Shown here in pieces: positions 1-64,000 of a stretch of DNA of 64,000 nucleotides. Below the pieces are notes generated by a model that saw nothing but the letters and a program-made list of their open reading frames with translations, was not told the DNA's origin and ran no database searches. The stretch lies in NCBI GenBank assembly GCA_039621445.1, contig CP154954.1:44805847-44869846 (forward strand), read 5' to 3'. The stretch comes from Euglena gracilis. Taxonomy: Eukaryota. How positions within the stretch are numbered: the first letter of the stretch is position 1; every line of letters begins with the position of its first letter. Made by a program: the position numbers and the translations under genes.

Positions 1-986
1 GCCCCAGAAATGGGCCAAAATTGGTCGAGAAATGGCCATGACTCGGGCCACACGAAGAAGTTGGGGGGAAAAGTAACCCATGACCAGATTGGGCATTCCA
101 AGGGCTTCATTTTTGGTCTCCAGGAAATTCCTTTGATTTTTGCTTCATTGTCCAGATATCTTGAAAAAATCGATTCTTCGACCAAAAAACAGGGCTGTTT
201 TGGGCCGCAAAAGTGCACCGGAACACAGGCCAGGCGGCCAAAACAGCGAATGGGGGGCGATAGAGGGTCTCAGGGGGGGTGCATTTCGTCTGGCGGACAC
301 TTTTGGAGATAATGGACATTTTCTCGAGATTTTTGAAAAATCAATTCTTTTGACCAAAAATCTCAGCCCGCAAAATGGCAGAGTCGTAACTGGGGGGGGG
401 GGGTGGCTAATCCTCCAGTGATCCAACCCTTGTCAGTTGAATAAATCTGGCCGGGCGGGGGGTTGGGGATCCAGTCGCTTGCGACTGAATGAGAAAAAAT
501 TCCTGGAATGGGGCCAGGGTCATGGTGATAATCCGCGGTTCTCATAACCTAATTTTTCCTGGTGGTGAGCTCCGCTCTTACTCTAAAGAGATCAGCCTCC
601 CCCCCTACCTCGAAACTGAAGGGGGCAGGGAAAATTATTGATTGTATGGACCGGCAAAGGCCCAGATGCAAGGCCAAAGTTAGTGGGAAAGCCCTGATTT
701 TGTCTGGAAAAAAAAATTAAAAAAAAATGTTCATTTTTTGAAAATTTTTAACACTTTTTTTGTGGAAACATCAAAAACAACAAAACATGTGCAATATGCT
801 CTAAAATGAGGGAAACGGGGCATTTTTTTTGCTCATTTTCCAGCGCAGCACCGGAAGAAAATTTTTGCTATTTTTGGAACCTGCCGAGGACGGGGGGTGG
901 GGATCTAGGCTCCCTCCCAACATCGAGGGGGGATCCGAACCCCTCTGCCACCTTACCCCGGGGGGAGGGGGGGGCAACCCCTACCA

Positions 987-1569
987 CAGGGTTTACCACC
1001 GGTTCGTGCTAGGAAGCCTGAAATACGCTTCGTGATTGTTCGTGATTGTTCGGACTTCCAAAAAACCGTCCGGTTTTCCATTTTCCTTAGCGAAATAGGT
1101 GATTCCTCTGGTACTTTGGCTTCTTGTGCTCTTTTAATTGAAATATCCAGGTCAATGAGGAAAGCAAAAGCTCAATTCAATTCAGCTGATGAACCAGATT
1201 TTTCCACAATCTTCGGTTTGCAAATGAGGTTGTCCTTGTGAATTGACAATGAAATATGTCGCTTTGCATATGTCTTCTTGGCCCAGTGCACTGAAAAATG
1301 GCAAACACTGAACCATTTCTGAACCTCTCAAACTGAAAAAAAGGGGGGGAATCAAAACAAGATAGGTGTGACACCTGGGCAGTATGCTTTTCAGGAGTCA
1401 TTTTGCCACCTCTCTTCCATGATGTTATCTCTTTGGTTGGTTGAACAACACCGGTATTCTCAGAAGAAGACATTTCTGCAGGGGTGACGAAAAAATCCGG
1501 TTCGTGATTGTTCGTGCTGGTTCGTGATTGTTCGTGATTGTTCGTGGCACGAACCGGTGAAAAACCCTG
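987..1569. mobile_element. MITE-like element with internal (cgtgattgtt)n
   Basis: TIR cagggtttaccaccggttcgtgc / gcacgaaccggtgaaaaaccctg; TSD not clean. Confidence 0.65.
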
Positions 1570-1843
1570 CCCACCACCCACCTCAAACCCAGAGGGTTGC
1601 ACAGCACTGTTTAACGGTCTGTAGCAATCAAGGATGAGGGATGGCACTGTGGCAGGGTCGTCTTCCCCTGGCAATGTCCCACCTGCCAGCCTGAACCCAC
1701 ATACAATCTTGCAGTCCACGAACAACACACTTTCATCCACATCCAAAAATGATTGGATTCGGTGCCCTCCCACCGTTGGGGTTCCATACTTGGAGGGGGG
1801 ACACAGAATGTAAAGCACAGAAGGTGTGGCAAAAAGGTCCCAC

Positions 1844-4800
1844 CTGACATTGGCCAGGGCATCTTCCCCAAAAGAGCTCTTTGCGTAGAGGTTGGCCGAC
1901 AGGAAATCGCAATCTCCTTGGATGAAGTTGTCTGACGTGAGAGACCTGCACAGAAAAGGAGGCGGGGAGCCCCTTGTGGCAGCCAGACTGTTCCCCCACC
2001 CCAGCAGCGAATCAACCAGAAACCACAACAAGAAACAGGCCAAAATTTTCCTTCGGCATTGAAGGAATTTTTTCCTTGCGGGGTGCTGTGGTGGATGACG
2101 TGGGGGCAGGGCAGAACGGGAAGGCCTGGGGGGATCCACCCCCCCCCCACCCACCACAGCATTTTCACCAATTTTGGGAAAATGGGGGATTGCCGGGGGA
2201 ATTTTTTGAAATTTTTTTGAAAAATGATACCAAAGTACATGATTTTTTGATAGAAACTACACAAAAAAACACAAAAAAACCTCAAAATTTTCAGGTTTGA
2301 AAATTGGTAATCTTTAGGAGGGGGGTGGAAAAAAACGAAAATCAAAAAATTTGGACCAAATTTGGCACAATCAAATTTAACTGAAAAATTTTCCCTTGGC
2401 TTTTTTTGGATTTTCAATAGCATTTTTTGCTTCAAAAACCTCAAAATCAAAATCTTGAGGAAATGTTGAATTTTTGGAAGGTGTGTGAAAAAAAACGGGG
2501 GTTGAAAATGGGGCTTTGGGGGGTTTTGGGGGGGTCCTCCTATATGCGTCAAAATACGCCCGGCGCCGAAGGCGCGGGAAAAAATTTTGGGGTCCAAAAA
2601 ATGGTGCCACCAGAACAACGGGAAGAGGTGGGGGGGGGGGTTCAGCCCCCACCCACCACCCTGGCTGTTTGGCATTCCCGTTCTGCCCTGGGTGGGGGTC
2701 GACCCCACCCCTGCCTTCCCGCACATGCCGTACAGGCCTTCCCGTGCAGCCCTGCCTGGGCTTTGGGGGTCTGTGTCAGGTCGCCGCTTAAGAAAAAATG
2801 AAACCCCGGGGGGGGGAGGGCAGCCAACAGCCGTTTTTTCCAGCCAGCAGCCTTTTCCAGCCTCGGACCCCCCCTCCTCCCCCATAGACAAGTTTTAATT
2901 ACTTTGCAGCCGCCCGAAGGGCACCTGGACAGTGACAGATTTTTCGCTTTTGGAGGTGCAAAAATGGGCCAAAAATGGCCAAAAAAAGGGTCAGATTTGG
3001 GCCAGCTCAAATTTTGGGTCAAAAAATGTTTTGCATAATTGGCAGTTTTTGGGCATTTTTGGAGTTTCGATTTTTTGGTACCCAGATCAACCCCAGGTCG
3101 GGCCAAGTTCCAGCTGGGGGACCTGTTCTGGGACATCCTGTTCTGGATTATTGTTGTGTCCCCAAGCAAGGTCCAATTTCCTGCCTAAAAAGCAGTGCCC
3201 CAGAAAACACAAGAAAGCCTGGTGGGGGGGGGGGGGGCGTCAGACCCCACCCACCAGGATTGGGGTGGGGAGTCGACCCCCCCCCAAAAATCCCAGAAAT
3301 CCCAATTTGGGGATTTCCATGCAGCCCTGAGCCCAAAGTATTGAACTTACTCCATATCGGGGAGGGAGGGGGGAGGAAACAAAAAAAACATCCACATGCG
3401 CAACCACAATTCCATCAAACCCATTGTCACTGCCCAAAGCGATTCCAAGGGTCCAGCAGGATGGAAGGTAACAATGATGGGAAACCTGGAGCAAGGGCCG
3501 AATGAGCACCGAGATCTGGAGGACTCAAACAACAGAGTCCATTTGAGGGCTGCAATTTGAGAAAATAATATGCAAAATCCAAAAAAAAATTAAAAAAGAC
3601 GATAGAAATATAGAACACGGTGGAAAATAACATACACACAATACTTGAAGATGTAAAATAACCAAAACTGCATATTCCACATTCTCCACGTGATTTTTTT
3701 TAATTTTTCATGCCCATATGTTTGTACATCACAAGGGGGGAATGTGACACAAGGCTCCTCAAAAAATGCAATGCAAAAAAATGCAAAAAAAAATGTTTTT
3801 GGACCAATTTCACATTTCCAGCAGTAATTGTTCAATTAAATATAAGTGGATGCAACTTGGTGAACCAAGCACATCATTTTGCAAGTTTGCACCACATTTT
3901 CCTTTGGTGTTGCATTTTGGGGCAGTTGAATTTCTTCTAAGTCCTCTCCAGCAGAAAAGCGTACAGCCCTGGGAGCTCCTAAAGAAATTTACATGCAACT
4001 TGAGGTGCTGCACAAATGCCCCCAAAAAAACGCAAAGGCAAAATATGCAAAAAAATGCAAAAAATGCGACTTTTCACAAATTTTTTCATTATACACAAAA
4101 AAGCAAATTATGCAAAAAAATCAAGTTTTCAAGAGTTAGGATTGCACAAAAAATGCAAATTATGCAACTTGCATTTTCCTCCAACCCCTGATATCACCCT
4201 CTGGCAGAGCTGACAAGGGGGCACCTCAGAGTTGGAGTGTCGGCTGGAAAAATGGTTGCTGGCTGACCACCCCACTCCACCAGCTGAAGTTAGCTCGACA
4301 CAGAGTCGAACCGGGTAACAGAAACTTGAAACTGCAGAAATGATTTCAAAAAAAAGCTGCAAATTGGGCAACACATTGATTCTTTGACCCAAAATTTGAG
4401 CGGGACAGCCCTTTTCCCATTTTTTGCCCATTTTTGCCCCATATTTTTTTGCACCTCCAAAAGCGGAAAAATTGTTGCCGTCCAGCCGCCCTTTGGCTGC
4501 TGGAAGAAGGCTGCTGGCGGGAAAAGGATGCTGGCTGGACTGGACTGGGATGGAATCCCCTTCAGGTTGACAGGGGGGAAGGCGCAACTCCGGCCTTGAA
4601 AAAAGGCACAAAAAAATGAGCAAAAAAGGAGCATTGTTGGGGGGGGGGGATGCGAAAGTTTGAGAGAAAAGGCGCAAAAATCACAAATAGGAAAAAAATA
4701 CCCAAAAAATATGCGAAAGGGGTACCAAATTTACAAGAATTGTATGGAATCAAGAGGAAAATATCAGTTTCAAAAATCAGAGGTAAGAATTTGCAAAAAT

Positions 4801-5113
4801 GGTGGAAAAAAAAATACGAAAAACTGGAATCACAAAAAAATGCCCCAAAAATGCGCCGGAAAAAAAAACAAAAAATGTGCAAAAAAAATGCGGGGAAAAT
4901 GCACTAAAAATGTGCAAAAACACGAAAAATATCCCCCCCCCCACTTTGGGACGCCCTGGGGCAGTCCCTGGGGCAAACCGCATATTTGTGTTCTGCATGA
5001 TGTGGTCCAGGAATTCACGCAGAGACTTGATGTCGGTGTTCACCACCACCTTGTTCTCCCACTCGAACTCAGCCCACATCGACCGGAAGGCAGTCGGGGC
5101 ACAGGTTGCCGGG
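1844..5113 (-). CDS. COPB1: Coatomer subunit beta (COPI beta-COP), two C-terminal exons only (5113-4979, 1945-1844)
   Basis: The GT-AG spliced translation [79 protein letters not shown] matches the beta-COP appendage motifs [14 protein letters not shown] and [16 protein letters not shown]. Upstream and final exons were not found in the window. Confidence 0.9.
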
Positions 5114-5226
5114 CTGCACAATTGCGAAGTATATGCCCGACAGGCATGTTTATGTGTGTGTGCAGTTGCACGTGTGCATGTATGTGAATGTGCACACATA
5201 TGATATGTAGGTGTATGCACCGGAGA

Positions 5227-5412
<186 letters not shown>

Positions 5413-5489
5413 CGCGCGCGTTGGGAGGAATGGAAACCTGGGGAGTCGGAACACCCCCCCGGCGCTGCTGCCTGGCCTTGCCACGGGCA

Positions 5490-8400
5490 AAGCTGCGCAT
5501 CAGCCGGATGCCAGGCTTGGCGGCGCCACCCGTCTCCGAGGGGCCCACACCCACTTCCCTTTGCTGGCTGAGAGAGCTGGAGGGGAAGACCTGGCCCATC
5601 ACCGTGCCAGGGGACGTTAAAAAAAAACAAATGGTTCCCGACAAAAATGGGAGGGAAGACGACGTTGGGGAAATCCTTCAAATGGCCTAGTATGGCAATT
5701 CCTGGGATTTATTAATATATAGTAATAAAGAAAAAAAGAATATATTCTGGAAAAAAAACATGGTATTTGTGGTCCCAAAAGGCAAAACCCTTGAAACGGA
5801 GCGTAACACGCTTTCCAACAATCATTGAGATGTTAGATTGCATATTTGAGACATATTTGGTCCCAAACAAACTAAAACTTAAACAGACTGTTCGGATAAA
5901 TGTCCAGGAAAACTGGTTTCAGGGCACCACCCCAACAGGTTCTGCCTCCGAGCTGCCCCCACCCTCCCGCCAGGCTGTTTTTTTTTACCAACCCCGGGGT
6001 CGGCACCACCTTAAAAAACAGCCTCTCCTGCCCCCCTGCCCCCCCGCAGTACTTCAGAAATTCAGCCCGGGTGGTGAATGGCTTGTTTGGTGTTTGGGGC
6101 ACCAGGCGGGCTGCGGCCGACGTACATCCCTGACAGCATGGGGAGGTCCAGCAGCAGCATGCCCTCCGGGTGCCACTGCATGCACTCCCGCATGATCTGC
6201 CGCAGCGCCGCGAAGCCCGGCCGCAGCATGAGGCGGTGGGGCCGCTCGGGGACCGGGAACATGCGGCCGTGGATGCGGCGCTCCCCGGGGCGCGGCATGA
6301 GCACGGCGTAGTCTGGCACCGCCGCCCGGCACAGGCCAGGCCACAGATGGGCGGTGAGTTTGAGTTGTTTTCCCATAGGGGGGGGGGCAGATTTACGAAA
6401 ATTCATTAACCGTGAAGGTTTTGGGGGAGAAGGGTGCGCCCCAAGCAGCAACGCCGTGGAATCCCTCGGTCGTGCCCAGTTACCAGATGCCAGAAATAGT
6501 CCCTGCATCCACTCCATCCACACATGTTTTTTGCTTGACTGTCATGGCGATTACGTGACTCTTTGCCAAATCTCCACGGTAACTGCTTGGGATCATTTGG
6601 GATGATCCACAAACATTGTCTTCAACTCCTCAATGTCCTCTTGCAACTGCAACTGCATCCATTCACCGGCATTTGTTTGAATATCCCAAATGGTTCCAAA
6701 GCTTACCAACAATGTCACAAAATGGGGAAAATGGTCAAATTGTTGTTTGTCATATTCAAAAATAGCCACAAAACGGCCAACGCATGGCTTAAATGACTTG
6801 AAACGACCCAAAATTGCCCTCCAAATGCCACGAATGGCTCAAAAAATGCCAACAAATGCCAAAAATGGCAGAAAATGGGCCGAAAAGCTCTGAGCCGTAT
6901 GCCACATGCCATTTGCTCATATGACCAATCAGCCCAACTTTGACCCAAAATCAGGCCAAATTTACCCTAAATGGCCGTCGTTGGTAAAACGTGGTTCAAA
7001 TGGCCAAAATGGGCACAATATGAGACATTTTGGCAAAAGATGGCTCATAAATTCAAAACATTGGTTTGATTTTGGAAAAAAAATGCCAACATTGCCGAGC
7101 ATCATCCAGCGTCGTTTCACGTGCTTGGTGTGCCTCAGGATGTCAGGGCTGTGCTACCACACACAAAACGAATGTCTGAATGCACAGCACACCAGAGGAA
7201 ATCCGTATGGGGATAAAACTGCATTTTTTTTGTGAAAACCCCGCAGAGGGCGTGAACAAAAAGAAGATTCAAGGCCTTCAAGACGCTTAGCTACACCCTC
7301 CTTCCTGAGCCTCGGTCGTGATGGGAAGGGGATGTGGTCCAGCTCCTTGAAGAGGAGGGAGGACAGGAAACTGGGCCCCTCAAAGAGGTCCACGTCCTGC
7401 GGTGGTCGCAGGGCGGGGGGCAGGGGCGGCGGAGCAGGATGTGCCCGAGCGGGGGTTGGAGGGGGGTCAGCAGTTCGACAGAGAACGGTCCCCCGGTGTC
7501 CACCGTGCTGAGTTGTTTGGCATGACCTGCGGAACAATCCCCCACCACAGTTGCACAAATGCAGGAAGAATTGCAGGAGCACCTCTGTGGTACGTGGAAG
7601 CACCAAGGAAGAGTGCAACTCTCCCTCAACCGCACGTTGAGAATCCATGATTTTTCCATGGACGCAACATATTTCCACCCACAGGATTTTCACAGAGGCA
7701 CAAATGCAAAAAATATTCCATGGATCACCACATGGCGTTGACATGTATTGGTGGAATACATGAGTTTTTTCCTGCTGTAAACATTCTCAATGCAGGATAA
7801 ACCATGGGCAGGGGAAAACAGGCAATGGTTGGCAGACAAGGATTCAAACACATGAGTTCAGAATATGGTGTTGACAACATGATTTGTCCCGATGCAAATA
7901 TTTTTGTGCAGGAAAACCATGATTGAGGGAGTCAGCAAAGCGTTAAACTTGCATTGACATTCACAAACGTGAGGACTCAATCCTTCAGCCTTGGAGGTTG
8001 GCTGCAACTTTTGGGTTCAATTGAGGTTTTTTCTGATTAGAAAATAAACTGCAAAAAAACGTGCAGTTTCTTCTTTAAAAAAATACTAAAAAGAAAAACT
8101 GCAAAAAAAACTGCAAAAACTGCAGAAAAACTGAAAAAAAAAACTGAAAAAAACTGCGAAAAACCCAAAATGTGAAAAACTGCAAAAAACCCCTGCAAAT
8201 ATTGCATGGTGCATAATTCCCCCCTCCCTGCAACTGCCGACGCTGACCATCTCTCCCGCCCCGCCCTGGATGGCAGGGGCCGGGCCAGCACCTCATCCGG
8301 GAGGGGCAGGCGGCCGGGGGGCAGCTCGAGGGGGTGGGTGGCGGGGGCGTACACCCAGTGGAGGGGGCTCGTTGGGTGCAGCTTCTCCGTGATGACGATG

Positions 8401-8802
8401 AGGTCCGGCATGGAGTGCAGCAGCGCCCACAGCGAGTGGCGAGTGGCCCGGCACGGCAAAAAGTGCGGGGGGGGGGGTTGGTGGACGATGGTCTCCGATT
8501 CCGAGGGGGAGGGTTTGCGGCACTGAGTTTGCGGCACGGCCAAACAGAGTGGTGCACCAGAGTCTTGGAAGCTCATATACATACATACATACATACATAC
8601 ATACATACATACATACATACATACATACATACATACATACATACATACATACATACATACATACATACATACATACATACATACATACATACATACATAC
8701 ATACATACATACATACATACATACAAACATACATACATACGTACGTACGTATGTATGTATGTATGTACGTACGTACATATATGTATGTATGTACGTACGT
8801 AC

Positions 8803-8835
<33 letters not shown>

Positions 8836-9506
8836 TGTATGTATGTATGTATGTATGTATGTATGTATGTATGTATGTATGTATGTATGTATGTATGTAT
8901 GTATGTATGTATGTATGTACACATACATACGTACATACATACATTCATACATACATACATACGTACATACATACATACATACATACATACATACATACAT
9001 ACATACATACATACATACATACATACATACATACATACATACATACATACGTACATACATACGTACGTACATACATACATACATACATACGTACGTACAT
9101 ACATACATACATACAAACATACATACGTATGTATGTATGTACGTATGTATGTATGTACGTACGTACATGTATGTATGTATGTATGTATGTATGTATGTAT
9201 GTATGTATGTATGTATGTATGTATGTATGTATGTATGTATGTATGTATGTATGTATGTATGCATGTATGTATGTATGTATGTATGTATGTATGTATGTAT
9301 GTATGTATGTATGTATGTGTACGTATGTATGTACGTACGTACGTATGTACGTACATACATACATACATACATACATACATAAATACGTACGTATGTACGT
9401 ACGTACGTACATACATACATACATACATACATACATACATACGTACATACGTACATACATACATACATACATACATACATACATACATACATACATACAT
9501 ACATAC

Positions 9507-9537
<31 letters not shown>

Positions 9538-12500
9538 CATACATACATACATACATACATACATACATACACACGTTTCGAGTGCAACGGGACTGTACCA
9601 TATTATTCTGGCTGGCAGCAGTGTTAGGACTGCCGCCTGCAGTGCGTGGGCCGGGCCACGGCGGAAGCCCAGCAGGGCGATGCGCCGCCGCTGCTTCTTG
9701 CCCTTGAAGCCTGCCAGGGCCCGGAACTGCTTCCCGAGGACCCCCTTCGGGTATCGCCGTAGCCGCGCCCGCACAAACACTCCGTCGGAGAGGGGGGCGG
9801 GGCCCGCCAGAGAGGCCGCTGGAGTCCGCACCCGGAATGAGAAACGTGCAGGGTGGGTGGGTTTTGACCGTTTCCAATTTTTACAAAAAAAAGAATTCCT
9901 TCTTGAGGTGTTTGGGACTTGGCGGAACGGCTTTTTTGTTTTGTCCCAGCGGGTGCCAAAATGCACCAAAAAATGCGTCAAGAATGGGCTGCCCGGCTCA
10001 AATTTCGTGCAATTTTCTTTTGCATCATTACTGATTATTGGCCTTCTCGCAAATCTCAGTTTCCAGTCTGCGCCCCAGCCCGGTCCCAGTTGCAATTGGT
10101 GGGATTTGGGGACAACCTTCGGCTGTTTCCACTCCAACCCATACTTGGGCAGGGGAGGGGTCCAGCCTCTGCCCCCCACCCCCCAAGGGGTCAGTGGAAC
10201 CTTGGTTGATGCAGCTGCTATTGACACTCAACGCCACATACCACACATTTTTTTTCCCAAGCCGAAGCCTGAATAAACGTGAATTGGGAAACTGTCCCCT
10301 TGGGACGATCCCAGAGAGTCTGTCCCCCACAAAACACACACCCAAAAATATTCGTCATTCGTCATTCTGACACAAAGATAGCACATCACAAAAAATGCCC
10401 ATCTGAAAGAGCAGTGTCAGGAGCACTGCTTCAATGCTGGAAAAAAAGGGTGTGCGGATAAAGGCAACCAGCCCCCGGGACCAGGTTTGCTGGGTTTCCT
10501 GATCCCGAAAACCACCACAACCTCCCCAAAGAGCAAAAAAATATAGCTGGGCAAGTTTGGTGCCACATCGGGGCCAATTTGGTGCCACAGGTGGTGCTAT
10601 TTTGGTTCCACGAGTTTGGTCTCGGCAGCTTTTTGTCCTTTTTTTTGGTCTTTTGAAAATGACTGTGAATATGCGAGCACCTTCGTGTCTGGATTGTTTC
10701 TCATTATTTTTCAGGTTTAAAATCGGCACGAATGGCAGTGAGCACAGTCACTCTGCCAACTGAAGTCGTTTGAGTCAATAAAAATTCAGTTTTCACGGGG
10801 CCAATGCTAGCAGACAGTTTCAAGGTTGGGCAATTTGCACAGCATATTCCTCCGACCAGATGGGAAGGCAATGTGTGTGGGGTGGGGTGCTTTTTGGGGG
10901 TGGGAGGTCACAAAGAAAACCGGAAAATCAAATTTACACTGTATCTCTCTGCCTCGACACCTGTCACCAGTGCAATCCTCACCTTCCTCTGATTATGATA
11001 TGAAGCTTAAATTAGAAGAAAATTATCGATGTAACGCTGGCTGGAGCGGTGGAAGGAGAGCAGCCAAACTGAATAAACCACTGGGCTGAGCATCACGATG
11101 TAAAGCTGGCTGGAGCGGTGCAAGTGGCCAACCTGAATAAATCACTGGGCCTGGCATCACTTGCGCGTCACCCAGGGCGGGATTTAACGACCCCCCCCCC
11201 CTCCCCAGGGGGTTCCAGCTCAGAGGCTGAAAGATTTGGGCTGGCTGGAAGTAAGGCTGCTGGCTGACACCCCCCCTCCAGGGGTCCCAGGCTGGAGCTG
11301 ACCCGACCCGGGGTCAAACTGGGTTTCAAAAAAAAACAACGGAACTGCAAGAATGTCCAAAAAAAAAGCCAATTATGTGAAAAATCGATTTTTTAACCCC
11401 AAAATTTGCTCTGGCCAGCCAGCTCTGGTCAGCTTTCCGACCCCTTTTTGACCCATTTCTGGGTCAAAAATGGGTCAAAAATGGGTCAAAGCAAAAAAAT
11501 TGTCACCGTCCAGCCGCCCTTTGGAAATAAATAAAACTCGTTGAGGGGGGCTGGGGCTGGAAAAGGCTGCTGGCTGGAAAAAGGCTGGACCCCCCCCCCC
11601 CGGTGGGGTCAAATTTTCTTAAGCTGCGCCCTGACGCCAGCAAATCAAACTGTGCTTGCTTTTGTTGCAGGGGAGGGGGTGGAAAACCAAGACCCTTGAA
11701 ACACAGCCCCACTCTCTGTGGAAGTCATTGTAGTCTTTCCAGCGGTGGATGTCCCAGTGGCTGCGGTCTACGTCCGGGTTAAGGCGTCGCCTCCGCTCCT
11801 CCGACATTCCGCCCAAGCGCCTGTATGTGTGGGGGGGGGGGGGGACTTCAACCCCAGACTACGTAGGAAGCGGCGAACGGCGTTTGTAATAACATGCATC
11901 CATACATCCACTGAAAAAAAAAAGAAAGCATGGACACAGACACATCCGCCCGGACATCACAAAACCGGTGGCACGTATATGGGAACATGGGAAGCTGCGA
12001 GCACGAGCCTGGTTTATCCTTGTGATGAAGATCGTCGGGACAGGGGCTTGCACTCCGCCTCCATCCAAGGGGCTGGGGGGATGCCACAGGAGGCTCAGGT
12101 CCCAGGCCAGGGCTAAATAAGGCTTTGATACAATGATACGAGGGCAGGTGGGTCGGACCCCATCCGTCCGGGGGGGGGGGGGGGACCCCCAAAAGGTCCA
12201 ATTTTTTCTTCCGGCGCTTTGCGCTGAAATTTGTTCTTGCATTTTTGACAAAAATTTGCCAAAAAAGTGCCCCAAATGGTACTTTCGGCCGTGCCGGGAG
12301 ATCAAAGTGTTTTGGTCACCCACACTGTGCCACAATTCAGGTAACTTCCCTGGGATAAACCCAACCCCAGGTGGGGGGTTGCACCCTCCTGTCAAGGAGG
12401 ACTTCCCCACGCTTGGTGTGATGTGGCACGCCAAAACCCTCAAAATCAGACAAAACCCTCAAATTGATACTTTCAACTGCTCTGGGCATTTCCACTTTAT

Positions 12501-15500
12501 TTGGGATATTATTTTTGCCCAAAAATGGTCAAAATTCGGAACAGAGCGCGGAACGGAAAAAAAACGACCCGGGGTGGGGTGCCGCCTAGGGTCGGTCCTG
12601 CACCTTGGTCCTGCACCTAAACCAACCCTCCGAATTGAATACTTGCCCAGGGGCTGTAGCGTGCAAATAACGATGATATGGCTCAAAATAATTGCCGGGT
12701 TGCTGGGAAAAAGGCATGAAAAAATATGAGCACATCCATGGAAAGACACAAAAATGCACCAGAATGGACTCAGAATTGAATTATTCATTACCTCAAAAGC
12801 TGAAAAAAAAAGCGTACAATGAATGAACGCCGAAAAGCAAAAAAAAAAAACGATGACTGCTCAGGCGAATCCCATGTCACTGGACCTGAGATAACTGACA
12901 TTTCATGTCGCCCAAAAATTCGCGCATTAATGTTTTGACCCAACCAATGTCATCTCCGCATCCAGCAAACTTGGCTGGGGTCGGACCCTGTCGCTTTCCT
13001 TCTGTTGCTGTCTGGCACAGGACTGCATGAGACACAGGGGGAGAAGAGGAGTGGGAGGAGCTGGGTCAGAAACGTTTCTTCGACCCATTTCCAGGGAGGG
13101 CACGGCCGGCGCGGAGTGGGATGAGGAGGCATACTGAATCTGGCACCATTTTCATTTCCCGGCGATGGAACAGACCTAGAATTACAGCCCTCTGCCCAAT
13201 GTTTGCTTCAAGGATTCCCAAAAAAACCGTCCCAATCCCCAGGGGGGGTCACTCCACTTTCAACTAACCAGTCAGTCACTTTTCAAAAACCAGTCGCCCA
13301 CTTCCCACCCCCCCCCCCCTAGGGTGTTGGTCACTTGGCCACTAAGCCAAAAGTGGTACCCCCACATAATTTTCCGGCACCTTTGGCGCTGGGTGGCCAC
13401 TATCAGCCATTCCTGGCAGACCCCATCCCAGGAGGGGGGTCTGGAGCCAAAAATCAGTCAGTCACCCCAAAAAAAACCAGACAGGCAGCCCCCTTAGATG
13501 CACTTTGGCTTCTGTCTGGTTTAAGGCCTGGCGCTGCATTCCGCTTCTGGCCCTTTCTTCGGAGCAACTCCCAATAATTGTCCGACCCCAGACAGGCAGC
13601 CCCCCCGGGAGGTGGGGTTGGACGCATCTTAAGCAATGGTATGGTGGGGAGGGTATACCCCTTTGCCGCATTCTGGCGTGAAGCCCACTCGTGGGCTGGC
13701 TCGAAGGCAGCCCTGCCTGGAGTAGGGCGTTCGGGTCTTCATCCCACGCAATGCTTTTGGGCCGCTCTCGTTCCGGCACCATTGGCAGAGGGGGCGAGCA
13801 GATCAAACCCCCCAACTTTGTGGTCATCTCACCACTGCAAATTCGCTTTCTAAAAATGAGATTTGGAAGAATCAAGGGTTCAGTAAAATGGTGCTACTCA
13901 AAATTTCATCAAAGTGCCAAAAGGGTTCTCTGGCGTCATTTTTTTACATTTTTTATTTTTATACAAGAAAGCCCGCAAAATGACAAAATTCATAAAGTCG
14001 TTTTTTTTGTGTTGGAAATTGACAACCCCTGAACGTGCCCCCCCCCCCAAAGGCGTTGAAAGAATAATGACATAAAATTTTTGGGAGATCCCATCATCAC
14101 TTCTGTTTCCTGTAATCCAAGGCTGTAAACCACCCCACTTACAATCTGCATGGGCCCATCCTCGACTTTTAACTCGAGAGGAAAAATGAAGAAGCAGAAA
14201 GACAAACCGCACAAAAGTCGCGAAGTGCGACGAAACATCGCGTGCTTCCTCGGGTTTTTTTTTTAAACAAAAACCCATCTAATTACTCAACTACCCCGCC
14301 AAAAGCCCAGCGAAAAAGGGCACAGGTGCGGACTCCTGCACACTTCCCACTCATATCTCTCACTCATTCCCCTCCAGGGCGAACCGCCAAACCGTGTCGT
14401 ATGACCCCTGGGGGTCATAAATGCGGATTTAACATGTCAGATGGACCACTGACCGCTCAAAGCAGGGTCCTGGGTCTGAACTCCACGCCAAACGCATCAA
14501 GTCACCACGTCCTACAATTGCTGTTGGGGACGGCAATTGTTTGATGAGGCTTGCTGGTCCGTTGCACGCCCTGAACCGCAAGCAGTGGGGAAAGAAACGC
14601 CTCCCATGCGGAACCCTTTGCGTGGGCCCGGCCCTTTTGGTCCGCTGTCCCCGTGCCATCCCCAAGACAGGGGGAGGGGTGGGGCCCCAGCCGCACCGCA
14701 GCCCGGCGCACCCCCGGCCAGGGCCCCGTAGATCGGGGTCAGGCTGGGCGGGTCTGCAGTGGGGGTTGGGTCGTCCTCCGCCTCTGTTGTTGTTGTGGCT
14801 GAGGAGGAGGCCGGGGCCACGCTTCCGTTCCCGGCGCGTCCCAGAGCGCGTGGGGGGATGGCGACCGAGGGGTCGACAGGGGGACGATGGCCGGAGAAGG
14901 GGAGCCTGGGCGGGGGGAGCTGCAGGGTCAGGGGGACGGGGTCCGGGCTGGACCACATCGCCGGGACGTAGTCCCAGTCCCAGTTGGGGCCGGGCTGTTC
15001 GCCCTCCGGGACCTCGGCAGGCCCGGTCCCCCACACAACACAATGGTTTGGTGGGCATCCATGGTTTGGTGGGATCCCGCCCTGGCCAGCCCCGCTCTCT
15101 CTCAATGGGGTCTCCAACGTGGTCGACCCAAATGTGTGATGGGCTGCGGCCACCGTCACGGGGGGGGGGGGCTAGATGGTCGCGCGCATTCGGAGCGAGC
15201 CTGAAGTGCCCCCCCCCCCCCGACAGGTCAACAGCCATGCCAATCCCACACTGCCAGCGACTATCCAACGAGACAGACACATGACAAATCACCCCCGCTA
15301 CCAATGTGGCCCTGGCCTGGGCTACGTTGCGGCCTTCCGGGACGGGCCCAGGGTTCCATATAAAGGCAGGACGGAGGGTTGGACCCCCCCTCTGGCCCAG
15401 CAGGGGGGGGCACCCCCCTCCTGTACAGTGGCGCAGTCCGGATGACCGAATTTCGGCCTGAGGAAAGCGCCGGGCCGAAAATTTTGCACCCCAAAATTCC

Positions 15501-15990
15501 AATTTTGGGGCATTTTTTTTTGGGCAAAAAAAATGGCACAAAATTTTCGGCACAAAGCGCCGGAAGGGAAAATTTGACCTTTTTGGGGGTGTCCCGAGAC
15601 CCACCCCGGGGTCAGTCCGGGGGGGTGTCCATACCCCTCCACCGGTCCGGGAGGGGGGCACTCCCCTCCTCTAGCCCATACACCCTCCTTATATCGAGCC
15701 CTGGGCGGGCCCCCACCACCGCTGGTCGTCCTCCCACTCCCGCCCCGGCTCCGGCTTCCCGTTCTGGAACCGCCTCCGCCGCTCCAGCGCCTGCAGCGTC
15801 TTCTGCCGGCCTGTCAGTTCCGGCGGTGCGCCACTGCCCGCGGGCGGGGGCAGCTCGGGAGGGCCGGACATGGGGGGCCCTGGTGTGGGTGGGGACAGGA
15901 GGATGAGGGCTTGAACTGGCTTGAACTTGCCATCCAGTTCAAGCACCTTCCCGCCTCCGACACAATACCCTGAACGGAACGGGACCATGT
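5490..15990 (-). CDS. Putative multi-exon gene, protein of unknown function. Exons approx. 15990-15905, 15830-15707, 15343-15323, 15012-14720, 12103-12012, 11815-11720, 9825-9625, 8450-8280, 7620-7545, 7400-7295, 6680-6605, 6320-6115, 5600-5490
   Basis: GC3-rich open segments on the minus strand (e.g. [94 protein letters not shown]). The junctions at 15707/15343/15012 join in frame. No family recognised; gene ends uncertain. Confidence 0.55.
8575..9572. repeat. About 1-kb (TACA)n/(TATG)n microsatellite in five alternating-orientation blocks
   Basis: Read directly; orientation switches at self-complementary tacgta/gtac junctions. Confidence 0.95.
11173..11633. mobile_element. Degenerate hAT-like MITE
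   Basis: cagggcgggatttaa / ttaagctgcgccctg; flanks gcgtcacc / acgccagc (5/8). Confidence 0.6.
15344..15706 (-). mobile_element. Nonconventional intron consisting of one hAT-like MITE (element 15349-15703)
   Basis: TIRs cagggttccatataaagg / ccttatatcgagccctg; flanks gacgggcc / ggcgggcc (7/8); same family as 26421-26920. Removal joins [11 protein letters not shown] in frame. Confidence 0.8.
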
Positions 15991-16461
15991 GCTGTGCGGC
16001 GGAAAATGGGCCCATGCGTGTTTGCGACATGACAGGGGATGGCGGGAAGAAAATGTGGCTGAATTCATCCATGTGAAGCAAAATGTGGGGATTTGAATAT
16101 GCTGGGCCGAAGAAGCCGTGTGGGCATCCTGGCCTGCGTCCTCAGTAAAGCTCTTGCACTTCACGGGATACGAGGCAAAATGTGCACTCGGACACTTGCA
16201 CATGACGTACCACCTGAGGGCAAACCATTCCACACATGCATACCGTACAAGGTGACTCAAGAACATCACTTGAGCGCCGGCCAACTCCTCCACACAATTA
16301 TGGGGGAACACGCCCTGATCCACCGGAGCAATCTGACACGCAGCACGCTGCTGAATGGGTCAAACTTCTCGTCCGTGAGGTCAGCAGGGTCACACATGAT
16401 TCTGGGTACGACGGTCGGGTGGGGTTCAGTGTGGGAAGGGCCCGCTGGGTCGGCGGGGGCC

Positions 16462-18711
16462 TCAGTTGGACTTCTTGCCGGCGGCGGGCCGGGCCGCCGG
16501 GCCGCCCGCCGCGGCCCCGGCCGCGGCGCCCTGCTCCCCCTCGCGCGCTGCCTCCTGCTTGGCCGCCCCGCCGCCGCTCACCAGCATCATCGTGACGCAC
16601 ATCAGGATCATGAGCCACTGCGGCGGCCGGCCGGGCGGGCCGGGTGCGGGGAGCGCGCGACGGGGCGTGGTTTAGGCCACGTCTCCGAGGTTTCCAGACA
16701 CGATTTCGGGGGCTTTACGTGGTTTCTGGGAAAACGTGTTCATAAAATTTTAATAATTTAAAATTTTAACAAATGGGCAGGTGTGATTGTGCGTAAATTT
16801 ATGTGGCACGTCTTTTATATGAATTAAGTGGAAATTCAGGGTCCATACACACACACACACACACACAATCTTGCTTATTTATTCTTTCTAATAAATATTG
16901 CTTCCAATTTTAAGTTAGGTCGTTTTTGAACTTACATTTTTACAATAAAAATGTGTGAAATGCCCTGCATCACCTGGGGGATCAAAGCCAAACCCCCTTT
17001 TCTGGCCAAATCGTCCACACCTCTCTACAGGTTCCACAGGCAAGGCACCTTCTACTGGAGGTTTGCTCAGCCCCCCCCGAATGACACAGATAACCGTGGG
17101 GGGGCACTGCCATCCTCCAGGCTGGGCAGTCCCCCCCCCCCGGAGGAGCGGCTCATATGGCTGGCAGTTTGTTTCCTCCCGTGGACACGGCTTCCCACCA
17201 GGCCTCCTCCCCCCAGACCACCTCAGGGCACCGGCAGAGACCGACCTGTGACTGAACAGAGGCCACCGTCCATGAGGGACGCAGTGGAACCCAGCCCTGC
17301 CCCGCCCACCGGAGCCCAACCCAACCCCACTCCACCGCACACCACACGGGGGGGGGCACACGTATTTCTGGAAGAAAGACTTCTCCTCCTGCGGCGGCTG
17401 CCCTGGGCCCTGTGCACCGCCCTGGCCCGGCGCTTGCTCCCAGGGGTTGGCTTGCACTTCTTCCTGGTCCGGGGGGGGGGTCCCGCGGGCCGGCCGGGAA
17501 GAGGTGCTGGCTGGACCCCCCCTGGAGGTGGGGGGATGGGGGGGGGGGCGGGTCCGGTCGGGTGGCAGCTACTCTCAAAAACAGGCAAAAAAAGCCCAAA
17601 TCCAGCTGGGCTGGCACTTTTCAGCCAAAAGTTTGGAGGTGAAAAAGCAAAAATCACTCAAACATGCAATTTTTTTTTACCATTCTCACCCAAAAGTTTT
17701 CGGTCCAGCCCGGCTTCGCCAGCTGGCCTGAACTTTATTTCAGCGGACCTGGGGGGCGGGGGGCGAAGCCTGACTGGGAGCTGCTGGCTGGAAAAAAGGT
17801 GGCTGGCTGACTGGACCCCGCAGGGGGGGGGGTCCTTCCAGCTTAAGAAAACCCCTGCTTGCTCCGCCCGGACCCCAACGTACACGTCGTCCGGCACCGT
17901 ACTGTGGGGGGGGGGGGTGGAGCGATGAATCTGCAGTATGGATCCAGCCAACGGTTTTAGGCGGCGGAGAGCCCTGCCGACGGGTTTTGTGGTTGTCCTG
18001 CGACGGCTGCTCGGCAGGGCTCCTGGCGGTCACCTAGCCCCCCCTCCCTCTTGCCCAGAATTCGGTGTAAACTGAAATTGGCAGTGCAGAAGAGAGGCCA
18101 ACCACCACTAAAGCCAGAACGTCGAGAAGCCCACTTCCCAGGTGTGATGGGAGTTGGCCTGGCTTGACCTGTTGCTAGGCGCTGTGGCGCGAATGGAAGC
18201 AATCCCCCCACCTGGGAATACAGCGCACCCACCATCCTCCTCGACGAAAACTTGGCTTTGATTTCAGAAAATGTCTCAAACAATCACCATTGGCACACCA
18301 TTTTGTTCTGTACTTTTGGTTTTCGCCAATGCACGATTTTTTTTTATGTGGGCCGGAGAATTTTCAAAGCACATAGAACATCTTTGCGGGGTGATGCGGC
18401 ATTCGGATGGTTGTGCAAGAGGCCTAGTGGGGGATGACATTTGCAAGAAAACATTCCTTTAACATGGACAATTTTCCTTGACCGACATGAGGAAATTTAG
18501 CCTGGAAGGGGGTGAGACAGGCTTTTTGTTGACGACCTTGTTTGCGCGGGGAGCCCTCGGAGGGCAATCCCTTTTCGGGCAGGCCCCGGGGTACCCACCC
18601 AGCCCAGCGCGGCACCCCCCAAAATGGGCCGTCTCGGGGCATTTCCCAAAAGGAAACTTGGCGCTCCGAATCCCCCCCCCCCTCCTGCGCCCCCGGCCTC
18701 CTACCCCCCCC

Positions 18712-18744
<33 letters not shown>

Positions 18745-20722
18745 GGGGGGGTCTTCTGAGTTAAAAAGAAGCCTGTTTGGGGTGTGGTTTTGGTTTTGAG
18801 CCCGAAATAATTTTCTTTTTTTTAAAATGTCTCGTTCCCCCCCCCCAAAACGTCGTTTTTGGGATTGTGTGGGAACCACCTTAAAACCACCCGAGAACAT
18901 TCTTTAGACCAGGAGGGGTGTTCATCCACCCAGGGGGTAAAAAAAGGGTCCAGGGAACCCATTTCTTTAGGGTCAATTTCGGGACGAAAATTGTTTTGTG
19001 TGATTTGCGATGGAAATAGAGGAAAACTCCCTGTGGGAGGCACTCACTCACCCACCCCGGGGGAGGGGGTCGGGCGAGTTTTTAAAAAGGCCTATTAATC
19101 ACTGTCCAGTTGAGCAGTTGAGGACAAGAATGTGGGGGAGAACATCGAGAGGGGGGTATCGCCCTCCCAGGCTCCACCAGACGGGGGGGGGGGGGGGCGG
19201 CATGGGGGGGGCGGGCCGGAAAGCTGAGGCCCACCACCACGGTGTGCTTGGCCGGGGCGGGCAGGGAGCTGGGGGCGATGGCCGGCCCGGCCCCCGGGAC
19301 GGGGGCCGCCAGGGCCTCGCAGAAATTCTTGCTACCGGCCTTGAGCTTGGCCGCCACGTTCTGCAGCCCTGACAGCGAGGCCAATGGCGCATGGCCCCCA
19401 AGACGCACACAGCCATCACGTCGCGCAGGACTCCCCGGTGTACTTGGGAATGCAGCCAGGGTGGGGGACGTTTTCGGAAGGCGTGCGTGCAGAATGGTGG
19501 GGAAGGCGACGTCCTCGCACCCCACTGGCAAACCCAGCACCGCAGACCCCCCAGACAGAGTTCAGGGAAGCGGTGACCCTGACCTGATGGGCACTGGACG
19601 CAGCACATGACGCCCGGCACAGCAATCAGCCCGGAGATTTTTTTAGGACCCGGTGGGAGAGGGACCCCCCCCCTGTGGGGGTCCCTTTCCCACCGGGGAC
19701 CCATTTTTTAAGGGGGGGGGGGGGCAGTCTTGACTACCCCCCCTTGACTACTCCGGGTAGGTCAACAAAATGCAAAAAAAAAAAAACTGTGACTCAAGCA
19801 CACACCAACCAGCCCAGTGATGGCACCGCCAGCCACCGTGGGATAGAGGTTGTACTGTTCCTTGAATCCCGTGTTGAAGAGCAGGCACTGCAGAAAAACG
19901 GGACCACTACGACAATTCAACCGTTGAATTTGAGCATCTCTGTAACGGTGACATGCTGCGAGGAACACTCACTGATCGTCACCCGGAGCCCCAGAATCAA
20001 AACGAGGAGAAAAAGTGCAAAATCACGAAAATTCAAAAATCACCCCCAAAAAATGCAAAAAAATTGGGACCAAATTTACAAGCACTATACTATACTATAT
20101 GGAATTATGAGGAAAACGTCAGTTTCAAAAAAAATCTCAAAAATGCAGAAATAATCCAAAAAAAAAGTGAAAAAAAAGGGTAAATTTATTTAAAAACAAT
20201 GTGCCAAAGAGGAAAAACCCTGAAAAAATCGAAAAAATGCACAAAAAATGAGGAAAAAGGTGAAAAAAATGCGAAATGCATTCCCCCCCTTCATTGGGGT
20301 CAATTTACATCATAAAAATATATGTCATAGACCAGATCTCAGAGGTTGCCCATGTTCAGCAGTGGCACACAAATGTGGGAGAGAAACTGATTGAGCGACA
20401 TATTCCCTTTTACTGACAACCCTTCATTTGCAATGGAGAACTGCTGCGCAACTAAGAGTGGGGGGCACACTGGAGCAAGAGAAATCATGGTGTAATCGGT
20501 GGACTCTGGAGCCTCGCCGGTGAGGGTTTGAGGCACCCGCAGCAGGTACGCTCCTCCGTCGTTTGCCAGGCGCTGTGCGACAGGGAAACAGGGGCGGAGC
20601 ATGCTTATTATTGCAAATAAATTCATTTTCATTAGATTCATCAAGTTTGTTTTAAACCATATCCATGCAACTCAAAAAAATACCAAGAATCTAACACACA
20701 CTTACACACACCTAAACACACG

Positions 20723-20772
<50 letters not shown>

Positions 20773-20861
20773 GAAACACACCCAGACATACACATACACA
20801 CATGCATATGCATGCACACACACACACCCAACACACAACACCCACAACACACAACACACAC

Positions 20862-20920
<59 letters not shown>

Positions 20921-21711
20921 TGCAACATGGTGCACCATGCGTGGGCACCTTACGTAACTTGCACAACTCGCCTCATTTTTCTTGAGGAATGACCAAGGTT
21001 TGCCCCCGGGCCGAGCCAATGTGTAACACTCAAATTGTGACCGATCGCCCTGCGGGGAACCGTGTGGTCCCCCGGGACACACCACGAGGGCCTCCAGCTG
21101 GCGCCCCTCCCAAGCTGCGAAGGCGGGCTGGAACCGCACCTCCGAGACGCCGCCCGTGACCTTGACGCTGACCTGCGGCGGTCCGGGGTCCGGGGTCCGG
21201 GGGGGGGGTGGCTGCACTTGGGGGTGGTTGCCATGTTGCCCAAGCACCGGAAAAGATGGGCAAGGACTGGGGGGGCGTGAGAAAAACTGGACAGCAAAAG
21301 AATCCAGCACTTCGCCCCGAAAAGGGCAAACTCCTCCCTTGCCGACCCAGTTTTTGTCCATTTTGGCCCACTTTGCCCCCCCCCCCCCGCAAAGGTGAAA
21401 ACCCCGTCACAGCCAAGCTGCCCTTCAGGCGGCGGGGCAGGAAACCACCCCCAAGGATGGGGAGGGGTTCAGGGCTGGAACAAAGAAAAGTAGCCGGTTG
21501 GCTGGACCTCACCCGAACCGCTGCGGACCAACCCTTGCCTGGGCACCAAAAAGAGAGGAATGGACTGGGAATGGGCCAGCAAGGTGGCGTTGAGACGGGG
21601 GGTTGCCAAAATGTGGATTGGGGGTGACGGAGGAAGTGAAGAAAGATCCCACGCTTCACACTGAAAAGCTCTCTCCGGTCCTGTGTCTAAATCGAAGAGA
21701 AAGATTGAAAA

Positions 21712-21775
<64 letters not shown>

Positions 21776-22684
21776 AAAATACATAATGCAAAATACTACA
21801 AAATACATACTACAAAATAACATAATGCTCATAGTGAACACAGAATACTCATCAATTCAACTTTAGAATATTCTTACAAGAATGGAAAAAACATTGGAAT
21901 GGAAAAAATAAAAAAATTGAAATGTGCTCCATCAGAATGCATGCGATAAATATCGTCAAAAATCGTCCTCCCAAAGATGACCTCTGAGAACATGCACATG
22001 GACAGTTAGGAGGTATGTCCCAACCAGGCTTCTTTTTAAGACCCCCGGGGGGGGCGGGGGGGTCCCCCCCACCCAACCAGGGTGGCGCGGGACCCCCCAC
22101 GGGGGGGGGGGGGGGGCGGGGACCCCCCCAAATTGGGCCCGTTAAACGCAATTTTCAAAAAGGTATTCGCGCCGAAAAGGTATACCCGGCGCCTCTGGCG
22201 CGGGACCCCCCCCCCCCCCCCCGGGGGGGTCCGGCCCGGACCCCCCCACCCCCCCCCCCCCCCCGGGGGGGGGGGGGGGTCAGGTTAAAAAGAAGCCTGG
22301 TCCCAACGTCACACCGTTGCTTCGGCAAAAGGAGAAACTATTGCCCTCGCCGCCACAGACCTACTGACCTACTTCGTTCGCGTGCGCAGCCCACTCCACC
22401 CCTGGAGGGAGGGAGCACCTGTCCCTTGGGCTGCCACGTCTGCCCGCCGTCCAGGGAGTGTTCCATGCCGAACGTGGGAGACCTGCGGCGGCGGCCAGGC
22501 GGGTCGTTTGGGGGTGAACCGTTCTGTTTGTTGCCACAAATAAGGCTGGGACTGTGGGAAAACTTTCGGGGTCCGCGCGACAGCGAAATGCCAGGGAAGC
22601 ACACTTTGCAGCCGTGCTGCCCTGGAGGAACAGCAGCCCAAACAGCAGCTGCAGTAGGAGCGACCTGCGCAGCGTGCGTGGCAT
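16462..22684 (-). CDS. EMC10: ER membrane protein complex subunit 10. Exons 22684-22605, 22482-22419, 21172-21083, 20572-20471, 19887-19806, 19368-~19236, ~18033-18005, ~17901-17861, 17465-~17362, 16617-16462
   Basis: Signal peptide MPRTLRRSLLLQLLFGLLFLQG, then MEHSLDGGQTWQPKG, LANDGGAYLLRVP, ISLAPCLLFNTGFKEQYNLY, and EEKSFFQKYWLMILMCVTMMLV (the EMC10 'KSFFxKYW' motif plus a TM helix). Mostly GT-AG introns that join in frame; stop TGA at 16464-16462. Confidence 0.8.
17466..17860 (-). mobile_element. MITE-derived nonconventional intron in EMC10
   Basis: Right end ttaagaaaacccctg; flanks cctggtcc / cttgctcc (6/8); left TIR eroded. Splicing at the 5|3 position of the TSD gives RAEQEEVQ. Interior resembles the repeats at ~2780-2880, 11173-11633, ~43146-43470 and ~48420-48540. 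Confidence 0.6.
20695..20918. repeat. (CA)n-rich microsatellite
   Basis: Read directly. Confidence 0.9.
21710..21773. repeat. (AAAT)n microsatellite
   Basis: Read directly. Confidence 0.95.
22025..22299. mobile_element. hAT-like MITE inside a GT-AG intron of EMC10
   Basis: TIR caggcttctttttaa / ttaaaaagaagcctg; perfect 8-bp TSD gtcccaac (22017-22024, 22300-22307). Confidence 0.9.
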
Positions 22685-22692
22685 GGCGGTCG

Positions 22693-22710
22693 CTGTGAGA
22701 CAGGAAGGCG
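22693..22710 (-). promoter_or_regulatory. Putative spliced-leader trans-splice acceptor of EMC10
   Basis: Minus strand reads ccttcctgtctcacAG, 8 nt upstream of the ATG. Inferred from euglenozoan trans-splicing. Confidence 0.45.
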
Positions 22711-24129
22711 CCCGGGCCCCGGAGGAGAAGACACAGCCCCCAAAGAATTATTGAGCGACGAGTGGCCCAGGCAATGGGAGGGGGAGAGGGGGGCGACGCG
22801 TTGCCAAGGCACACCCAAGGCTAAACCGCCCTTTACATTGGTGGATGGGCCAGCACAAATAATTCCAGAGAGCTTCTCCTCGGATGCCACCCGGCACCCA
22901 GAATAAATAATATTTTTTTTGCCAACCATACTTTTTGTCTACCCTGTTTTAAAAAGGCAAAAAAAAGATACAGAGCGTGCTGCAAACAGAAAAGAGAATG
23001 GTGGGTGGGAGGGCCCTCAAAGGAGACCTCCCCCCCACTGCCCCCAGCGGTGCGGGAGGCCCCTCCACACCCCTCGCTGCCCCGCGGTGCAGGGCGGCCG
23101 CGCCACCGGCCCCCCTCCAGCCTGCCCCCCAAAAACAGGTGGGGGGGGGGAGGTGGGTCGAACCCCCCCCCCCAGTCCACCAGGTTTAGGTGGGGGGGAC
23201 ACCCCCCACCTAAACAGTTTGCGGTCCGGGTGACTGATTTTCGGCCCGGTGCTTCGCGCCGGGCCAAAATTTTTGACCGCCCAAAACGGCCAAAATGCCA
23301 TTTTGGGCACTTTTAGGTGCAAAAATTTGTCAAAAATGCAAAAAAAATGCGGTCCACAGCGCTGGAAGGAAGATTTTGACCTTTTTGGGAGGTCCCAGGT
23401 GTCCTCTGGGGTCGGTCCAGACCCCCCCGGCAAGTGGGGGGAGAATCCAGGGGAGAATAGGGGGGACACCCCACCCACCTAAACCCGTACACCCTCCTTA
23501 AAATTAACCCTGCCGACACCAGGTAAAGAAATGCGGGGGAGGGGGCTGGGTTCCCCTCCGTCCGGAAGGGGTGGGCCGGGTCAGATCCATGGACCCTCCC
23601 TCCCCAAAAGATTTTCCAGCACAAACGGCTGGAATATTTTTTTGGAAGGGGGCTCAAAAAAGGCCAAAATCGCGGTTTCCCGCACACTTTGGCCAAATTT
23701 TTTTGAAAAAAAAATCGGCCGAAACATACACCAAAATTTTATCCTCTTCGGCAAACAGCACTGGAGATAAAACTTTGGTTCCAGGGGGGTCCCAGACCCT
23801 CCCCTTGGATCTTAAGGGGGGAAGGGGGGGTCTAGACCCCCCTCCCCCTGTGCAAAACCAACTGTCACTGAACGCCCTGCGCGGCTCCCACAGTCAACCT
23901 ACCCAGGGGGTTGTACCGGAAGAACACGTGGGGGGGAGGGCCCCAACCCACCCACCACAGCACTGAGCAACCAACACATGAACACCGGTGCCCCCCGAAA
24001 GAACGGGAAGGGCTGGGGGAGGTCCACCCACCACCAATAAGGTTTCTGCGATTCTGCCCACGCCCCCCCCCCCAGCACAAAGCCCAGGGAGCAAGACCGC
24101 AAAACACAACAAAAGTCCCGATTTGAGCA

Positions 24130-24517
24130 CCGCCGGCCCGCCGCGCGATGCAGGCGGGCCGCGGAGGGAGACACGCGGGAGAGGGCCCCGGCGGGGGATA
24201 GCGCCCTCACCGGGGCAGCGCATGAGGACGCAGGGCTCCGGGCGGTCGCGCACCGGAGCGCCTCATGGCTGGCGGTGGTGGGGTCCGAAATAGATGAGGG
24301 GGGGGTATGTCGCAGGGGCGGGGCCATGCTGGATGCGTTTCTGCTTGGGGGAATGGGTCCGGCCAGCCGCCAGCACCTTTTCCACCAAAAGGGACAGAAA
24401 CGAACTCCGGGTGCTAATGTGTGTTTGGGTGATGAGTCGTAACGTGTGTGTTCTGTGCCCTTCTGTGCACCGTTGTGTGTGCGTGCGTGCGCGTGCGGGT
24501 GTTGTGTGTTGTGCGCA

Positions 24518-24552
<35 letters not shown>

Positions 24553-27500
24553 GTGTGTGTGTGTGTGTTGCCTTAATCTGGCTGGTGCTGATACCAAACC
24601 CTTGTATTTTTCCAACTCAAAAATTTCAAAAATTGAAAATATGTACACATCGTGGGACAATTGCTCAAATGTGCAAATCAAACATGCTAAAAAATGGAAG
24701 TGAAGATGTGGGGAAATCGCAATTTTTTCAATTCAATTTTAAGGAATGTTCCAGGTGCTCGGTTTTAGGTTCTTGCTGGAGAAGTTCGCTGACGCCACAA
24801 GCATTGGATCCTCTGGTTTCATTAGCATGGGGTCCCCACAATATCAGAAAACACAATCATTTGCAATTTGCGCCATTCAAGCTGTTTGAAGCCATCATAC
24901 AAGTTCAGGAGGTCAAAAAGCCATTTCAGGTGTTTGGAGCCATTTCGGGTGTTTGAAGCTCCGCACATGGCAAAACCATTCAAATAGATCATAAACAAAT
25001 TCAAACCGCAAAATTATTTTCATTTAGGAAATTTTGGGCCATTTTGAGCCATCAGGCTTGTGCCTACCGACCGGGGGTGAGGGGGGTGGGTACTATAGGG
25101 TGCCTGCCCCTCGCAGGATCACCCCCAGGGGGGGGTCCGGCGGGGACCCAGAAAATTTTCATTGAAAATGGCCTTTTCCGGGCCCAGGCGCGGAAGGCGC
25201 CGGGGTCAGAGGGGGGTGCCTGCTATGGGCAGGCACCCCCAAAACCCCTACCCCCCGAGGGGGGGTCGGATGGGGGGCTATGGGGTGCCCCCCCCCCCCG
25301 TGGGGTAGGCACCCAACTAAACACGAGCCTGTGAGCAACTTTGGGCTACTTTAGTCCATTTTAGGCCTCGTTAGCCATTTGTTCATCAAAGGGGCAGGTT
25401 TGTGGGCTGGGAGGGGGGTGGCTGTGATGGTTGGGGATAATTGATTTGTGGGACGGAATTCTAAGAAGTTAAAAATAATTAAAAAGGTTTAAAAAAACTT
25501 GCCCCTCAACCATCGTCCACCAAATCCACCGTCCATGCACAGAGACGCCGGAAATCATCACCTGATGGCTTCAATTTGTCCACAGTCAAAAAAGTTTGTC
25601 AAACGGAATTTTTCTTATTTGAGGCCATTTTAGGCCCCCCCCATCTGCAGGGGGCCAAAAAGTCATTTCAGGGCATTTTAGGGCATTTTAGGGCACTTTA
25701 ACTACCCCCCCCCCCCTTGTCCAACGACCACTAATGTTCGTCTCTGACGGGGGGGGGGGGGGGGCGGTTGCTAAAATGACCAATGTTCGTCTCCGACCAG
25801 GGGGGGGTCGTTAGACAAGCAGGGTGGACCCCAAGTCGGAGGAAAATTTACCATATGGGTATATGGCCATTTTTGGGCTGTTTTTGGCCATTTATGCTAT
25901 TTCTTGACTACAGTTGTCCACTTTTGGCCATTTTTGGACATTTTTGGGGCGTTTTTGGGAATTTTTAGGCATTTTTGACCGCTTTTCGCCATGTTTGGTG
26001 GCTTTTGGCCACTTTTGGCAACTGTTGGCCACACTTTGGCCCCCTTTGCCCATTTTTGGCCACTTTAGGCTAATTTTGGTTACTTTTGGCCATTTTTTTG
26101 CCCTATTTTTGCTAGGTTTGGAAACTTTTTGGGCACTTTTGGCCATCCTTTGGGCATTTTAGGCCATTTTGGGTTATTTTTGACTGTTTTTAGCCAACTT
26201 TATACAATTTTGGCCGAACCAACATCATATACAAAAAGATCGTTTCTGACCGGGGGGGGTCGTTAGACAAGCCCGGTCGTTGGACAAGGGGGGAGGTTTA
26301 ACTGCTTGCCTGGAGGGCAGGGAGGATTCGGCTTAAGAATTCCATGCACTGAATGGACCCGGATAACAACCTTCCTGGGTGCAATAATACTGGTTCCAGT
26401 TTTTTTCCGATAGTTCAGCCCAGGGTTCGATATAAGGACAGGTGGGGGGGGGTGGTCCGGACCCCCTGCGGGCCAGGAGGGGGGGCGGGGGGGGGGGGGG
26501 GCCCCCCCGCCTAAACTGTGGCGCGGTCTGGGTGACCGAAAATTTTTGACCCCCCAAAACGACCAAAAGTGCCATTTTGGGCACTTTTTGGGCAAAAATG
26601 TGCCAAAAATGCAAAAAAAATTCGGCGCAAAGCGCTGGAGGAAAAAATTGACCCTTTTGGGGGGGGCCGGATACCCCCCCCCAGGGTAGGTCGGGACCCC
26701 CTGTGTGCACTGTGGCTGTTTTTTTTTGGTGTCTTTTATCCCTTCTTCTGGCCTGGCACTGTTGTTCGCCTCTGGCCCTTTTTGTCCGTGTACGTGGAGG
26801 TGTCCGGACCCCCCTGGCAGGTGGGGGGTGGTCCGGACCCCCCCTGCAGGCCAGGAGGGGGGGGTGGGGGGGACACCCCCCCAACCTAAACCATGTACGC
26901 CCTCCTTATATCAAACCCTGGTTCAGCCCCTTCAGTCACCCCTGCCCATTGCAAGTTCAACACTTCCTGTCTAACACCAGAGAAATTCGACAACAAGATG
27001 GCCCCACCATGTGGACACACGTCACGCGCGTGTAAGTGCGCGTGTTTGCGTGCGTGTGGGTATGGGTGTGTGTGGCCCGTTGTGCTGTGCAGTGTGTGAA
27101 CGGTTGTGTGTGTACAGTGAGGTAGATGTGCATTTTGATGCAAGCTCCAGACCCGAGGTGACACAATCGTCTTCACAATTTATCCCAATATACCCACCCT
27201 CCCGAGAAACTGTCACCCCTGACAGGTTGGCCGGAACCAGGGACCCTGCCAACCTCCCATACTAACAGGTTGGTCGGTGCGAAGGAACCTGAGAGTTTCC
27301 CGGGTTGGGCATTTCAAGTGAAAATCAATGAAAATGACCCTGACAGGTTGGCCAGCACCAGGGACCCTGGCAACTCCTCCACTGACAGCTTTACCGGTAA
27401 CAGTAACAGGACCCTGACAGTTTCTCGGCCGGACCCTGACAGGTTCTGGGGCATGACAGTTTCCTGGGGGGGGGGGGTGGAATGAATGACCCATCAAAAA

Positions 27501-30500
27501 ATCTCTGGGGCAAGCAAGCCCCAGGAACACCCCAACAAAGCAAGGGAGGTTGGGAGAGGGGGCAACGGCGAAGTGTGCCGGGCGGTGCCTCCGCCAAAGA
27601 CACAAAGTAGGGGGGCTCAATGCCCCCCACCCCCCAGCCGCCCCACCCGCACCCTGAAGGGGAACCGCAGTCTCCCCAAGGGCAGGCGAGAAGATGGCCA
27701 GGCAGGGGGGGGGGGGTCGCCGTTGCTGGATGCCACCGGCACGGATGTCACCGCAAACAACGCCAACCACAATGACCCGACCCCTCTTGGGACCCAACCA
27801 ATGACAGAAATTGGAGTGGAAGGGGAGACTGGCGGTGGATGGAACAGGCGCAATGAAAGACTCTTCAGAGACACGGGTGCAAAAGCAATAGCTTCTTGAT
27901 GCAAAACAGAAGCCTCTTTGTTGCACCCCCCAACCTCTGTCCTCTGACTGGGGGGTGGTCGTTGGACATAGGGTAGTGACCAAAAAGGTGTCCTCTGACC
28001 GGGGCGGTGGTCGTTGGACATGGGGTCAAAAGAAAGTTGGTGGGTACCCGGGTCCCTACCCACCCAAAAATGCCCAAATTTTCCCTTCCGGCGCTTCGCG
28101 CCGAAAATTTTGGGCAATTCTGACAATTTTTTGTCCAAAAAGTGTCAAAAATGGCATTTTGGCCAAATTTTTAGCCAATTTTTGAGCAAATTTTTTCGTC
28201 CCGGCGCTTCACGCCGGGACCAAAAATTTGGTCAAACCTCCGAAAAGGTGTCCTCTGACTGGGGGGGGTGGTCATTGGACATAGGGGGGTCGTTGGACAT
28301 AGGGGGGGGGGTAAGATATCCAACCCCGTTCCCCCGCTGTCTGCTAATCTCCGGACACCCCCCCTCCCCGTCCAAATGACCTACCCCCCCCCCCCCCCCC
28401 CTAGGCGTATGACCGGGTTCCTGCAACCTGTGACCGGGGGGGGGGTGGTCATAACACCCCCATAACCTGCAACCTGTGACCGGGGGGTGGTCATAGATGA
28501 GGGGGTGGTCGTAGAAGCGTGTGAAAAGTGTCCCAAAATGGCATTTTTTACCCCCCCAAAATGTCCCATTTTTCAAAAATCCGGCGCTTCGCGCCGGCAG
28601 GGGGAACCTTATTTTGGGGGGTCCATTTCATGGATTTTTGCACGGACCGGCCAGGGGGGGGGACTTATTTTGGGGGGTTAAATTTTTTTCGCAACCTGCA
28701 ACCTGTGACCGGGGGGGGGTGGTCATAACACCCCCATGACCTGCAACCTGTGACCGGGGGGTGGTCATAGATGAGGGGTGGTCGTACGACTAGGGGGGGG
28801 GGTAATATTTGTCTCTGACCGCGGGGAGGTGGTCGCAAAAGCAGCCAATGTTCGTCCTAAGTTATCAAACAACCGACCAAGGTGGGGGTCACCGTCATTT
28901 ACAACTCATTTTGGTCCCTTTTGCCTGAATTCCATTTTGGACAAATTTGACCACTTTTTTTTTGTCATTTTCTAGCCCTCTGTCACAACCTTACCCCCCC
29001 CCTTTAAGCCATTTATGGCAATTTCCGCCACTTTCATGCAACCACTTTTGGGGCTATTGGTCTTTTTCTTGGCCATTTTTATCCTTTTTCAGCTTCTTTA
29101 TTGTGGCTTGGACATATTCACTTTCGGCTATATTTGCACCATGTCTTTGCAAAAAAAAATCAATTCACACAATTCTTCTCAAGTTATGGAGCCAAAAGGT
29201 TTAGAAAATCATGGTTCCAAAAAATCAAATTTAATGGCAGGAAAAATGACGGCAATTTGGACACAAGAAAAAGTGTGAATTTTTTGAACCAATTCTTCTA
29301 GAAACACACATAAAAAAACAATCACTGCAGAAAAAATGTAATACAGTGGAGAAAAAAAAAGCGAAAAGGCTCTGCATTGGAGAGGAAGAAAATCAGAAGG
29401 TTTTGAGATAAGAAGAATCAGCTTAGATATTCCTCTGGAATGAGATGGCACCCAGCAATGGGGATACATAACACTGCGAGGTGCTGGTGAGAGGTGCACC
29501 TCACCGGTTCACTGCAATGGCAAAGCGAAATAGGCGGGGGCAGCTTCAGTTCCATCGCATTTCGGCCCGGTAGGACAACCCACGCATAAGAACCTGTCAT
29601 CCCTTCAAACAGTTGCAGGCTTCGAGTCACCGTGCAAAAATCCTGACCGCTGCCTGGATGGCTAGCCTTAGGCCTTAAACCCCCCCCCTTACTTATAACC
29701 CCCCGGGGGTTATAGGATCCTGTTTAGTGGTTGGCCCCGAGGGGGGGGGTTATAAGTGGGGGGGTTACAGCGTTACAGCCTTGGCGGTTCCCTTTGCCTT
29801 CTCATGGCTTCCAGGGGGGGGGGGGTTATAAGTCACGGTTTAGTGGTTGGGCCCGAGGGGGGGGGGGTTATAAATAGGGGGGGTTATAGGATGGGGGGGG
29901 GGGTTATAAGTGGGGGGTCGGGTTTACACATTGCCAATCCTTGTCGGCCAGTTCTTTGGGTTTGCTGTGCAACCCACAGGTTTAGATGGAACGATGAACG
30001 AACGATGCTGGGCAGCCATTGTATCTAACGAACGATGCTGGGCAGCTGTTGTATAGAAAAAACCTCACCCTTATTTTTATAGCAAACCCAGTCCAAAGCA
30101 ATAGAATAAACACATCCAAAAAGCATGCGGGGGGGGGGGGTGGCCCTGGGGTGGTCGCTGGGAACATCTGGAGGGGTCGGCAGGAAGGAACACATTTCAT
30201 TGCAATAAATAAAATGCAGAGAGATGCAGCTGAGAATTGTGGTATTTGAAGTGGGTCATGATAAATTGAGTGGCACAGAGGTTTGCTGTTGGATGATTCT
30301 GAGAAAATAATGGGGGGGGGGGGCGGAAAAGAAAACATATTCTGCCTGGCCATAAATGGCTGCTGATTGGTCAGAAGCAGAGGCTAAACGTGGCAAATTG
30401 CCATATGTTTGTGTGTATGTGTGAGCGAGTGTACATGGTGTGTGTGTGTGCGCGCGCGCGTGTGTGTGTTGCGTGTCTGCACGGGGGTCTTGGGCTGAAA

Positions 30501-30800
30501 CCACCCCAGTGGCTATGTATGCAAGGCGAGTAACAGGTTGAAGGATTGGGAGGCGTAGGGATGATCCAACCACCACCCAATGACCCCCCACCCCACCGCA
30601 GACAAGACGACACAAGGGAGGGGGTGATGGAGCACTCACTGTGACAGACAGGGAGTTTCTGAAGGACCCTCAGGGTTGGGGCCATGCTTTGATAAACTCC
30701 CGGGTCGGACATCACCCAAGCCCATGCCATCCCGGGTGGAGCTTCCCTGGCAGGGCGAGAGGTTGCTGCAAGCCGTCCGCCGGCAGGGCCAGCGCTGAAG
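24130..30800 (-). CDS. Possible fragmented multi-exon gene of unknown function (candidate exons ~30800-30660, ~29630-29450, ~27880-27720, ~26990-26924, ~26415-26340, ~24280-24130)
   Basis: Unique, non-repeat islands between MITE blocks that are open on the minus strand. No recognisable motif and frames not resolved. Confidence 0.25.
25053..25331. mobile_element. hAT-like MITE
   Basis: TIR caggcttgtg / cacgagcctg; flanks tgagccat / tgagcaac (6/8). Confidence 0.75.
26421..26920. mobile_element. hAT-like MITE, 500 bp
   Basis: TIR cagggttcgatataagg / ccttatatcaaaccctg; perfect 8-bp TSD gttcagcc (26413-26420, 26921-26928). Confidence 0.9.
28380..28804. mobile_element. MITE with cctgcaacctgtgaccggggg repeats, within a cluster of 'gtcgttggaca' repeats (~25710-26300, ~27940-28315, ~32480-32760)
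   Basis: Inverted ends tac(C)nctag.cgtatgacc / ggtcgtacgactag(G)nta; internal direct repeats. Confidence 0.65.
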
Positions 30801-30819
30801 GTAGGAGGCGGCCTGCACG

Positions 30820-31015
30820 GTGTGTGTGTGTGTGTGTGTGTTGTGTTGTGTTGTGTGTGTGTGTGTGTGTGTTGTGTTGTGTGTGTGTGTGTGTGTGTGT
30901 GTTGTGTTGTGTGTGTGTGTGTTGTGTTGTGTGTGTGTGTGTGTGTGTTGTGTTGTGTTGTGTGTGTGTGTGTGTATGTGTTGTGTTGTGTGTGTGTGTG
31001 TGTGTGTGTGTGTGT
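30820..31015. repeat. (TG)n/(TGTTG)n microsatellite
   Basis: Read directly. Confidence 0.95.
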
Positions 31016-31193
31016 CTGAGAAAAAACTGTGATCCCAGAAGGGATGCCACCGGCGAACTAGTCGCCAGTTGTAAAGAGAGTGCCGGGTGCAGGGGGAGCA
31101 CATACGTGCGCCGTGCATATGTATGCGGCAGGGGGAGATGAGGGAGTGCCGTGTGGTGCTCCGCGTGTGGCGCTGCCGGGGCCGCGGGACTGG

Positions 31194-34100
31194 CTACTGG
31201 AGGACGCAGCACTGCTGCCCGCCGCCGCGGTACTGGCTCATCAGCTCGTGTTGGGACCGGCGCAGCTCTTTCTGAAGCCGGCCGACTTCTGCAGCAGAGC
31301 CGCCCACACGCACCAAGACCTCAAAATGTACAGTGGCCGGTTCGGCGTGATTGGCGTTACCTGGGGAAGGATTGCACTGTGCACAGAATGAAACAACAGA
31401 AATACTTAACAGAAATTTTTTTTTGACAAGACGGTCCGGATCGGGAAGGAGCTTAAGCAAAGCGCAAAGGATTACCTCCCCCCCGTCCTTGACATGCCAA
31501 AGCATGGGGAAGTGCGGTTGGCACAGGTGTGTCATTAACAAGCCGTTTCATATGCACTGCATCATTGACAAAAATATGGCCCTTTTCAAAAATCAAAATT
31601 CGACCCTGAGTGCGCATCAACTCAACTGTGAATGGAACAATAACAAATACACCTTCCATCGTCCCTCTTTTAGGGAGGTTACACCAAGGAGATTGTTCCC
31701 TGGGCCACAGCTGAGCTTTCAAGCTGGAAAGTGCGGTACCTCCAAATTGTCATGTCAAAATCATTGTGTTTTCCAGTAATTCATCGGACTTTTCAGCAAT
31801 TTTCGCAAATCTTGCATGTACAGCATACTAAGTATACAAAAAAGCAAACAATGAACCTGCTTTTTTTTTTAGAGGCCCTAATGCTTCGCATTCTTTGCAA
31901 TGCAATTCCCCAATTTTTTCACCTGGAACTCTCCCAGGTCATATTTCCGAAGGGACAGTATAAGCCTTGCAGACAATCAATGTACCCTGGAAATGTCTTC
32001 CAGCAAAAGTGGCACAGTTGCAATTTCCTCCCCCCCCCTCTCTCTCTGGCTTCGACTTTTGCAGAGCTCCATGAAAGGTGAGGTGAACCAGAACGAGGCC
32101 TAACCAAACCCCCAGCCGGCCATTGCCTCGCGGAGGAGCCCACGTCTGGGGGGCCCTGGTTGGGGTGCTTCGCGCCGAAGTGCTTCCGGAGCACCTCCGT
32201 CGCCCGCTCATACATGTCCACCGCGTTCCGCTGGTCCCCCACCGAGGTGTAGATCGCCGCCATCTGCTCATACAGCCGTGCCACGTCCGGCCGCTGCCCC
32301 TCCCGGGCAGGCCCACCCCCACACCCCCGGGCTGGGGGGGGGGGTTGGGGGAAGCCCCCCCCCCCCAGCTTTGCCTCGACAGGTGTAGGTCTGTACTTTC
32401 CTGTTTTGAGAGTGCGCAGAATTGTGGGGTTTTATTGACATTCTTGCCTCTGGGGAGGGGCCCACAGAAACCCCCCCGTGCATCCAACGACCGGCGACCT
32501 CTGTCGTACGAGGGGGGGGGTTGATGGACAAGGGGTCAAAAAAGGCCAAGTTCTCCTAATTTTAGGAAATTTTGACAAATTTTTGCTCAAAAAGTGCCAA
32601 AGATGGCATTTTGGCCAATTTTTGGCCGATTTTTAGTGCAAAATTCTTCGGCCCGCGCTTTGCGCTGGGACCAAAAATTTGGCCAAACCTAAAAGGTGTC
32701 CTCCAACTGGGGGGGGGGGTGGTTGTTGGACACAGGGGGGGGGTAGCAACACTGGGAGGAGCCTAAAACTGCCCACCAACACCAACACCATGACCTCCCC
32801 CCCCCCGCACCACCCCCGAAGCCCTCGGGAATGAGCCGTCCACCAGAAGGGGGATGCCTGGGGGCGGGTCAGCACCTGCACCGCCTTCCCGAACATCTCC
32901 AGCGCTTGCTCCGACTCCCCTTGCGAGTGCAGCAGCGGAGACGCAGCGGTGCTCCCTGGGCCATGCTGGGGTCCCTTCAGGCCCCTGGGTCCCTCCAGCC
33001 CATGGACCATGACTGGCCCCGGGAAGTTCCAGGTTGGACCACGGAGAACCCCCAAGATGGTTCCAGCGGCCCAAACCCAGGGAGTTGCATCCACAGGGAC
33101 ACACACCCCAGCCCCCCCCCGCCAAAAAGCCAAAAAAAAAACCCCCCCCGGCGCCAGGAACCCCCACGCCCCAAAAAACCGGCTCGGCCCCCACCCCCCC
33201 CACCCCCCCCGCAGCCTCCCCCTACCAATGGTCCCAACCACAGAGTTCTAGGTTACAATTTTTGGGCTGGCACCCATCGCACGAGGGGTTGGGGCATTGT
33301 GAGCAGTTACCTTTGGTTGGTGAGCAATTCTCTTTGGTTGCCATTGGCAAAAACTTGGTCTGCCAGGGCCCTGACATTTTCTCAGCCAGGGCATTCCGAG
33401 GGAAAGTCAATGAGAAATGACCCTGACAGGTACCCAGGACTCTGACAACGTATTACCATGACAGGTTAGCAGGTATCAGTATCAGTTTCCCGGGCAGGAC
33501 CCTGACAGTTCTCGGGCATGGCAGGTTGTTGTGCAAATCCTTTCACACGCAACTGTTGGCAGGTCCCCACCCTGAACCCCGAACACCCACCCCCAACCCC
33601 ACACTCCCCACTACCTTTCGGTGGCTGGGGGGGGGTTAAAACGAGCTCGAACGTTCGACCACCAGCCTCTGTAACGGTCACACACAAACACACATACCCA
33701 CACACACACCCATTCCCCCCCACCCACCTACCCACCCAACCACACCCATCCACCCACCCACCCACACAAGGAGGTGGGGGAGGTACCTGCCCCCCCCCCC
33801 CCCGGAACCTGTCACGATGGGGTTGTCAGGGTTCCCGTTACCAGCCGACCTGTCAGGTGACAGTTTCCCGGGGGTAGGCAGTTTGTATCTGCCTCCCTTT
33901 CCCATCTTCCCGGTGGTGTAAAGCAATTTTTCCAATTTAATTTACTTTATTATATATTTATTTTTTTGAAATTCATTTGGGCCTAATGGACAAGCTGGGA
34001 CCTTGGGGGCATGTGAAGAGCACCGCCGCGGCCGTCCCCAGCTGCTCGTAGGAGAGGGCGACGTCGTCGTGCTGCTCGCCGAGGGCGCGGACCTTGATGT

Positions 34101-36686
34101 CGAGGGCCTTGCTGCACAGCTCGAGGGCGGTGGCCAGCTCCCCCTGGCGGGAGTACGCCTCCGCCATCTTGGAGTGCGTCGGGCGAGGGGCGGGCTGGAG
34201 GGCCACCGGGGGGGGGGGCTGGTCGGGGTGCGATGCGTAGCTGGGGCTGAGAACGCCCGGGTGGACAGAACACGGTTTTATATGTGAGCCCCCCCCCCTG
34301 GGAATCTGTCACTGGACTAATCAGCGAGTATTAGTGGGTGACAGGTCAGCAAGTACAAGACTGGAGGACAGTTTTCCTGGGGGGTCATCCTGGATCTAAC
34401 AGACTAGATCAGAGGGGAAAAAAACTGGCACAAATTGGGGAGCGGGGGGGGGGGTCAAAATTGACATTTTTGAACCCCCAGCCAAAACGCAAAAATCCAA
34501 AAAGCCGAAAATGCAGGTTTTTCACACATTCGAGGTCAGAAGCCGGATAAAAATGTAAGCACTGAGATATTGAACCCCCTTGCCAGCCTGGGGGGAGGTA
34601 CATTATGAGGGAAAACATTATGGGGGGGGTCGTTTGAGGGGCATTTCCACTTGTCACAGCACTATCCACTTTTTATGGCGGCCCAGAATCTGTCTGCCAA
34701 GTTTTTCCCTGATCCGAGGAAAATCTTCTGGCCGCCTTTGGCTGTTTGGCAGGTGGCTTTTGGCCCAAAATATTCGGAAGTGGGGGTACATAATGGGGGG
34801 ATCCAACATGAGGGGGAAGCATGGCATTTTGTTTTAACTCGGGAAATGTGCTTCTTTCAACAAAAATTGTGGCAAATTTCATAGGTGACAGGTCAGGGGG
34901 CACAAGGTGGACAGGTCAGTGGGTACAGAGGGTAGGGGACAGTTTCCTGGGTAGGAGAGTTTCTGGGGGGGACCAGGGATTTATTCACTTTTGAAAGACC
35001 AGGGGGTGGGGGTCCCTCAACCCATCCAGGGGGTATGGGGTCTGGGGACTTCTTTCACTTCTATGGGGGTCAATTTTGGGGTCAAATTCTTTTTCGGCGC
35101 TTCGCACGAAAAAAGCCAAAATGGCCAAAACCCAAAACCCTGGCTCCAGCGGGGGTCCCACAAAGCCGTTGAGGGTGGTGACCTCTCCCTTCCCCTGGGG
35201 GAGGGGTGTTCGGCAAACCCACCCACCCTCCCTTCCCCCGGGCGTCCAACCTTTGAGAAATCCTTGGTAAGACATGATACCTGATGCACACACATGTTTG
35301 CATACACATGTGTGTGTAACTGCACATATCAGATCATCATGTTGTGCTGTGAACCTTGCTCGGGTCTGTTTTCGATTGGGCTTGTACAGTGTGCAGTGCG
35401 TTGCACTTACAAAGTGTTACTGTACAACGGTGACGCATCAATGGAAGCTGATTGCGTGCACTGATCATCGTTGGGCGCTTGTCGAGCCGCACCCCTGTCT
35501 GTGAGACTACGAGAGCCTCTGTACCCCACTCCTCCTCTTGGGCTGCCAACACCTTCTGATACATCCCAAGTGCATCGCATACAGTGGCGAACCTGGTTTT
35601 GAAATGCATCCGAACCCGCAAGCTGCCTGCCTGGCAGTCCTGGGATGGAGGGCATTTTGGTCATGCTTCATGCTTTTCTTGCTTTTCAGGGTATGTGAGG
35701 GCAAAGAAAGAATTCAGTCCACACAGGGGCCAAAACCATGGAACTTCTGTCCAGAGTCATCAGCAAACACAAGCATAATCTCTTGGAAAATGCATCCAGA
35801 GCAGCACATGCTTCGCATACAAGGGTCGTCAATGTAACGTCTGGTGATCACCAGGTGGGGTTGCCACCGCTGTTTTGGCCAGAGACTGCGGGATATTGCT
35901 CCCCCCCCCAAAGCGACTGCTGGCGCGGCTGGCGCCGCACATTTCTGGCTCACCCTGGCCGGTGTTGTTCCCCATGGCGCTGTACACCTCCGCCATCCGC
36001 AGGTGCCCCCGCCCTGCCGTGCAGCGGTTTGGTGGGCTTCGACAAATCATTGGTCGGAGGGGGGCGCTTCTTCCAAGTGAGTCCTTTCGGCCCCGGAACG
36101 TCGCCCTTGCCCAACCCAAACGCCCGAGCAAGCAAGGCCATCGTCACCGGCACGGCAATTCCGCTCGTCAGGGCCCGGGGCACGGCGGGGCGGCCAGACC
36201 GGGCCCGGCGGGGCGGACTGGATCTGGAGGACCCGCTCGTACGCCTCCAGCGCCTCCGCGTGACGGCCCTCCGCCTGGAACAGCTGCGCCATCACGAACG
36301 AGATGGCGCCAATGACCTGGTCCTTGCCCAAGAGGCCGCCGCCCAACGGCGAAGGCACGATCCCCGGCGTCTCGTTCCACTCTGTTTGGCAACCCCTCTG
36401 CTATGCAGGCCGGTGTTGCTCCAACAACAGTCAACTGGATGGGCGGTGGCCTCGCCGGGCCCCAGCACCGCCTCCTTCACGGCCCGGGACTTGGTGTACA
36501 GCTCCAGGGCGCGGGTGCGGTCGCCCTGCTTCTGGTACAGCGTCGCCATCTTGTGGCACATGCGGCCCATTTCCAGCTCCATCGGGCCCCACACTGTCGC
36601 CTTCAGCAGCAGGGCTCGCTCGTACATTGCCAGCGCCTCAGCCCACTGCCACTGGCCGGACGGGGCTACACCCAAATATTGCGCAC

Positions 36687-36723
<37 letters not shown>

Positions 36724-39700
36724 CACAACAACACACACAAACACACACACACACACACCACACAACACACAACACACACAACTCACACACACACACACAC
36801 ACATAACACACAGGGGCAACACACACACACACACACACAACACACGAACAACACACACACACGCAACACACGCACACACACACACACACAACACACATAC
36901 ACACAACACATGCACAAAGCCCCACCCGGGGCCAAGGCTCTCCCGCACCGCTGCCAGGCGCCGGCAGGCCTCCCCCACCTCTGGGTGGTCCGCTCCCAGC
37001 ACCGCAGTCTGCGCGTCCATCGCCTGCTGCAGCAGCTGCGCCGCTTCCTTCAACTGTCCCCGGCGGTGCAGGTCCAGGGGGGTGTGCCATGGCAAGTGCT
37101 CACCAGGGAGCGGGGAAGGAGGGAACGTGGTCTCCGGTGTGAGACGGAAAAGACGGCAAAATCAAAAAACTGAATACAATCATATCAGCGTTCCCCCTCC
37201 CCTGAAGGTTGTTCGGCGAAAATGAGCACTGGGAACAAGGACCAAATTGACACTCGGGGACTGATTGTGCCTGTCAGCCTGTCCACTGCATGAACACTCA
37301 GCGTACTGCCCGACCCATGCACCGAAGTCCGCCCGGCAAGCCTCTCTGCTGAGGTCCGCCGCCACACACAGAGCGCCGCCCTGCGTCACCTTGCGGTGCT
37401 TCCAGCCGTACATCTGGACGTCGCCCGGGCAGGCGTGCCTCACCCGGCGCCCTCAGCACACGGCAGCCTCCCCGTGGCCCGCGCGGCGGACACATGCCAG
37501 CGGAGTCAAAGGCACGGCCGCCGCTGGCGGCCAGCCGCTGCTCCATCACGGGGCCCAGCTCGTCGGCCTGCCGCTCGCTCTTCACCATCTCCTCCGCCAT
37601 GTCCCAGAACGCATCCAGGGCTGCGGCGACCCACCGCACACTCCGCGTGCGCTGCAGTGGGGAGGGCATGCCAATGTGCCCGGTGATCACGGACGAAATC
37701 AACCACACACAAATTGTGTGTCAATGTCCTCTGACTGGTGCACGTGGACGCCCGGAGGGGACGGGGAAGGCAGGTTTCGCTTGGCCACGCCGGAACAACG
37801 CATTTGTGGGGAGTGTGTGGAGCCGACGAGCTGGGGGGCATCGAGAGGATGGAATGGGGTGACCGCGTGATGGGGGTGGGGGTGTCGAACGAAGGACCAC
37901 GGACGTGTCCCGGGCCGCCGCGGGGCGACGGCCTCCGCCTGGATCACGAGGAAGTTGGGCCCCAGCGGTGTGACGAGGCCGAGGCGGCTGGACAGCTCCT
38001 TGCCGGGGAGGTACGCGGAGGCGGTGACCCGGTACAGCTGCCCCGCGGGGAACAGCACCTCCTTGCCGCCCCCCGGCAGCAGCACCGGGCAGCAGTTGGC
38101 GCCAAGCGTCGCGCGGGAAGTCAGAACCTGGTGCGTGCGGGTTGCACTCAAATGGGGGGAGAAGGCAGGCGGAGGATCGATGCAGCAGACGTTGCGAAAG
38201 AATTTTTGGGGGAAGCTGATCCCACACCAAAATGCCTCTGTCACACGGAATAAAAAAACAACAAACACAACAAACTGCAGCACAATGAAAATGTGAACAA
38301 ACCCGTTTCGCCCCCAGTAGAAAACGCTTCAATCCCCCCTTGTGGCTTTTCCCATCCCCGATGAAAGCAGGTGACCATGACTGGTTGCCCCAAGTTGTAC
38401 TTCTCTGCCACAAAAAAAAAAACGGTTTGCCAGCCACCTCTGTTTGTACAAATCATGAGGTTGCCAGAAGTTTTAGCCCATTATTCTCAAAGAGGAGGAA
38501 TCCCCACCCTGGCAAGGCTTGTTTGGGGTCTTCGCTGTCGGCGGGGGTGACCACCACAAGGGCCTTCCGCGGGTCGCGGGCCAGCCAGTCCATCAACGGG
38601 GGCAGAGCACTGCCGGTCGGCCGGGAAGCAATGTCGGGGGGGGGGGGTGTTGGAGGGGGCCGTGTGACTCAGCTGTGGCGTTGCCATATGGCAATACCCA
38701 ATACCCCCTGAAAGGCTTTGGCCGGCAGAAAGTTGTCATCATCCTCAAAACATTGACGACTGCTGTCGAGGAGGTTGCACCTGGTGGGAATTTTGTGGGC
38801 AATCATTCCATGCCTTTTCCACCAACCAATTCACTTCAAACACCCTGGCCGTACAATTCTTTACCAACCCCCGGGGGTCACTCCACTTTTTGAAAAACCA
38901 GGCAATCACTTTTTTTGGGAAACCAGTCAGTCACTATCCCCCTGGGGGGGGGGTCGGCCACTCTGGAGTCCAAAAGGAAACTGACCAAAAACATGCAAAA
39001 AAAGCCCAAAAATTTTCCGGCGCCTTCGGCGCCGGGTCACTTAGTGGTTTTTTGCCGACCCCCCCCCCCCAGGGGGGAAAGGGATCTGGACCAAAAACCA
39101 GTCAGTCACTCTGAAAAAAACCAGCCACCCCCCCTGGGGGGGGGGGTCGTCCAGTGACTAAGTGATTGGCTGACCCTGGCAGGCAGCAGAAGCGGAAATG
39201 CAAAAGACGGGAGTCAGCTACGTTTTGAGAGACCCCCTTGTATGCCTCAATCACATTGGTTTGCCCTCCTTCCTCGCCCGGAAGCATTTGGCAGAGGTGG
39301 CTGCGCTGGGTGGTGGGGGGTAACATTGCGCCCTTGAAAACAAACACAAACAAATTAAACTCAAGAAATAACGGGGGTGTGCTCCCATCTGCCAGCACTG
39401 GGGGTGGCCGGGCCCTGGTGGGCTTCGGGGAGGTCGCCGCCAGGGCGACGTCGCGGAAGCGGAAGAGGTGCAGCAGGCGGTCGCCGCCGGGGACGCGGCG
39501 GCACATCTGCTGCGCCTCCGCCACGTTGACGACGCAGTACGAGGCCCCGCGGTGGCGGTGCTTGAGGGACAGTGACTGCCGGCAGGGGCGGCGGCGGTGG
39601 GGCCCCGGTGGTTGGCAGGGCCGTGGCCACCAAGCGCAACAGGACCACACAACCTGGCAACCCAATGGGAAAATGGCACAGTTGCAGGCATCGGAACATA

Positions 39701-42700
39701 TCTCACCCAATGCACCCGCAGATGTGTGATATGATTGGTACGGGGTGAAAGGATCAGACGACAACATATGATATATGATATGCCTATCCCACAATAAAAA
39801 GAGATTCAAATCTCTGTCTGAGCACCAGAAAATGGGGAATTGCCCATTGTGGTAATTGTGGTTAATTGGCTTGGCGGTGATTAGACAAATGCAGTCTACC
39901 ACTATCGTTGGCGAGGAGTGCAAGGACTGCACCATTACCCCGATGCGAATTTTTTTTATGCAGCTGAAAGATCACGTCGTTCATTTTGTGCTGATTCAAA
40001 AAGAATGTAACCCCCCCCCAAATAACTTGGCGGGAGGGGCCAAATAACTTGGCGGGGGGAGGGGCAAAAAAGATGGTTCCAATAACTTGGCACCCCCCTG
40101 TTTAGGCAAAACTCTTTTATGGTGCTGAAAAAAAGGCCCAAAAACCTGGCGGGGGAGGTAGGGCCAGAAGTTGGTTCCAGTAACCTGGCACCCAGCCAGG
40201 TTACTTGGGGGGGGGGGTTAAGGAAAATACTTTTCCCGAGCACAGAGGCTGCAATGTGCATGACTTTTCAGGGTTTACTGTTGCGATTTTTTGTGTATAA
40301 ATCTTTTCATGGTTCTTTTCGAGGCAAATGCAGCGTCAGCAAAGGCCTGAATCGTCATCAGCCCTAATCACAGCCTAGGAGTCATTTCAACACCTGAGCT
40401 ATGATTCTCATATCAGTGGAGGATCTGCACCAAAAAAATGAAAAGGGTGCTTCGTACTGAGAAGACAAAGAAAAAGAAAAAGAAAGAGTAAAAGACAATT
40501 TATTATTTTACTTCTTTTATTTTATTTTGAGCGCCTTAATATAATTCGAGGCACTTGGAGGCAAAAAAAGACTGTAAAACAAATATGCAACCAAATGAAG
40601 GTTCTGGACAAATGAAAAATTTTCGAGAAAGAAGAACTCAAAAAATACACAAGAAAAAGACTACCAAAGAGATAAAGATGGGTGGGAACCAGGGGAGGCG
40701 ACGATGCCACAGACAACAGGGGAGATACTTGAAATACCATACCTCATCAGCATCCTTGCAAGATCCTTGCAATCACACATCAGCATTCTTGCAAGACTTC
40801 ACAAAACAAGGAAACCCCTGGACGCATGCCCCAATGCAGCAGCTTCATGAATGGTGCGAGCTGTTGTCCCATCGCTGCATCGCGGCCGGCCGAGCTTGCC
40901 TGCCACCTGGTGAAGAGGTGACCAGACTGGGTTAGGCAATCAAACTTGAGCTGCTGAAAAAAAAGCTGCCGCGGGCTGGACCCTCCTGGTGTGTGTCTTT
41001 GGCTCCGCACTGACAGCCCAGCGGGGAGTGAAACAAGCCCCGCCGGGCGGAGTGGGCCATCGGGATGGCGCGGTGCAGGAAGCACTCCGAGCCCAGCAGG
41101 GAGAGGGCCGCGGCGGTCAGGAACTCCGGCTCCGCCGCCCAGCGGGTCGCCAGCCGCTGGGCGAGGGCCGCCGCCGGCGCATGGCTCCGCCACGTCACGC
41201 CCTCCACCAGCTGCCCGCGTCGCCCCGCAGCCCCCTTGTCGCAGGGCAGGGGTGGCGCGCGACGGAGGTCCGCGTGCGCGTGACGAGGGGTGGCGTGCGC
41301 GGCGGGGGCGCCGTGCGTGGAACGAGGGGCCGTGCACGCGTCCCCAGGGGGCGTGCGTGTGTGCGCGACGAGGGGCGGCGTGCGTGACGAGGGGCCGTGC
41401 GCGCGACGAGGGGTGGTGTGCACAGCTTTGGGAGTGTGCATGCGATGTGGGGGCTGGGCGCAGCAGCCAGGCGGCGTAGTCCTGGTCCTGCGTCAGGAAG
41501 GCCGCCTCCGCCCGCAGTAGCCCACTGACGATGCCGTTGAGCACCGCCTCCGAGCGGACGATGGGCTGCGGGCACGGCTCCAGCTGGAGCCTGGCTGTGT
41601 CTGTTGGGTTCATGACGGCGGAAACACCCCGAGCCAAAGAGTCGGCCGACCATCAAAAAAGCCACACAATCGTTGCACAAATGAGTAACCCCTGACCCCA
41701 AATACAAAGTCCCCCAGGAGGTTTGGCTTTGCCACTTAAATAAAAATAAAATAAAGCCCCCCTATATGCAGCCAGACGATGGTGCAATTCAGGAAAAAGC
41801 AGATTTTGGGGGGGTGCAACCTTTTTTCCACCAGAAATGCTCCAATTTGATGGAAAAAAAAATTGAAAGAACATTTTTGGGGAAAACAAGAGGTCCACAA
41901 CGAAATTTGGCATAAAATTGGTGTTTGACTGCAGTGAAGGCCGCCAATGTTTGTATTGCCCACCCAGAAAAGTTTGATCCCCCCCCAAGTGTGAAGCCCA
42001 CCCTGAGCAACCCACATATCAGTGGGGTAGGGCTTTACATTTGCAGGGGTTTAACCAAATGGGGTACCCCTTTGCTGCAGAAGGAGGGTGCGCGGAAAGG
42101 GCGTGGAGCGGGGCCGTGGGGGACCGTCGGCGGCGGGCACGGCAAGGAGGTCGAAGAGCAGCACGCCGGCCTTGGAGCGCTTGGGCCGCAGGGCGACGAA
42201 GGGCGGCGGGGTGGGCGGCCACACCGTCAGCGCCTGCCGGCACGCCACATTGTCCCCGACGAGGTCCGCCGCCGGCAGGGGCCGCCGCCGTGGCGGGGGA
42301 CTTAAGACTTAAGGCGAGGGATTGAAGGTCTGCTGGGGCCTTCCTGGGGGTGGTGAGTCTTTGGAGGGCAATCGAAATTGGCTGGGGAGGTTTGATTTGG
42401 GGGGGGGGGCAATAATTAGAGGGGCGGGAGGGGGGGGGGCGCAAAATGGCGCAGAGGGGCAGGGTTATGGTGGAGGAGGCTCGGTGGGGGAGACTGTGGA
42501 GCCTCCTCAAACGTACTCGAAAGACATTCGATGAGGCTCGAGTCTCCTCAAATGTGGTTCAAAGACGTTCGAGGAGGCCCGGGAGCCTCCTCAAACCACC
42601 TCAAACATAATTTCGACCGAAAGACAAACCATATATTTTTAACTAATAACTGTTCGGAGGGTCCTAAAATAGTAATATCCCTGTTGCCACATACGCCAAA

Positions 42701-44577
42701 GATGTGCAACTCCCCTTTGTTGTGCAAGTCCTTTTCATAGGCAACTGTTCACAGAAGGGCGCAAAAAACCCTCATGCATGTATGTAGGAGGAGGCTCTCC
42801 AGCCTCCCCGAATGTCGTTTGAGGTGGTTCGAGGAGGCTGTTAACAGCCACCCTTGGAGGGGCTTAAAAACGTTCGAGCTCGAGCCTCCTTGTTGTACTG
42901 CCTGGTGAAGAGCTCAGTCCACTCAAGGGTTGCTTTCATTTGGGGTCACCAATAACGGTCTTGGTTAGAATTTGGGGGAGGGTCGCTGAGTTCTTATCTC
43001 TTTGGAGGAAGAACGAAGCTCACCACGGGGGCGGTCTGATTTACAGGGGGTCCATGGGGCATTTTTAAAACCGATCCGTTTGAAAAATTTGTGTCTTCGT
43101 TAAGCAGCCTAATTTGGTCTCCCCCCCCCAAATGGGTTCGCAGATCAGGGGATATCTTGAGGACCCCGGGGGAGGGGGGGAGGTCCCGCAGGCTGGCTGG
43201 AAAAAAGGTGCTGGCTGTGCCCTCCCACAGGGTGGGGGGTCCAGCCGGCTGGGAGCTGGACCCAGCAGGCTGGAACCAAGAAAAATGCCCCCCCCCCCCC
43301 AACCAAATCCAGCTGGATTGGTGTTTTTCAGCCAAAATTTTGGGATGAAAACCCCAAAACCACCCAAAAATTCCATTTTTTTTGGCCATTTCTGACCCCT
43401 GTTTTCAAAATTTTTTAGTGTTTTGCGGCAAAATTTTTTTCGATCCTGCCCGGCTTTGCCTGCAGCTCGGCTCAAAGAGATTGTGGGTTGAAAACCAAAA
43501 TTTAATTAAGTGCAAATCCATTCCACAAAAGAAAAATAAATTAATAAACATTAATTAATAAACAAATTAATATCCCTTCCATAACACAATTTATTAAATA
43601 GCATCGATGAATATTTTGAAATAATCGAAGCCAAGCTACGACTTGGGCCCGCGAAGACATCCAGTTCTGCAAATCGGAAAGAGGCGAAAATGGTGGAAGA
43701 GGTGGCAGAGGCCGGCAATGAACATGCGGGGCCTGGGGGGGGGGGTGGTGGGCCCTGGGGGGGCTCTGGCCCTGTGGGGTGAGCAGTGCCGCGGGGTCGA
43801 AGTGGCGGTCGAGGGCGACGTGCCGGTCCACGAGCAGCGCGAGGCAGTCCGCCGCCTTGGCAGCCGCCGCATTGTGCAGCGCGTAGTTGCCCTTGCCGGG
43901 AGGGGCCCGCCACCACGAACCGAATTTCTTATGGCTCAGCCTGGATGGTCCACCCCCTGGGGGGAACCGCAACCCGGGGAAGCTCTTTGCTCGGATAAAA
44001 TGCTGGCGAACAGGACCCAACCCCTGGCTCCGGCTAAAGATGCCCCCCAGACGTGCTTTGGCGCGTGACACCATTCTTGCTCAAGTTCAAAGCCCCAAAA
44101 AACCGTTCACAACCGCTCTGTCATTGAGAATCAAGAGAAATCGCCCAAAACCAAGCCCCACAGCCGAGGCCCCTCGGCGATGTCGCGGGCCATGAGGGCC
44201 TCCGGCTTGGCGTCCAGCAGCTCCTGTAGGCTGGGGACCAGCAGGCACCGCTGGGGCCCCGCCACGTCGTACACGAACTGCGCCGGGGACGCCGGGGGCC
44301 GATGCCAGGGCCCCCGCCCGTTTCGGCGGCGGCAAAGAGCTCCCCCCCCCAGCGGCCCCCACTCTTTTTGGGGGCTTCTCAGAAGCACCGAGAGACCTTG
44401 CTTCCCCTCCCAACCCCCGGGGTGTGGAGTTGCAGCTCCGTGCCATGGTTGCCCAGCGCAGGAGTGCAGGGGGCCCCAACCGAGGCCGGCAAGTGCTGAC
44501 CCGTATTGACGGCGGGGGCCTGGGCGGACGATGGCGGTGGCCTTGCCATAGGCATCCTTGCCCTCGGCGGGAGGCAT
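31194..44577 (-). CDS. Ankyrin repeat + ADP-ribosyltransferase-like domain + multiple TPR (kinesin-light-chain-like) repeats, C-terminal CCVLQ; about 25 exons
   Basis: Start MPPAEGKDAYG (44577). Ankyrin-like GNYALHNAAAAKAADCLALLV (~43890). ART-like AALSLLGSECFLHRAI (~41090), GATSST (~38770) and KEVLFPAGQLYRV (~38050). TPRs include EAAQLLQQAMDAQTAVLGADHPEVG, EALAMYERAL, ALELCSKALDIKVRALGEQHDDVALSY and AVDMYERATEVLRKHFGAKHP. Stop at 31194. Confidence 0.75.
36690..36910. repeat. (CA)n-rich microsatellite within a TPR-gene intron
   Basis: Read directly. Confidence 0.9.
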
Positions 44578-45559
44578 GGGGGCGGTGGGGTTGGGGCTGC
44601 GGCCACAGCGAGGGCAGGGCAAGCAGCACCCCCCCTCCGCTGGTACCTCCAAACAATACAGAGGGTGGATGTAAGCCCTGCGGTAGTCCCAGTTGTTGTT
44701 GTTTTTTGGTGAACGGCAGAAAGACCACAAACAACGATGCGTTCGCAGGCCAACAGGGCCGGTCACCCAAAGAACACAAAACGATGTGATAATGAGGTTT
44801 TCTATCGAGACAATGCCCCACTGAGAAGGGGACGTCTGGACAAGCAAGCAAAGCAAATGTTCGGATACAAAAAAAAGTTAAAAATATCTTGCAAAAATGA
44901 ACCAACAAAGCATGTTTTCAAAAAAAAATATACTGCGAAATTTGTTTTTTTTAAATATACAATTTTTTTGACTTTTCAAATCTGCAGGTTCAATCCAAGA
45001 TGACAACTTTCCTACGCATCAAATCAGCCATGAGGACACCCCCCTGAGGAATCTGTGCCCAGACAAATCAGCGAGCACAGAGGTAGGGGACAGGTCCTCA
45101 TGAGGACAGGTCAGCGACAGGACAGTTTCCCAAGAGACAGAGGGAAAAAATGAGATTTCTCGGCCACTGGTAGACAAAAGAAAGGAACTGCAGAAAAGAA
45201 AACTTTTGCACGTAACCCCCACTAAATATAAAGCCCCCCAAATATTTGGTTTTGCCACCCAAATATGGAGATCTCCAATACAAAGCCCGGCGATGGTGCC
45301 ATTCAGGAAAAGCAGAAAAATTCGGGTAAATTTAGCAATGGTTACCAGCAACGTCGGTTCAGACAAAAAAATTAAATTCTCGGGGAAAATAGGAGGTGCA
45401 AAAACGTTGGTATAAAATTGGTATTTGACTGGAGTTGAAGGCCATCGAAACTGGTATAGGCCACCCAAAAAAAGCTTGATCCAACAAATATAAAGCCCCC
45501 CCTTGACAGTCTTGAAATCCCGCCCAAATATAAAGCCAGGGGGGGCTGTATATTTGGGG

Positions 45560-46400
45560 GGTCGGTGAGCTCTTATCCCTTTATGGGTAAGAGCGAAGCT
45601 TACCACCGGCGAAACCCCCCCCCCCCTCGACTCCCCCCCCCCCGGGTCGGGGCCACCAGGAGAACCGACGGATTATCATCATGATCCCGGCCCGGTTCCC
45701 GGAATTTTTTTTTTTCAGTCGCGAGCGACTGGATTTCTAGTTTCCGAATCACCTGGGTTTAACCCCCAACTCCCCGCCAGGCCCGAGTTATTCACGCGCG
45801 AAGGGGTCCAAACTGGGTAGGATCGGCCCACCCCCCCTTTTTAAGCCCCCCCTCCCTTTGGACTCTGCCATTTCGGCCAAAAAATGTCAATTTTCAAAAT
45901 ATCTCCGAAATGAAGCCAAATCAAAGGGTTTTCGGCGCAGATGGCCGTTTTGTACACTTTTCCCTCTGTTCGACTTGGGGGATTTCGGGGGGTGCGGGGT
46001 CAAAAAATCGATGTTTTCAAAATTTCTCGAAAATGATGCAAAATCAAAGGAAATGTCCGGAGACCTAAATTGAAGCCCTTGGAACGCTCTATCTACTGGG
46101 ATTTTGGTTTCCCCACAACTCCCCGCGTAGCCCGAGATACGGGCGTTTTTTTGGTCCAATTTGGGCCATTTCAGGCCATTTTGTATATTTTTCCCTCTGT
46201 CCGACTTAGCCGTTTTCGGCCAAAAAAGTCGAAAAAAAGCGAAAAAATTTGTTTTGCCCGAAACGATGTTTTTTGGCCTCCCGGACCCAGAAAAACTGTT
46301 TTTGAGCTGAAAACGAGCGTTTTTCGACCCCCCCGGCGCCCCGTTTCGGGCACAAAACCCTTGCATTTCAGTCAAAAGAGCTCCATGGAGTGGGCGCTTA
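45560..46400. repeat. Dispersed repeat family (opposite-orientation copies ~1-600 and ~49990-50372; partial ~42988-43030, ~48600-48800)
   Basis: Shared motifs gagctcttatc...aagagcgaagcttaccac, gattatcatcatgatcccggccc and cagtcgcgagcgactg. Confidence 0.65.
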
Positions 46401-46689
46401 TCAAGAGCTCAGCACTATTCAAAACCTGGTTATTCACGATGAGGAGCCGTATAACAAATATGAATAATTTTAATCAAATCAAAAAAGTGGATTTTTCAAA
46501 AAAGGTGAGAATTTTCAAACAAGGTCAACTGGTGTTGACATTCTCCTGGGGGGGGGGGGCGGCAGGAAGGCGACACTTTCCTGGGCAAAAAGGCGACAAA
46601 TTCCCCGGCAGGATGGAAACAACTTCACGGGGGTGACAACCTCCTGAGGTGGAAGAGGTTGGCATGAAAATTCTAACATGCCATCTTCT

Positions 46690-49600
46690 ATCGATATTTG
46701 TATGATTTTCCATTTTGGTTCCACCTCCAGGAAGTCCAGGAAGTTTGCCTCCACAGAAAAAAACACCCCAACATTCAACTTGTTTAGTTGCATTCGAATT
46801 GTGAAAACACCATTTTTGAATCTGGGTGTTCCTCCCTGACTGATTGTGTTTTGGTTTGGTGGTTGGTTTGAGTTTTCTCATTCACTACCCCCCCAAAAGA
46901 CCCCCCCTGGACTGATCGACCAAAATCCCAAAATAAGACCCCCAATTTTAAGACCCCCTCTGATGGCGCGAAGCGCCGGGGGGGGGGAGAAATGGTCCCT
47001 AAACATTACGAAACACACTCTTTCACGCCCAAAAATGATGATAATTGTGATATTTTGACAATTTTGAAACAAAAAAAGCAGGAGGAATTTCAATTTATAC
47101 CAATTGACATATGGCGCGGAGCGCCGAAGGAAAAATAGTGGTGTTTTTTGGAAACCTGAAAAATGATGGTTTCGGTGCCGAGTTCGTCAATAAAAAAAAT
47201 GCGACACTGCTTGGAGGTTTCCAATAATGGACCCAAAAAATAACCAGGGCCATATTTTTGGGGGATTAAATTTCCCCTTGCCTCCGTCTTTTTTGTGCAT
47301 TCAGCAGAATACTGTGTCACCGGGGAGCAAGATTGTCCCACGTTTTTTTTTGTTTACACCAAGCGCATCCTGGCGTCCTGACCTCGGTTTGGTGTCACTG
47401 TTCTGCTCACGTGTTGTGGTTGTCAGGGTGATGGCAGTCAGGGCCTCGCTGAAGTCGGAGGTTGTTCCCTCTCATCAGGGAGGGGCTGGGCTGACCCTCC
47501 AGGGAGTTCCGCAGCCGTTCCCCCCCCCCCATCAAATGATTTATTTCCTGTCCGGCCTCACTTCGACAACTGGACAATGATGAACATTTGGCCAGTGGCA
47601 GGTGCAAAAATGCAAAAAAAGGCAGAAATGCACCAAAAATCAAAGAATGGGTTGAAAGTGTGCCATTGTGCTCAAGCTTTAGAAGGGCTGCAGGGTTCGG
47701 GTGGCCATGTGAACAATGAGCCAGTCATCTTTGGACCCCCTCCATGTGTGCCCATATATGCTTGCTTGCTGGGCAGGAAGAAAAGATGGGAGAACGTGAA
47801 TGGTTGCTTGCAAACAGAAACACACGTTTTATGAAAATTGCAACAGTCGCAGAAAACACTCCAATTCTTTTCCAACCCTATGTAGCAACCTTTTGGCCGG
47901 TTTTTGGCCCACACCCAAATACCCCCAAATGTCAGCAACCCTGACTGGATGACATGACAAACGTTTTATGAAAACGGCTGGAAGTTGGAAAATTCAGCGA
48001 CACTCCAAATTTAAGCAACCCCGAAAATACAAGCAACCTCTGAAGTGATTTTCGGAAATATAAATCGACTGGTTGCTTATATTTGGGTAAAGGGGGTTAG
48101 CCCATGCTTATATTTGGGGGTTGTTCACAGAGGGGAGTTACTTATTGGGGTAACACAACGATGTGATTGGGATGGGGATAATTGTTCAGGGACCAAAGGG
48201 GCGAACGTCAGACATGGAAACCCACCTGGTCCCATGTCGGTTGGGAGCTGGACCTGGCAGGTTCCCCCCAAAAAATGCCCCAAAAAGCCCAAATCCAGGT
48301 GGGTTGGCATATTCATTTAAAGACCGGAGGTGAGAACCTCCAAACCACCCAAAATATACATTTTTGGCAATTTCTCGACCCCATTTTCAAAACAAAAATT
48401 GGCTCTTTGAAGATTTTCGGTCCAGCCCGGTTTTTGGACCCATCTTTATCTCAGCGGACACCTCAAGGGGGGGGGGGGTTCGCAGCCTGGCTGGGAGGTG
48501 CTGGCTGGAAGAAAAGCTGCTGGCTGGCTGGACCCCCTGGGGGGGAGCAGGGTTGTATGGGAATCTCTGAGATGGGGGGACCCCCTCCTACCTCTAGTTT
48601 TCGGTCGCCGAAAATTTCGACCGTTTTTTGGGGGTCCAAAAAGCAATTTTTCTGAAATATCTCGAAAATGATGGGGAATCAGAGGAAATGTCAAAAGACC
48701 AAATTGAAGCCCTTAAAATGCCCCATCTAACAGTATTTTGATTTCCACTCAACTACCAACCAGTCCCGAGTTACGGCCATTTTTTGTCCATTTTGCCAAA
48801 ATTGCACGTTGAGCCTCAAAAAAGTCCTAAAATACACACCTATCACGAAGCGCCGGAATTTTTTTTTTGCCCCGCAGAGGAGGGGGAGGGGGGTGGGGCG
48901 ACCCCCTTCCGAAACTGGGGGGGGACCCCTACCACGTACGTCATGTCTGTGGAGCTTCCCATACAACGCTGCCGGGGGGTCCCCTCTGGCTTCAGAAAAC
49001 CCTGTAAACCCACTGTGCCACTCAAAAGGCTCCTTGCCAAGTGCCCTTCCAGGGCCGGATATGGGTGCCTTGGAGCGCCTGCCCAGGGAATGTGGAACTG
49101 CCAACCCCCCTCTAGAGGCCCTCCCCAGAGCCCAGAGGGTGGGATTGGCCAGGACAAAAAAAATCGGCCGCGAAGAACGACAACCCGAGGTCTTCAGCCA
49201 AAACCTTCCATGTACAAGGGTCGGGGAGCGGCGGCGACAGCTGCCCCCCCCCCTCCTTGCCTGAACAAGGCAAGAAGCCCCTTTCGCCAGGGGCCAACGG
49301 CCACGGAGGCCACCTCCCAAAAAAAATGCTTTCCTCGGTCCAGAGTCCAGGCTTTGTCCGCCCAGGAACCCCATTTACGAGGGTCAGAGGGACACTGCAG
49401 CACTTTGAAGAGGGGCATGGCCAAACCCCAAAACCCTTGACTGACAACAACACATTGCATAAGATGCCATCACCGTCCCCCCCCCCCCACAGGAGCCTGA
49501 AAACAGGTCACTGCAAAGGGAGAAAGGGGGATGGGTTCACTGCAGGTCAAAAGGGTTGCTGACTTGGGTTTTGCAAAAAAAAATCCCTGAACAGTGGAAG

Positions 49601-52600
49601 GAAAGGGGGGGAAATGGGAAACGTGGGAAAGTGGGGAAACAAGAGAACGCTCTGAGAGGGACACTTTGACAGCTGGGAGGGGGACCAAAGGCCACCGTGG
49701 GCAACCACAGGCGTGAGCTGGGGAATGGGTAGAGCCAGGGATGTATGGGATGCCCTGAAGGGGGGGGGTGTCCGGACCCCTCCCAACACAGAGGGGGGGG
49801 GTCGAACCCCCCCGCCTCGAGACGTAAAGGAGCCAGGAAAGTCTTCATAATAATAATATAATTAATAATAATAATCAAGGATAATCAAGGGGCTGGATAC
49901 CAAGCAAATACTCTTGAAAAATCCCTGAAAAAATACCAAAAATGCTCATTATTATTTTAATTTTTTGACATGGAAACATAAAACATCCAACAAAGCCGGG
50001 GGAACTGGAGGGGGGTGGCTAATCCTCCCCAATTTGGACCATTCGCAGGTGAATAACTCGGGCCTGGCGGGGAGTTGGGGTCAAAAGGAGGTGATTCGGA
50101 AACTACAGTCCCTGGGCGTAAATTCCCCCCAGGGAGGGTTTTTTGGGCTCTTGTCCAGGGGGGGGGGGAATTCTCGGGGGGGGATTTACTCCCAGGGACT
50201 GTAGGGATGCAGTCGCTCGCGACTGAAGAAAACTCCAGGAACGAGGCCGGGGTCATGGTGATAATCGGCGGTTTTCATCAACTACCCAGGGGCTGGGGGG
50301 GGGGGGAAGGGGGTTCTACCACCCCTCTTCCCTGGTGGTAGGCTTCGCTCTTGCTCTAAAGAGATAAGAGCTCTGCCCCCCCCCCCCCCCCCGACCACCC
50401 ACCTCAATACCAACAGACCAACAGACTTCACATGCATCCCTGGGAGGGGCACATGCTGCATAGCCAGGATTTGCATGGGCCGCAAGGATGTGTTGGGAAT
50501 GGGCCAAAGCCAGACAAAGAAGTACAAAAAAGTGAAAGATAAAAAACTAAAAAAAAAAAAAAAAAAAAAATAAATGACAAAAAACATATTGAAAAAGAAA
50601 ATGGAAAAATAATAGATAAAAAAAGGAGAAAAAGAAAAATAGAGGTTAGAACTAAACTTTTTGCTGTTGGGAACTCCCCTCCACCTTGGGTGTTGGAATT
50701 GTCTGGCACACGGGGCTAATTAGCCCCTCTCTGAGGTGGGGGGAGGGGGCTGGGGATAACTATGCAAAGGGATCTATGGTATGCCATGGCACACCAAAAA
50801 CATGGATATGTGATACCCTAGGATTGTGTTTGAACGGTGCAGACCTCATCAGCAAAATCCATTTCATGTGGCCGTCAGACCTCTCGTCTTTGGAGCTCTT
50901 CCTTTCCTTCCTCTCTTCCTCCTTGCACATTGAAAAGCCCAAACCCCCACCCCCCGGGGGCTGGGCGACAGCGGGACAACAATGGTCCACACACGGCAGC
51001 AGCTGAGGGCAGAGAAGGGGACGGACGAATGACAGGAAGGAGCGGGGGCGGGGCAAAAAGCCTGAGGGGCTTCTTTGAGGCCCGAGGTTTCATCCGTGGT
51101 CCCTTGCAGCCCGGACAGTGTTTGCCGACCCGATGTGGTTGCCTGCGGAAGACGGGTTGATCATGGGGGGGGGGGAGACGTTCATTGCAATTTGATGCTT
51201 TGGCGCAGATCCCTGTTGGCCATGCCTGCAAAATCAAACAAAAATTTCTTGAGAGGAGGTGTCACCTTTTCCATTAAAACAGCTCAACTCTCAGACCAAT
51301 AATTAAATCAACAACAGCCCCTAAGGCATTCTTTTCAAAAACCCCGGGGATCAATTGGCCAGCGATTTTGCAAGCCACCAGAAAGAAGCCACAAGTTAGA
51401 TCCCTCGGGGGGGGGGTCCGGGGTCCTCCCGAAAGGGGGAAAAAAAAACGTTGAGGGGGAAATAGGACTTTTTTCGGTTTTTTGGGGGGGCTGACTTTGC
51501 TCCAAAAATTGCCGAAAATGGGCATTTTTGGCAGGTTTTGGGGGGCCAAAAATTTCCGGCGCTAAAATTTTCTACTGGCCAGCGCTGTCGGTGGATCCCC
51601 CTGTGAGGGTCCACTGGGATGCCCACTGGCAAAATTAGGACAAGCTGAAATCCAGCCCCTCTCCTTCCCCCTGGTGCACTGCGAACCCTTTCCCAGAAGC
51701 CTGCTCGAAGGTGTATGGGTTGCTGTTGGCAAAAGAAAAATCATGGCCGAAAGATCTGGAGAGCAGGGGGAAAAATCTAACCAGAACCATGAAAAGCCCA
51801 AATTCCATTTTTATCTGACTCTCGATCGCTCGTTCTTGGAACAAGTATATCAAGCATAACACACAGAACATAATGACACCCACACACACCCACTGCTCCA
51901 AAAGTGGGAAATGAAAAGGTGACCATTTCGGCGGCTGGTTCCGACGTTTGGAGGAGGAATACTGGTGTCCAGTGAAGGAGAACAGATCTGGGAAATGAGA
52001 GAGAGAATGTGGGTGTGTGTGTTTGCGTGTTTGCAGAGGTGAATTTTGGGACGCGTCTGTCTGCATCTCAGAAACTGGGTTAGGCTGGGAGGGCAAGAGG
52101 GGATGACGGGAGGGGGCAGCAAGAGACGGTGACATGGAACTCTGCGGTGGCAGGCCCCATGTTAATGGGGAAGGGAAGGAGGACCCTCGCCCATTCGGGC
52201 CTGCGAGGGCTGCAGGCAGCGGTGCGGTGGGGCTGTGGGGTCAGGACACCTCGGGAGGCCATGGAGACCAATGGTGGTGCACTCCAGCCATGACGCGGGG
52301 GCGAGGGGCACCAAGGCTGCTCTCCTGTGGCCTGCCCCCTAATGGGACCATTTGTAGTATGGGTAGTCTTGGCGTACCCCCCACCACCACCTGTGGGGGT
52401 TCGGGGATTCCCGTACAGCCCTGCCCCTCGTCCCCAGGGGGGGGGGGGGTGGGGGGCAGGGTTGCCCCTTGTCGGGTGGGTGGGTGGATGGGGCATCCGC
52501 GGGGTTAACGAGCAGGTCGTTGCCACCCTTTAGAATTCCGAAAACTATCCCGGAGCATTGTGTGCAGGGGGGTTCGACCAACCCCCCTCCCCTAATTTCC

Positions 52601-55190
52601 AGGGGTGTCGATCCTTAGGTCAAAACTTTCCTTGCTCCTTTGCCACGAAGGAATGGGCGGTACCACAGTGACCTCGCATACAGCCCTGGGGAGGGGGGGT
52701 CAATTTTGGGTTCCAAATTTTCAAAAAAAAATCAAAAAAAAAACGGAGGAAAATCCTCCAACCGCTTAACCCTCGAAGGGTGGGTCAAATGCGAACTTGC
52801 CCACCACTTTACCTTCCCCTTCCCTTCTCACGGGAGGGCAGCGTTTAAAAATTCCTGGGCATGAACCCTTCCCCTCCAGGGGGGGGGGTGTCAGTGTGGG
52901 GGGTCGGTGGGCGAAATGCCCGATACTGGGTGAGGTGAGCATTGTGTAAAATATCAGTGGCAGTCATCGTTGTTGGAAAAGGGGGAGGGGTGAATTTTTT
53001 CGATGCGACACGATGGGGAAAAGGGCACTTCCAAGCCTCGCAAAAACCATTTGAAGACCTTTAAGCCTCGTTCTAAAAAGACCCTTGCATAAACTTTTCA
53101 GATAAAAATTAATCTCCAAAAAGGATTTACATCAATCAAATACCCAAAATCTGCCCTCTTCTGACGCTTCACATCGCCCACCCCCCTTGTCGAAGACAGC
53201 CTCTTCTTGACCCATCCACGTCAATGGGACAATGGCATGTCTTCAAACAACACGCCACCACATAAAAAAAGGTTTAATCCCAACTTGTTTTTCATTTTGG
53301 TGCTGCTTCCTGACACAGAACTCGACATAAAACCCCAGTGTCAACTTTAACACCCCAAACGTTTGAAGACAGCATGGCTTTCACCACATGAGCATCGCCG
53401 GTGATCAGTGCACCGGTGAGACAGGCACACACAAGAGACGTTTTGGGGGCATTTATTAGCACCTCACTGAAAAGAGTGGGGAGGGGAGATAAGAATTCAA
53501 GAGGAGGAAATAACACAGAGAGGAGGTGTGACTGCGAGGTGAGAGACACAGCAATTCACAACCGATCACTGGCTGTCTTTGTAAAACTCCCCGACCTATC
53601 TTGACGAAAAGGGGTGGGGGGGGGCGATTTTCTCTCAGAGTCTCGGGGGAACGCCATACAAGCCAGCAACCCCCTCTCCCAGGGGAGGGAGCTGGCATTG
53701 TCACAGCGCGGAAAAATTCCCACACGTGAGGTGGTGATCCTCCCCGGCCGAAGTTGTTTTCTTTTATGACTTTGGTTCCCAAGAAAAACTTCTTTCACAA
53801 GACCAGGCACCTATGGTCACTTCCCATTTTGGTGCTCTGGTCGGCCCTGGTCGGCCCTGGTCGGCCCTGGTCGGCAAATAGTCGGCCATAGGTGGGGGGT
53901 ATCCGTCACAGAAAAAATGTGAAAGATGCAATGATTCCCTGAATTGTCCCGCGAAGATCAAAAGGAAGTGCCCCATAAGCTGAGCCATCAGAGCACAAAA
54001 CAAAAATGCAAAGGTCAATGTGCGGCTCTTCACGCAGAGATGTCAAACAATCTCTTGTTCATGTAAATAAAGGCTAAGGAGGTGAGCGTCGTATCAGATG
54101 TATTCAAGCGATCCGATGTTTGAATGGAAAAAAAGCTGGTATGAAAAACAATTTTTGACGGCATCGAACAATTCAATCATTAGCATCCTCATTCGTAACA
54201 GCCTTTTGACTGCTGATTGACTGCTTTGGCTCCTTTAAGACCACTTTGGTGGGCCAAAGCCAATTTTAGACCATTGGCCACAAGCATCTCCCCTGATCTT
54301 GTGTAATATCTTATCCATTGCACCTTGTCCAGCATCTGCATCCAGCATCGCCCAGCATCCTCAGCATCATCAGAGGTGCTTGATCCAGAGGGAAAGCTGC
54401 CGAATTCCTTCATCCATTCCCCTTCGGTCGGCCAACCACATGCAAATCGGCCCTGGTCGGCCCTGCTCGGCCCCGGTCGGAACCCCCACCTACAGGGGTC
54501 CTGAAAATCATACCTACCCCCCCCCCCCCCCGGGAAACTGTCACCTGACAGGTTGGCCGGTACCGGGGACCCTGACAACTTCCTATCATGACAGTTTGGC
54601 CGGTACCAGGGACCCTGACAGTTTCCCGGGTGGGGCATTTCAAGGGAAAGTCAATGAAAAATGACCCTGACAGGTTGGCCGGTACCGGGGACCCTGACAG
54701 TTTCCCGGGCGGGACCCTGATGGGTTCTCGGGCATGACAGTTTCCTGGGGGGGGGGGGTAGTCACCCCTGGTCGGCCCTGGTCGGCCGTAGGTGCCTGCC
54801 TGCCCAAGGCTGAGAAAGATGGGGTGAGGAGGCTTTATTTTGCCAAATTATAGTGTGCCAAAAAAGATTTTAATTGCCCCTGGAGTTTGTGGGTGGTTAC
54901 TCAACCCCAAACCCTAAAGCCTATGATATCCCATAGGCTGCGGTGGTGGTGTGTCACACACTAGTATAACCTGCCCCACACATCAGCACCCCAGCCAGCT
55001 GTGCCACAGGGCTGGTTGGGAGGCTGAAACCAGCTGTGTGAGAGGGGAAAAAATCTTTCAATCTGGACCCTTTTCGTTTGAAACTCAAACCCCAGCCCAG
55101 GCAAGGGGTGAGGTGATCAATGTTTGGGTGGCTTTTGGACATGATGGTGACCCCTGTCAACACTGAAAAGAATTTCCTTGCAGATTCTGG
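46690..55190 (-). CDS. Possible multi-exon gene(s) of unknown function (candidate exons near 54420-54310, 53990-53930, 53425-53370, 52330-52140, 51150-51060, 50930-50850, 46760-46700)
   Basis: Short unique minus-strand open segments such as EWMKEFGSFPSGSSTSDDAEDAGRCWMQMLDKVQW and CKEEERKERKSSKDERSDG. Could not be assembled. Confidence 0.25.
54514..54761. mobile_element. MITE family with ctac(C)n-ggaaactgtca ends and internal ccctgacag repeats (other copies ~27190-27480, ~33365-33880, ~34885-34980)
   Basis: Inverted ends ctacccc...ggaaactgtca / tgacagtttcctggg...gtag; shared internal gggaaagtcaatgaaaatgaccctgacagg. Confidence 0.75.
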
Positions 55191-55732
55191 TGGACTGGGC
55201 ACTCCCATGCTTGATTTTAGGTGGCTCTGAGTGGCTGGACAAACCTTTCGGTTTTGCTTCATATAAATTCAAATTGATTTCATTTTATTCATGGTATATA
55301 TTCCACTCAACCATGGTCCTTTTATGACCTTCACAATGTCCTTAGCTCAGCACGATCAAAAACCTGGTCTTAATTGGGGGCTGTGCAGTCAAGATTCAAT
55401 TTCTTGAGTGAGGTTGGGTCACCGAGGGAAAAGACGACATTCTTTAACCCCCACTGCCATAAAATTTGAAAAAAGCTTTTTTAATAATCCGATTTATATG
55501 TGATCAAATGGGAGGGGGAGGGGAAAAAGGTTCTGGCACAAAATACGAAATCATTTTTGACCCAAACCACATCTGGTCGGGGGGTTTCCACTGCCTGATT
55601 TCTGGACACCTCAAGCCCCCTCCTAAAGGAACCCCGACAGGGCCACGCCCCATCCTCCCAAAACCAGTTGCATGAAAACAGCCGGGGTTGCAAAGGGGTC
55701 GGGGGAAGGGGACTGGTGGTGTGCCACTGCTG

Positions 55733-58700
55733 TTAGCAGCGGGGCGTCGCGGCGTCGTACAGGTCCTCCGTGGCGCACGACGGCTGGCGGTACACGGCGT
55801 GGGGAGAGGCCGGCTCCGGGTGGGGGGGCCGGTCTAGCAGGCAGCCGTCCGTCAGGGCGAGCAGCTCGAACACCACCATCTCCACCGCTGCCCACAGACC
55901 GCCCCTGAGAGCGTGGGGGGGGGGGGGGCACGAACAGGCTTTTGCTTAAGGACCCCCGGGGGGGGGGTACTGGCTAGCCAATCGGCTAGACACTGGAAAA
56001 AGTGGACTAGCTAGACCCCCCCCCCCCCCCGGGGGGGGGGGGGGGGGGGGTCCAGGGGTCCCCCGGACTGGAAAAAAAATTTTCCTCCGGCGCTGTGCGC
56101 CGGAGGAAAAATGAGGTTTTTTACAGGTTTTTGGCTGATTTTGTTCAAAAAATTCCCAAAAATGGCCAAAAACGGGCATTTTTTGGCATTTTTGGGGGTC
56201 CCAAAAAAATTTTTCGGCGCTTCGCGCCGGTCACTGGAAAAAAATTTCCCACTAGCTAGCCCTGCTAGCAGACCCCCCCCACCGGGGGGGGGGGGGGGGG
56301 CTACGCAACCCACTAGCCAAATTTGGACTAGCTGCAGTCCAGCCCCCCCCCCCGGGGGGGTACTGCAATCCCTTAAGCAAAAGCCTGGGCACGAAAGGCA
56401 CACCAGCTGCGGGGGGAAACGGAATCAGCGTCATGGGTAGGTCAGGAAACAAAGCAAATGGCTGGCCCGACGTCTAACTTCAGAGAGGTCGAAAACATTT
56501 GGAGTAAACTTTCTTGACCGCAAACCGAAATGAAATAATGGAAACCCTGCGAAGCTGTCCATGCAGAGGTTCTTTTAGGATCCAGGTGGAGGGGAGTCCC
56601 CCCCCCCCGACCCCCCCCTGCCCACTGGGTACAAAAAGACTGGCAGGAAGCTTCAAAAGTGCCCAGAATTGTGTTTTCACGTATTTGTTTGCAGCAAATT
56701 GACAGAAACAGGCTACAAAAACATAAGTCTGCTGGGTGCGCCAGGGAAGAAAAAATATTTTTTGGTTGCAAGGGGTTCCCTGGACACCCCCTGGGGAAGG
56801 GGGTTCGGACCCCTGCGAACCTCCCCCCCTCCCCCCCTACAAAACCAAAAAACACTCAATTAATACCAGCCCCCCCCCCCCCGGCCCGGGTCACCAAACT
56901 TAAAAAAAAACGTTTCTGTGCCAATGTCCACCGTGGAAAGCTCTGACAGACATTACACAATAAATACAATGGGGAAGTTGTTAGCATGTTGTTGTGGCGG
57001 CCCGAAACTACTGGCCCCCCGCCCCGGGGGGGGGGGGCAGTACTTAATCCAGGGGGGGGGGAGTCAGACCCCCCGCCTTGAAGAAGATGGACCCCCCCGT
57101 TCCGTTTCCCCCCGCCCCTCTACCGCCCCGGATGGCTGCTCCGGTGCCCCGCGGTGCCTGCGTCCGCGCCCACCTCACCCTCATCGAGCTGAACCAGATC
57201 CTGCAGGATCCGGACCAGACTGAGGCCGCGCTGCGGCGCCACGCTTTGCTACGGTGGGGCCGCCCCTGGCTCGCCCTGTCGGTCTCCCCCGCACGCCCGG
57301 TTGCCCATGGGGCGACCGCGCGCCGCGCACAGACGGGTGGTCATTCACGGGAGGTTGGGTGGCCGGCGGTTGGGCCGCGGCCGGCCGCGGCCCAACCAAA
57401 ACAGTGCTTTGGTTGGGCCGCGGCATGCCGCGGCCCAACCAAAAAAAATTTTTGGTTGGGCCGCGGCATGCCGTGGCCCAACCAGGAACGAATTTTAATG
57501 ATAAAATTTTTAACTGGTTGGGCCGCGGCATGCCGCGGCCGGCCGCGGCCCAACCAAAAAAAAATTTTGGTTGGGGCGCGGCATGCCGTGGCCCAACCAG
57601 GAACGAATTTTAATGAAAATTTTTTTCACTGGTTGGGCCGCGGCATGCCGCGGCCGGCCGCGGCCCAACAAAAAAAATTTTTTGGTTGGGGCGCGGCCGG
57701 CCGCGGCCCAACCAGATTAACGTCAGAATTAGTTTCGTTGGGCCGCGGCCGGCTGCGGCCGACCGTGACCCAACCCAAAAAAAGAAACGGGTCGCGGTCG
57801 GCCGGCCCAACCCTAACCCTAACCCTAACCCAAACCCTAACCCTAACCCCAACCCCAACCCCAACCCCAACCCCAACCCTAACCCTAACCTTAATCCTAA
57901 CCCTATCCCTAACCCTAACCTTAAACCTAACCCTAACTCTAACCCTAACCCCCATCCGAGCTTCAAATAACAAAATCCCTTCTGTGTTGGCAACATACTC
58001 GGGGGCTAAGTCGTTTTTGTGGCTCACTTTGGCATAGGCGGGGGGGCTCTGCCCCCCCCCCCGCACCCCCCCCTCAAATAACAAAATCCCTTCCATGTTG
58101 GCAATATACTTGGAGGGCTAAGTCCTTTTTGTGCAAATTTTGACTTATATTGAAAATCCAATGGGGAGAGGTGTTCTTTTGCCAAAAGTGGCCCAAAATG
58201 GATTTGGGTTCGCTGGGAACGTTGTAGAGACCAATCTAACAACGTTGAGCGGGAAATATTCTGCTGTTTGGACAAGAATTGTAACCCTAACCCTACTCCT
58301 TCAAATAACCTCATAAACTCTGTTTGGCCACAGTGAAACGCCATCATGAAATCCTTTGCCAGCAAAAAAAACCGAAAATTAAAAGAATAAAAAAAAGAAT
58401 TAAAAAATAAATAAATAAACCAAAGAATAAATAAAAACAACCAAAAAATAAAATAAAAAACAAAAGAAAAGTCATGTAAAATGACATCAGGTGTGGGGGG
58501 GTGTGGGGGGGGGCGGGGGGGGGGGTGGCGGGCGTGTGCAGGGTCTGGGGCGTGATAAATTGGCCCCTACAAGGTACCAGCTACCCCAAAGAGCCGCCCA
58601 ACTAGGGTTAATACACATGGGGGGACCCTCGCTCGGCGCCTTCGGCGCCTCGCTCGGGTCCCCCCATGTTTTTAACCCTAGTTGGGCGGCTCTTTGGGTT

Positions 58701-61700
58701 CGCTGGGTACCTTGTAGAGACCAATCTAACAACGTTGAGCGGGAAATATTCTGCTATTTGGATAAGGATCGTAACCCTAACCCTACTCCTTCAAATAACC
58801 TCATGAATTACTTTTGGCCACAGTGAAATACCATCAGGAAATTCTTTTGCAGTAATAAAAAATAAAAAATAAAAATAAAAAAAAGAAAAATAGTAAACAA
58901 GAAATAAATAGTACGGTGGTTTGCAGAACAGTGCTCGGACAGTCATGGGAGGTTGGGTCGCGGTCGGCCGCGGCCGGCCGCGGCCCAACCAAAAAAATAA
59001 TTTGGTTGGGCCGCGGCATGCCGCGGCCCAACCAAATCGATTTTTTGGCGATAAAAAATTCGGTTGGTTGGGCCGCGGCCAAACCAATTTAAAATTTTGA
59101 AAGCCAAAATTCGCCGTGGTTGGGCCGCGGCATGCCGCGGCCCAACCAAAATTCTGTTTTGGTTGGGCGACGGCCGGCCGCGGCCGGCCGCGGCACCCAC
59201 CTCCCACAGACCAACCTCCCGTGACATCCCACCCGCGCACAAACAGCACAGACAGCGACCCCGGAATGCGTGCGACCCGCGATTCTCGGCCCCGCGCACG
59301 CAGAAAGGGAAGGGGAAAAGAAGATGGACCGGGGGGTTAAAGAAGATGGCCCTGAGGGGGTAAAAGAAGATGGACCCCCCCGGATTAATTACTGCCCCCC
59401 GGGGGGGGGGGCAGCAGTTTCGGGCTGCCGTTGTTGTTTCTCTTGGTTGAGGCTGTTGTCAGCCACAGCAGTCCGGGTCTCATCAAAAACTCCAACGAAT
59501 CATGGAAAAAAATTCATGAAGTTATTTGAATGGGTAAGGTCGAATTCTTGTGCATATCATTCAATCCTTCCTAAAGAATGTCATAATGTTTGCCTCCACA
59601 GGTGCTCAGTGAATCCAAAGAGTCGTGAAACTGAGGTTACACTACGTCTCAAGGTTATTCACGTGGCACCGTTTCGAGGTTTTTCACGAGGGTTAAAAAA
59701 TGAAAAAACCGAAAAAAAAATTTGTGGTGGTCACTTTCCGTTGGCAGGAAGCTGAACCTGCAGTCCCAAAATACTTATATTTTGTGCCTTGTGATTCCTG
59801 TTCCTTCCCCAGTCGCACAATGACCGAGTGGACAGTGCTGCATATCACCGACACAATTTAACCCCTAATCTGTCGTTCATCCGCAGCCGCTCCACTGCAG
59901 CACGCCGGCACAGTCCCATTGTGTTCATGCAGGACGGGGCATCTCCCCACACCAGCCGTTCCACCATGAACTTTTTGAGTAGGAACCGTGTAAATTTGCT
60001 GACCCCCTGGCCTCCGCAGTCCCCCGATTTAAATCCGGTGGAATACTGCTGGGCTTGGCTTGCTTCCCGCATTGTTGGGAAGCGCTTTTTGTCATGTGAT
60101 GAGCTGTGGACAGCTCTCCAACGGGAGTGGTCCCAGGCCTCCTACCCTGATCCCAAATTTGTATGGCAGCATGGTCCGTCGTTTGACGGCTGTGCAGGTG
60201 GCCAAGGGCCTGCACACCCGCTATTAAACAACATAAGAGGCACCAGGGGAGTGTGTCAAGCGATATTTGTCACCCGATGTGCTGCTTTGCCTGTCATTTG
60301 AACGTCATCTCACAGAAACAGAATTTTTCATTTTTTAACCGACGTGAAAAACCTTGAAACGGAGCCACATGAATAATCTTGAGACGTAGCGTAACACACA
60401 TTGACATTGGGGACAAGCGAGGGGTCAAATGTGCTGAGCGAAGGTCCCCTGCACCTCAGTTGAGCAACTCTTTGGGTTCGCTGGTGCCTTGTGGGGATCA
60501 ATTTGACCACATTATGATGCGACCCGATTGGGGTTGGACCGTTGTCGTCGGGCAGTGCTCGTGAATGCCCACCCCTGGGGAAGGACCCACCGGGGGGGGG
60601 GGGGGCTGGCCTGGCCTTGCCCTTCAGGCTGACGCCCTCCAGCCGGCGGGCGACCACCCGCCGCTCCACCGCTTCGTGCAGCTGCGGCCCGATGAGGATG
60701 CGCGTCTTGCGCTCCTTGTTGAGCCCCTCCAGCCGGCTTGGCCGCAGACGCCCCTCTCGGCCGGGCCCACCCACAGGAAAGGGGGGCCGAGCCCACGACA
60801 CCAGCCCGCCTAACGCCCACAACTGCCAGCGAGCGGCGGGGGCGGGTAGGGGAGGGCGGGCCTGGCCGCCACGTTGACCACGTCCCCCACCACGGTGTAG
60901 TTCATGCGGTGCTGCGAGCCGAAGATGCCCGCCCGGACCTGCCCCGCCTCCAGGCCCATCCGCCCCGTGAGGCGGAGGCGCCGGGCACCCAGACTGGGGG
61001 GGGGGGGAGGGACGCTCGCCGGGGGGGGGGGGGGGTTGGGGCACGGTGTGACGGCGCAGCGTCCCTTTGCAGGGCGCTGGCCGCAGTCCCACCGTGCCGG
61101 GGCAGCGGTCCCCGACGGAGCTGAGTGGACTGAGATGGGCACGGCACGGAAGGTACCGGCAAACCCCCACCGCCGATCAGAAGCCCTATCAGTCTGCTAT
61201 TCTGCACGTTGGTTAGCGCCGGGTAACGCCCGGGGGGGGGGGGGGGCTTCTGTCAGGCACAGGTACAAGCTTTTATCAAGCATTGTTCCTTTGGGGGGGT
61301 TTAATTTTAGAACTTTGGTTGAAAATACCGAGGGGGCTTCTACCAGGGAAAGGTTACCATACCTCTTATCGCCTCCGACTCTTGGAAATTCCGACTGGCG
61401 GGCGGTGATGGTGATGGGGTGCAAAAAAACGGGAAGGTCCCCAGGACCCCCCCCACCAAAAGAGGTCAAAATTTTCCTTCCGGCGCTTTGTGCCGAGACT
61501 TCAGGCACTTTTTATTTAGACAGCTATTTTTGCTCAAAAAAGTGCAAAAAAATGGCAGTTTGGTCAATGATTTTTGGCCAATTTTGGGAGCAAAAGTTTT
61601 CGGCCCAGCGCTTCGCAATTTGGGACAGGGACTTCTATTCTGTTGGGGTTTGGTACTTGGGCTGGGGGACAAAGTCCCGAGGGCGGTTTGCTGGTCTTCC

Positions 61701-62378
61701 AAAATGACACATGAGCCAATATGACCCCAACACGGCACCTTCCTTGAAATTGGAGGGGGGGGGTTGAGTGGGAGGTGGCAGGGGCACACGCCGCAACCCC
61801 CCCAGCCCCCCCCCCCCCCCGCACCCTCCCGGCCTTCGGCAGGCGCGCCGCGGGCGGAGGCCGGGGCCGTCCTGCCCGTGCAGCATCCAGTCCGCGCACT
61901 CCAGCGCCGCGCAGCACGCCCGGAACTCATGGTCCGCCGTGGGCAGGCTCCGGCTTAAGGACCACGGGGGGGACGCTGGCTGGCCATTTTGCTGGACGCT
62001 GGGGAGAACAGGAGGTCTTGCCACCAGCAACACCTCCCAGGGGTCCCTGACGGAAAAAACGTTTTTTTTTTCCTCTGGCTGTGCGCCGAGGTTGAATGAG
62101 GATTTTAATATGTTTTTGGCCCGAAAAATTCCCCAAAACAGACATTTTTGGCATAATTTGGTGGTTAAAAATCCTTGTGCCAGTGACTGGGAAAAACTCT
62201 GCCAGCCCTGCTAGCAGGCCCGGAGGGTCCACCAGTATTTCCACAAATTTGGCCAAATTTGGACTACCTGCGGTCCATCCCCTTCCCGGGGGGGGGGGGG
62301 GGAGGTACTGCGAACCCTTAAGCAGAAGCCTGGCCACGGGGGACGGCGTGTTCCAGAATGCCATGACACAGTCCCCGG
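55733..62378 (-). CDS. Class III adenylyl/guanylyl cyclase catalytic domain, 3' exons (~62378-62336, 61938-~61877, ~60984-60868, 60739-60617, 55889-55733); 5' part not found in window
   Basis: Spliced translation [28 protein letters not shown]...[40 protein letters not shown]...RILIG...VSLKGKAVEMVVFELL. Catalytic Asn/Arg (NVASR) intact, with Thr at the substrate-specifying position as in class IIIb-type adenylyl cyclases. Confidence 0.9.
55935..56387. mobile_element. hAT-like MITE nested in the cyclase intron
   Basis: Perfect 17-bp TIR caggcttttgcttaagg / ccttaagcaaaagcctg; perfect 8-bp TSD ggcacgaa (55927-55934, 56388-56395). Confidence 0.92.
57132..57253 (+). CDS. Isolated plus-strand coding-like exon, possibly a Merlin/IS1595-like transposase N-terminus
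   Basis: ATG...HLTLIELNQILQDPDQTEAALRRHALLR|GT with strong GC3 codon bias. The family assignment is resemblance only. Confidence 0.35.
57368..57811. repeat. Array of about 9 copies of a 30-bp palindrome (ggttgggccgcggcatgccgcggcccaacc and variants) with A/T spacers
   Basis: Read directly; the consensus unit equals its own reverse complement. Confidence 0.9.
57808..57951. repeat. Interstitial telomeric repeat (CCCTAA)n with CCCCAA variants
   Basis: About 24 hexamers read directly. Confidence 0.9.
58575..58710. repeat. Foldback hairpin element
   Basis: cccaaagagccgcccaactagggttaa...catggggga / tcccccatg...ttaaccctagttgggcggctctttggg. Confidence 0.8.
58951..59197. repeat. Second array (about 5 copies) of the same palindrome
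   Basis: Read directly. Confidence 0.85.
59640..60391 (+). mobile_element. Internally deleted Tc1/IS630-mariner transposon with a transposase remnant
   Basis: 49-bp imperfect TIRs (cactacgtctcaaggttattcacgtgg... / ...ccacatgaataatcttgagacgtagcg) flanked by TA on both sides. Confidence 0.9.
59828..60227 (+). pseudogene. Tc1-like DDE transposase C-terminal fragment (frameshift near 60140)
   Basis: VFMQDGASPH...WPPQSPDLNPVEYCW...WSQ, then LIPNLYGSMVRRLTAVQVAKGLHTRY* in a shifted frame; 35 residues between the second D and the E. Confidence 0.9.
60740..60867 (-). other. Nonconventional intron (128 nt)
   Basis: Minus strand ggcCAG...CTGcggcc|A with no GT-AG. Removal restores the conserved [12 protein letters not shown]. 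Confidence 0.85.
61939..62335 (-). mobile_element. Nonconventional intron consisting of one hAT-like MITE (element 61944-62332)
   Basis: TIRs caggctccggcttaagg / ccttaagcagaagcctg; flanks gccgtggg / gccacggg (6/8); homologous to the free copy at 55935-56387. Removal restores [11 protein letters not shown]. Confidence 0.85.
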
Positions 62379-62590
62379 CAGGGAGGCGGGTTTTGCCCAG
62401 GAAAGGAGCGACCCTCGGAGTGCAAGGCCACGACTTAAAGTATTGGATGCAACCGGGGGGGGGTTTCACAAAAAAAAAACAACCCCCCCAAAAAACGCAA
62501 GGAGAGGACGGCCGGGGGGCGGTGGTAGCTGCGTTGCTGGGCGGGGTCCAGGCAGTGGGCAAGCACCTATAGTCAAGCCCAAAAATTTCC

Positions 62591-62671
62591 CCATTTTAGG
62601 CCATTTTAGGCCATTTTAGGCCATTTTAGGCCATTTTAGGCCATTTAAGGCCATTTTAGGCCATTTTAAGG
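62591..62671. repeat. 10-bp minisatellite (ccattttagg)x8
   Basis: Read directly. Confidence 0.95.
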
Positions 62672-63029
62672 TATAGGTGGGGGTTCTGAAAATCATAATT
62701 TTGCGTCATTTTTGTCCCGAAAAAAGTATCATAACGTGTGCAAACCTTCTCTTGTTCAGTAATAACAAATGTACATCCAAAAAAGCATGCAAAATTCAAA
62801 ACAATGGGAAGCTCAGCAAGTCTATATTCATATTCATAGAGGAATTCTGAACAATAAGAATTTACGGTAGATAAAATTTTCAGAGAAAAAAAAAACGTTG
62901 GACAAAAAATAAGTTTTTTTTAATTTGTGCTACCAAAAAGGCTCCCGTTTTTTTTTGTGAATTCTACACCATTTTGCGGAATTTCGCAATAAGAAGTCAT
63001 TTTTTCTGAAAGATAATGCTGCTGCCTAA

Positions 63030-63269
63030 TGAAATTCAATTTGATTTTGGCATTGTTTCAGTCATGTATATCATTCATTTTATTATTATGATAAATATTA
63101 AAGAATAATTATTAAGATCCATAATACAAACAAAAAATTATTTCCAAAAAAATACAATGAATTTTTATTTGTATTACAGATCTTAATAATTATTCTTTAA
63201 ATACTTATCATAATAATAAAATGAATGATATACATGCCTAAAACAATGCCAAAGTCAAATTGAATTTCA
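63030..63269. repeat. AT-rich long inverted repeat (arms about 110 bp)
   Basis: tgaaattcaatttgattttggcattgttt...aagaataattattaagatc / gatcttaataattattctt...aaacaatgccaaagtcaaattgaatttca. Confidence 0.9.
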
Positions 63270-64000
63270 CCAGGCAAAAAGTGAAATATATAAACCTAAT
63301 CCTGTACCTATTGACGGATAACATATATCATATGCTATCATATTATATATCCCAATATTATTCCAATTTTATTGATAATATGATTGCAGTAATAATTATT
63401 GTACAATTACACATTATATCAATAAAACTTATTTTTACTTAGTACATATATTTATTAATTTCAACTTATTTCTCTTTTATTACTAAAATTGTATTGTATG
63501 AAAACATGTGTTATTTGTATTACTAAAACTGCATTAAATATAATGTTAATGTTATATTTTTAATTCTACAATTAAAAATTGATGACTATAAAATCTTTAT
63601 AAATATGGAAAATATATCAACAAAATTAATAATAATAAAATACCCACACGAAATATCCACATAAAATACATAGAATATCCATAATAATTTTATGTCTATT
63701 CATAAAAATTGAAACATTAAATTTACTTACAAAAGTTATATTTATATGATGCTAGAATTTTATATTTCAATTGAGATTTTTCCAACATCTTTCATCTTTG
63801 TTTTGACTTTTTCCCCATGCTTCCGTTTCATTATTTGCGAAACAAACATCGGTGCAAACCAACAAGATAGGAGTAAGAAAAAATAATATGTCCAAACCTT
63901 CAAAATTCAGCCACCAAAAAAAGGTTGGGGCTGTGAATTTGGGGACTGATACGAGTGTTATTAGGATAAAACCATGGGCCTTGTGGGGCTGTGCTCCTCC

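Follow-up and report, generated by a model that had tools for sequence, protein, structure and literature searches.

Euglena gracilis MITEs with 8-bp target-site duplications as a probable source of nonconventional introns

The origin and abundance of euglenid nonconventional introns have been a puzzle for three decades, and an origin from MITEs has reportedly been conjectured since 2014 on the basis of inverted repeats alone. The code of nonconventional splicing has been defined genetically as 5'-N3CDG-/-CH'GN5-6|R, with a strict spacer of 3 nt on one side and an optimum of 5 nt on the other (Nomura et al. 2025, PNAS; PMC12501133). In the part of that paper available, MITE-like elements are named merely as a possible intron source, no mention of target-site duplication (TSD) was found, 69.1% of nonconventional introns are 'slidable' owing to junction repeats, and the signature is absent from 38.8% of the annotated nonconventional introns. 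In E. agilis junction repeats are present at conventional introns too (84.4% of all introns). The nonconventional gapC intron 4 of E. agilis ACOI 323, polymorphic within the species and reported in 2016 as newly gained, has 8-nt repeats at its junctions which were ascribed to double-strand-break repair (PMC4770533); going by this description it resembles what would be expected of a fresh insertion of an element of the kind analyzed here. The 3+5 rule, the idea of a MITE origin and TSD-like junction repeats are all already published. In the literature searched we found no statement that 3+5 nt equal one TSD, and no case in which members of a single family are shown both free and as introns.

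The introners of Micromonas, Aureococcus, dinoflagellates and Fritillaria are likewise short non-autonomous DNA transposons with inverted ends and a TSD which land in exons, and they are removed from the RNA because element and TSD provide the splice signals (PMC11282704). There the (sometimes relaxed) spliceosome acts and a splice site stems partly from a TSD of 3-5 nt, whereas removal of the Euglena elements would use the separate nonconventional system, which measures 3 and 5 nt from a stem; one whole 8-bp TSD would be lost with the element, and both orientations would be equivalent. Set against the strict introner definition (many near-identical introns in unrelated genes), our material comprises one homology-verified intronic copy with family identities of 82-84%, in one window.

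This window is a 64-kb stretch of Euglena gracilis nuclear DNA (Table 1). The elements at 22025, 26421 and 55935 had been predicted to start with CAGG, end with CCTG and carry perfect 8-bp TSDs, and direct reading agrees. Copies of the same families are found, as also predicted, at 15349-15703 and 61944-62332. The 26421 element and the 15349 copy are identical at 274 of 325 aligned positions (84%), with an alignment score of 245.5 compared to 41 +/- 9 for 30 shuffles; the 55935 element and the 61944 copy share 296 of 360 positions (82%; score 308.5, shuffles 35 +/- 8). The decayed TSDs of 7/8 and 6/8 claimed for these two copies were confirmed. A third one, of 6/8 at 17466-17860, was rejected, as re-delimiting places the element at 17441-17857 with a perfect TSD. 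The elements of the window have terminal inverted repeats, a TSD of fixed length and several copies, and are devoid of coding capacity, as is characteristic of MITEs.

Table 1. Positions of the elements, introns and cyclase exons in the window
Feature	Position	Strand	Length	TSD	Remarks
MITE	987-1569		583 bp		terminal repeat 14/16
MITE	2107-2690		584 bp	7/8	terminal repeat 16/16
Candidate nonconventional intron	15344-15706	minus		7/8 (GACGGGCC / GGCGGGCC)	family-A copy 15349-15703 + 3+5 nt
MITE	17441-17857		417 bp	8/8 (CTTGCTCC)	
Decayed family-C copy	18518-18775			beyond recognition (2/8)	
MITE, family C	22025-22299		275 bp	perfect 8 bp (GTCCCAAC; 22017-22024 and 22300-22307)	starts CAGGCTTCTTTTTAAG, ends CAGG...CCTG; direct reading
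MITE, family A	26421-26920		500 bp	perfect 8 bp (GTTCAGCC)	starts CAGGGTTCGATATAAG, ends CAGG...CCTG; direct reading
MITE, further family	48548-48971		424 bp	5/8	starts CAGGGTTGTATGGGAA; terminal repeat 15/16
MITE, family B	55935-56387		453 bp	perfect 8 bp (GGCACGAA)	starts CAGGCTTTTGCTTAAG, ends CAGG...CCTG; terminal repeat 16/16; direct reading
Class III adenylate/guanylate cyclase catalytic-domain exons	60613-62403	minus			homology
Cyclase exons, approximate	62403-62336, 61938-61863, 60977-60868, 60739-60613	minus			
Second nonconventional intron of cyclase gene	60740-60867	minus	128 nt		homology
Nonconventional intron of cyclase gene	61939-62335	minus	397 nt	6/8 (GCCGTGGG / GCCACGGG)	family-B copy 61944-62332 (389 nt) + 3+5 nt

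A scan for CAG...CTG pairs at a distance of 60-3000 nt, with ends complementary at 8/10 positions or more, yielded 1175 pairs. Six of these have a TSD of at least 7/8, four of the six being 8/8, while five controls with offset flanks gave no pair at 8/8 and 0-4 pairs at 7/8 or better, and twenty shuffles gave one 8/8 in total, from a single shuffle. When at least 13/16 complementarity was demanded, 6 of 50 pairs had a TSD of at least 6/8, compared to 0-2 pairs in each of eight offset controls and six one-sided register shifts. The best register is a repeat of exactly 8 in all seven TSD-bearing elements. Position 3 of the TSD is a pyrimidine in 7/7 and position 6 a purine in 6/7 elements (a post hoc pattern with n=7), and such a pattern would satisfy the rule of a purine at the exon start in both orientations. 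Folding of the elements with their 3+5 flanks pairs CAG at +4..+6 exactly with CTG at -8..-6 in seven of eight cases; the eighth is the 128-nt intron 60740-60867, where two of the three CAG/CTG pairs are in register.

The cyclase exons match adenylate cyclases of the PDB with E = 7e-5 and Pfam PF00211 with E = 0.0013, which is below the curated cut-off, and a search of representative proteins with them gave 38 matches. A protein from the own transcript of the window's cyclase gene was looked for and not found; the homologues used are paralogues or orthologues with at most 90% identity, a value reached by P0069 across one exon. Intron 61939-62335 splits the catalytic domain, and the exons on either side match P0033, P0034, P0036 and P0069. 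Exact removal of 61939-62335 gave a score of 623 with 0 gap columns against the four euglenid homologues. Alternative removals scored 579/583 for -3/+3 nt and 300-302 when only the element was taken out, when the stretch was left unspliced or when the cut was off by one. Across the joint P-V-A is encoded in the window, compared to P-V-E in P0033 and P-V-K in P0069, whereas the opposite choice of retained TSD bases leads to P-T-A and a score of 607 instead of 623. This points to the upstream TSD copy as the source of the five retained bases, as the 3/5 rule predicts. The intron has the ends GGC-CAG...CTG-CCCAC and is followed by a G, a purine, and the predicted layout of CAG at +4..+6 and CTG at -8..-6 is borne out as described for nonconventional introns in PMC12501133. 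Since it contains nothing beyond the family-B copy and 8 nt, there is no older intron into which the element could have landed. Judged by the homologues, the 61944-62332 copy and 8 further nt occupy an intron position of the conserved cyclase domain; the copy would be spliced in vivo, and we infer that its insertion created the intron.

The second nonconventional intron of this gene behaves similarly on removal (score 1209 without gaps, alternatives at most 1165). It has the ends GGC-CAG...CTG-CGGCC and is followed by an A, again a purine. Only 2 of 8 positions are the same in the 8-mers at its two junctions, i.e., there is no relic of a TSD. N3-CAG...CTG-N5, the purine of the next exon and a removal which restores the frame are found with both introns; a third intron of the gene conforms to no rule. 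With their CAG/CTG pairing, the spacers of 3 and 5 nt, the purine at the exon start and the absence of GT-AG, 61939-62335 and 60740-60867 are like other euglenid nonconventional introns. In contrast to the introns described by Nomura et al. (PMC12501133), an intron body is here a member of a transposon family of which free copies with perfect TSDs exist.

The original prediction that the family members make up entire introns stands for 61939-62335, on the strength of its gapless alignment, is merely plausible for 15344-15706 and unsupported for the 17441-17857 element. For 15344-15706 the minimum-energy fold pairs CAG with CTG and the N3-CAG...CTG-N5 layout is present. Its upstream flank (15826-15707) is strongly coding-like, with a GC3-GC2 of 0.40 that is reached at 0.07% of the positions in the window. 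On the downstream side the value is 0.15 (reached at 11% of positions), so this flank is not coding-like, and no homologue was found. The flanks of 17441-17857 (17436-17860 with 3+5 nt) do not have the GC3 > GC1 > GC2 pattern of known exons and are not clearly coding. Among the seven TSD-bearing elements homology places only one at an intron position; another one, 2107-2690, is nested in an intron of the conventional GT-AG type that belongs to a fragment of a beta-COP gene, and two are in apparently non-coding DNA. The flanks of 22025-22299 show stops in all six frames once the element and 8 nt are removed by the rule, and its surroundings are therefore probably non-coding. Coding-like character is also lacking in the flanks of 26421-26920. 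The 55935-56387 element is adjoined by a coding-like stretch on the minus strand (55777-55908), and there are stops in the opposite flank.

Taken together, we consider it rather probable that MITEs with an 8-bp TSD are spliced out along with one TSD copy by the nonconventional system. Several non-autonomous cut-and-paste families with the ends CAG(G)...(C)CTG duplicate 8 bp of target upon insertion. Within a transcribed exon the inverted ends of a copy would pair in the RNA, and the nonconventional system would cut 3 nt ahead of CAG and 5 nt past CTG. The excised stretch would be the element plus 3+5 = 8 nt, i.e., one copy of the TSD. As the element and one whole TSD copy are removed, the message would regain its pre-insertion sequence without a scar, whichever way round the element was inserted; this arithmetic of the original prediction follows directly from an 8-bp TSD and CAG/CTG termini. 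By extension MITE insertion may be a general source of nonconventional introns. More tentatively, a single class of DNA transposons could be matched to the splicing code down to the base, the transposase staggering its cut by 8 bp and the RNA machinery taking out the stem plus 3+5 nt, so that every CAG...CTG insertion is erased and the TSD pattern supplies the purine; nonconventional introns, roughly 70% in Euglena, could derive mainly from these MITEs, and the lengths of junction repeats, with a ceiling of 8, could date the gains. The window offers concrete elements for this, namely free copies with perfect TSDs and a sister copy that makes up an entire intron. The count 3+5 = 8 ties a genetically defined splicing code to a property of a transposase, and the conjecture of a MITE origin becomes sharply testable genome-wide with the data already available for E. 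agilis and E. gracilis.

Short terminal inverted repeats beginning with CAG are typical of hAT elements. The predicted hAT identity agrees with our data as to the CAG ends and the 8-bp TSD, but a transposase was looked for in 33 translated stretches of the window and not found, and the Hermes/Ac-type target pattern nTnnnnAn is not evident (T2 in 3/7, A7 in 2/7 elements, a small sample), so that a hAT-like superfamily is unproven. It is quite conceivable, if against our leaning, that the mechanism is the same and the elements are non-autonomous Merlin transposons or come from some other superfamily that generates 8-bp TSDs (P, Mutator-like and others); the CAG-type ends speak against this, the weak nTnnnnAn pattern for it. 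Hermes, a hAT element, likewise has an 8-bp TSD, with the nTnnnnAn preference (PMC10368747), and no report of hAT elements in Euglena came up in a literature search on the two. For the E. gracilis genome, two families of Merlin with 8-bp TSDs are described in PMC8101967. By the description given there Merlin has terminal 5'-GG-3' and a TSD of 8-9 bp; the TSD length of our elements fits, whereas their termini are CAGG and not GG.

We think it unlikely that the match is a coincidence, with the elements being ordinary parasites mostly of non-coding DNA and existing introns, nonconventional introns arising otherwise and 3+5 equalling 8 by chance. Such a reading is favored by the MITE 2107-2690 within a conventional intron, by the non-coding flanks of the 22025 and 26421 elements, by the rule-obeying 128-nt intron without TSD relic and by the direct repeats at conventional introns of E. 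agilis. However, the 397-nt cyclase intron is element plus 8 nt and leaves no older host intron, the element ends bear the CAG/CTG needed by the splicing code at the needed distance from the TSD edges, and an 8-nt repeat has been described at the gapC intron, a recent gain (PMC4770533). The break repair proposed for that intron would turn the 8-nt repeats into scars of filled-in introns instead of transposase target duplications. This is very improbable, as multi-copy inverted-repeat families in places that lack coding potential are bordered by the same repeats; the repeats are always 8 long and perfect in four copies, which argues for a staggered transposase cut and not for variable microhomology. 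Nonconventional introns leave as full-length circles according to a review (PMC11282704), and the copies could have spread as RNA by reverse splicing or reverse transcription of these circles into new sites. An RNA-derived copy would, however, be flanked by the 3+5 nt of its old site, and the new target would not be directly duplicated around it. Perfect direct repeats of 8 bp at four copies contradict such a route, and we give it hardly any credence.

Two further MITEs have less regular flanks. The flanks of 987-1569 (CCCTACCA / CCCACCAC) agree at 4/8 positions, or at 7/8 assuming one lost base, and those of 48548-48971 are G-rich, hence its TSD value is uninformative. A copy related to the latter element is present at 49736-50442.

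Three free MITEs, at 22025, 26421 and 55935, start with CAGG, end with CCTG and have terminal inverted repeats matching at 15-16 of 16 bases. Their ends and their perfect 8-bp target-site duplications (TSDs) read as the original prediction had stated. The prediction had also placed members of the same families in 15344-15706 and 61939-62335. The sequence 15349-15703 could be aligned over its full length with 26421-26920, with identity at 274 of 325 aligned positions and a score of 245.5 (shuffles 41 ± 9), and 61944-62332 is identical to 55935-56387 at 296 of 360 positions with a score of 308.5 (shuffles 35 ± 8). These alignments lie far above the shuffles and bear out the assignment, with flanks agreeing at 7/8 and 6/8 positions, respectively. 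A third candidate had been given wrong limits (17466-17860, TSD 6/8); the element is 17441-17857 and its TSD is 8/8. MITEs with 8-bp TSDs are a real feature of the window; counted together with further copies that lack a clean duplication, they amount to about one element per 6 kb. Several families contain internal hairpins made up of a long C run and then a long G run (up to ~20 each), e.g., at 22200-22285 and 56010-56050, and these runs give rise to many spurious self-matches.

Elements and cyclase exons in the window. The exons were obtained by mapping back the cyclase homologues P0033, P0034, P0035, P0036 and P0069.
Feature	Position	Length	Strand	Flanks (left / right)
Free MITE, family C	22025-22299	275 bp		GTCCCAAC / GTCCCAAC
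Free MITE, family A	26421-26920	500 bp		GTTCAGCC / GTTCAGCC
Free MITE, family B	55935-56387	453 bp		GGCACGAA / GGCACGAA
Re-delimited MITE	17441-17857			CTTGCTCC / CTTGCTCC (perfect)
Further copy	987-1569			no clean duplication
Further copy	18518-18775			no clean duplication
Further copy	48548-48971			no clean duplication
Further copy	49736-50442			no clean duplication
Further copy	53804-54798			no clean duplication
Cyclase exon 1	~62403-62336		minus	
Cyclase exon 2	61938-61863		minus	
Cyclase exon 3	60977-60868		minus	
Cyclase exon 4	60739-60613		minus	

The duplications were compared with chance expectation in a set of 1175 CAG...CTG pairs lying 60-3000 nt apart with ends complementary at 8/10 positions or more. 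Six of these pairs have a TSD of at least 7/8 and four a TSD of 8/8; flanks of 8/8 did not occur in five controls with outward-moved flanks and occurred once in total over twenty shuffles. With complementarity of at least 13/16 (50 pairs) a TSD of at least 6/8 is found in 6 pairs, against 0-2 in every offset control (eight) and every one-sided shift of the register (six). A repeat length of exactly 8 is the best match in all seven elements, lengths of 6, 7 and 9-11 being worse. A metagenome scan with the end motif of family B returned at least 119 loci, with one match at each locus listed and no added copies, and a blastn search with six of the window's elements gave a sole match of 31 nt; we treated the motif loci and this match as chance.

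The family-B copy 61944-62332 sits between exons 1 and 2 of a cyclase gene. Class III cyclase motifs can be read in its flanks on the minus strand, and the ORF 60810-61196 matches solved adenylate cyclases (E = 7e-5) and, under the curated cut-off, Pfam PF00211 (E = 0.0013). Searching PDB and Pfam with each element-flanking exon singly gave nothing relevant, because the exons are too short alone. A search of 1.84 billion representatives yielded 38 matches, the top six being 67-82% identical across one exon. Among proteins of 336-2000 aa there was no own-transcript protein for the exon adjoining the element, and a second search of this kind returned only a 90% identical relative and P0035. Alternative removals of the intron were then scored against four homologues.

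Removals of the cyclase intron scored against four homologues.
Removal	Length (nt)	Score (sum)	Gap columns
Published rule, 3 nt before CAG to 5 nt after CTG (62335..61939)	397	623	0
Rule minus 3 nt	394	579	4
Rule plus 3 nt	400	583	4
Element only	389	301, frame lost	0
One nt short / one nt long	396 / 398	300 / 302, frame lost	0
None (unspliced)	0	301, frame lost	7

Since only the removal of 397 nt is gapless at the top score, the element plus exactly 8 nt must, judged by homology, be removed. The two TSD copies at this site disagree at positions 4-5. The rule retains the first five bases of the upstream copy, so that the joint is translated as P-V-A, to be compared with P-V-E in P0033 and P-V-K in P0069. 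If these bases are taken from the other copy instead, the joint reads P-T-A and the score drops from 623 to 607. Cuts deeper into the shared last three TSD bases lead to the same message, and homology is blind to the choice between these and the rule. A second cyclase intron (60867..60740, 128 nt) has the layout N3-CAG...CTG-N5 followed by A and is also the top-scoring removal (1209, gapless; alternatives at most 1165), so by this comparison the published splicing code appears to operate in the cyclase gene. For the intron 61862-60978 no junction under GT-AG or N3/N5 was both homology-best and rule-conforming; a 9-nt direct repeat, GCCTCCGCC, is present at both of its ends (minus strand), 882 nt apart. 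At 62392-62400 (minus strand) the intron before exon 1 ends with CTG and GGCAA, followed by A, the upstream exon lying beyond the window; these last five intronic bases read G-K, as P0069 has just before, which is expected of a TSD relic.

The proposed mechanism starts from an element that begins with CAG, ends with CTG and carries an 8-bp duplication, t1-t8, on both sides. The intron would run from the left copy's t6 to the right copy's t5, and the message would retain t1-t5 of the left and t6-t8 of the right copy, i.e., one intact 8-mer. On the opposite strand the outcome would be the same, because CAG and CTG are present at both ends. The idea that 3 + 5 nt equal one TSD in either orientation is sound arithmetic on the published rule. 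When the elements were folded with their 3+5 flanks, CAG at +4..+6 paired exactly with CTG at -8..-6 in seven of eight cases, and the eighth formed two of the three pairs. In one orientation t6 would supply the purine at the start of the next exon, and in the opposite one the complement of t3 would. All seven TSDs have C or T at t3, and six have A or G at t6 (nominal P 0.0009, post hoc and with small n). This pattern suggests a palindromic target preference, nnYnnRnn, that would meet the purine-at-exon-start rule in both orientations.

The central inference is backed by one homology-verified intron consisting of a MITE copy plus 8 nt and nothing else; intron status was shown by homology for one of the seven elements. 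Of the three introns originally proposed, 61939-62335 held up in this way. The candidate 15344-15706 is plausible: its upstream 120 nt (minus strand) keep a coding-like composition as far as the element's edge (GC3-GC2 = 0.40, a value that 0.07% of window positions reach; known exons have GC of 0.62/0.46/0.87 at codon positions 1/2/3), whereas the downstream 120 nt lack this pattern (0.15, 11% of positions). Neither flank of 17441-17857 has a clear coding pattern. The elements at 22025 and 26421 lie in DNA with stops in all frames, a coding-like stretch adjoins the 55935 element on one side only, and the element 2107-2690 is located inside a conventional GT-AG intron of a beta-COP fragment. 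Clearly, the elements insert anywhere.

The idea is an existing hypothesis sharpened into a testable form and not a new kind of system. In PMC12501133 the code 5'-N3CDG-/-CH'GN5-6|R was set by knock-ins, with a strict 3-nt spacer and 5 nt optimal; 71.8% of E. agilis introns are nonconventional and 69.1% of those are "slidable" through junction repeats. MITE-like elements are named there as a possible source only, and the word "duplication" is absent from the main text. A MITE origin was put forward from inverted repeats in PMC3935182, which states that euglenids had no known transposable elements at that time. The review PMC11282704 describes TIRs, with CAG/CTG at positions +4-6 and -8 to -6, together with "TSD-like" junction repeats, and PMC4770533 a newly gained gapC intron with eight-nucleotide direct repeats in one E. 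agilis strain, ascribed to double-strand-break repair. None of the papers brought up by our literature searches states that 3+5 equals one TSD, describes MITE families in Euglena introns, shows a family with both free and intronic members or reports hAT elements in Euglena. The label hAT-like agrees with the 8-bp TSD, but the elements are better assigned to some superfamily whose TSDs are 8 bp long. PMC8101967 reports Merlin transposons of E. gracilis that also have 8-bp TSDs, and PMC10368747 an 8-bp TSD with the preference nTnnnnAn for the hAT element Hermes.

Further coding-like regions were noted. Seven overlapping ORFs of 297-644 aa at 8037-10276 are open on both strands; the three that were scanned had no Pfam match, and these frames may reflect base composition and not a gene. 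At ~32100-37200 (minus strand) there are exon-like pieces of a TPR_10/TPR_12 repeat gene (nephrocystin-3/kinesin-light-chain-like; Pfam E = 1.9e-16 for the ORF 36292-37161), and coding-like stretches continue to ~44.3 kb. Junctions placed by eye from the repeat periodicity were ambiguous and were dropped. The beta-COP sequence (1846-5115, minus strand, two exons) covers only residues 830-908 of the 945-aa beta-COP P0002, and residues 1-829 are missing from both strands of the 59 kb upstream; either the gene is a fragment or its introns are enormous. As a test gene for nonconventional introns it was discarded, both junctions being conventional GT-AG. Its exon pair is 100% identical to P0002, a transcript-derived EukProt protein (record GGOE01019192), and one cyclase exon shares 90% identity with EukProt EG_transcript_1910 (P0069); going by these matches, the window comes from the nuclear genome of a Euglena species.

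Follow-up and report, generated by a model that had tools for sequence, protein, structure and literature searches.

In the window analysed here, the whole 64,000-nt (64-kb) stretch of Euglena gracilis DNA, a hAT-like MITE has very probably landed in the coding sequence of a putative nucleotidyl cyclase gene and is removed from the RNA by euglenid nonconventional splicing, which restores the reading frame. The piece that is missing from the RNA comprises one complete copy of the element together with eight further nucleotides, and a second complete copy lies elsewhere in the window between perfect target-site duplications. The positions of the exons, introns, element copies and flanking repeats are collected in Table 1.

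Table 1 Positions in the window of the cyclase exons and introns, the MITE copies and the repeats that flank copy 1.
Feature	Positions	Strand	Length	Description and basis
Cyclase exon A	62336..62377	(-)		5' border 62373-62377; X15 loose end at 62377; previous exon beyond window
Flanking 8-nt repeat GCCACGGG	62333..62340		8 nt	Upstream copy on coding strand; first five coding-strand bases stay in mRNA
Removed intron	61939..62335	(-)	397 nt	Register fitting N3-CAG...CTG-N5, then exonic R: GGC-CAG...CTG-CCCAC, then exonic base G
MITE copy 1	61944..62332		389 nt	Termini CAGGCT...AGCCTG; within cyclase coding sequence
Flanking 8-nt repeat GCCGTGGG	61936..61943		8 nt	Downstream copy on coding strand; 6/8 identical to GCCACGGG
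Cyclase exon B	61853..61938	(-)		RNA joints, paralogue alignment
Intron B-C	60971..61852	(-)	882 nt	Joint 60970->61853 in X15, X16 and 7 X21 reads
Cyclase exon C	60868..60970	(-)		PF00211 match, E=0.0013
Intron C-D	60740..60867	(-)	128 nt	Nonconventional, GGC-CAG...CTG-CGGCC, then exonic base A; loose ends at 60740 and 60868
Cyclase exon D	60617..60739	(-)		Ends ..VSLKG; 90% identical to P0002
Intron D-E (putative)	55890..60616	(-)	4,727 nt	GGC-CAG...CTG-TGGGC, then exonic base A; homology and splice code
MITE copy 2	55935..56387		453 nt	Perfect 8-bp target-site duplication GGCACGAA at 55927-55934 and 56388-56395
Exon E (putative)	55736..55889	(-)		AVEMVVFELLAL.. to stop codon; P0002 match
MITE copy 3, degenerate	51320..51703 (about)			Right end ..AGCCTG recognisable, left eroded, without duplication; blastn

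The minus-strand gene appears, by similarity of its predicted protein, to encode a class III adenylyl/guanylyl (nucleotidyl) cyclase. Exon C, scanned singly against PF00211, gave an E-value of 0.0013 at 18.8 bits, under the 21.9-bit cut-off, and the paralogue P0002 (764 aa, eukprot EG_transcript_1910), for which PF00211 is precomputed, aligned to exons A-D. The EG_transcript naming is that of the Euglena gracilis transcriptome, where nucleotidyl cyclases are an expanded family according to the available sections of PMC6366073. At the site occupied by copy 1, this Euglena gracilis paralogue reads ..AFWNAPSPVKDHEY.. (..APSPVKDHEY..) without interruption and has PSPV once, while in the genomic DNA tblastn found the Pro-Val/Pro-Thr codons twice, one set in each flanking repeat of copy 1. 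Rfam (at the gathering threshold) and tRNA scans of the window returned no matches, and the AT-rich end of the window had no Pfam match.

Sequencing runs X1 (DNA), X15, X16 and X21 (raw RNA-seq) were mapped on positions 59400-64000. A joint 61935->62333, which skips 397 nt (61936-62332, slidable by 3) and thus the 389-nt copy 1 plus 8 nt, was found in 8 raw RNA-seq reads of X21 (5+3) with 8 different starts, and in one contig each of X15 (depth 208) and X16 (depth 37.7); the RNA origin of X15 and X16 is a guess, and the firm RNA support is that of the 8 X21 reads, all from one run. The DNA run X1 had 0 contigs with this skip, and its contigs 61806-61997 and 62308-62463 span both borders between element and exon with the element retained. 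Moreover, X21 depth within the intron (62018-62171) was 0 and 0.23, compared with 17-28 in the exon-C bins. The initial annotation, made from the letters of the DNA, had placed the junction by the protein motif AFWNTPxxVADH; the joint 61935->62333 lies at that junction and gives the mRNA reading that had been predicted. It had also described the intron as a whole copy of the MITE, which stands in so far as copy 1 is spliced from the RNA and needs amending in that the removed piece is the element plus 8 nt; the span that it had delimited, 61936-62340, is copy 1 with both 8-nt flanking repeats. The RNA joints contradict two models of GT-AG splicing, one with a cryptic GT inside the element and one in which exons B and C would be separated by a GT...AG intron.

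Copies 1 and 2 could be aligned from the first to the last base, with 296 matches in 360 aligned columns (82%; MAFFT and global alignment). Their global score was 170, against -181 +/- 15 (maximum -137) for 200 shuffles of copy 2, and the control scores for copy 2 in reversed and reverse-complemented form were -131 and -38. This end-to-end alignment bears out the initial proposal that 61944-62332 and 55935-56387 are copies of one MITE, and it contains the internal and terminal motifs that had been quoted for them. The homology ends exactly at CAGGCT and AGCCTG. A 17-nt terminus, CAGGCTNNNGCTTAAGG, occurs four times in the 64-kb window, once at each end of copies 1 and 2 (chance expectation 0.40; four occurrences reached in 0/100 shuffles), and over their first 14 nt the terminal inverted repeats agree at 14/14 positions in copy 2 and 12/14 in copy 1. 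The elements are small (389 and 453 nt), and in the 64 kb the family is present as two complete copies and an eroded third. No Pfam family was found on the frames of copies 1 and 2, and a 24-base motif from inside the MITE had 0 matches in a metagenome scan. DNA depth within copy 1 was 269-337, compared with about 200 in the exons (likeness at least 92%), which is about the single-copy level. Since the copies in the window are few, are 82% identical and show near single-copy DNA depth, this MITE subfamily is old.

The repeats that flank copy 1 are also complementary to each other at 6/8 positions as an inverted repeat, which equals their identity as a direct repeat, and taken alone they are weak evidence for a duplication. 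Both mismatches between GCCGTGGG and GCCACGGG fall in the spliced-out part (the 5-nt spacer); both are transitions, and in the predicted fold they would convert two G.U wobbles of the terminal helix to Watson-Crick pairs. We scanned the 64-kb window for CAG...CTG pairs with an inverted-repeat identity of at least 11/14 and a perfect 8-bp duplication, and obtained four elements, at 17441-17857, 22025-22299, 26421-26920 and 55935-56387 (copy 2), compared with 0 in 30 block-wise shuffles. At other duplication lengths the same scan returned one pair at 4 nt, one at 5 nt and 0 at 6, 7, 9, 10 and 11 nt. When up to two mismatches were tolerated in the duplication, 13 CAG...CTG pairs, copy 1 included, were found against a shuffle mean of 2.1. 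Among the 64 terminal trinucleotides, CAG alone had multiple matches outside microsatellites, tandem repeats and homopolymers. Reconstruction of the empty site for eight elements gave a recognisable coding frame at the cyclase site only. As a side observation, the long open frames at the other reconstructed empty sites are uninformative in this GC-rich DNA.

The ends of hAT elements typically start with pyrimidine-A-purine-N-G. Since the duplications measure 8 bp, with none at 6, 7 and 9-11, and the ends have a similar form, the elements appear to be hAT-like. Pfam was searched with 349 of the 358 stop-to-stop frames of at least 90 aa in the window, nine frames in the microsatellite block 8040-9880 being left out; there was no hAT transposase, nor one with matching ends, among these 349 frames, and the sole transposase fragment was a Tc1/mariner DDE_3 at 59795-60298. 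A duplication of 8 bp is not unique to hAT, and it is conceivable, if somewhat unlikely, that the elements belong to another DNA-transposon superfamily with 8-bp duplications, e.g. a P-, Merlin- or Mutator-like one. Such an assignment would be compatible with a window that holds no transposase with these ends; it has against it the termini of the clear elements, which start with CAGGC or CAGGG in 8/8 cases and match the hAT consensus.

The flanking repeats agree in their first three bases, so that the 397-nt skip has four equivalent positions (registers), from 61936-62332 to 61939-62335, with coding-strand ends CA..GC, CC..GG, GC..CG and GG..AC, and none of the four is GT-AG, GC-AG or AT-AC. 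Knock-in genetics by Nomura et al. (2025) gave the code of Euglena nonconventional introns as 5'-N3CDG-/-CH'GN5-6 followed by an exonic R, with a donor spacer of strictly 3 nt and an acceptor spacer of preferably 5 nt (PMC12501133, available text). The register with ends GG..AC, which reads GGC-CAG...CTG-CCCAC before the exonic G, fits this code exactly. From the code of E. agilis and E. gracilis we infer that 61939-62335 is the true cut register among the four equivalents. In an RNA fold prediction, the terminal helix included the CAG/CTG pair and both blocks of terminal inverted repeats and reached into the flanks, with an energy of -175.1 kcal/mol, compared with -152.5 +/- 6.7 for shuffled sequences (z = -3.4; 0/100 shuffles as good). 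The ends of the intron are thus predicted to pair, which would bring the junctions together as in euglenid nonconventional introns. The joint, its registers and the published code support the copy 1 intron as a euglenid-type nonconventional intron, not a GT-AG one.

Removal of the element by a flexible U2-type spliceosome at noncanonical sites, as has been proposed for Fritillaria and some diplonemids, is improbable. An adaptable spliceosome is indeed discussed in the available sections of PMC12621601, but in no register of the copy 1 intron does a start of GT, GC or AT go together with AG or AC at the end, and a strict 3-nt donor spacer with a requirement for CAG/CTG pairing is unlike recognition by U1 or U2AF.

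Besides the copy 1 intron, three further introns of the cyclase gene are also non-GT-AG, judging by RNA joints or loose ends together with the sequence. Intron C-D conforms to the published code. Intron B-C has no GT-AG in any of its 10 registers and lies between the copies of a 9-nt direct repeat, GCCTCCGCC; in all 10 registers we found no fit to the N3/N5 code, with either the CAG/CTG or the CGG/CCG variants. The intron upstream of exon A ends with CTG-CCGGG before an exonic G, provided that the shared CGGG counts as slidable. The similar ends of introns C-D and D-E suggest that these two belong to a common family; when the shared ends were searched as patterns, the matches were mostly to C-rich low-complexity sequence.

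The borders proposed for intron D-E come from homology and from the splice code. Exon D ends ..GGGCAA, followed by GGC-CAG, and 45 nt past copy 2 the coding strand reads CTG-TGGGC followed by AGCGGTGGAG... Joined at these points, exons D and E are in frame as ..KGK-AVEMVVFELLAL.., matching ..KGKAMGMSVYELL.. in the paralogue P0002. Within the window, exon E is the top six-frame match to P0002 residues 704-730, with a score of 41 against 36 for the next; its translation, compared with the protein collection, had 18 candidates, none at E <= 0.01. Neither a coding frame nor a Pfam family was found around copy 2. The initial annotation had regarded copy 2 as free, and it is indeed not flanked by exons; on this homology and splice code, the cyclase gene probably has a 4,727-nt nonconventional intron here, and copy 2 would sit within it, 45 nt from its 3' end. 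The putative intron would contain, besides copy 2, the Tc1/mariner fragment and tandem and telomere-like repeats. hAT elements are known for local hopping, and the distance of 5.5 kb between copies 1 and 2 would suit it; at 18% divergence this is a remark only.

These observations can be arranged in a proposed sequence of events. A non-autonomous DNA transposon with CAGGCT...AGCCTG ends and an 8-bp duplication would have entered a coding exon of a euglenid cyclase, at the Val codon of ..NTPSPVADH.., and the pre-insertion (empty) site would be expected to read ..CCCGTGGC.. once. In the pre-mRNA, the inverted ends would form a long terminal helix that pairs CAG (+4 to +6) with CTG (-8 to -6), and the machinery for euglenid nonconventional introns would cut 3 nt before the CAG and 5 nt after the CTG. 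The excised piece would consist of the element and precisely one length of the duplication, and the pre-insertion reading frame would be back. Since the spacers of 3 and 5 nt add up to 8, the length of the duplication, excision restores the pre-insertion frame; the sum is valid in either orientation of the element, and the cyclase intron is a measured case of it, with 389 + 8 = 397 nt skipped. In general, it may be the length of the duplication that accounts for spacers of 3 nt and 5 nt. Maize Ds is likewise a hAT-type non-autonomous element that, when lying in an exon, is removed from RNA. Ds is spliced at cryptic spliceosomal sites, as a rule imprecisely, whereas here the removed piece amounts to the element and one duplication length, and the frame is restored. 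The splicing of maize Ds (hAT) elements from host transcripts was reportedly described by Giroux et al. in 1994.

Two alternatives to transposition as DNA would break this scheme. Double-strand-break repair with filler DNA, which has been proposed for the 8-nt repeat of an E. agilis gapC intron (PMC4770533, available text) and would accommodate the imperfect (6/8) repeat of copy 1, is highly improbable as the origin of the flanking direct repeats, as filler DNA would not yield two end-to-end homologous copies with inverted termini and would leave unexplained a constant 8 nt at four independent CAG...CTG elements, with 0 at 6, 7 and 9-11. We give just as little credence to spread as RNA, in which excised circular introns would be reinserted by reverse splicing and reverse transcription and the intron would be the parent of copy 2: according to reports cited in the available sections of PMC11282704, nonconventional introns leave as full-length circular RNA, after removal of the conventional introns, but an RNA-borne copy would bring along the 3-nt and 5-nt spacers of its donor, where the observed homology stops at CAGGCT/AGCCTG, and would make no target duplication, where copy 2 perfectly duplicates its own target GGCACGAA. 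Transposition of a hAT-like element as DNA, followed by nonconventional splicing of the transcript, is the reading that we retain.

The copy 1 intron resembles the nonconventional introns described in E. gracilis and E. agilis in having no GT-AG, CAG at +4 to +6 and CTG at -8 to -6, spacers of 3 nt and 5 nt and a purine first in the downstream exon (PMC12501133), as well as terminal pairing and borders that can slide owing to direct repeats (PMC12501133, PMC3935182), as far as the available sections of these papers describe them. It is unlike the described euglenid introns in that a repeat family can be assigned to it, whose second copy is not flanked by exons and keeps its 8-bp target duplication intact. 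The inverted repeats of nonconventional introns led in 2013 to the proposal that these introns stem from MITEs, at a time when no euglenid transposon was known (PMC3935182). The origin was called 'a mystery' in 2016, with the MITE origin kept as a hypothesis (PMC4770533), the hypothesis was repeated in 2024 (PMC11282704, PMC11170887), and in 2025 the 'origins ... remain unclear' (PMC12501133), with the MITE hypothesis again present in PMC12621601; these statements are taken from the accessible parts of the respective papers.

Among single introns, the closest parallel is intron 4 of gapC in E. agilis ACOI 323, a recently gained, nonconventional intron with eight-nucleotide junction repeats for which break repair was suggested (Milanowski et al. 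2016, PMC4770533, available text). Both are nonconventional introns with 8-nt direct repeats; they differ in that no related copy was reported for the gapC intron, whereas in the cyclase intron the 8 nt correspond to the length duplicated by an inverted-repeat element of several copies. The introners of Micromonas, Aureococcus, dinoflagellates and others, too, are DNA transposons of the non-autonomous kind that have inverted ends, duplicate their target and turn into introns upon insertion, but they take spliceosomal GT/GC-AG sites from the element and its duplication (PMC11282704, available sections), whereas no such canonical site, from the element and/or the duplication, is found at the ends of the copy 1 intron. 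Micromonas introners, moreover, have 3-nt duplications and numerous, almost identical copies, compared with 8 bp and two copies of 18% divergence here. The MITE introns of Fritillaria borealis, as summarised in the same sections of PMC11282704, share inverted ends, target duplications and non-GT-AG borders with our case; unlike it, they prefer AG-AC/AG-AT, are attributed to a supposedly modified spliceosome and have no CAG/CTG helix with fixed spacers. In the literature open without subscription, with PMC12501133 covered apart from its SI appendix, we found no nonconventional intron tied to hAT or to a repeat family with non-intronic copies, and no link between the 3 + 5 spacers and an 8-bp duplication. 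The terms 'duplication' and 'hAT' have 0 occurrences in the available text of PMC12501133, as have '8 bp' and '8 nt' in that of PMC11282704, and the 2025 introner survey PMC12130899 mentions no euglenid.

Beyond this locus, we tentatively put forward a wider reading, a serious possibility that falls a little short of being probable: the nonconventional splicing code would mirror, at the level of RNA, the insertion of a hAT-type MITE, CAG and CTG would be the ends of the element, and the CAG-CTG class of introns would derive largely from MITE bursts. An exonic insert in either orientation would then be excised to the empty site, by an excision machinery that evolved or was recruited to recognise transposon ends in RNA. 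The CAG-CTG class comprises 157,875 of the 649,158 E. agilis introns (Dataset S7).

Most euglenid introns are removed by a pathway that ignores GT-AG, and their transposon origin has so far been printed as a hypothesis; our data support the copy 1 intron as direct evidence, in one concrete case, for such an origin. The locus offers a checkable example, an RNA-verified intron that takes in a whole inverted-repeat element with a sister copy that has an intact 8-bp duplication. The agreement between the summed spacers and the duplication length would explain how insertions are tolerated in coding sequence, why the majority of these introns have 'slidable' borders and why eight-nucleotide repeats occur at a recently gained intron. 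The question of origin thereby becomes a prediction that can be tested genome-wide, in the spectrum of repeat lengths, in the family structure of the introns and in an autonomous hAT partner.

The frame of exon A of the cyclase gene was open across the entire MITE copy 1, the element spliced out between exons A and B (222 codons without a stop, 61930-62595, minus strand). Since the length of this intron (397 nt) is not a multiple of 3, exon B would still be out of frame upon read-through of the MITE, and the open frame is probably a chance occurrence in GC-rich DNA. In an alignment against window positions 62378-62403, the E. gracilis cyclase paralogue P0002 had 15 extra residues (574-588) between ..DKYIG and GDCVMAFW, the ends of which match sequence that is intronic in the present gene according to the loose end of X15 (a run of guessed RNA origin) at the 5' border of exon A. 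This protein comparison suggests that the P0002 transcript either retained the piece or underwent an alternative nonconventional cut. A second set of X15 transcript contigs (depth 166) joined the same exons, with joints at 61936/62335 and 60974/61865 and one or a few letters differing at the joints; most simply, it represents a close paralogue with identical exon borders.

The whole region 62480-64000 falls within the intron upstream of exon A. Summed word depth in the DNA run X1 reached ~0.8-1.2 million in two bins spanning 62480-62787, vs ~200 for single-copy exons. Beyond the 10-nt satellite located there, positions 63001-64000 had 24% GC and an X1 depth of 26,000-107,000, and a search of this stretch for a Pfam match found none. 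The inferred large intron of the cyclase gene carries a transposase fragment, over which DNA and RNA contigs with several differences indicated the existence of other copies.

Features of the window outside the cyclase exons and the two MITE copies
Feature	Position	Strand	Remarks
Coatomer beta C-terminal platform domain (PF14806)	1180-5499	minus	split over two exons
Tetratricopeptide repeat frames, several (TPR_10/TPR_12)	31922-37161	minus	best E = 2e-16
Long microsatellites, (CA)n, (TACA)n, (TG)n	5208-5470, 8437-9560, 24462-24570, 30398-31031, 36645-36923
CAGG...CCTG inverted-repeat element	2107-2690		duplication 7/8 bp
CAGG...CCTG inverted-repeat element	15349-15703		duplication 7/8 bp
CAGG...CCTG inverted-repeat element	17441-17857		perfect 8-bp duplication
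CAGG...CCTG inverted-repeat element	22025-22299		perfect 8-bp duplication
CAGG...CCTG inverted-repeat element	25053-25331		duplication 6/8 bp
CAGG...CCTG inverted-repeat element	26421-26920		perfect 8-bp duplication
Tandem units of ~115 nt, GC-rich palindromes (GGTTGGGCCGCGGC..GCCGCGGCCCAACC)	57359-57818, 58952-59240
Telomere-like CCCTAA/CCCCAA repeats, interstitial run	57806-57960		between the tandem arrays
Tc1/mariner transposase fragment (PF13358 DDE_3)	59795-60298	plus	E = 9e-11; inferred large cyclase intron
10-nt satellite (GCCATTTTAG)n	62580-62670		intron upstream of exon A

The additional CAGG...CCTG inverted-repeat elements of the window belong to several families. Internal C-run/G-run palindromes, together with a subterminal ..TTAAGG or ..ATATAAGG motif, were present in most of them, and the elements starting at 15349 and 26421 had common ends. 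In the coatomer gene, an intron of ~3 kb separates the exons encoding PF14806 positions 17-65 (~4975-5121) and 65-97 (~1846-1944); the MITE starting at 2107 lies ~160 nt upstream of the 3' end of this intron, a placement resembling the probable one of MITE copy 2 in the cyclase gene. The tetratricopeptide repeat frames are presumably exons of a single gene interrupted by (CA)n-rich introns, and the (TACA)n microsatellite makes a 300-nt inverted pair.

Three cyclase introns had a common start on the coding strand, GGC-CAGGC (spacer at 62333-62335, 60865-60867, and 60614-60616, followed by the first bases), and the last bases, ..AGGGGC(G)GTCTG, were common to intron C-D and the putative intron D-E. 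These sequence similarities hint that the introns may derive from one family or reflect a target preference.
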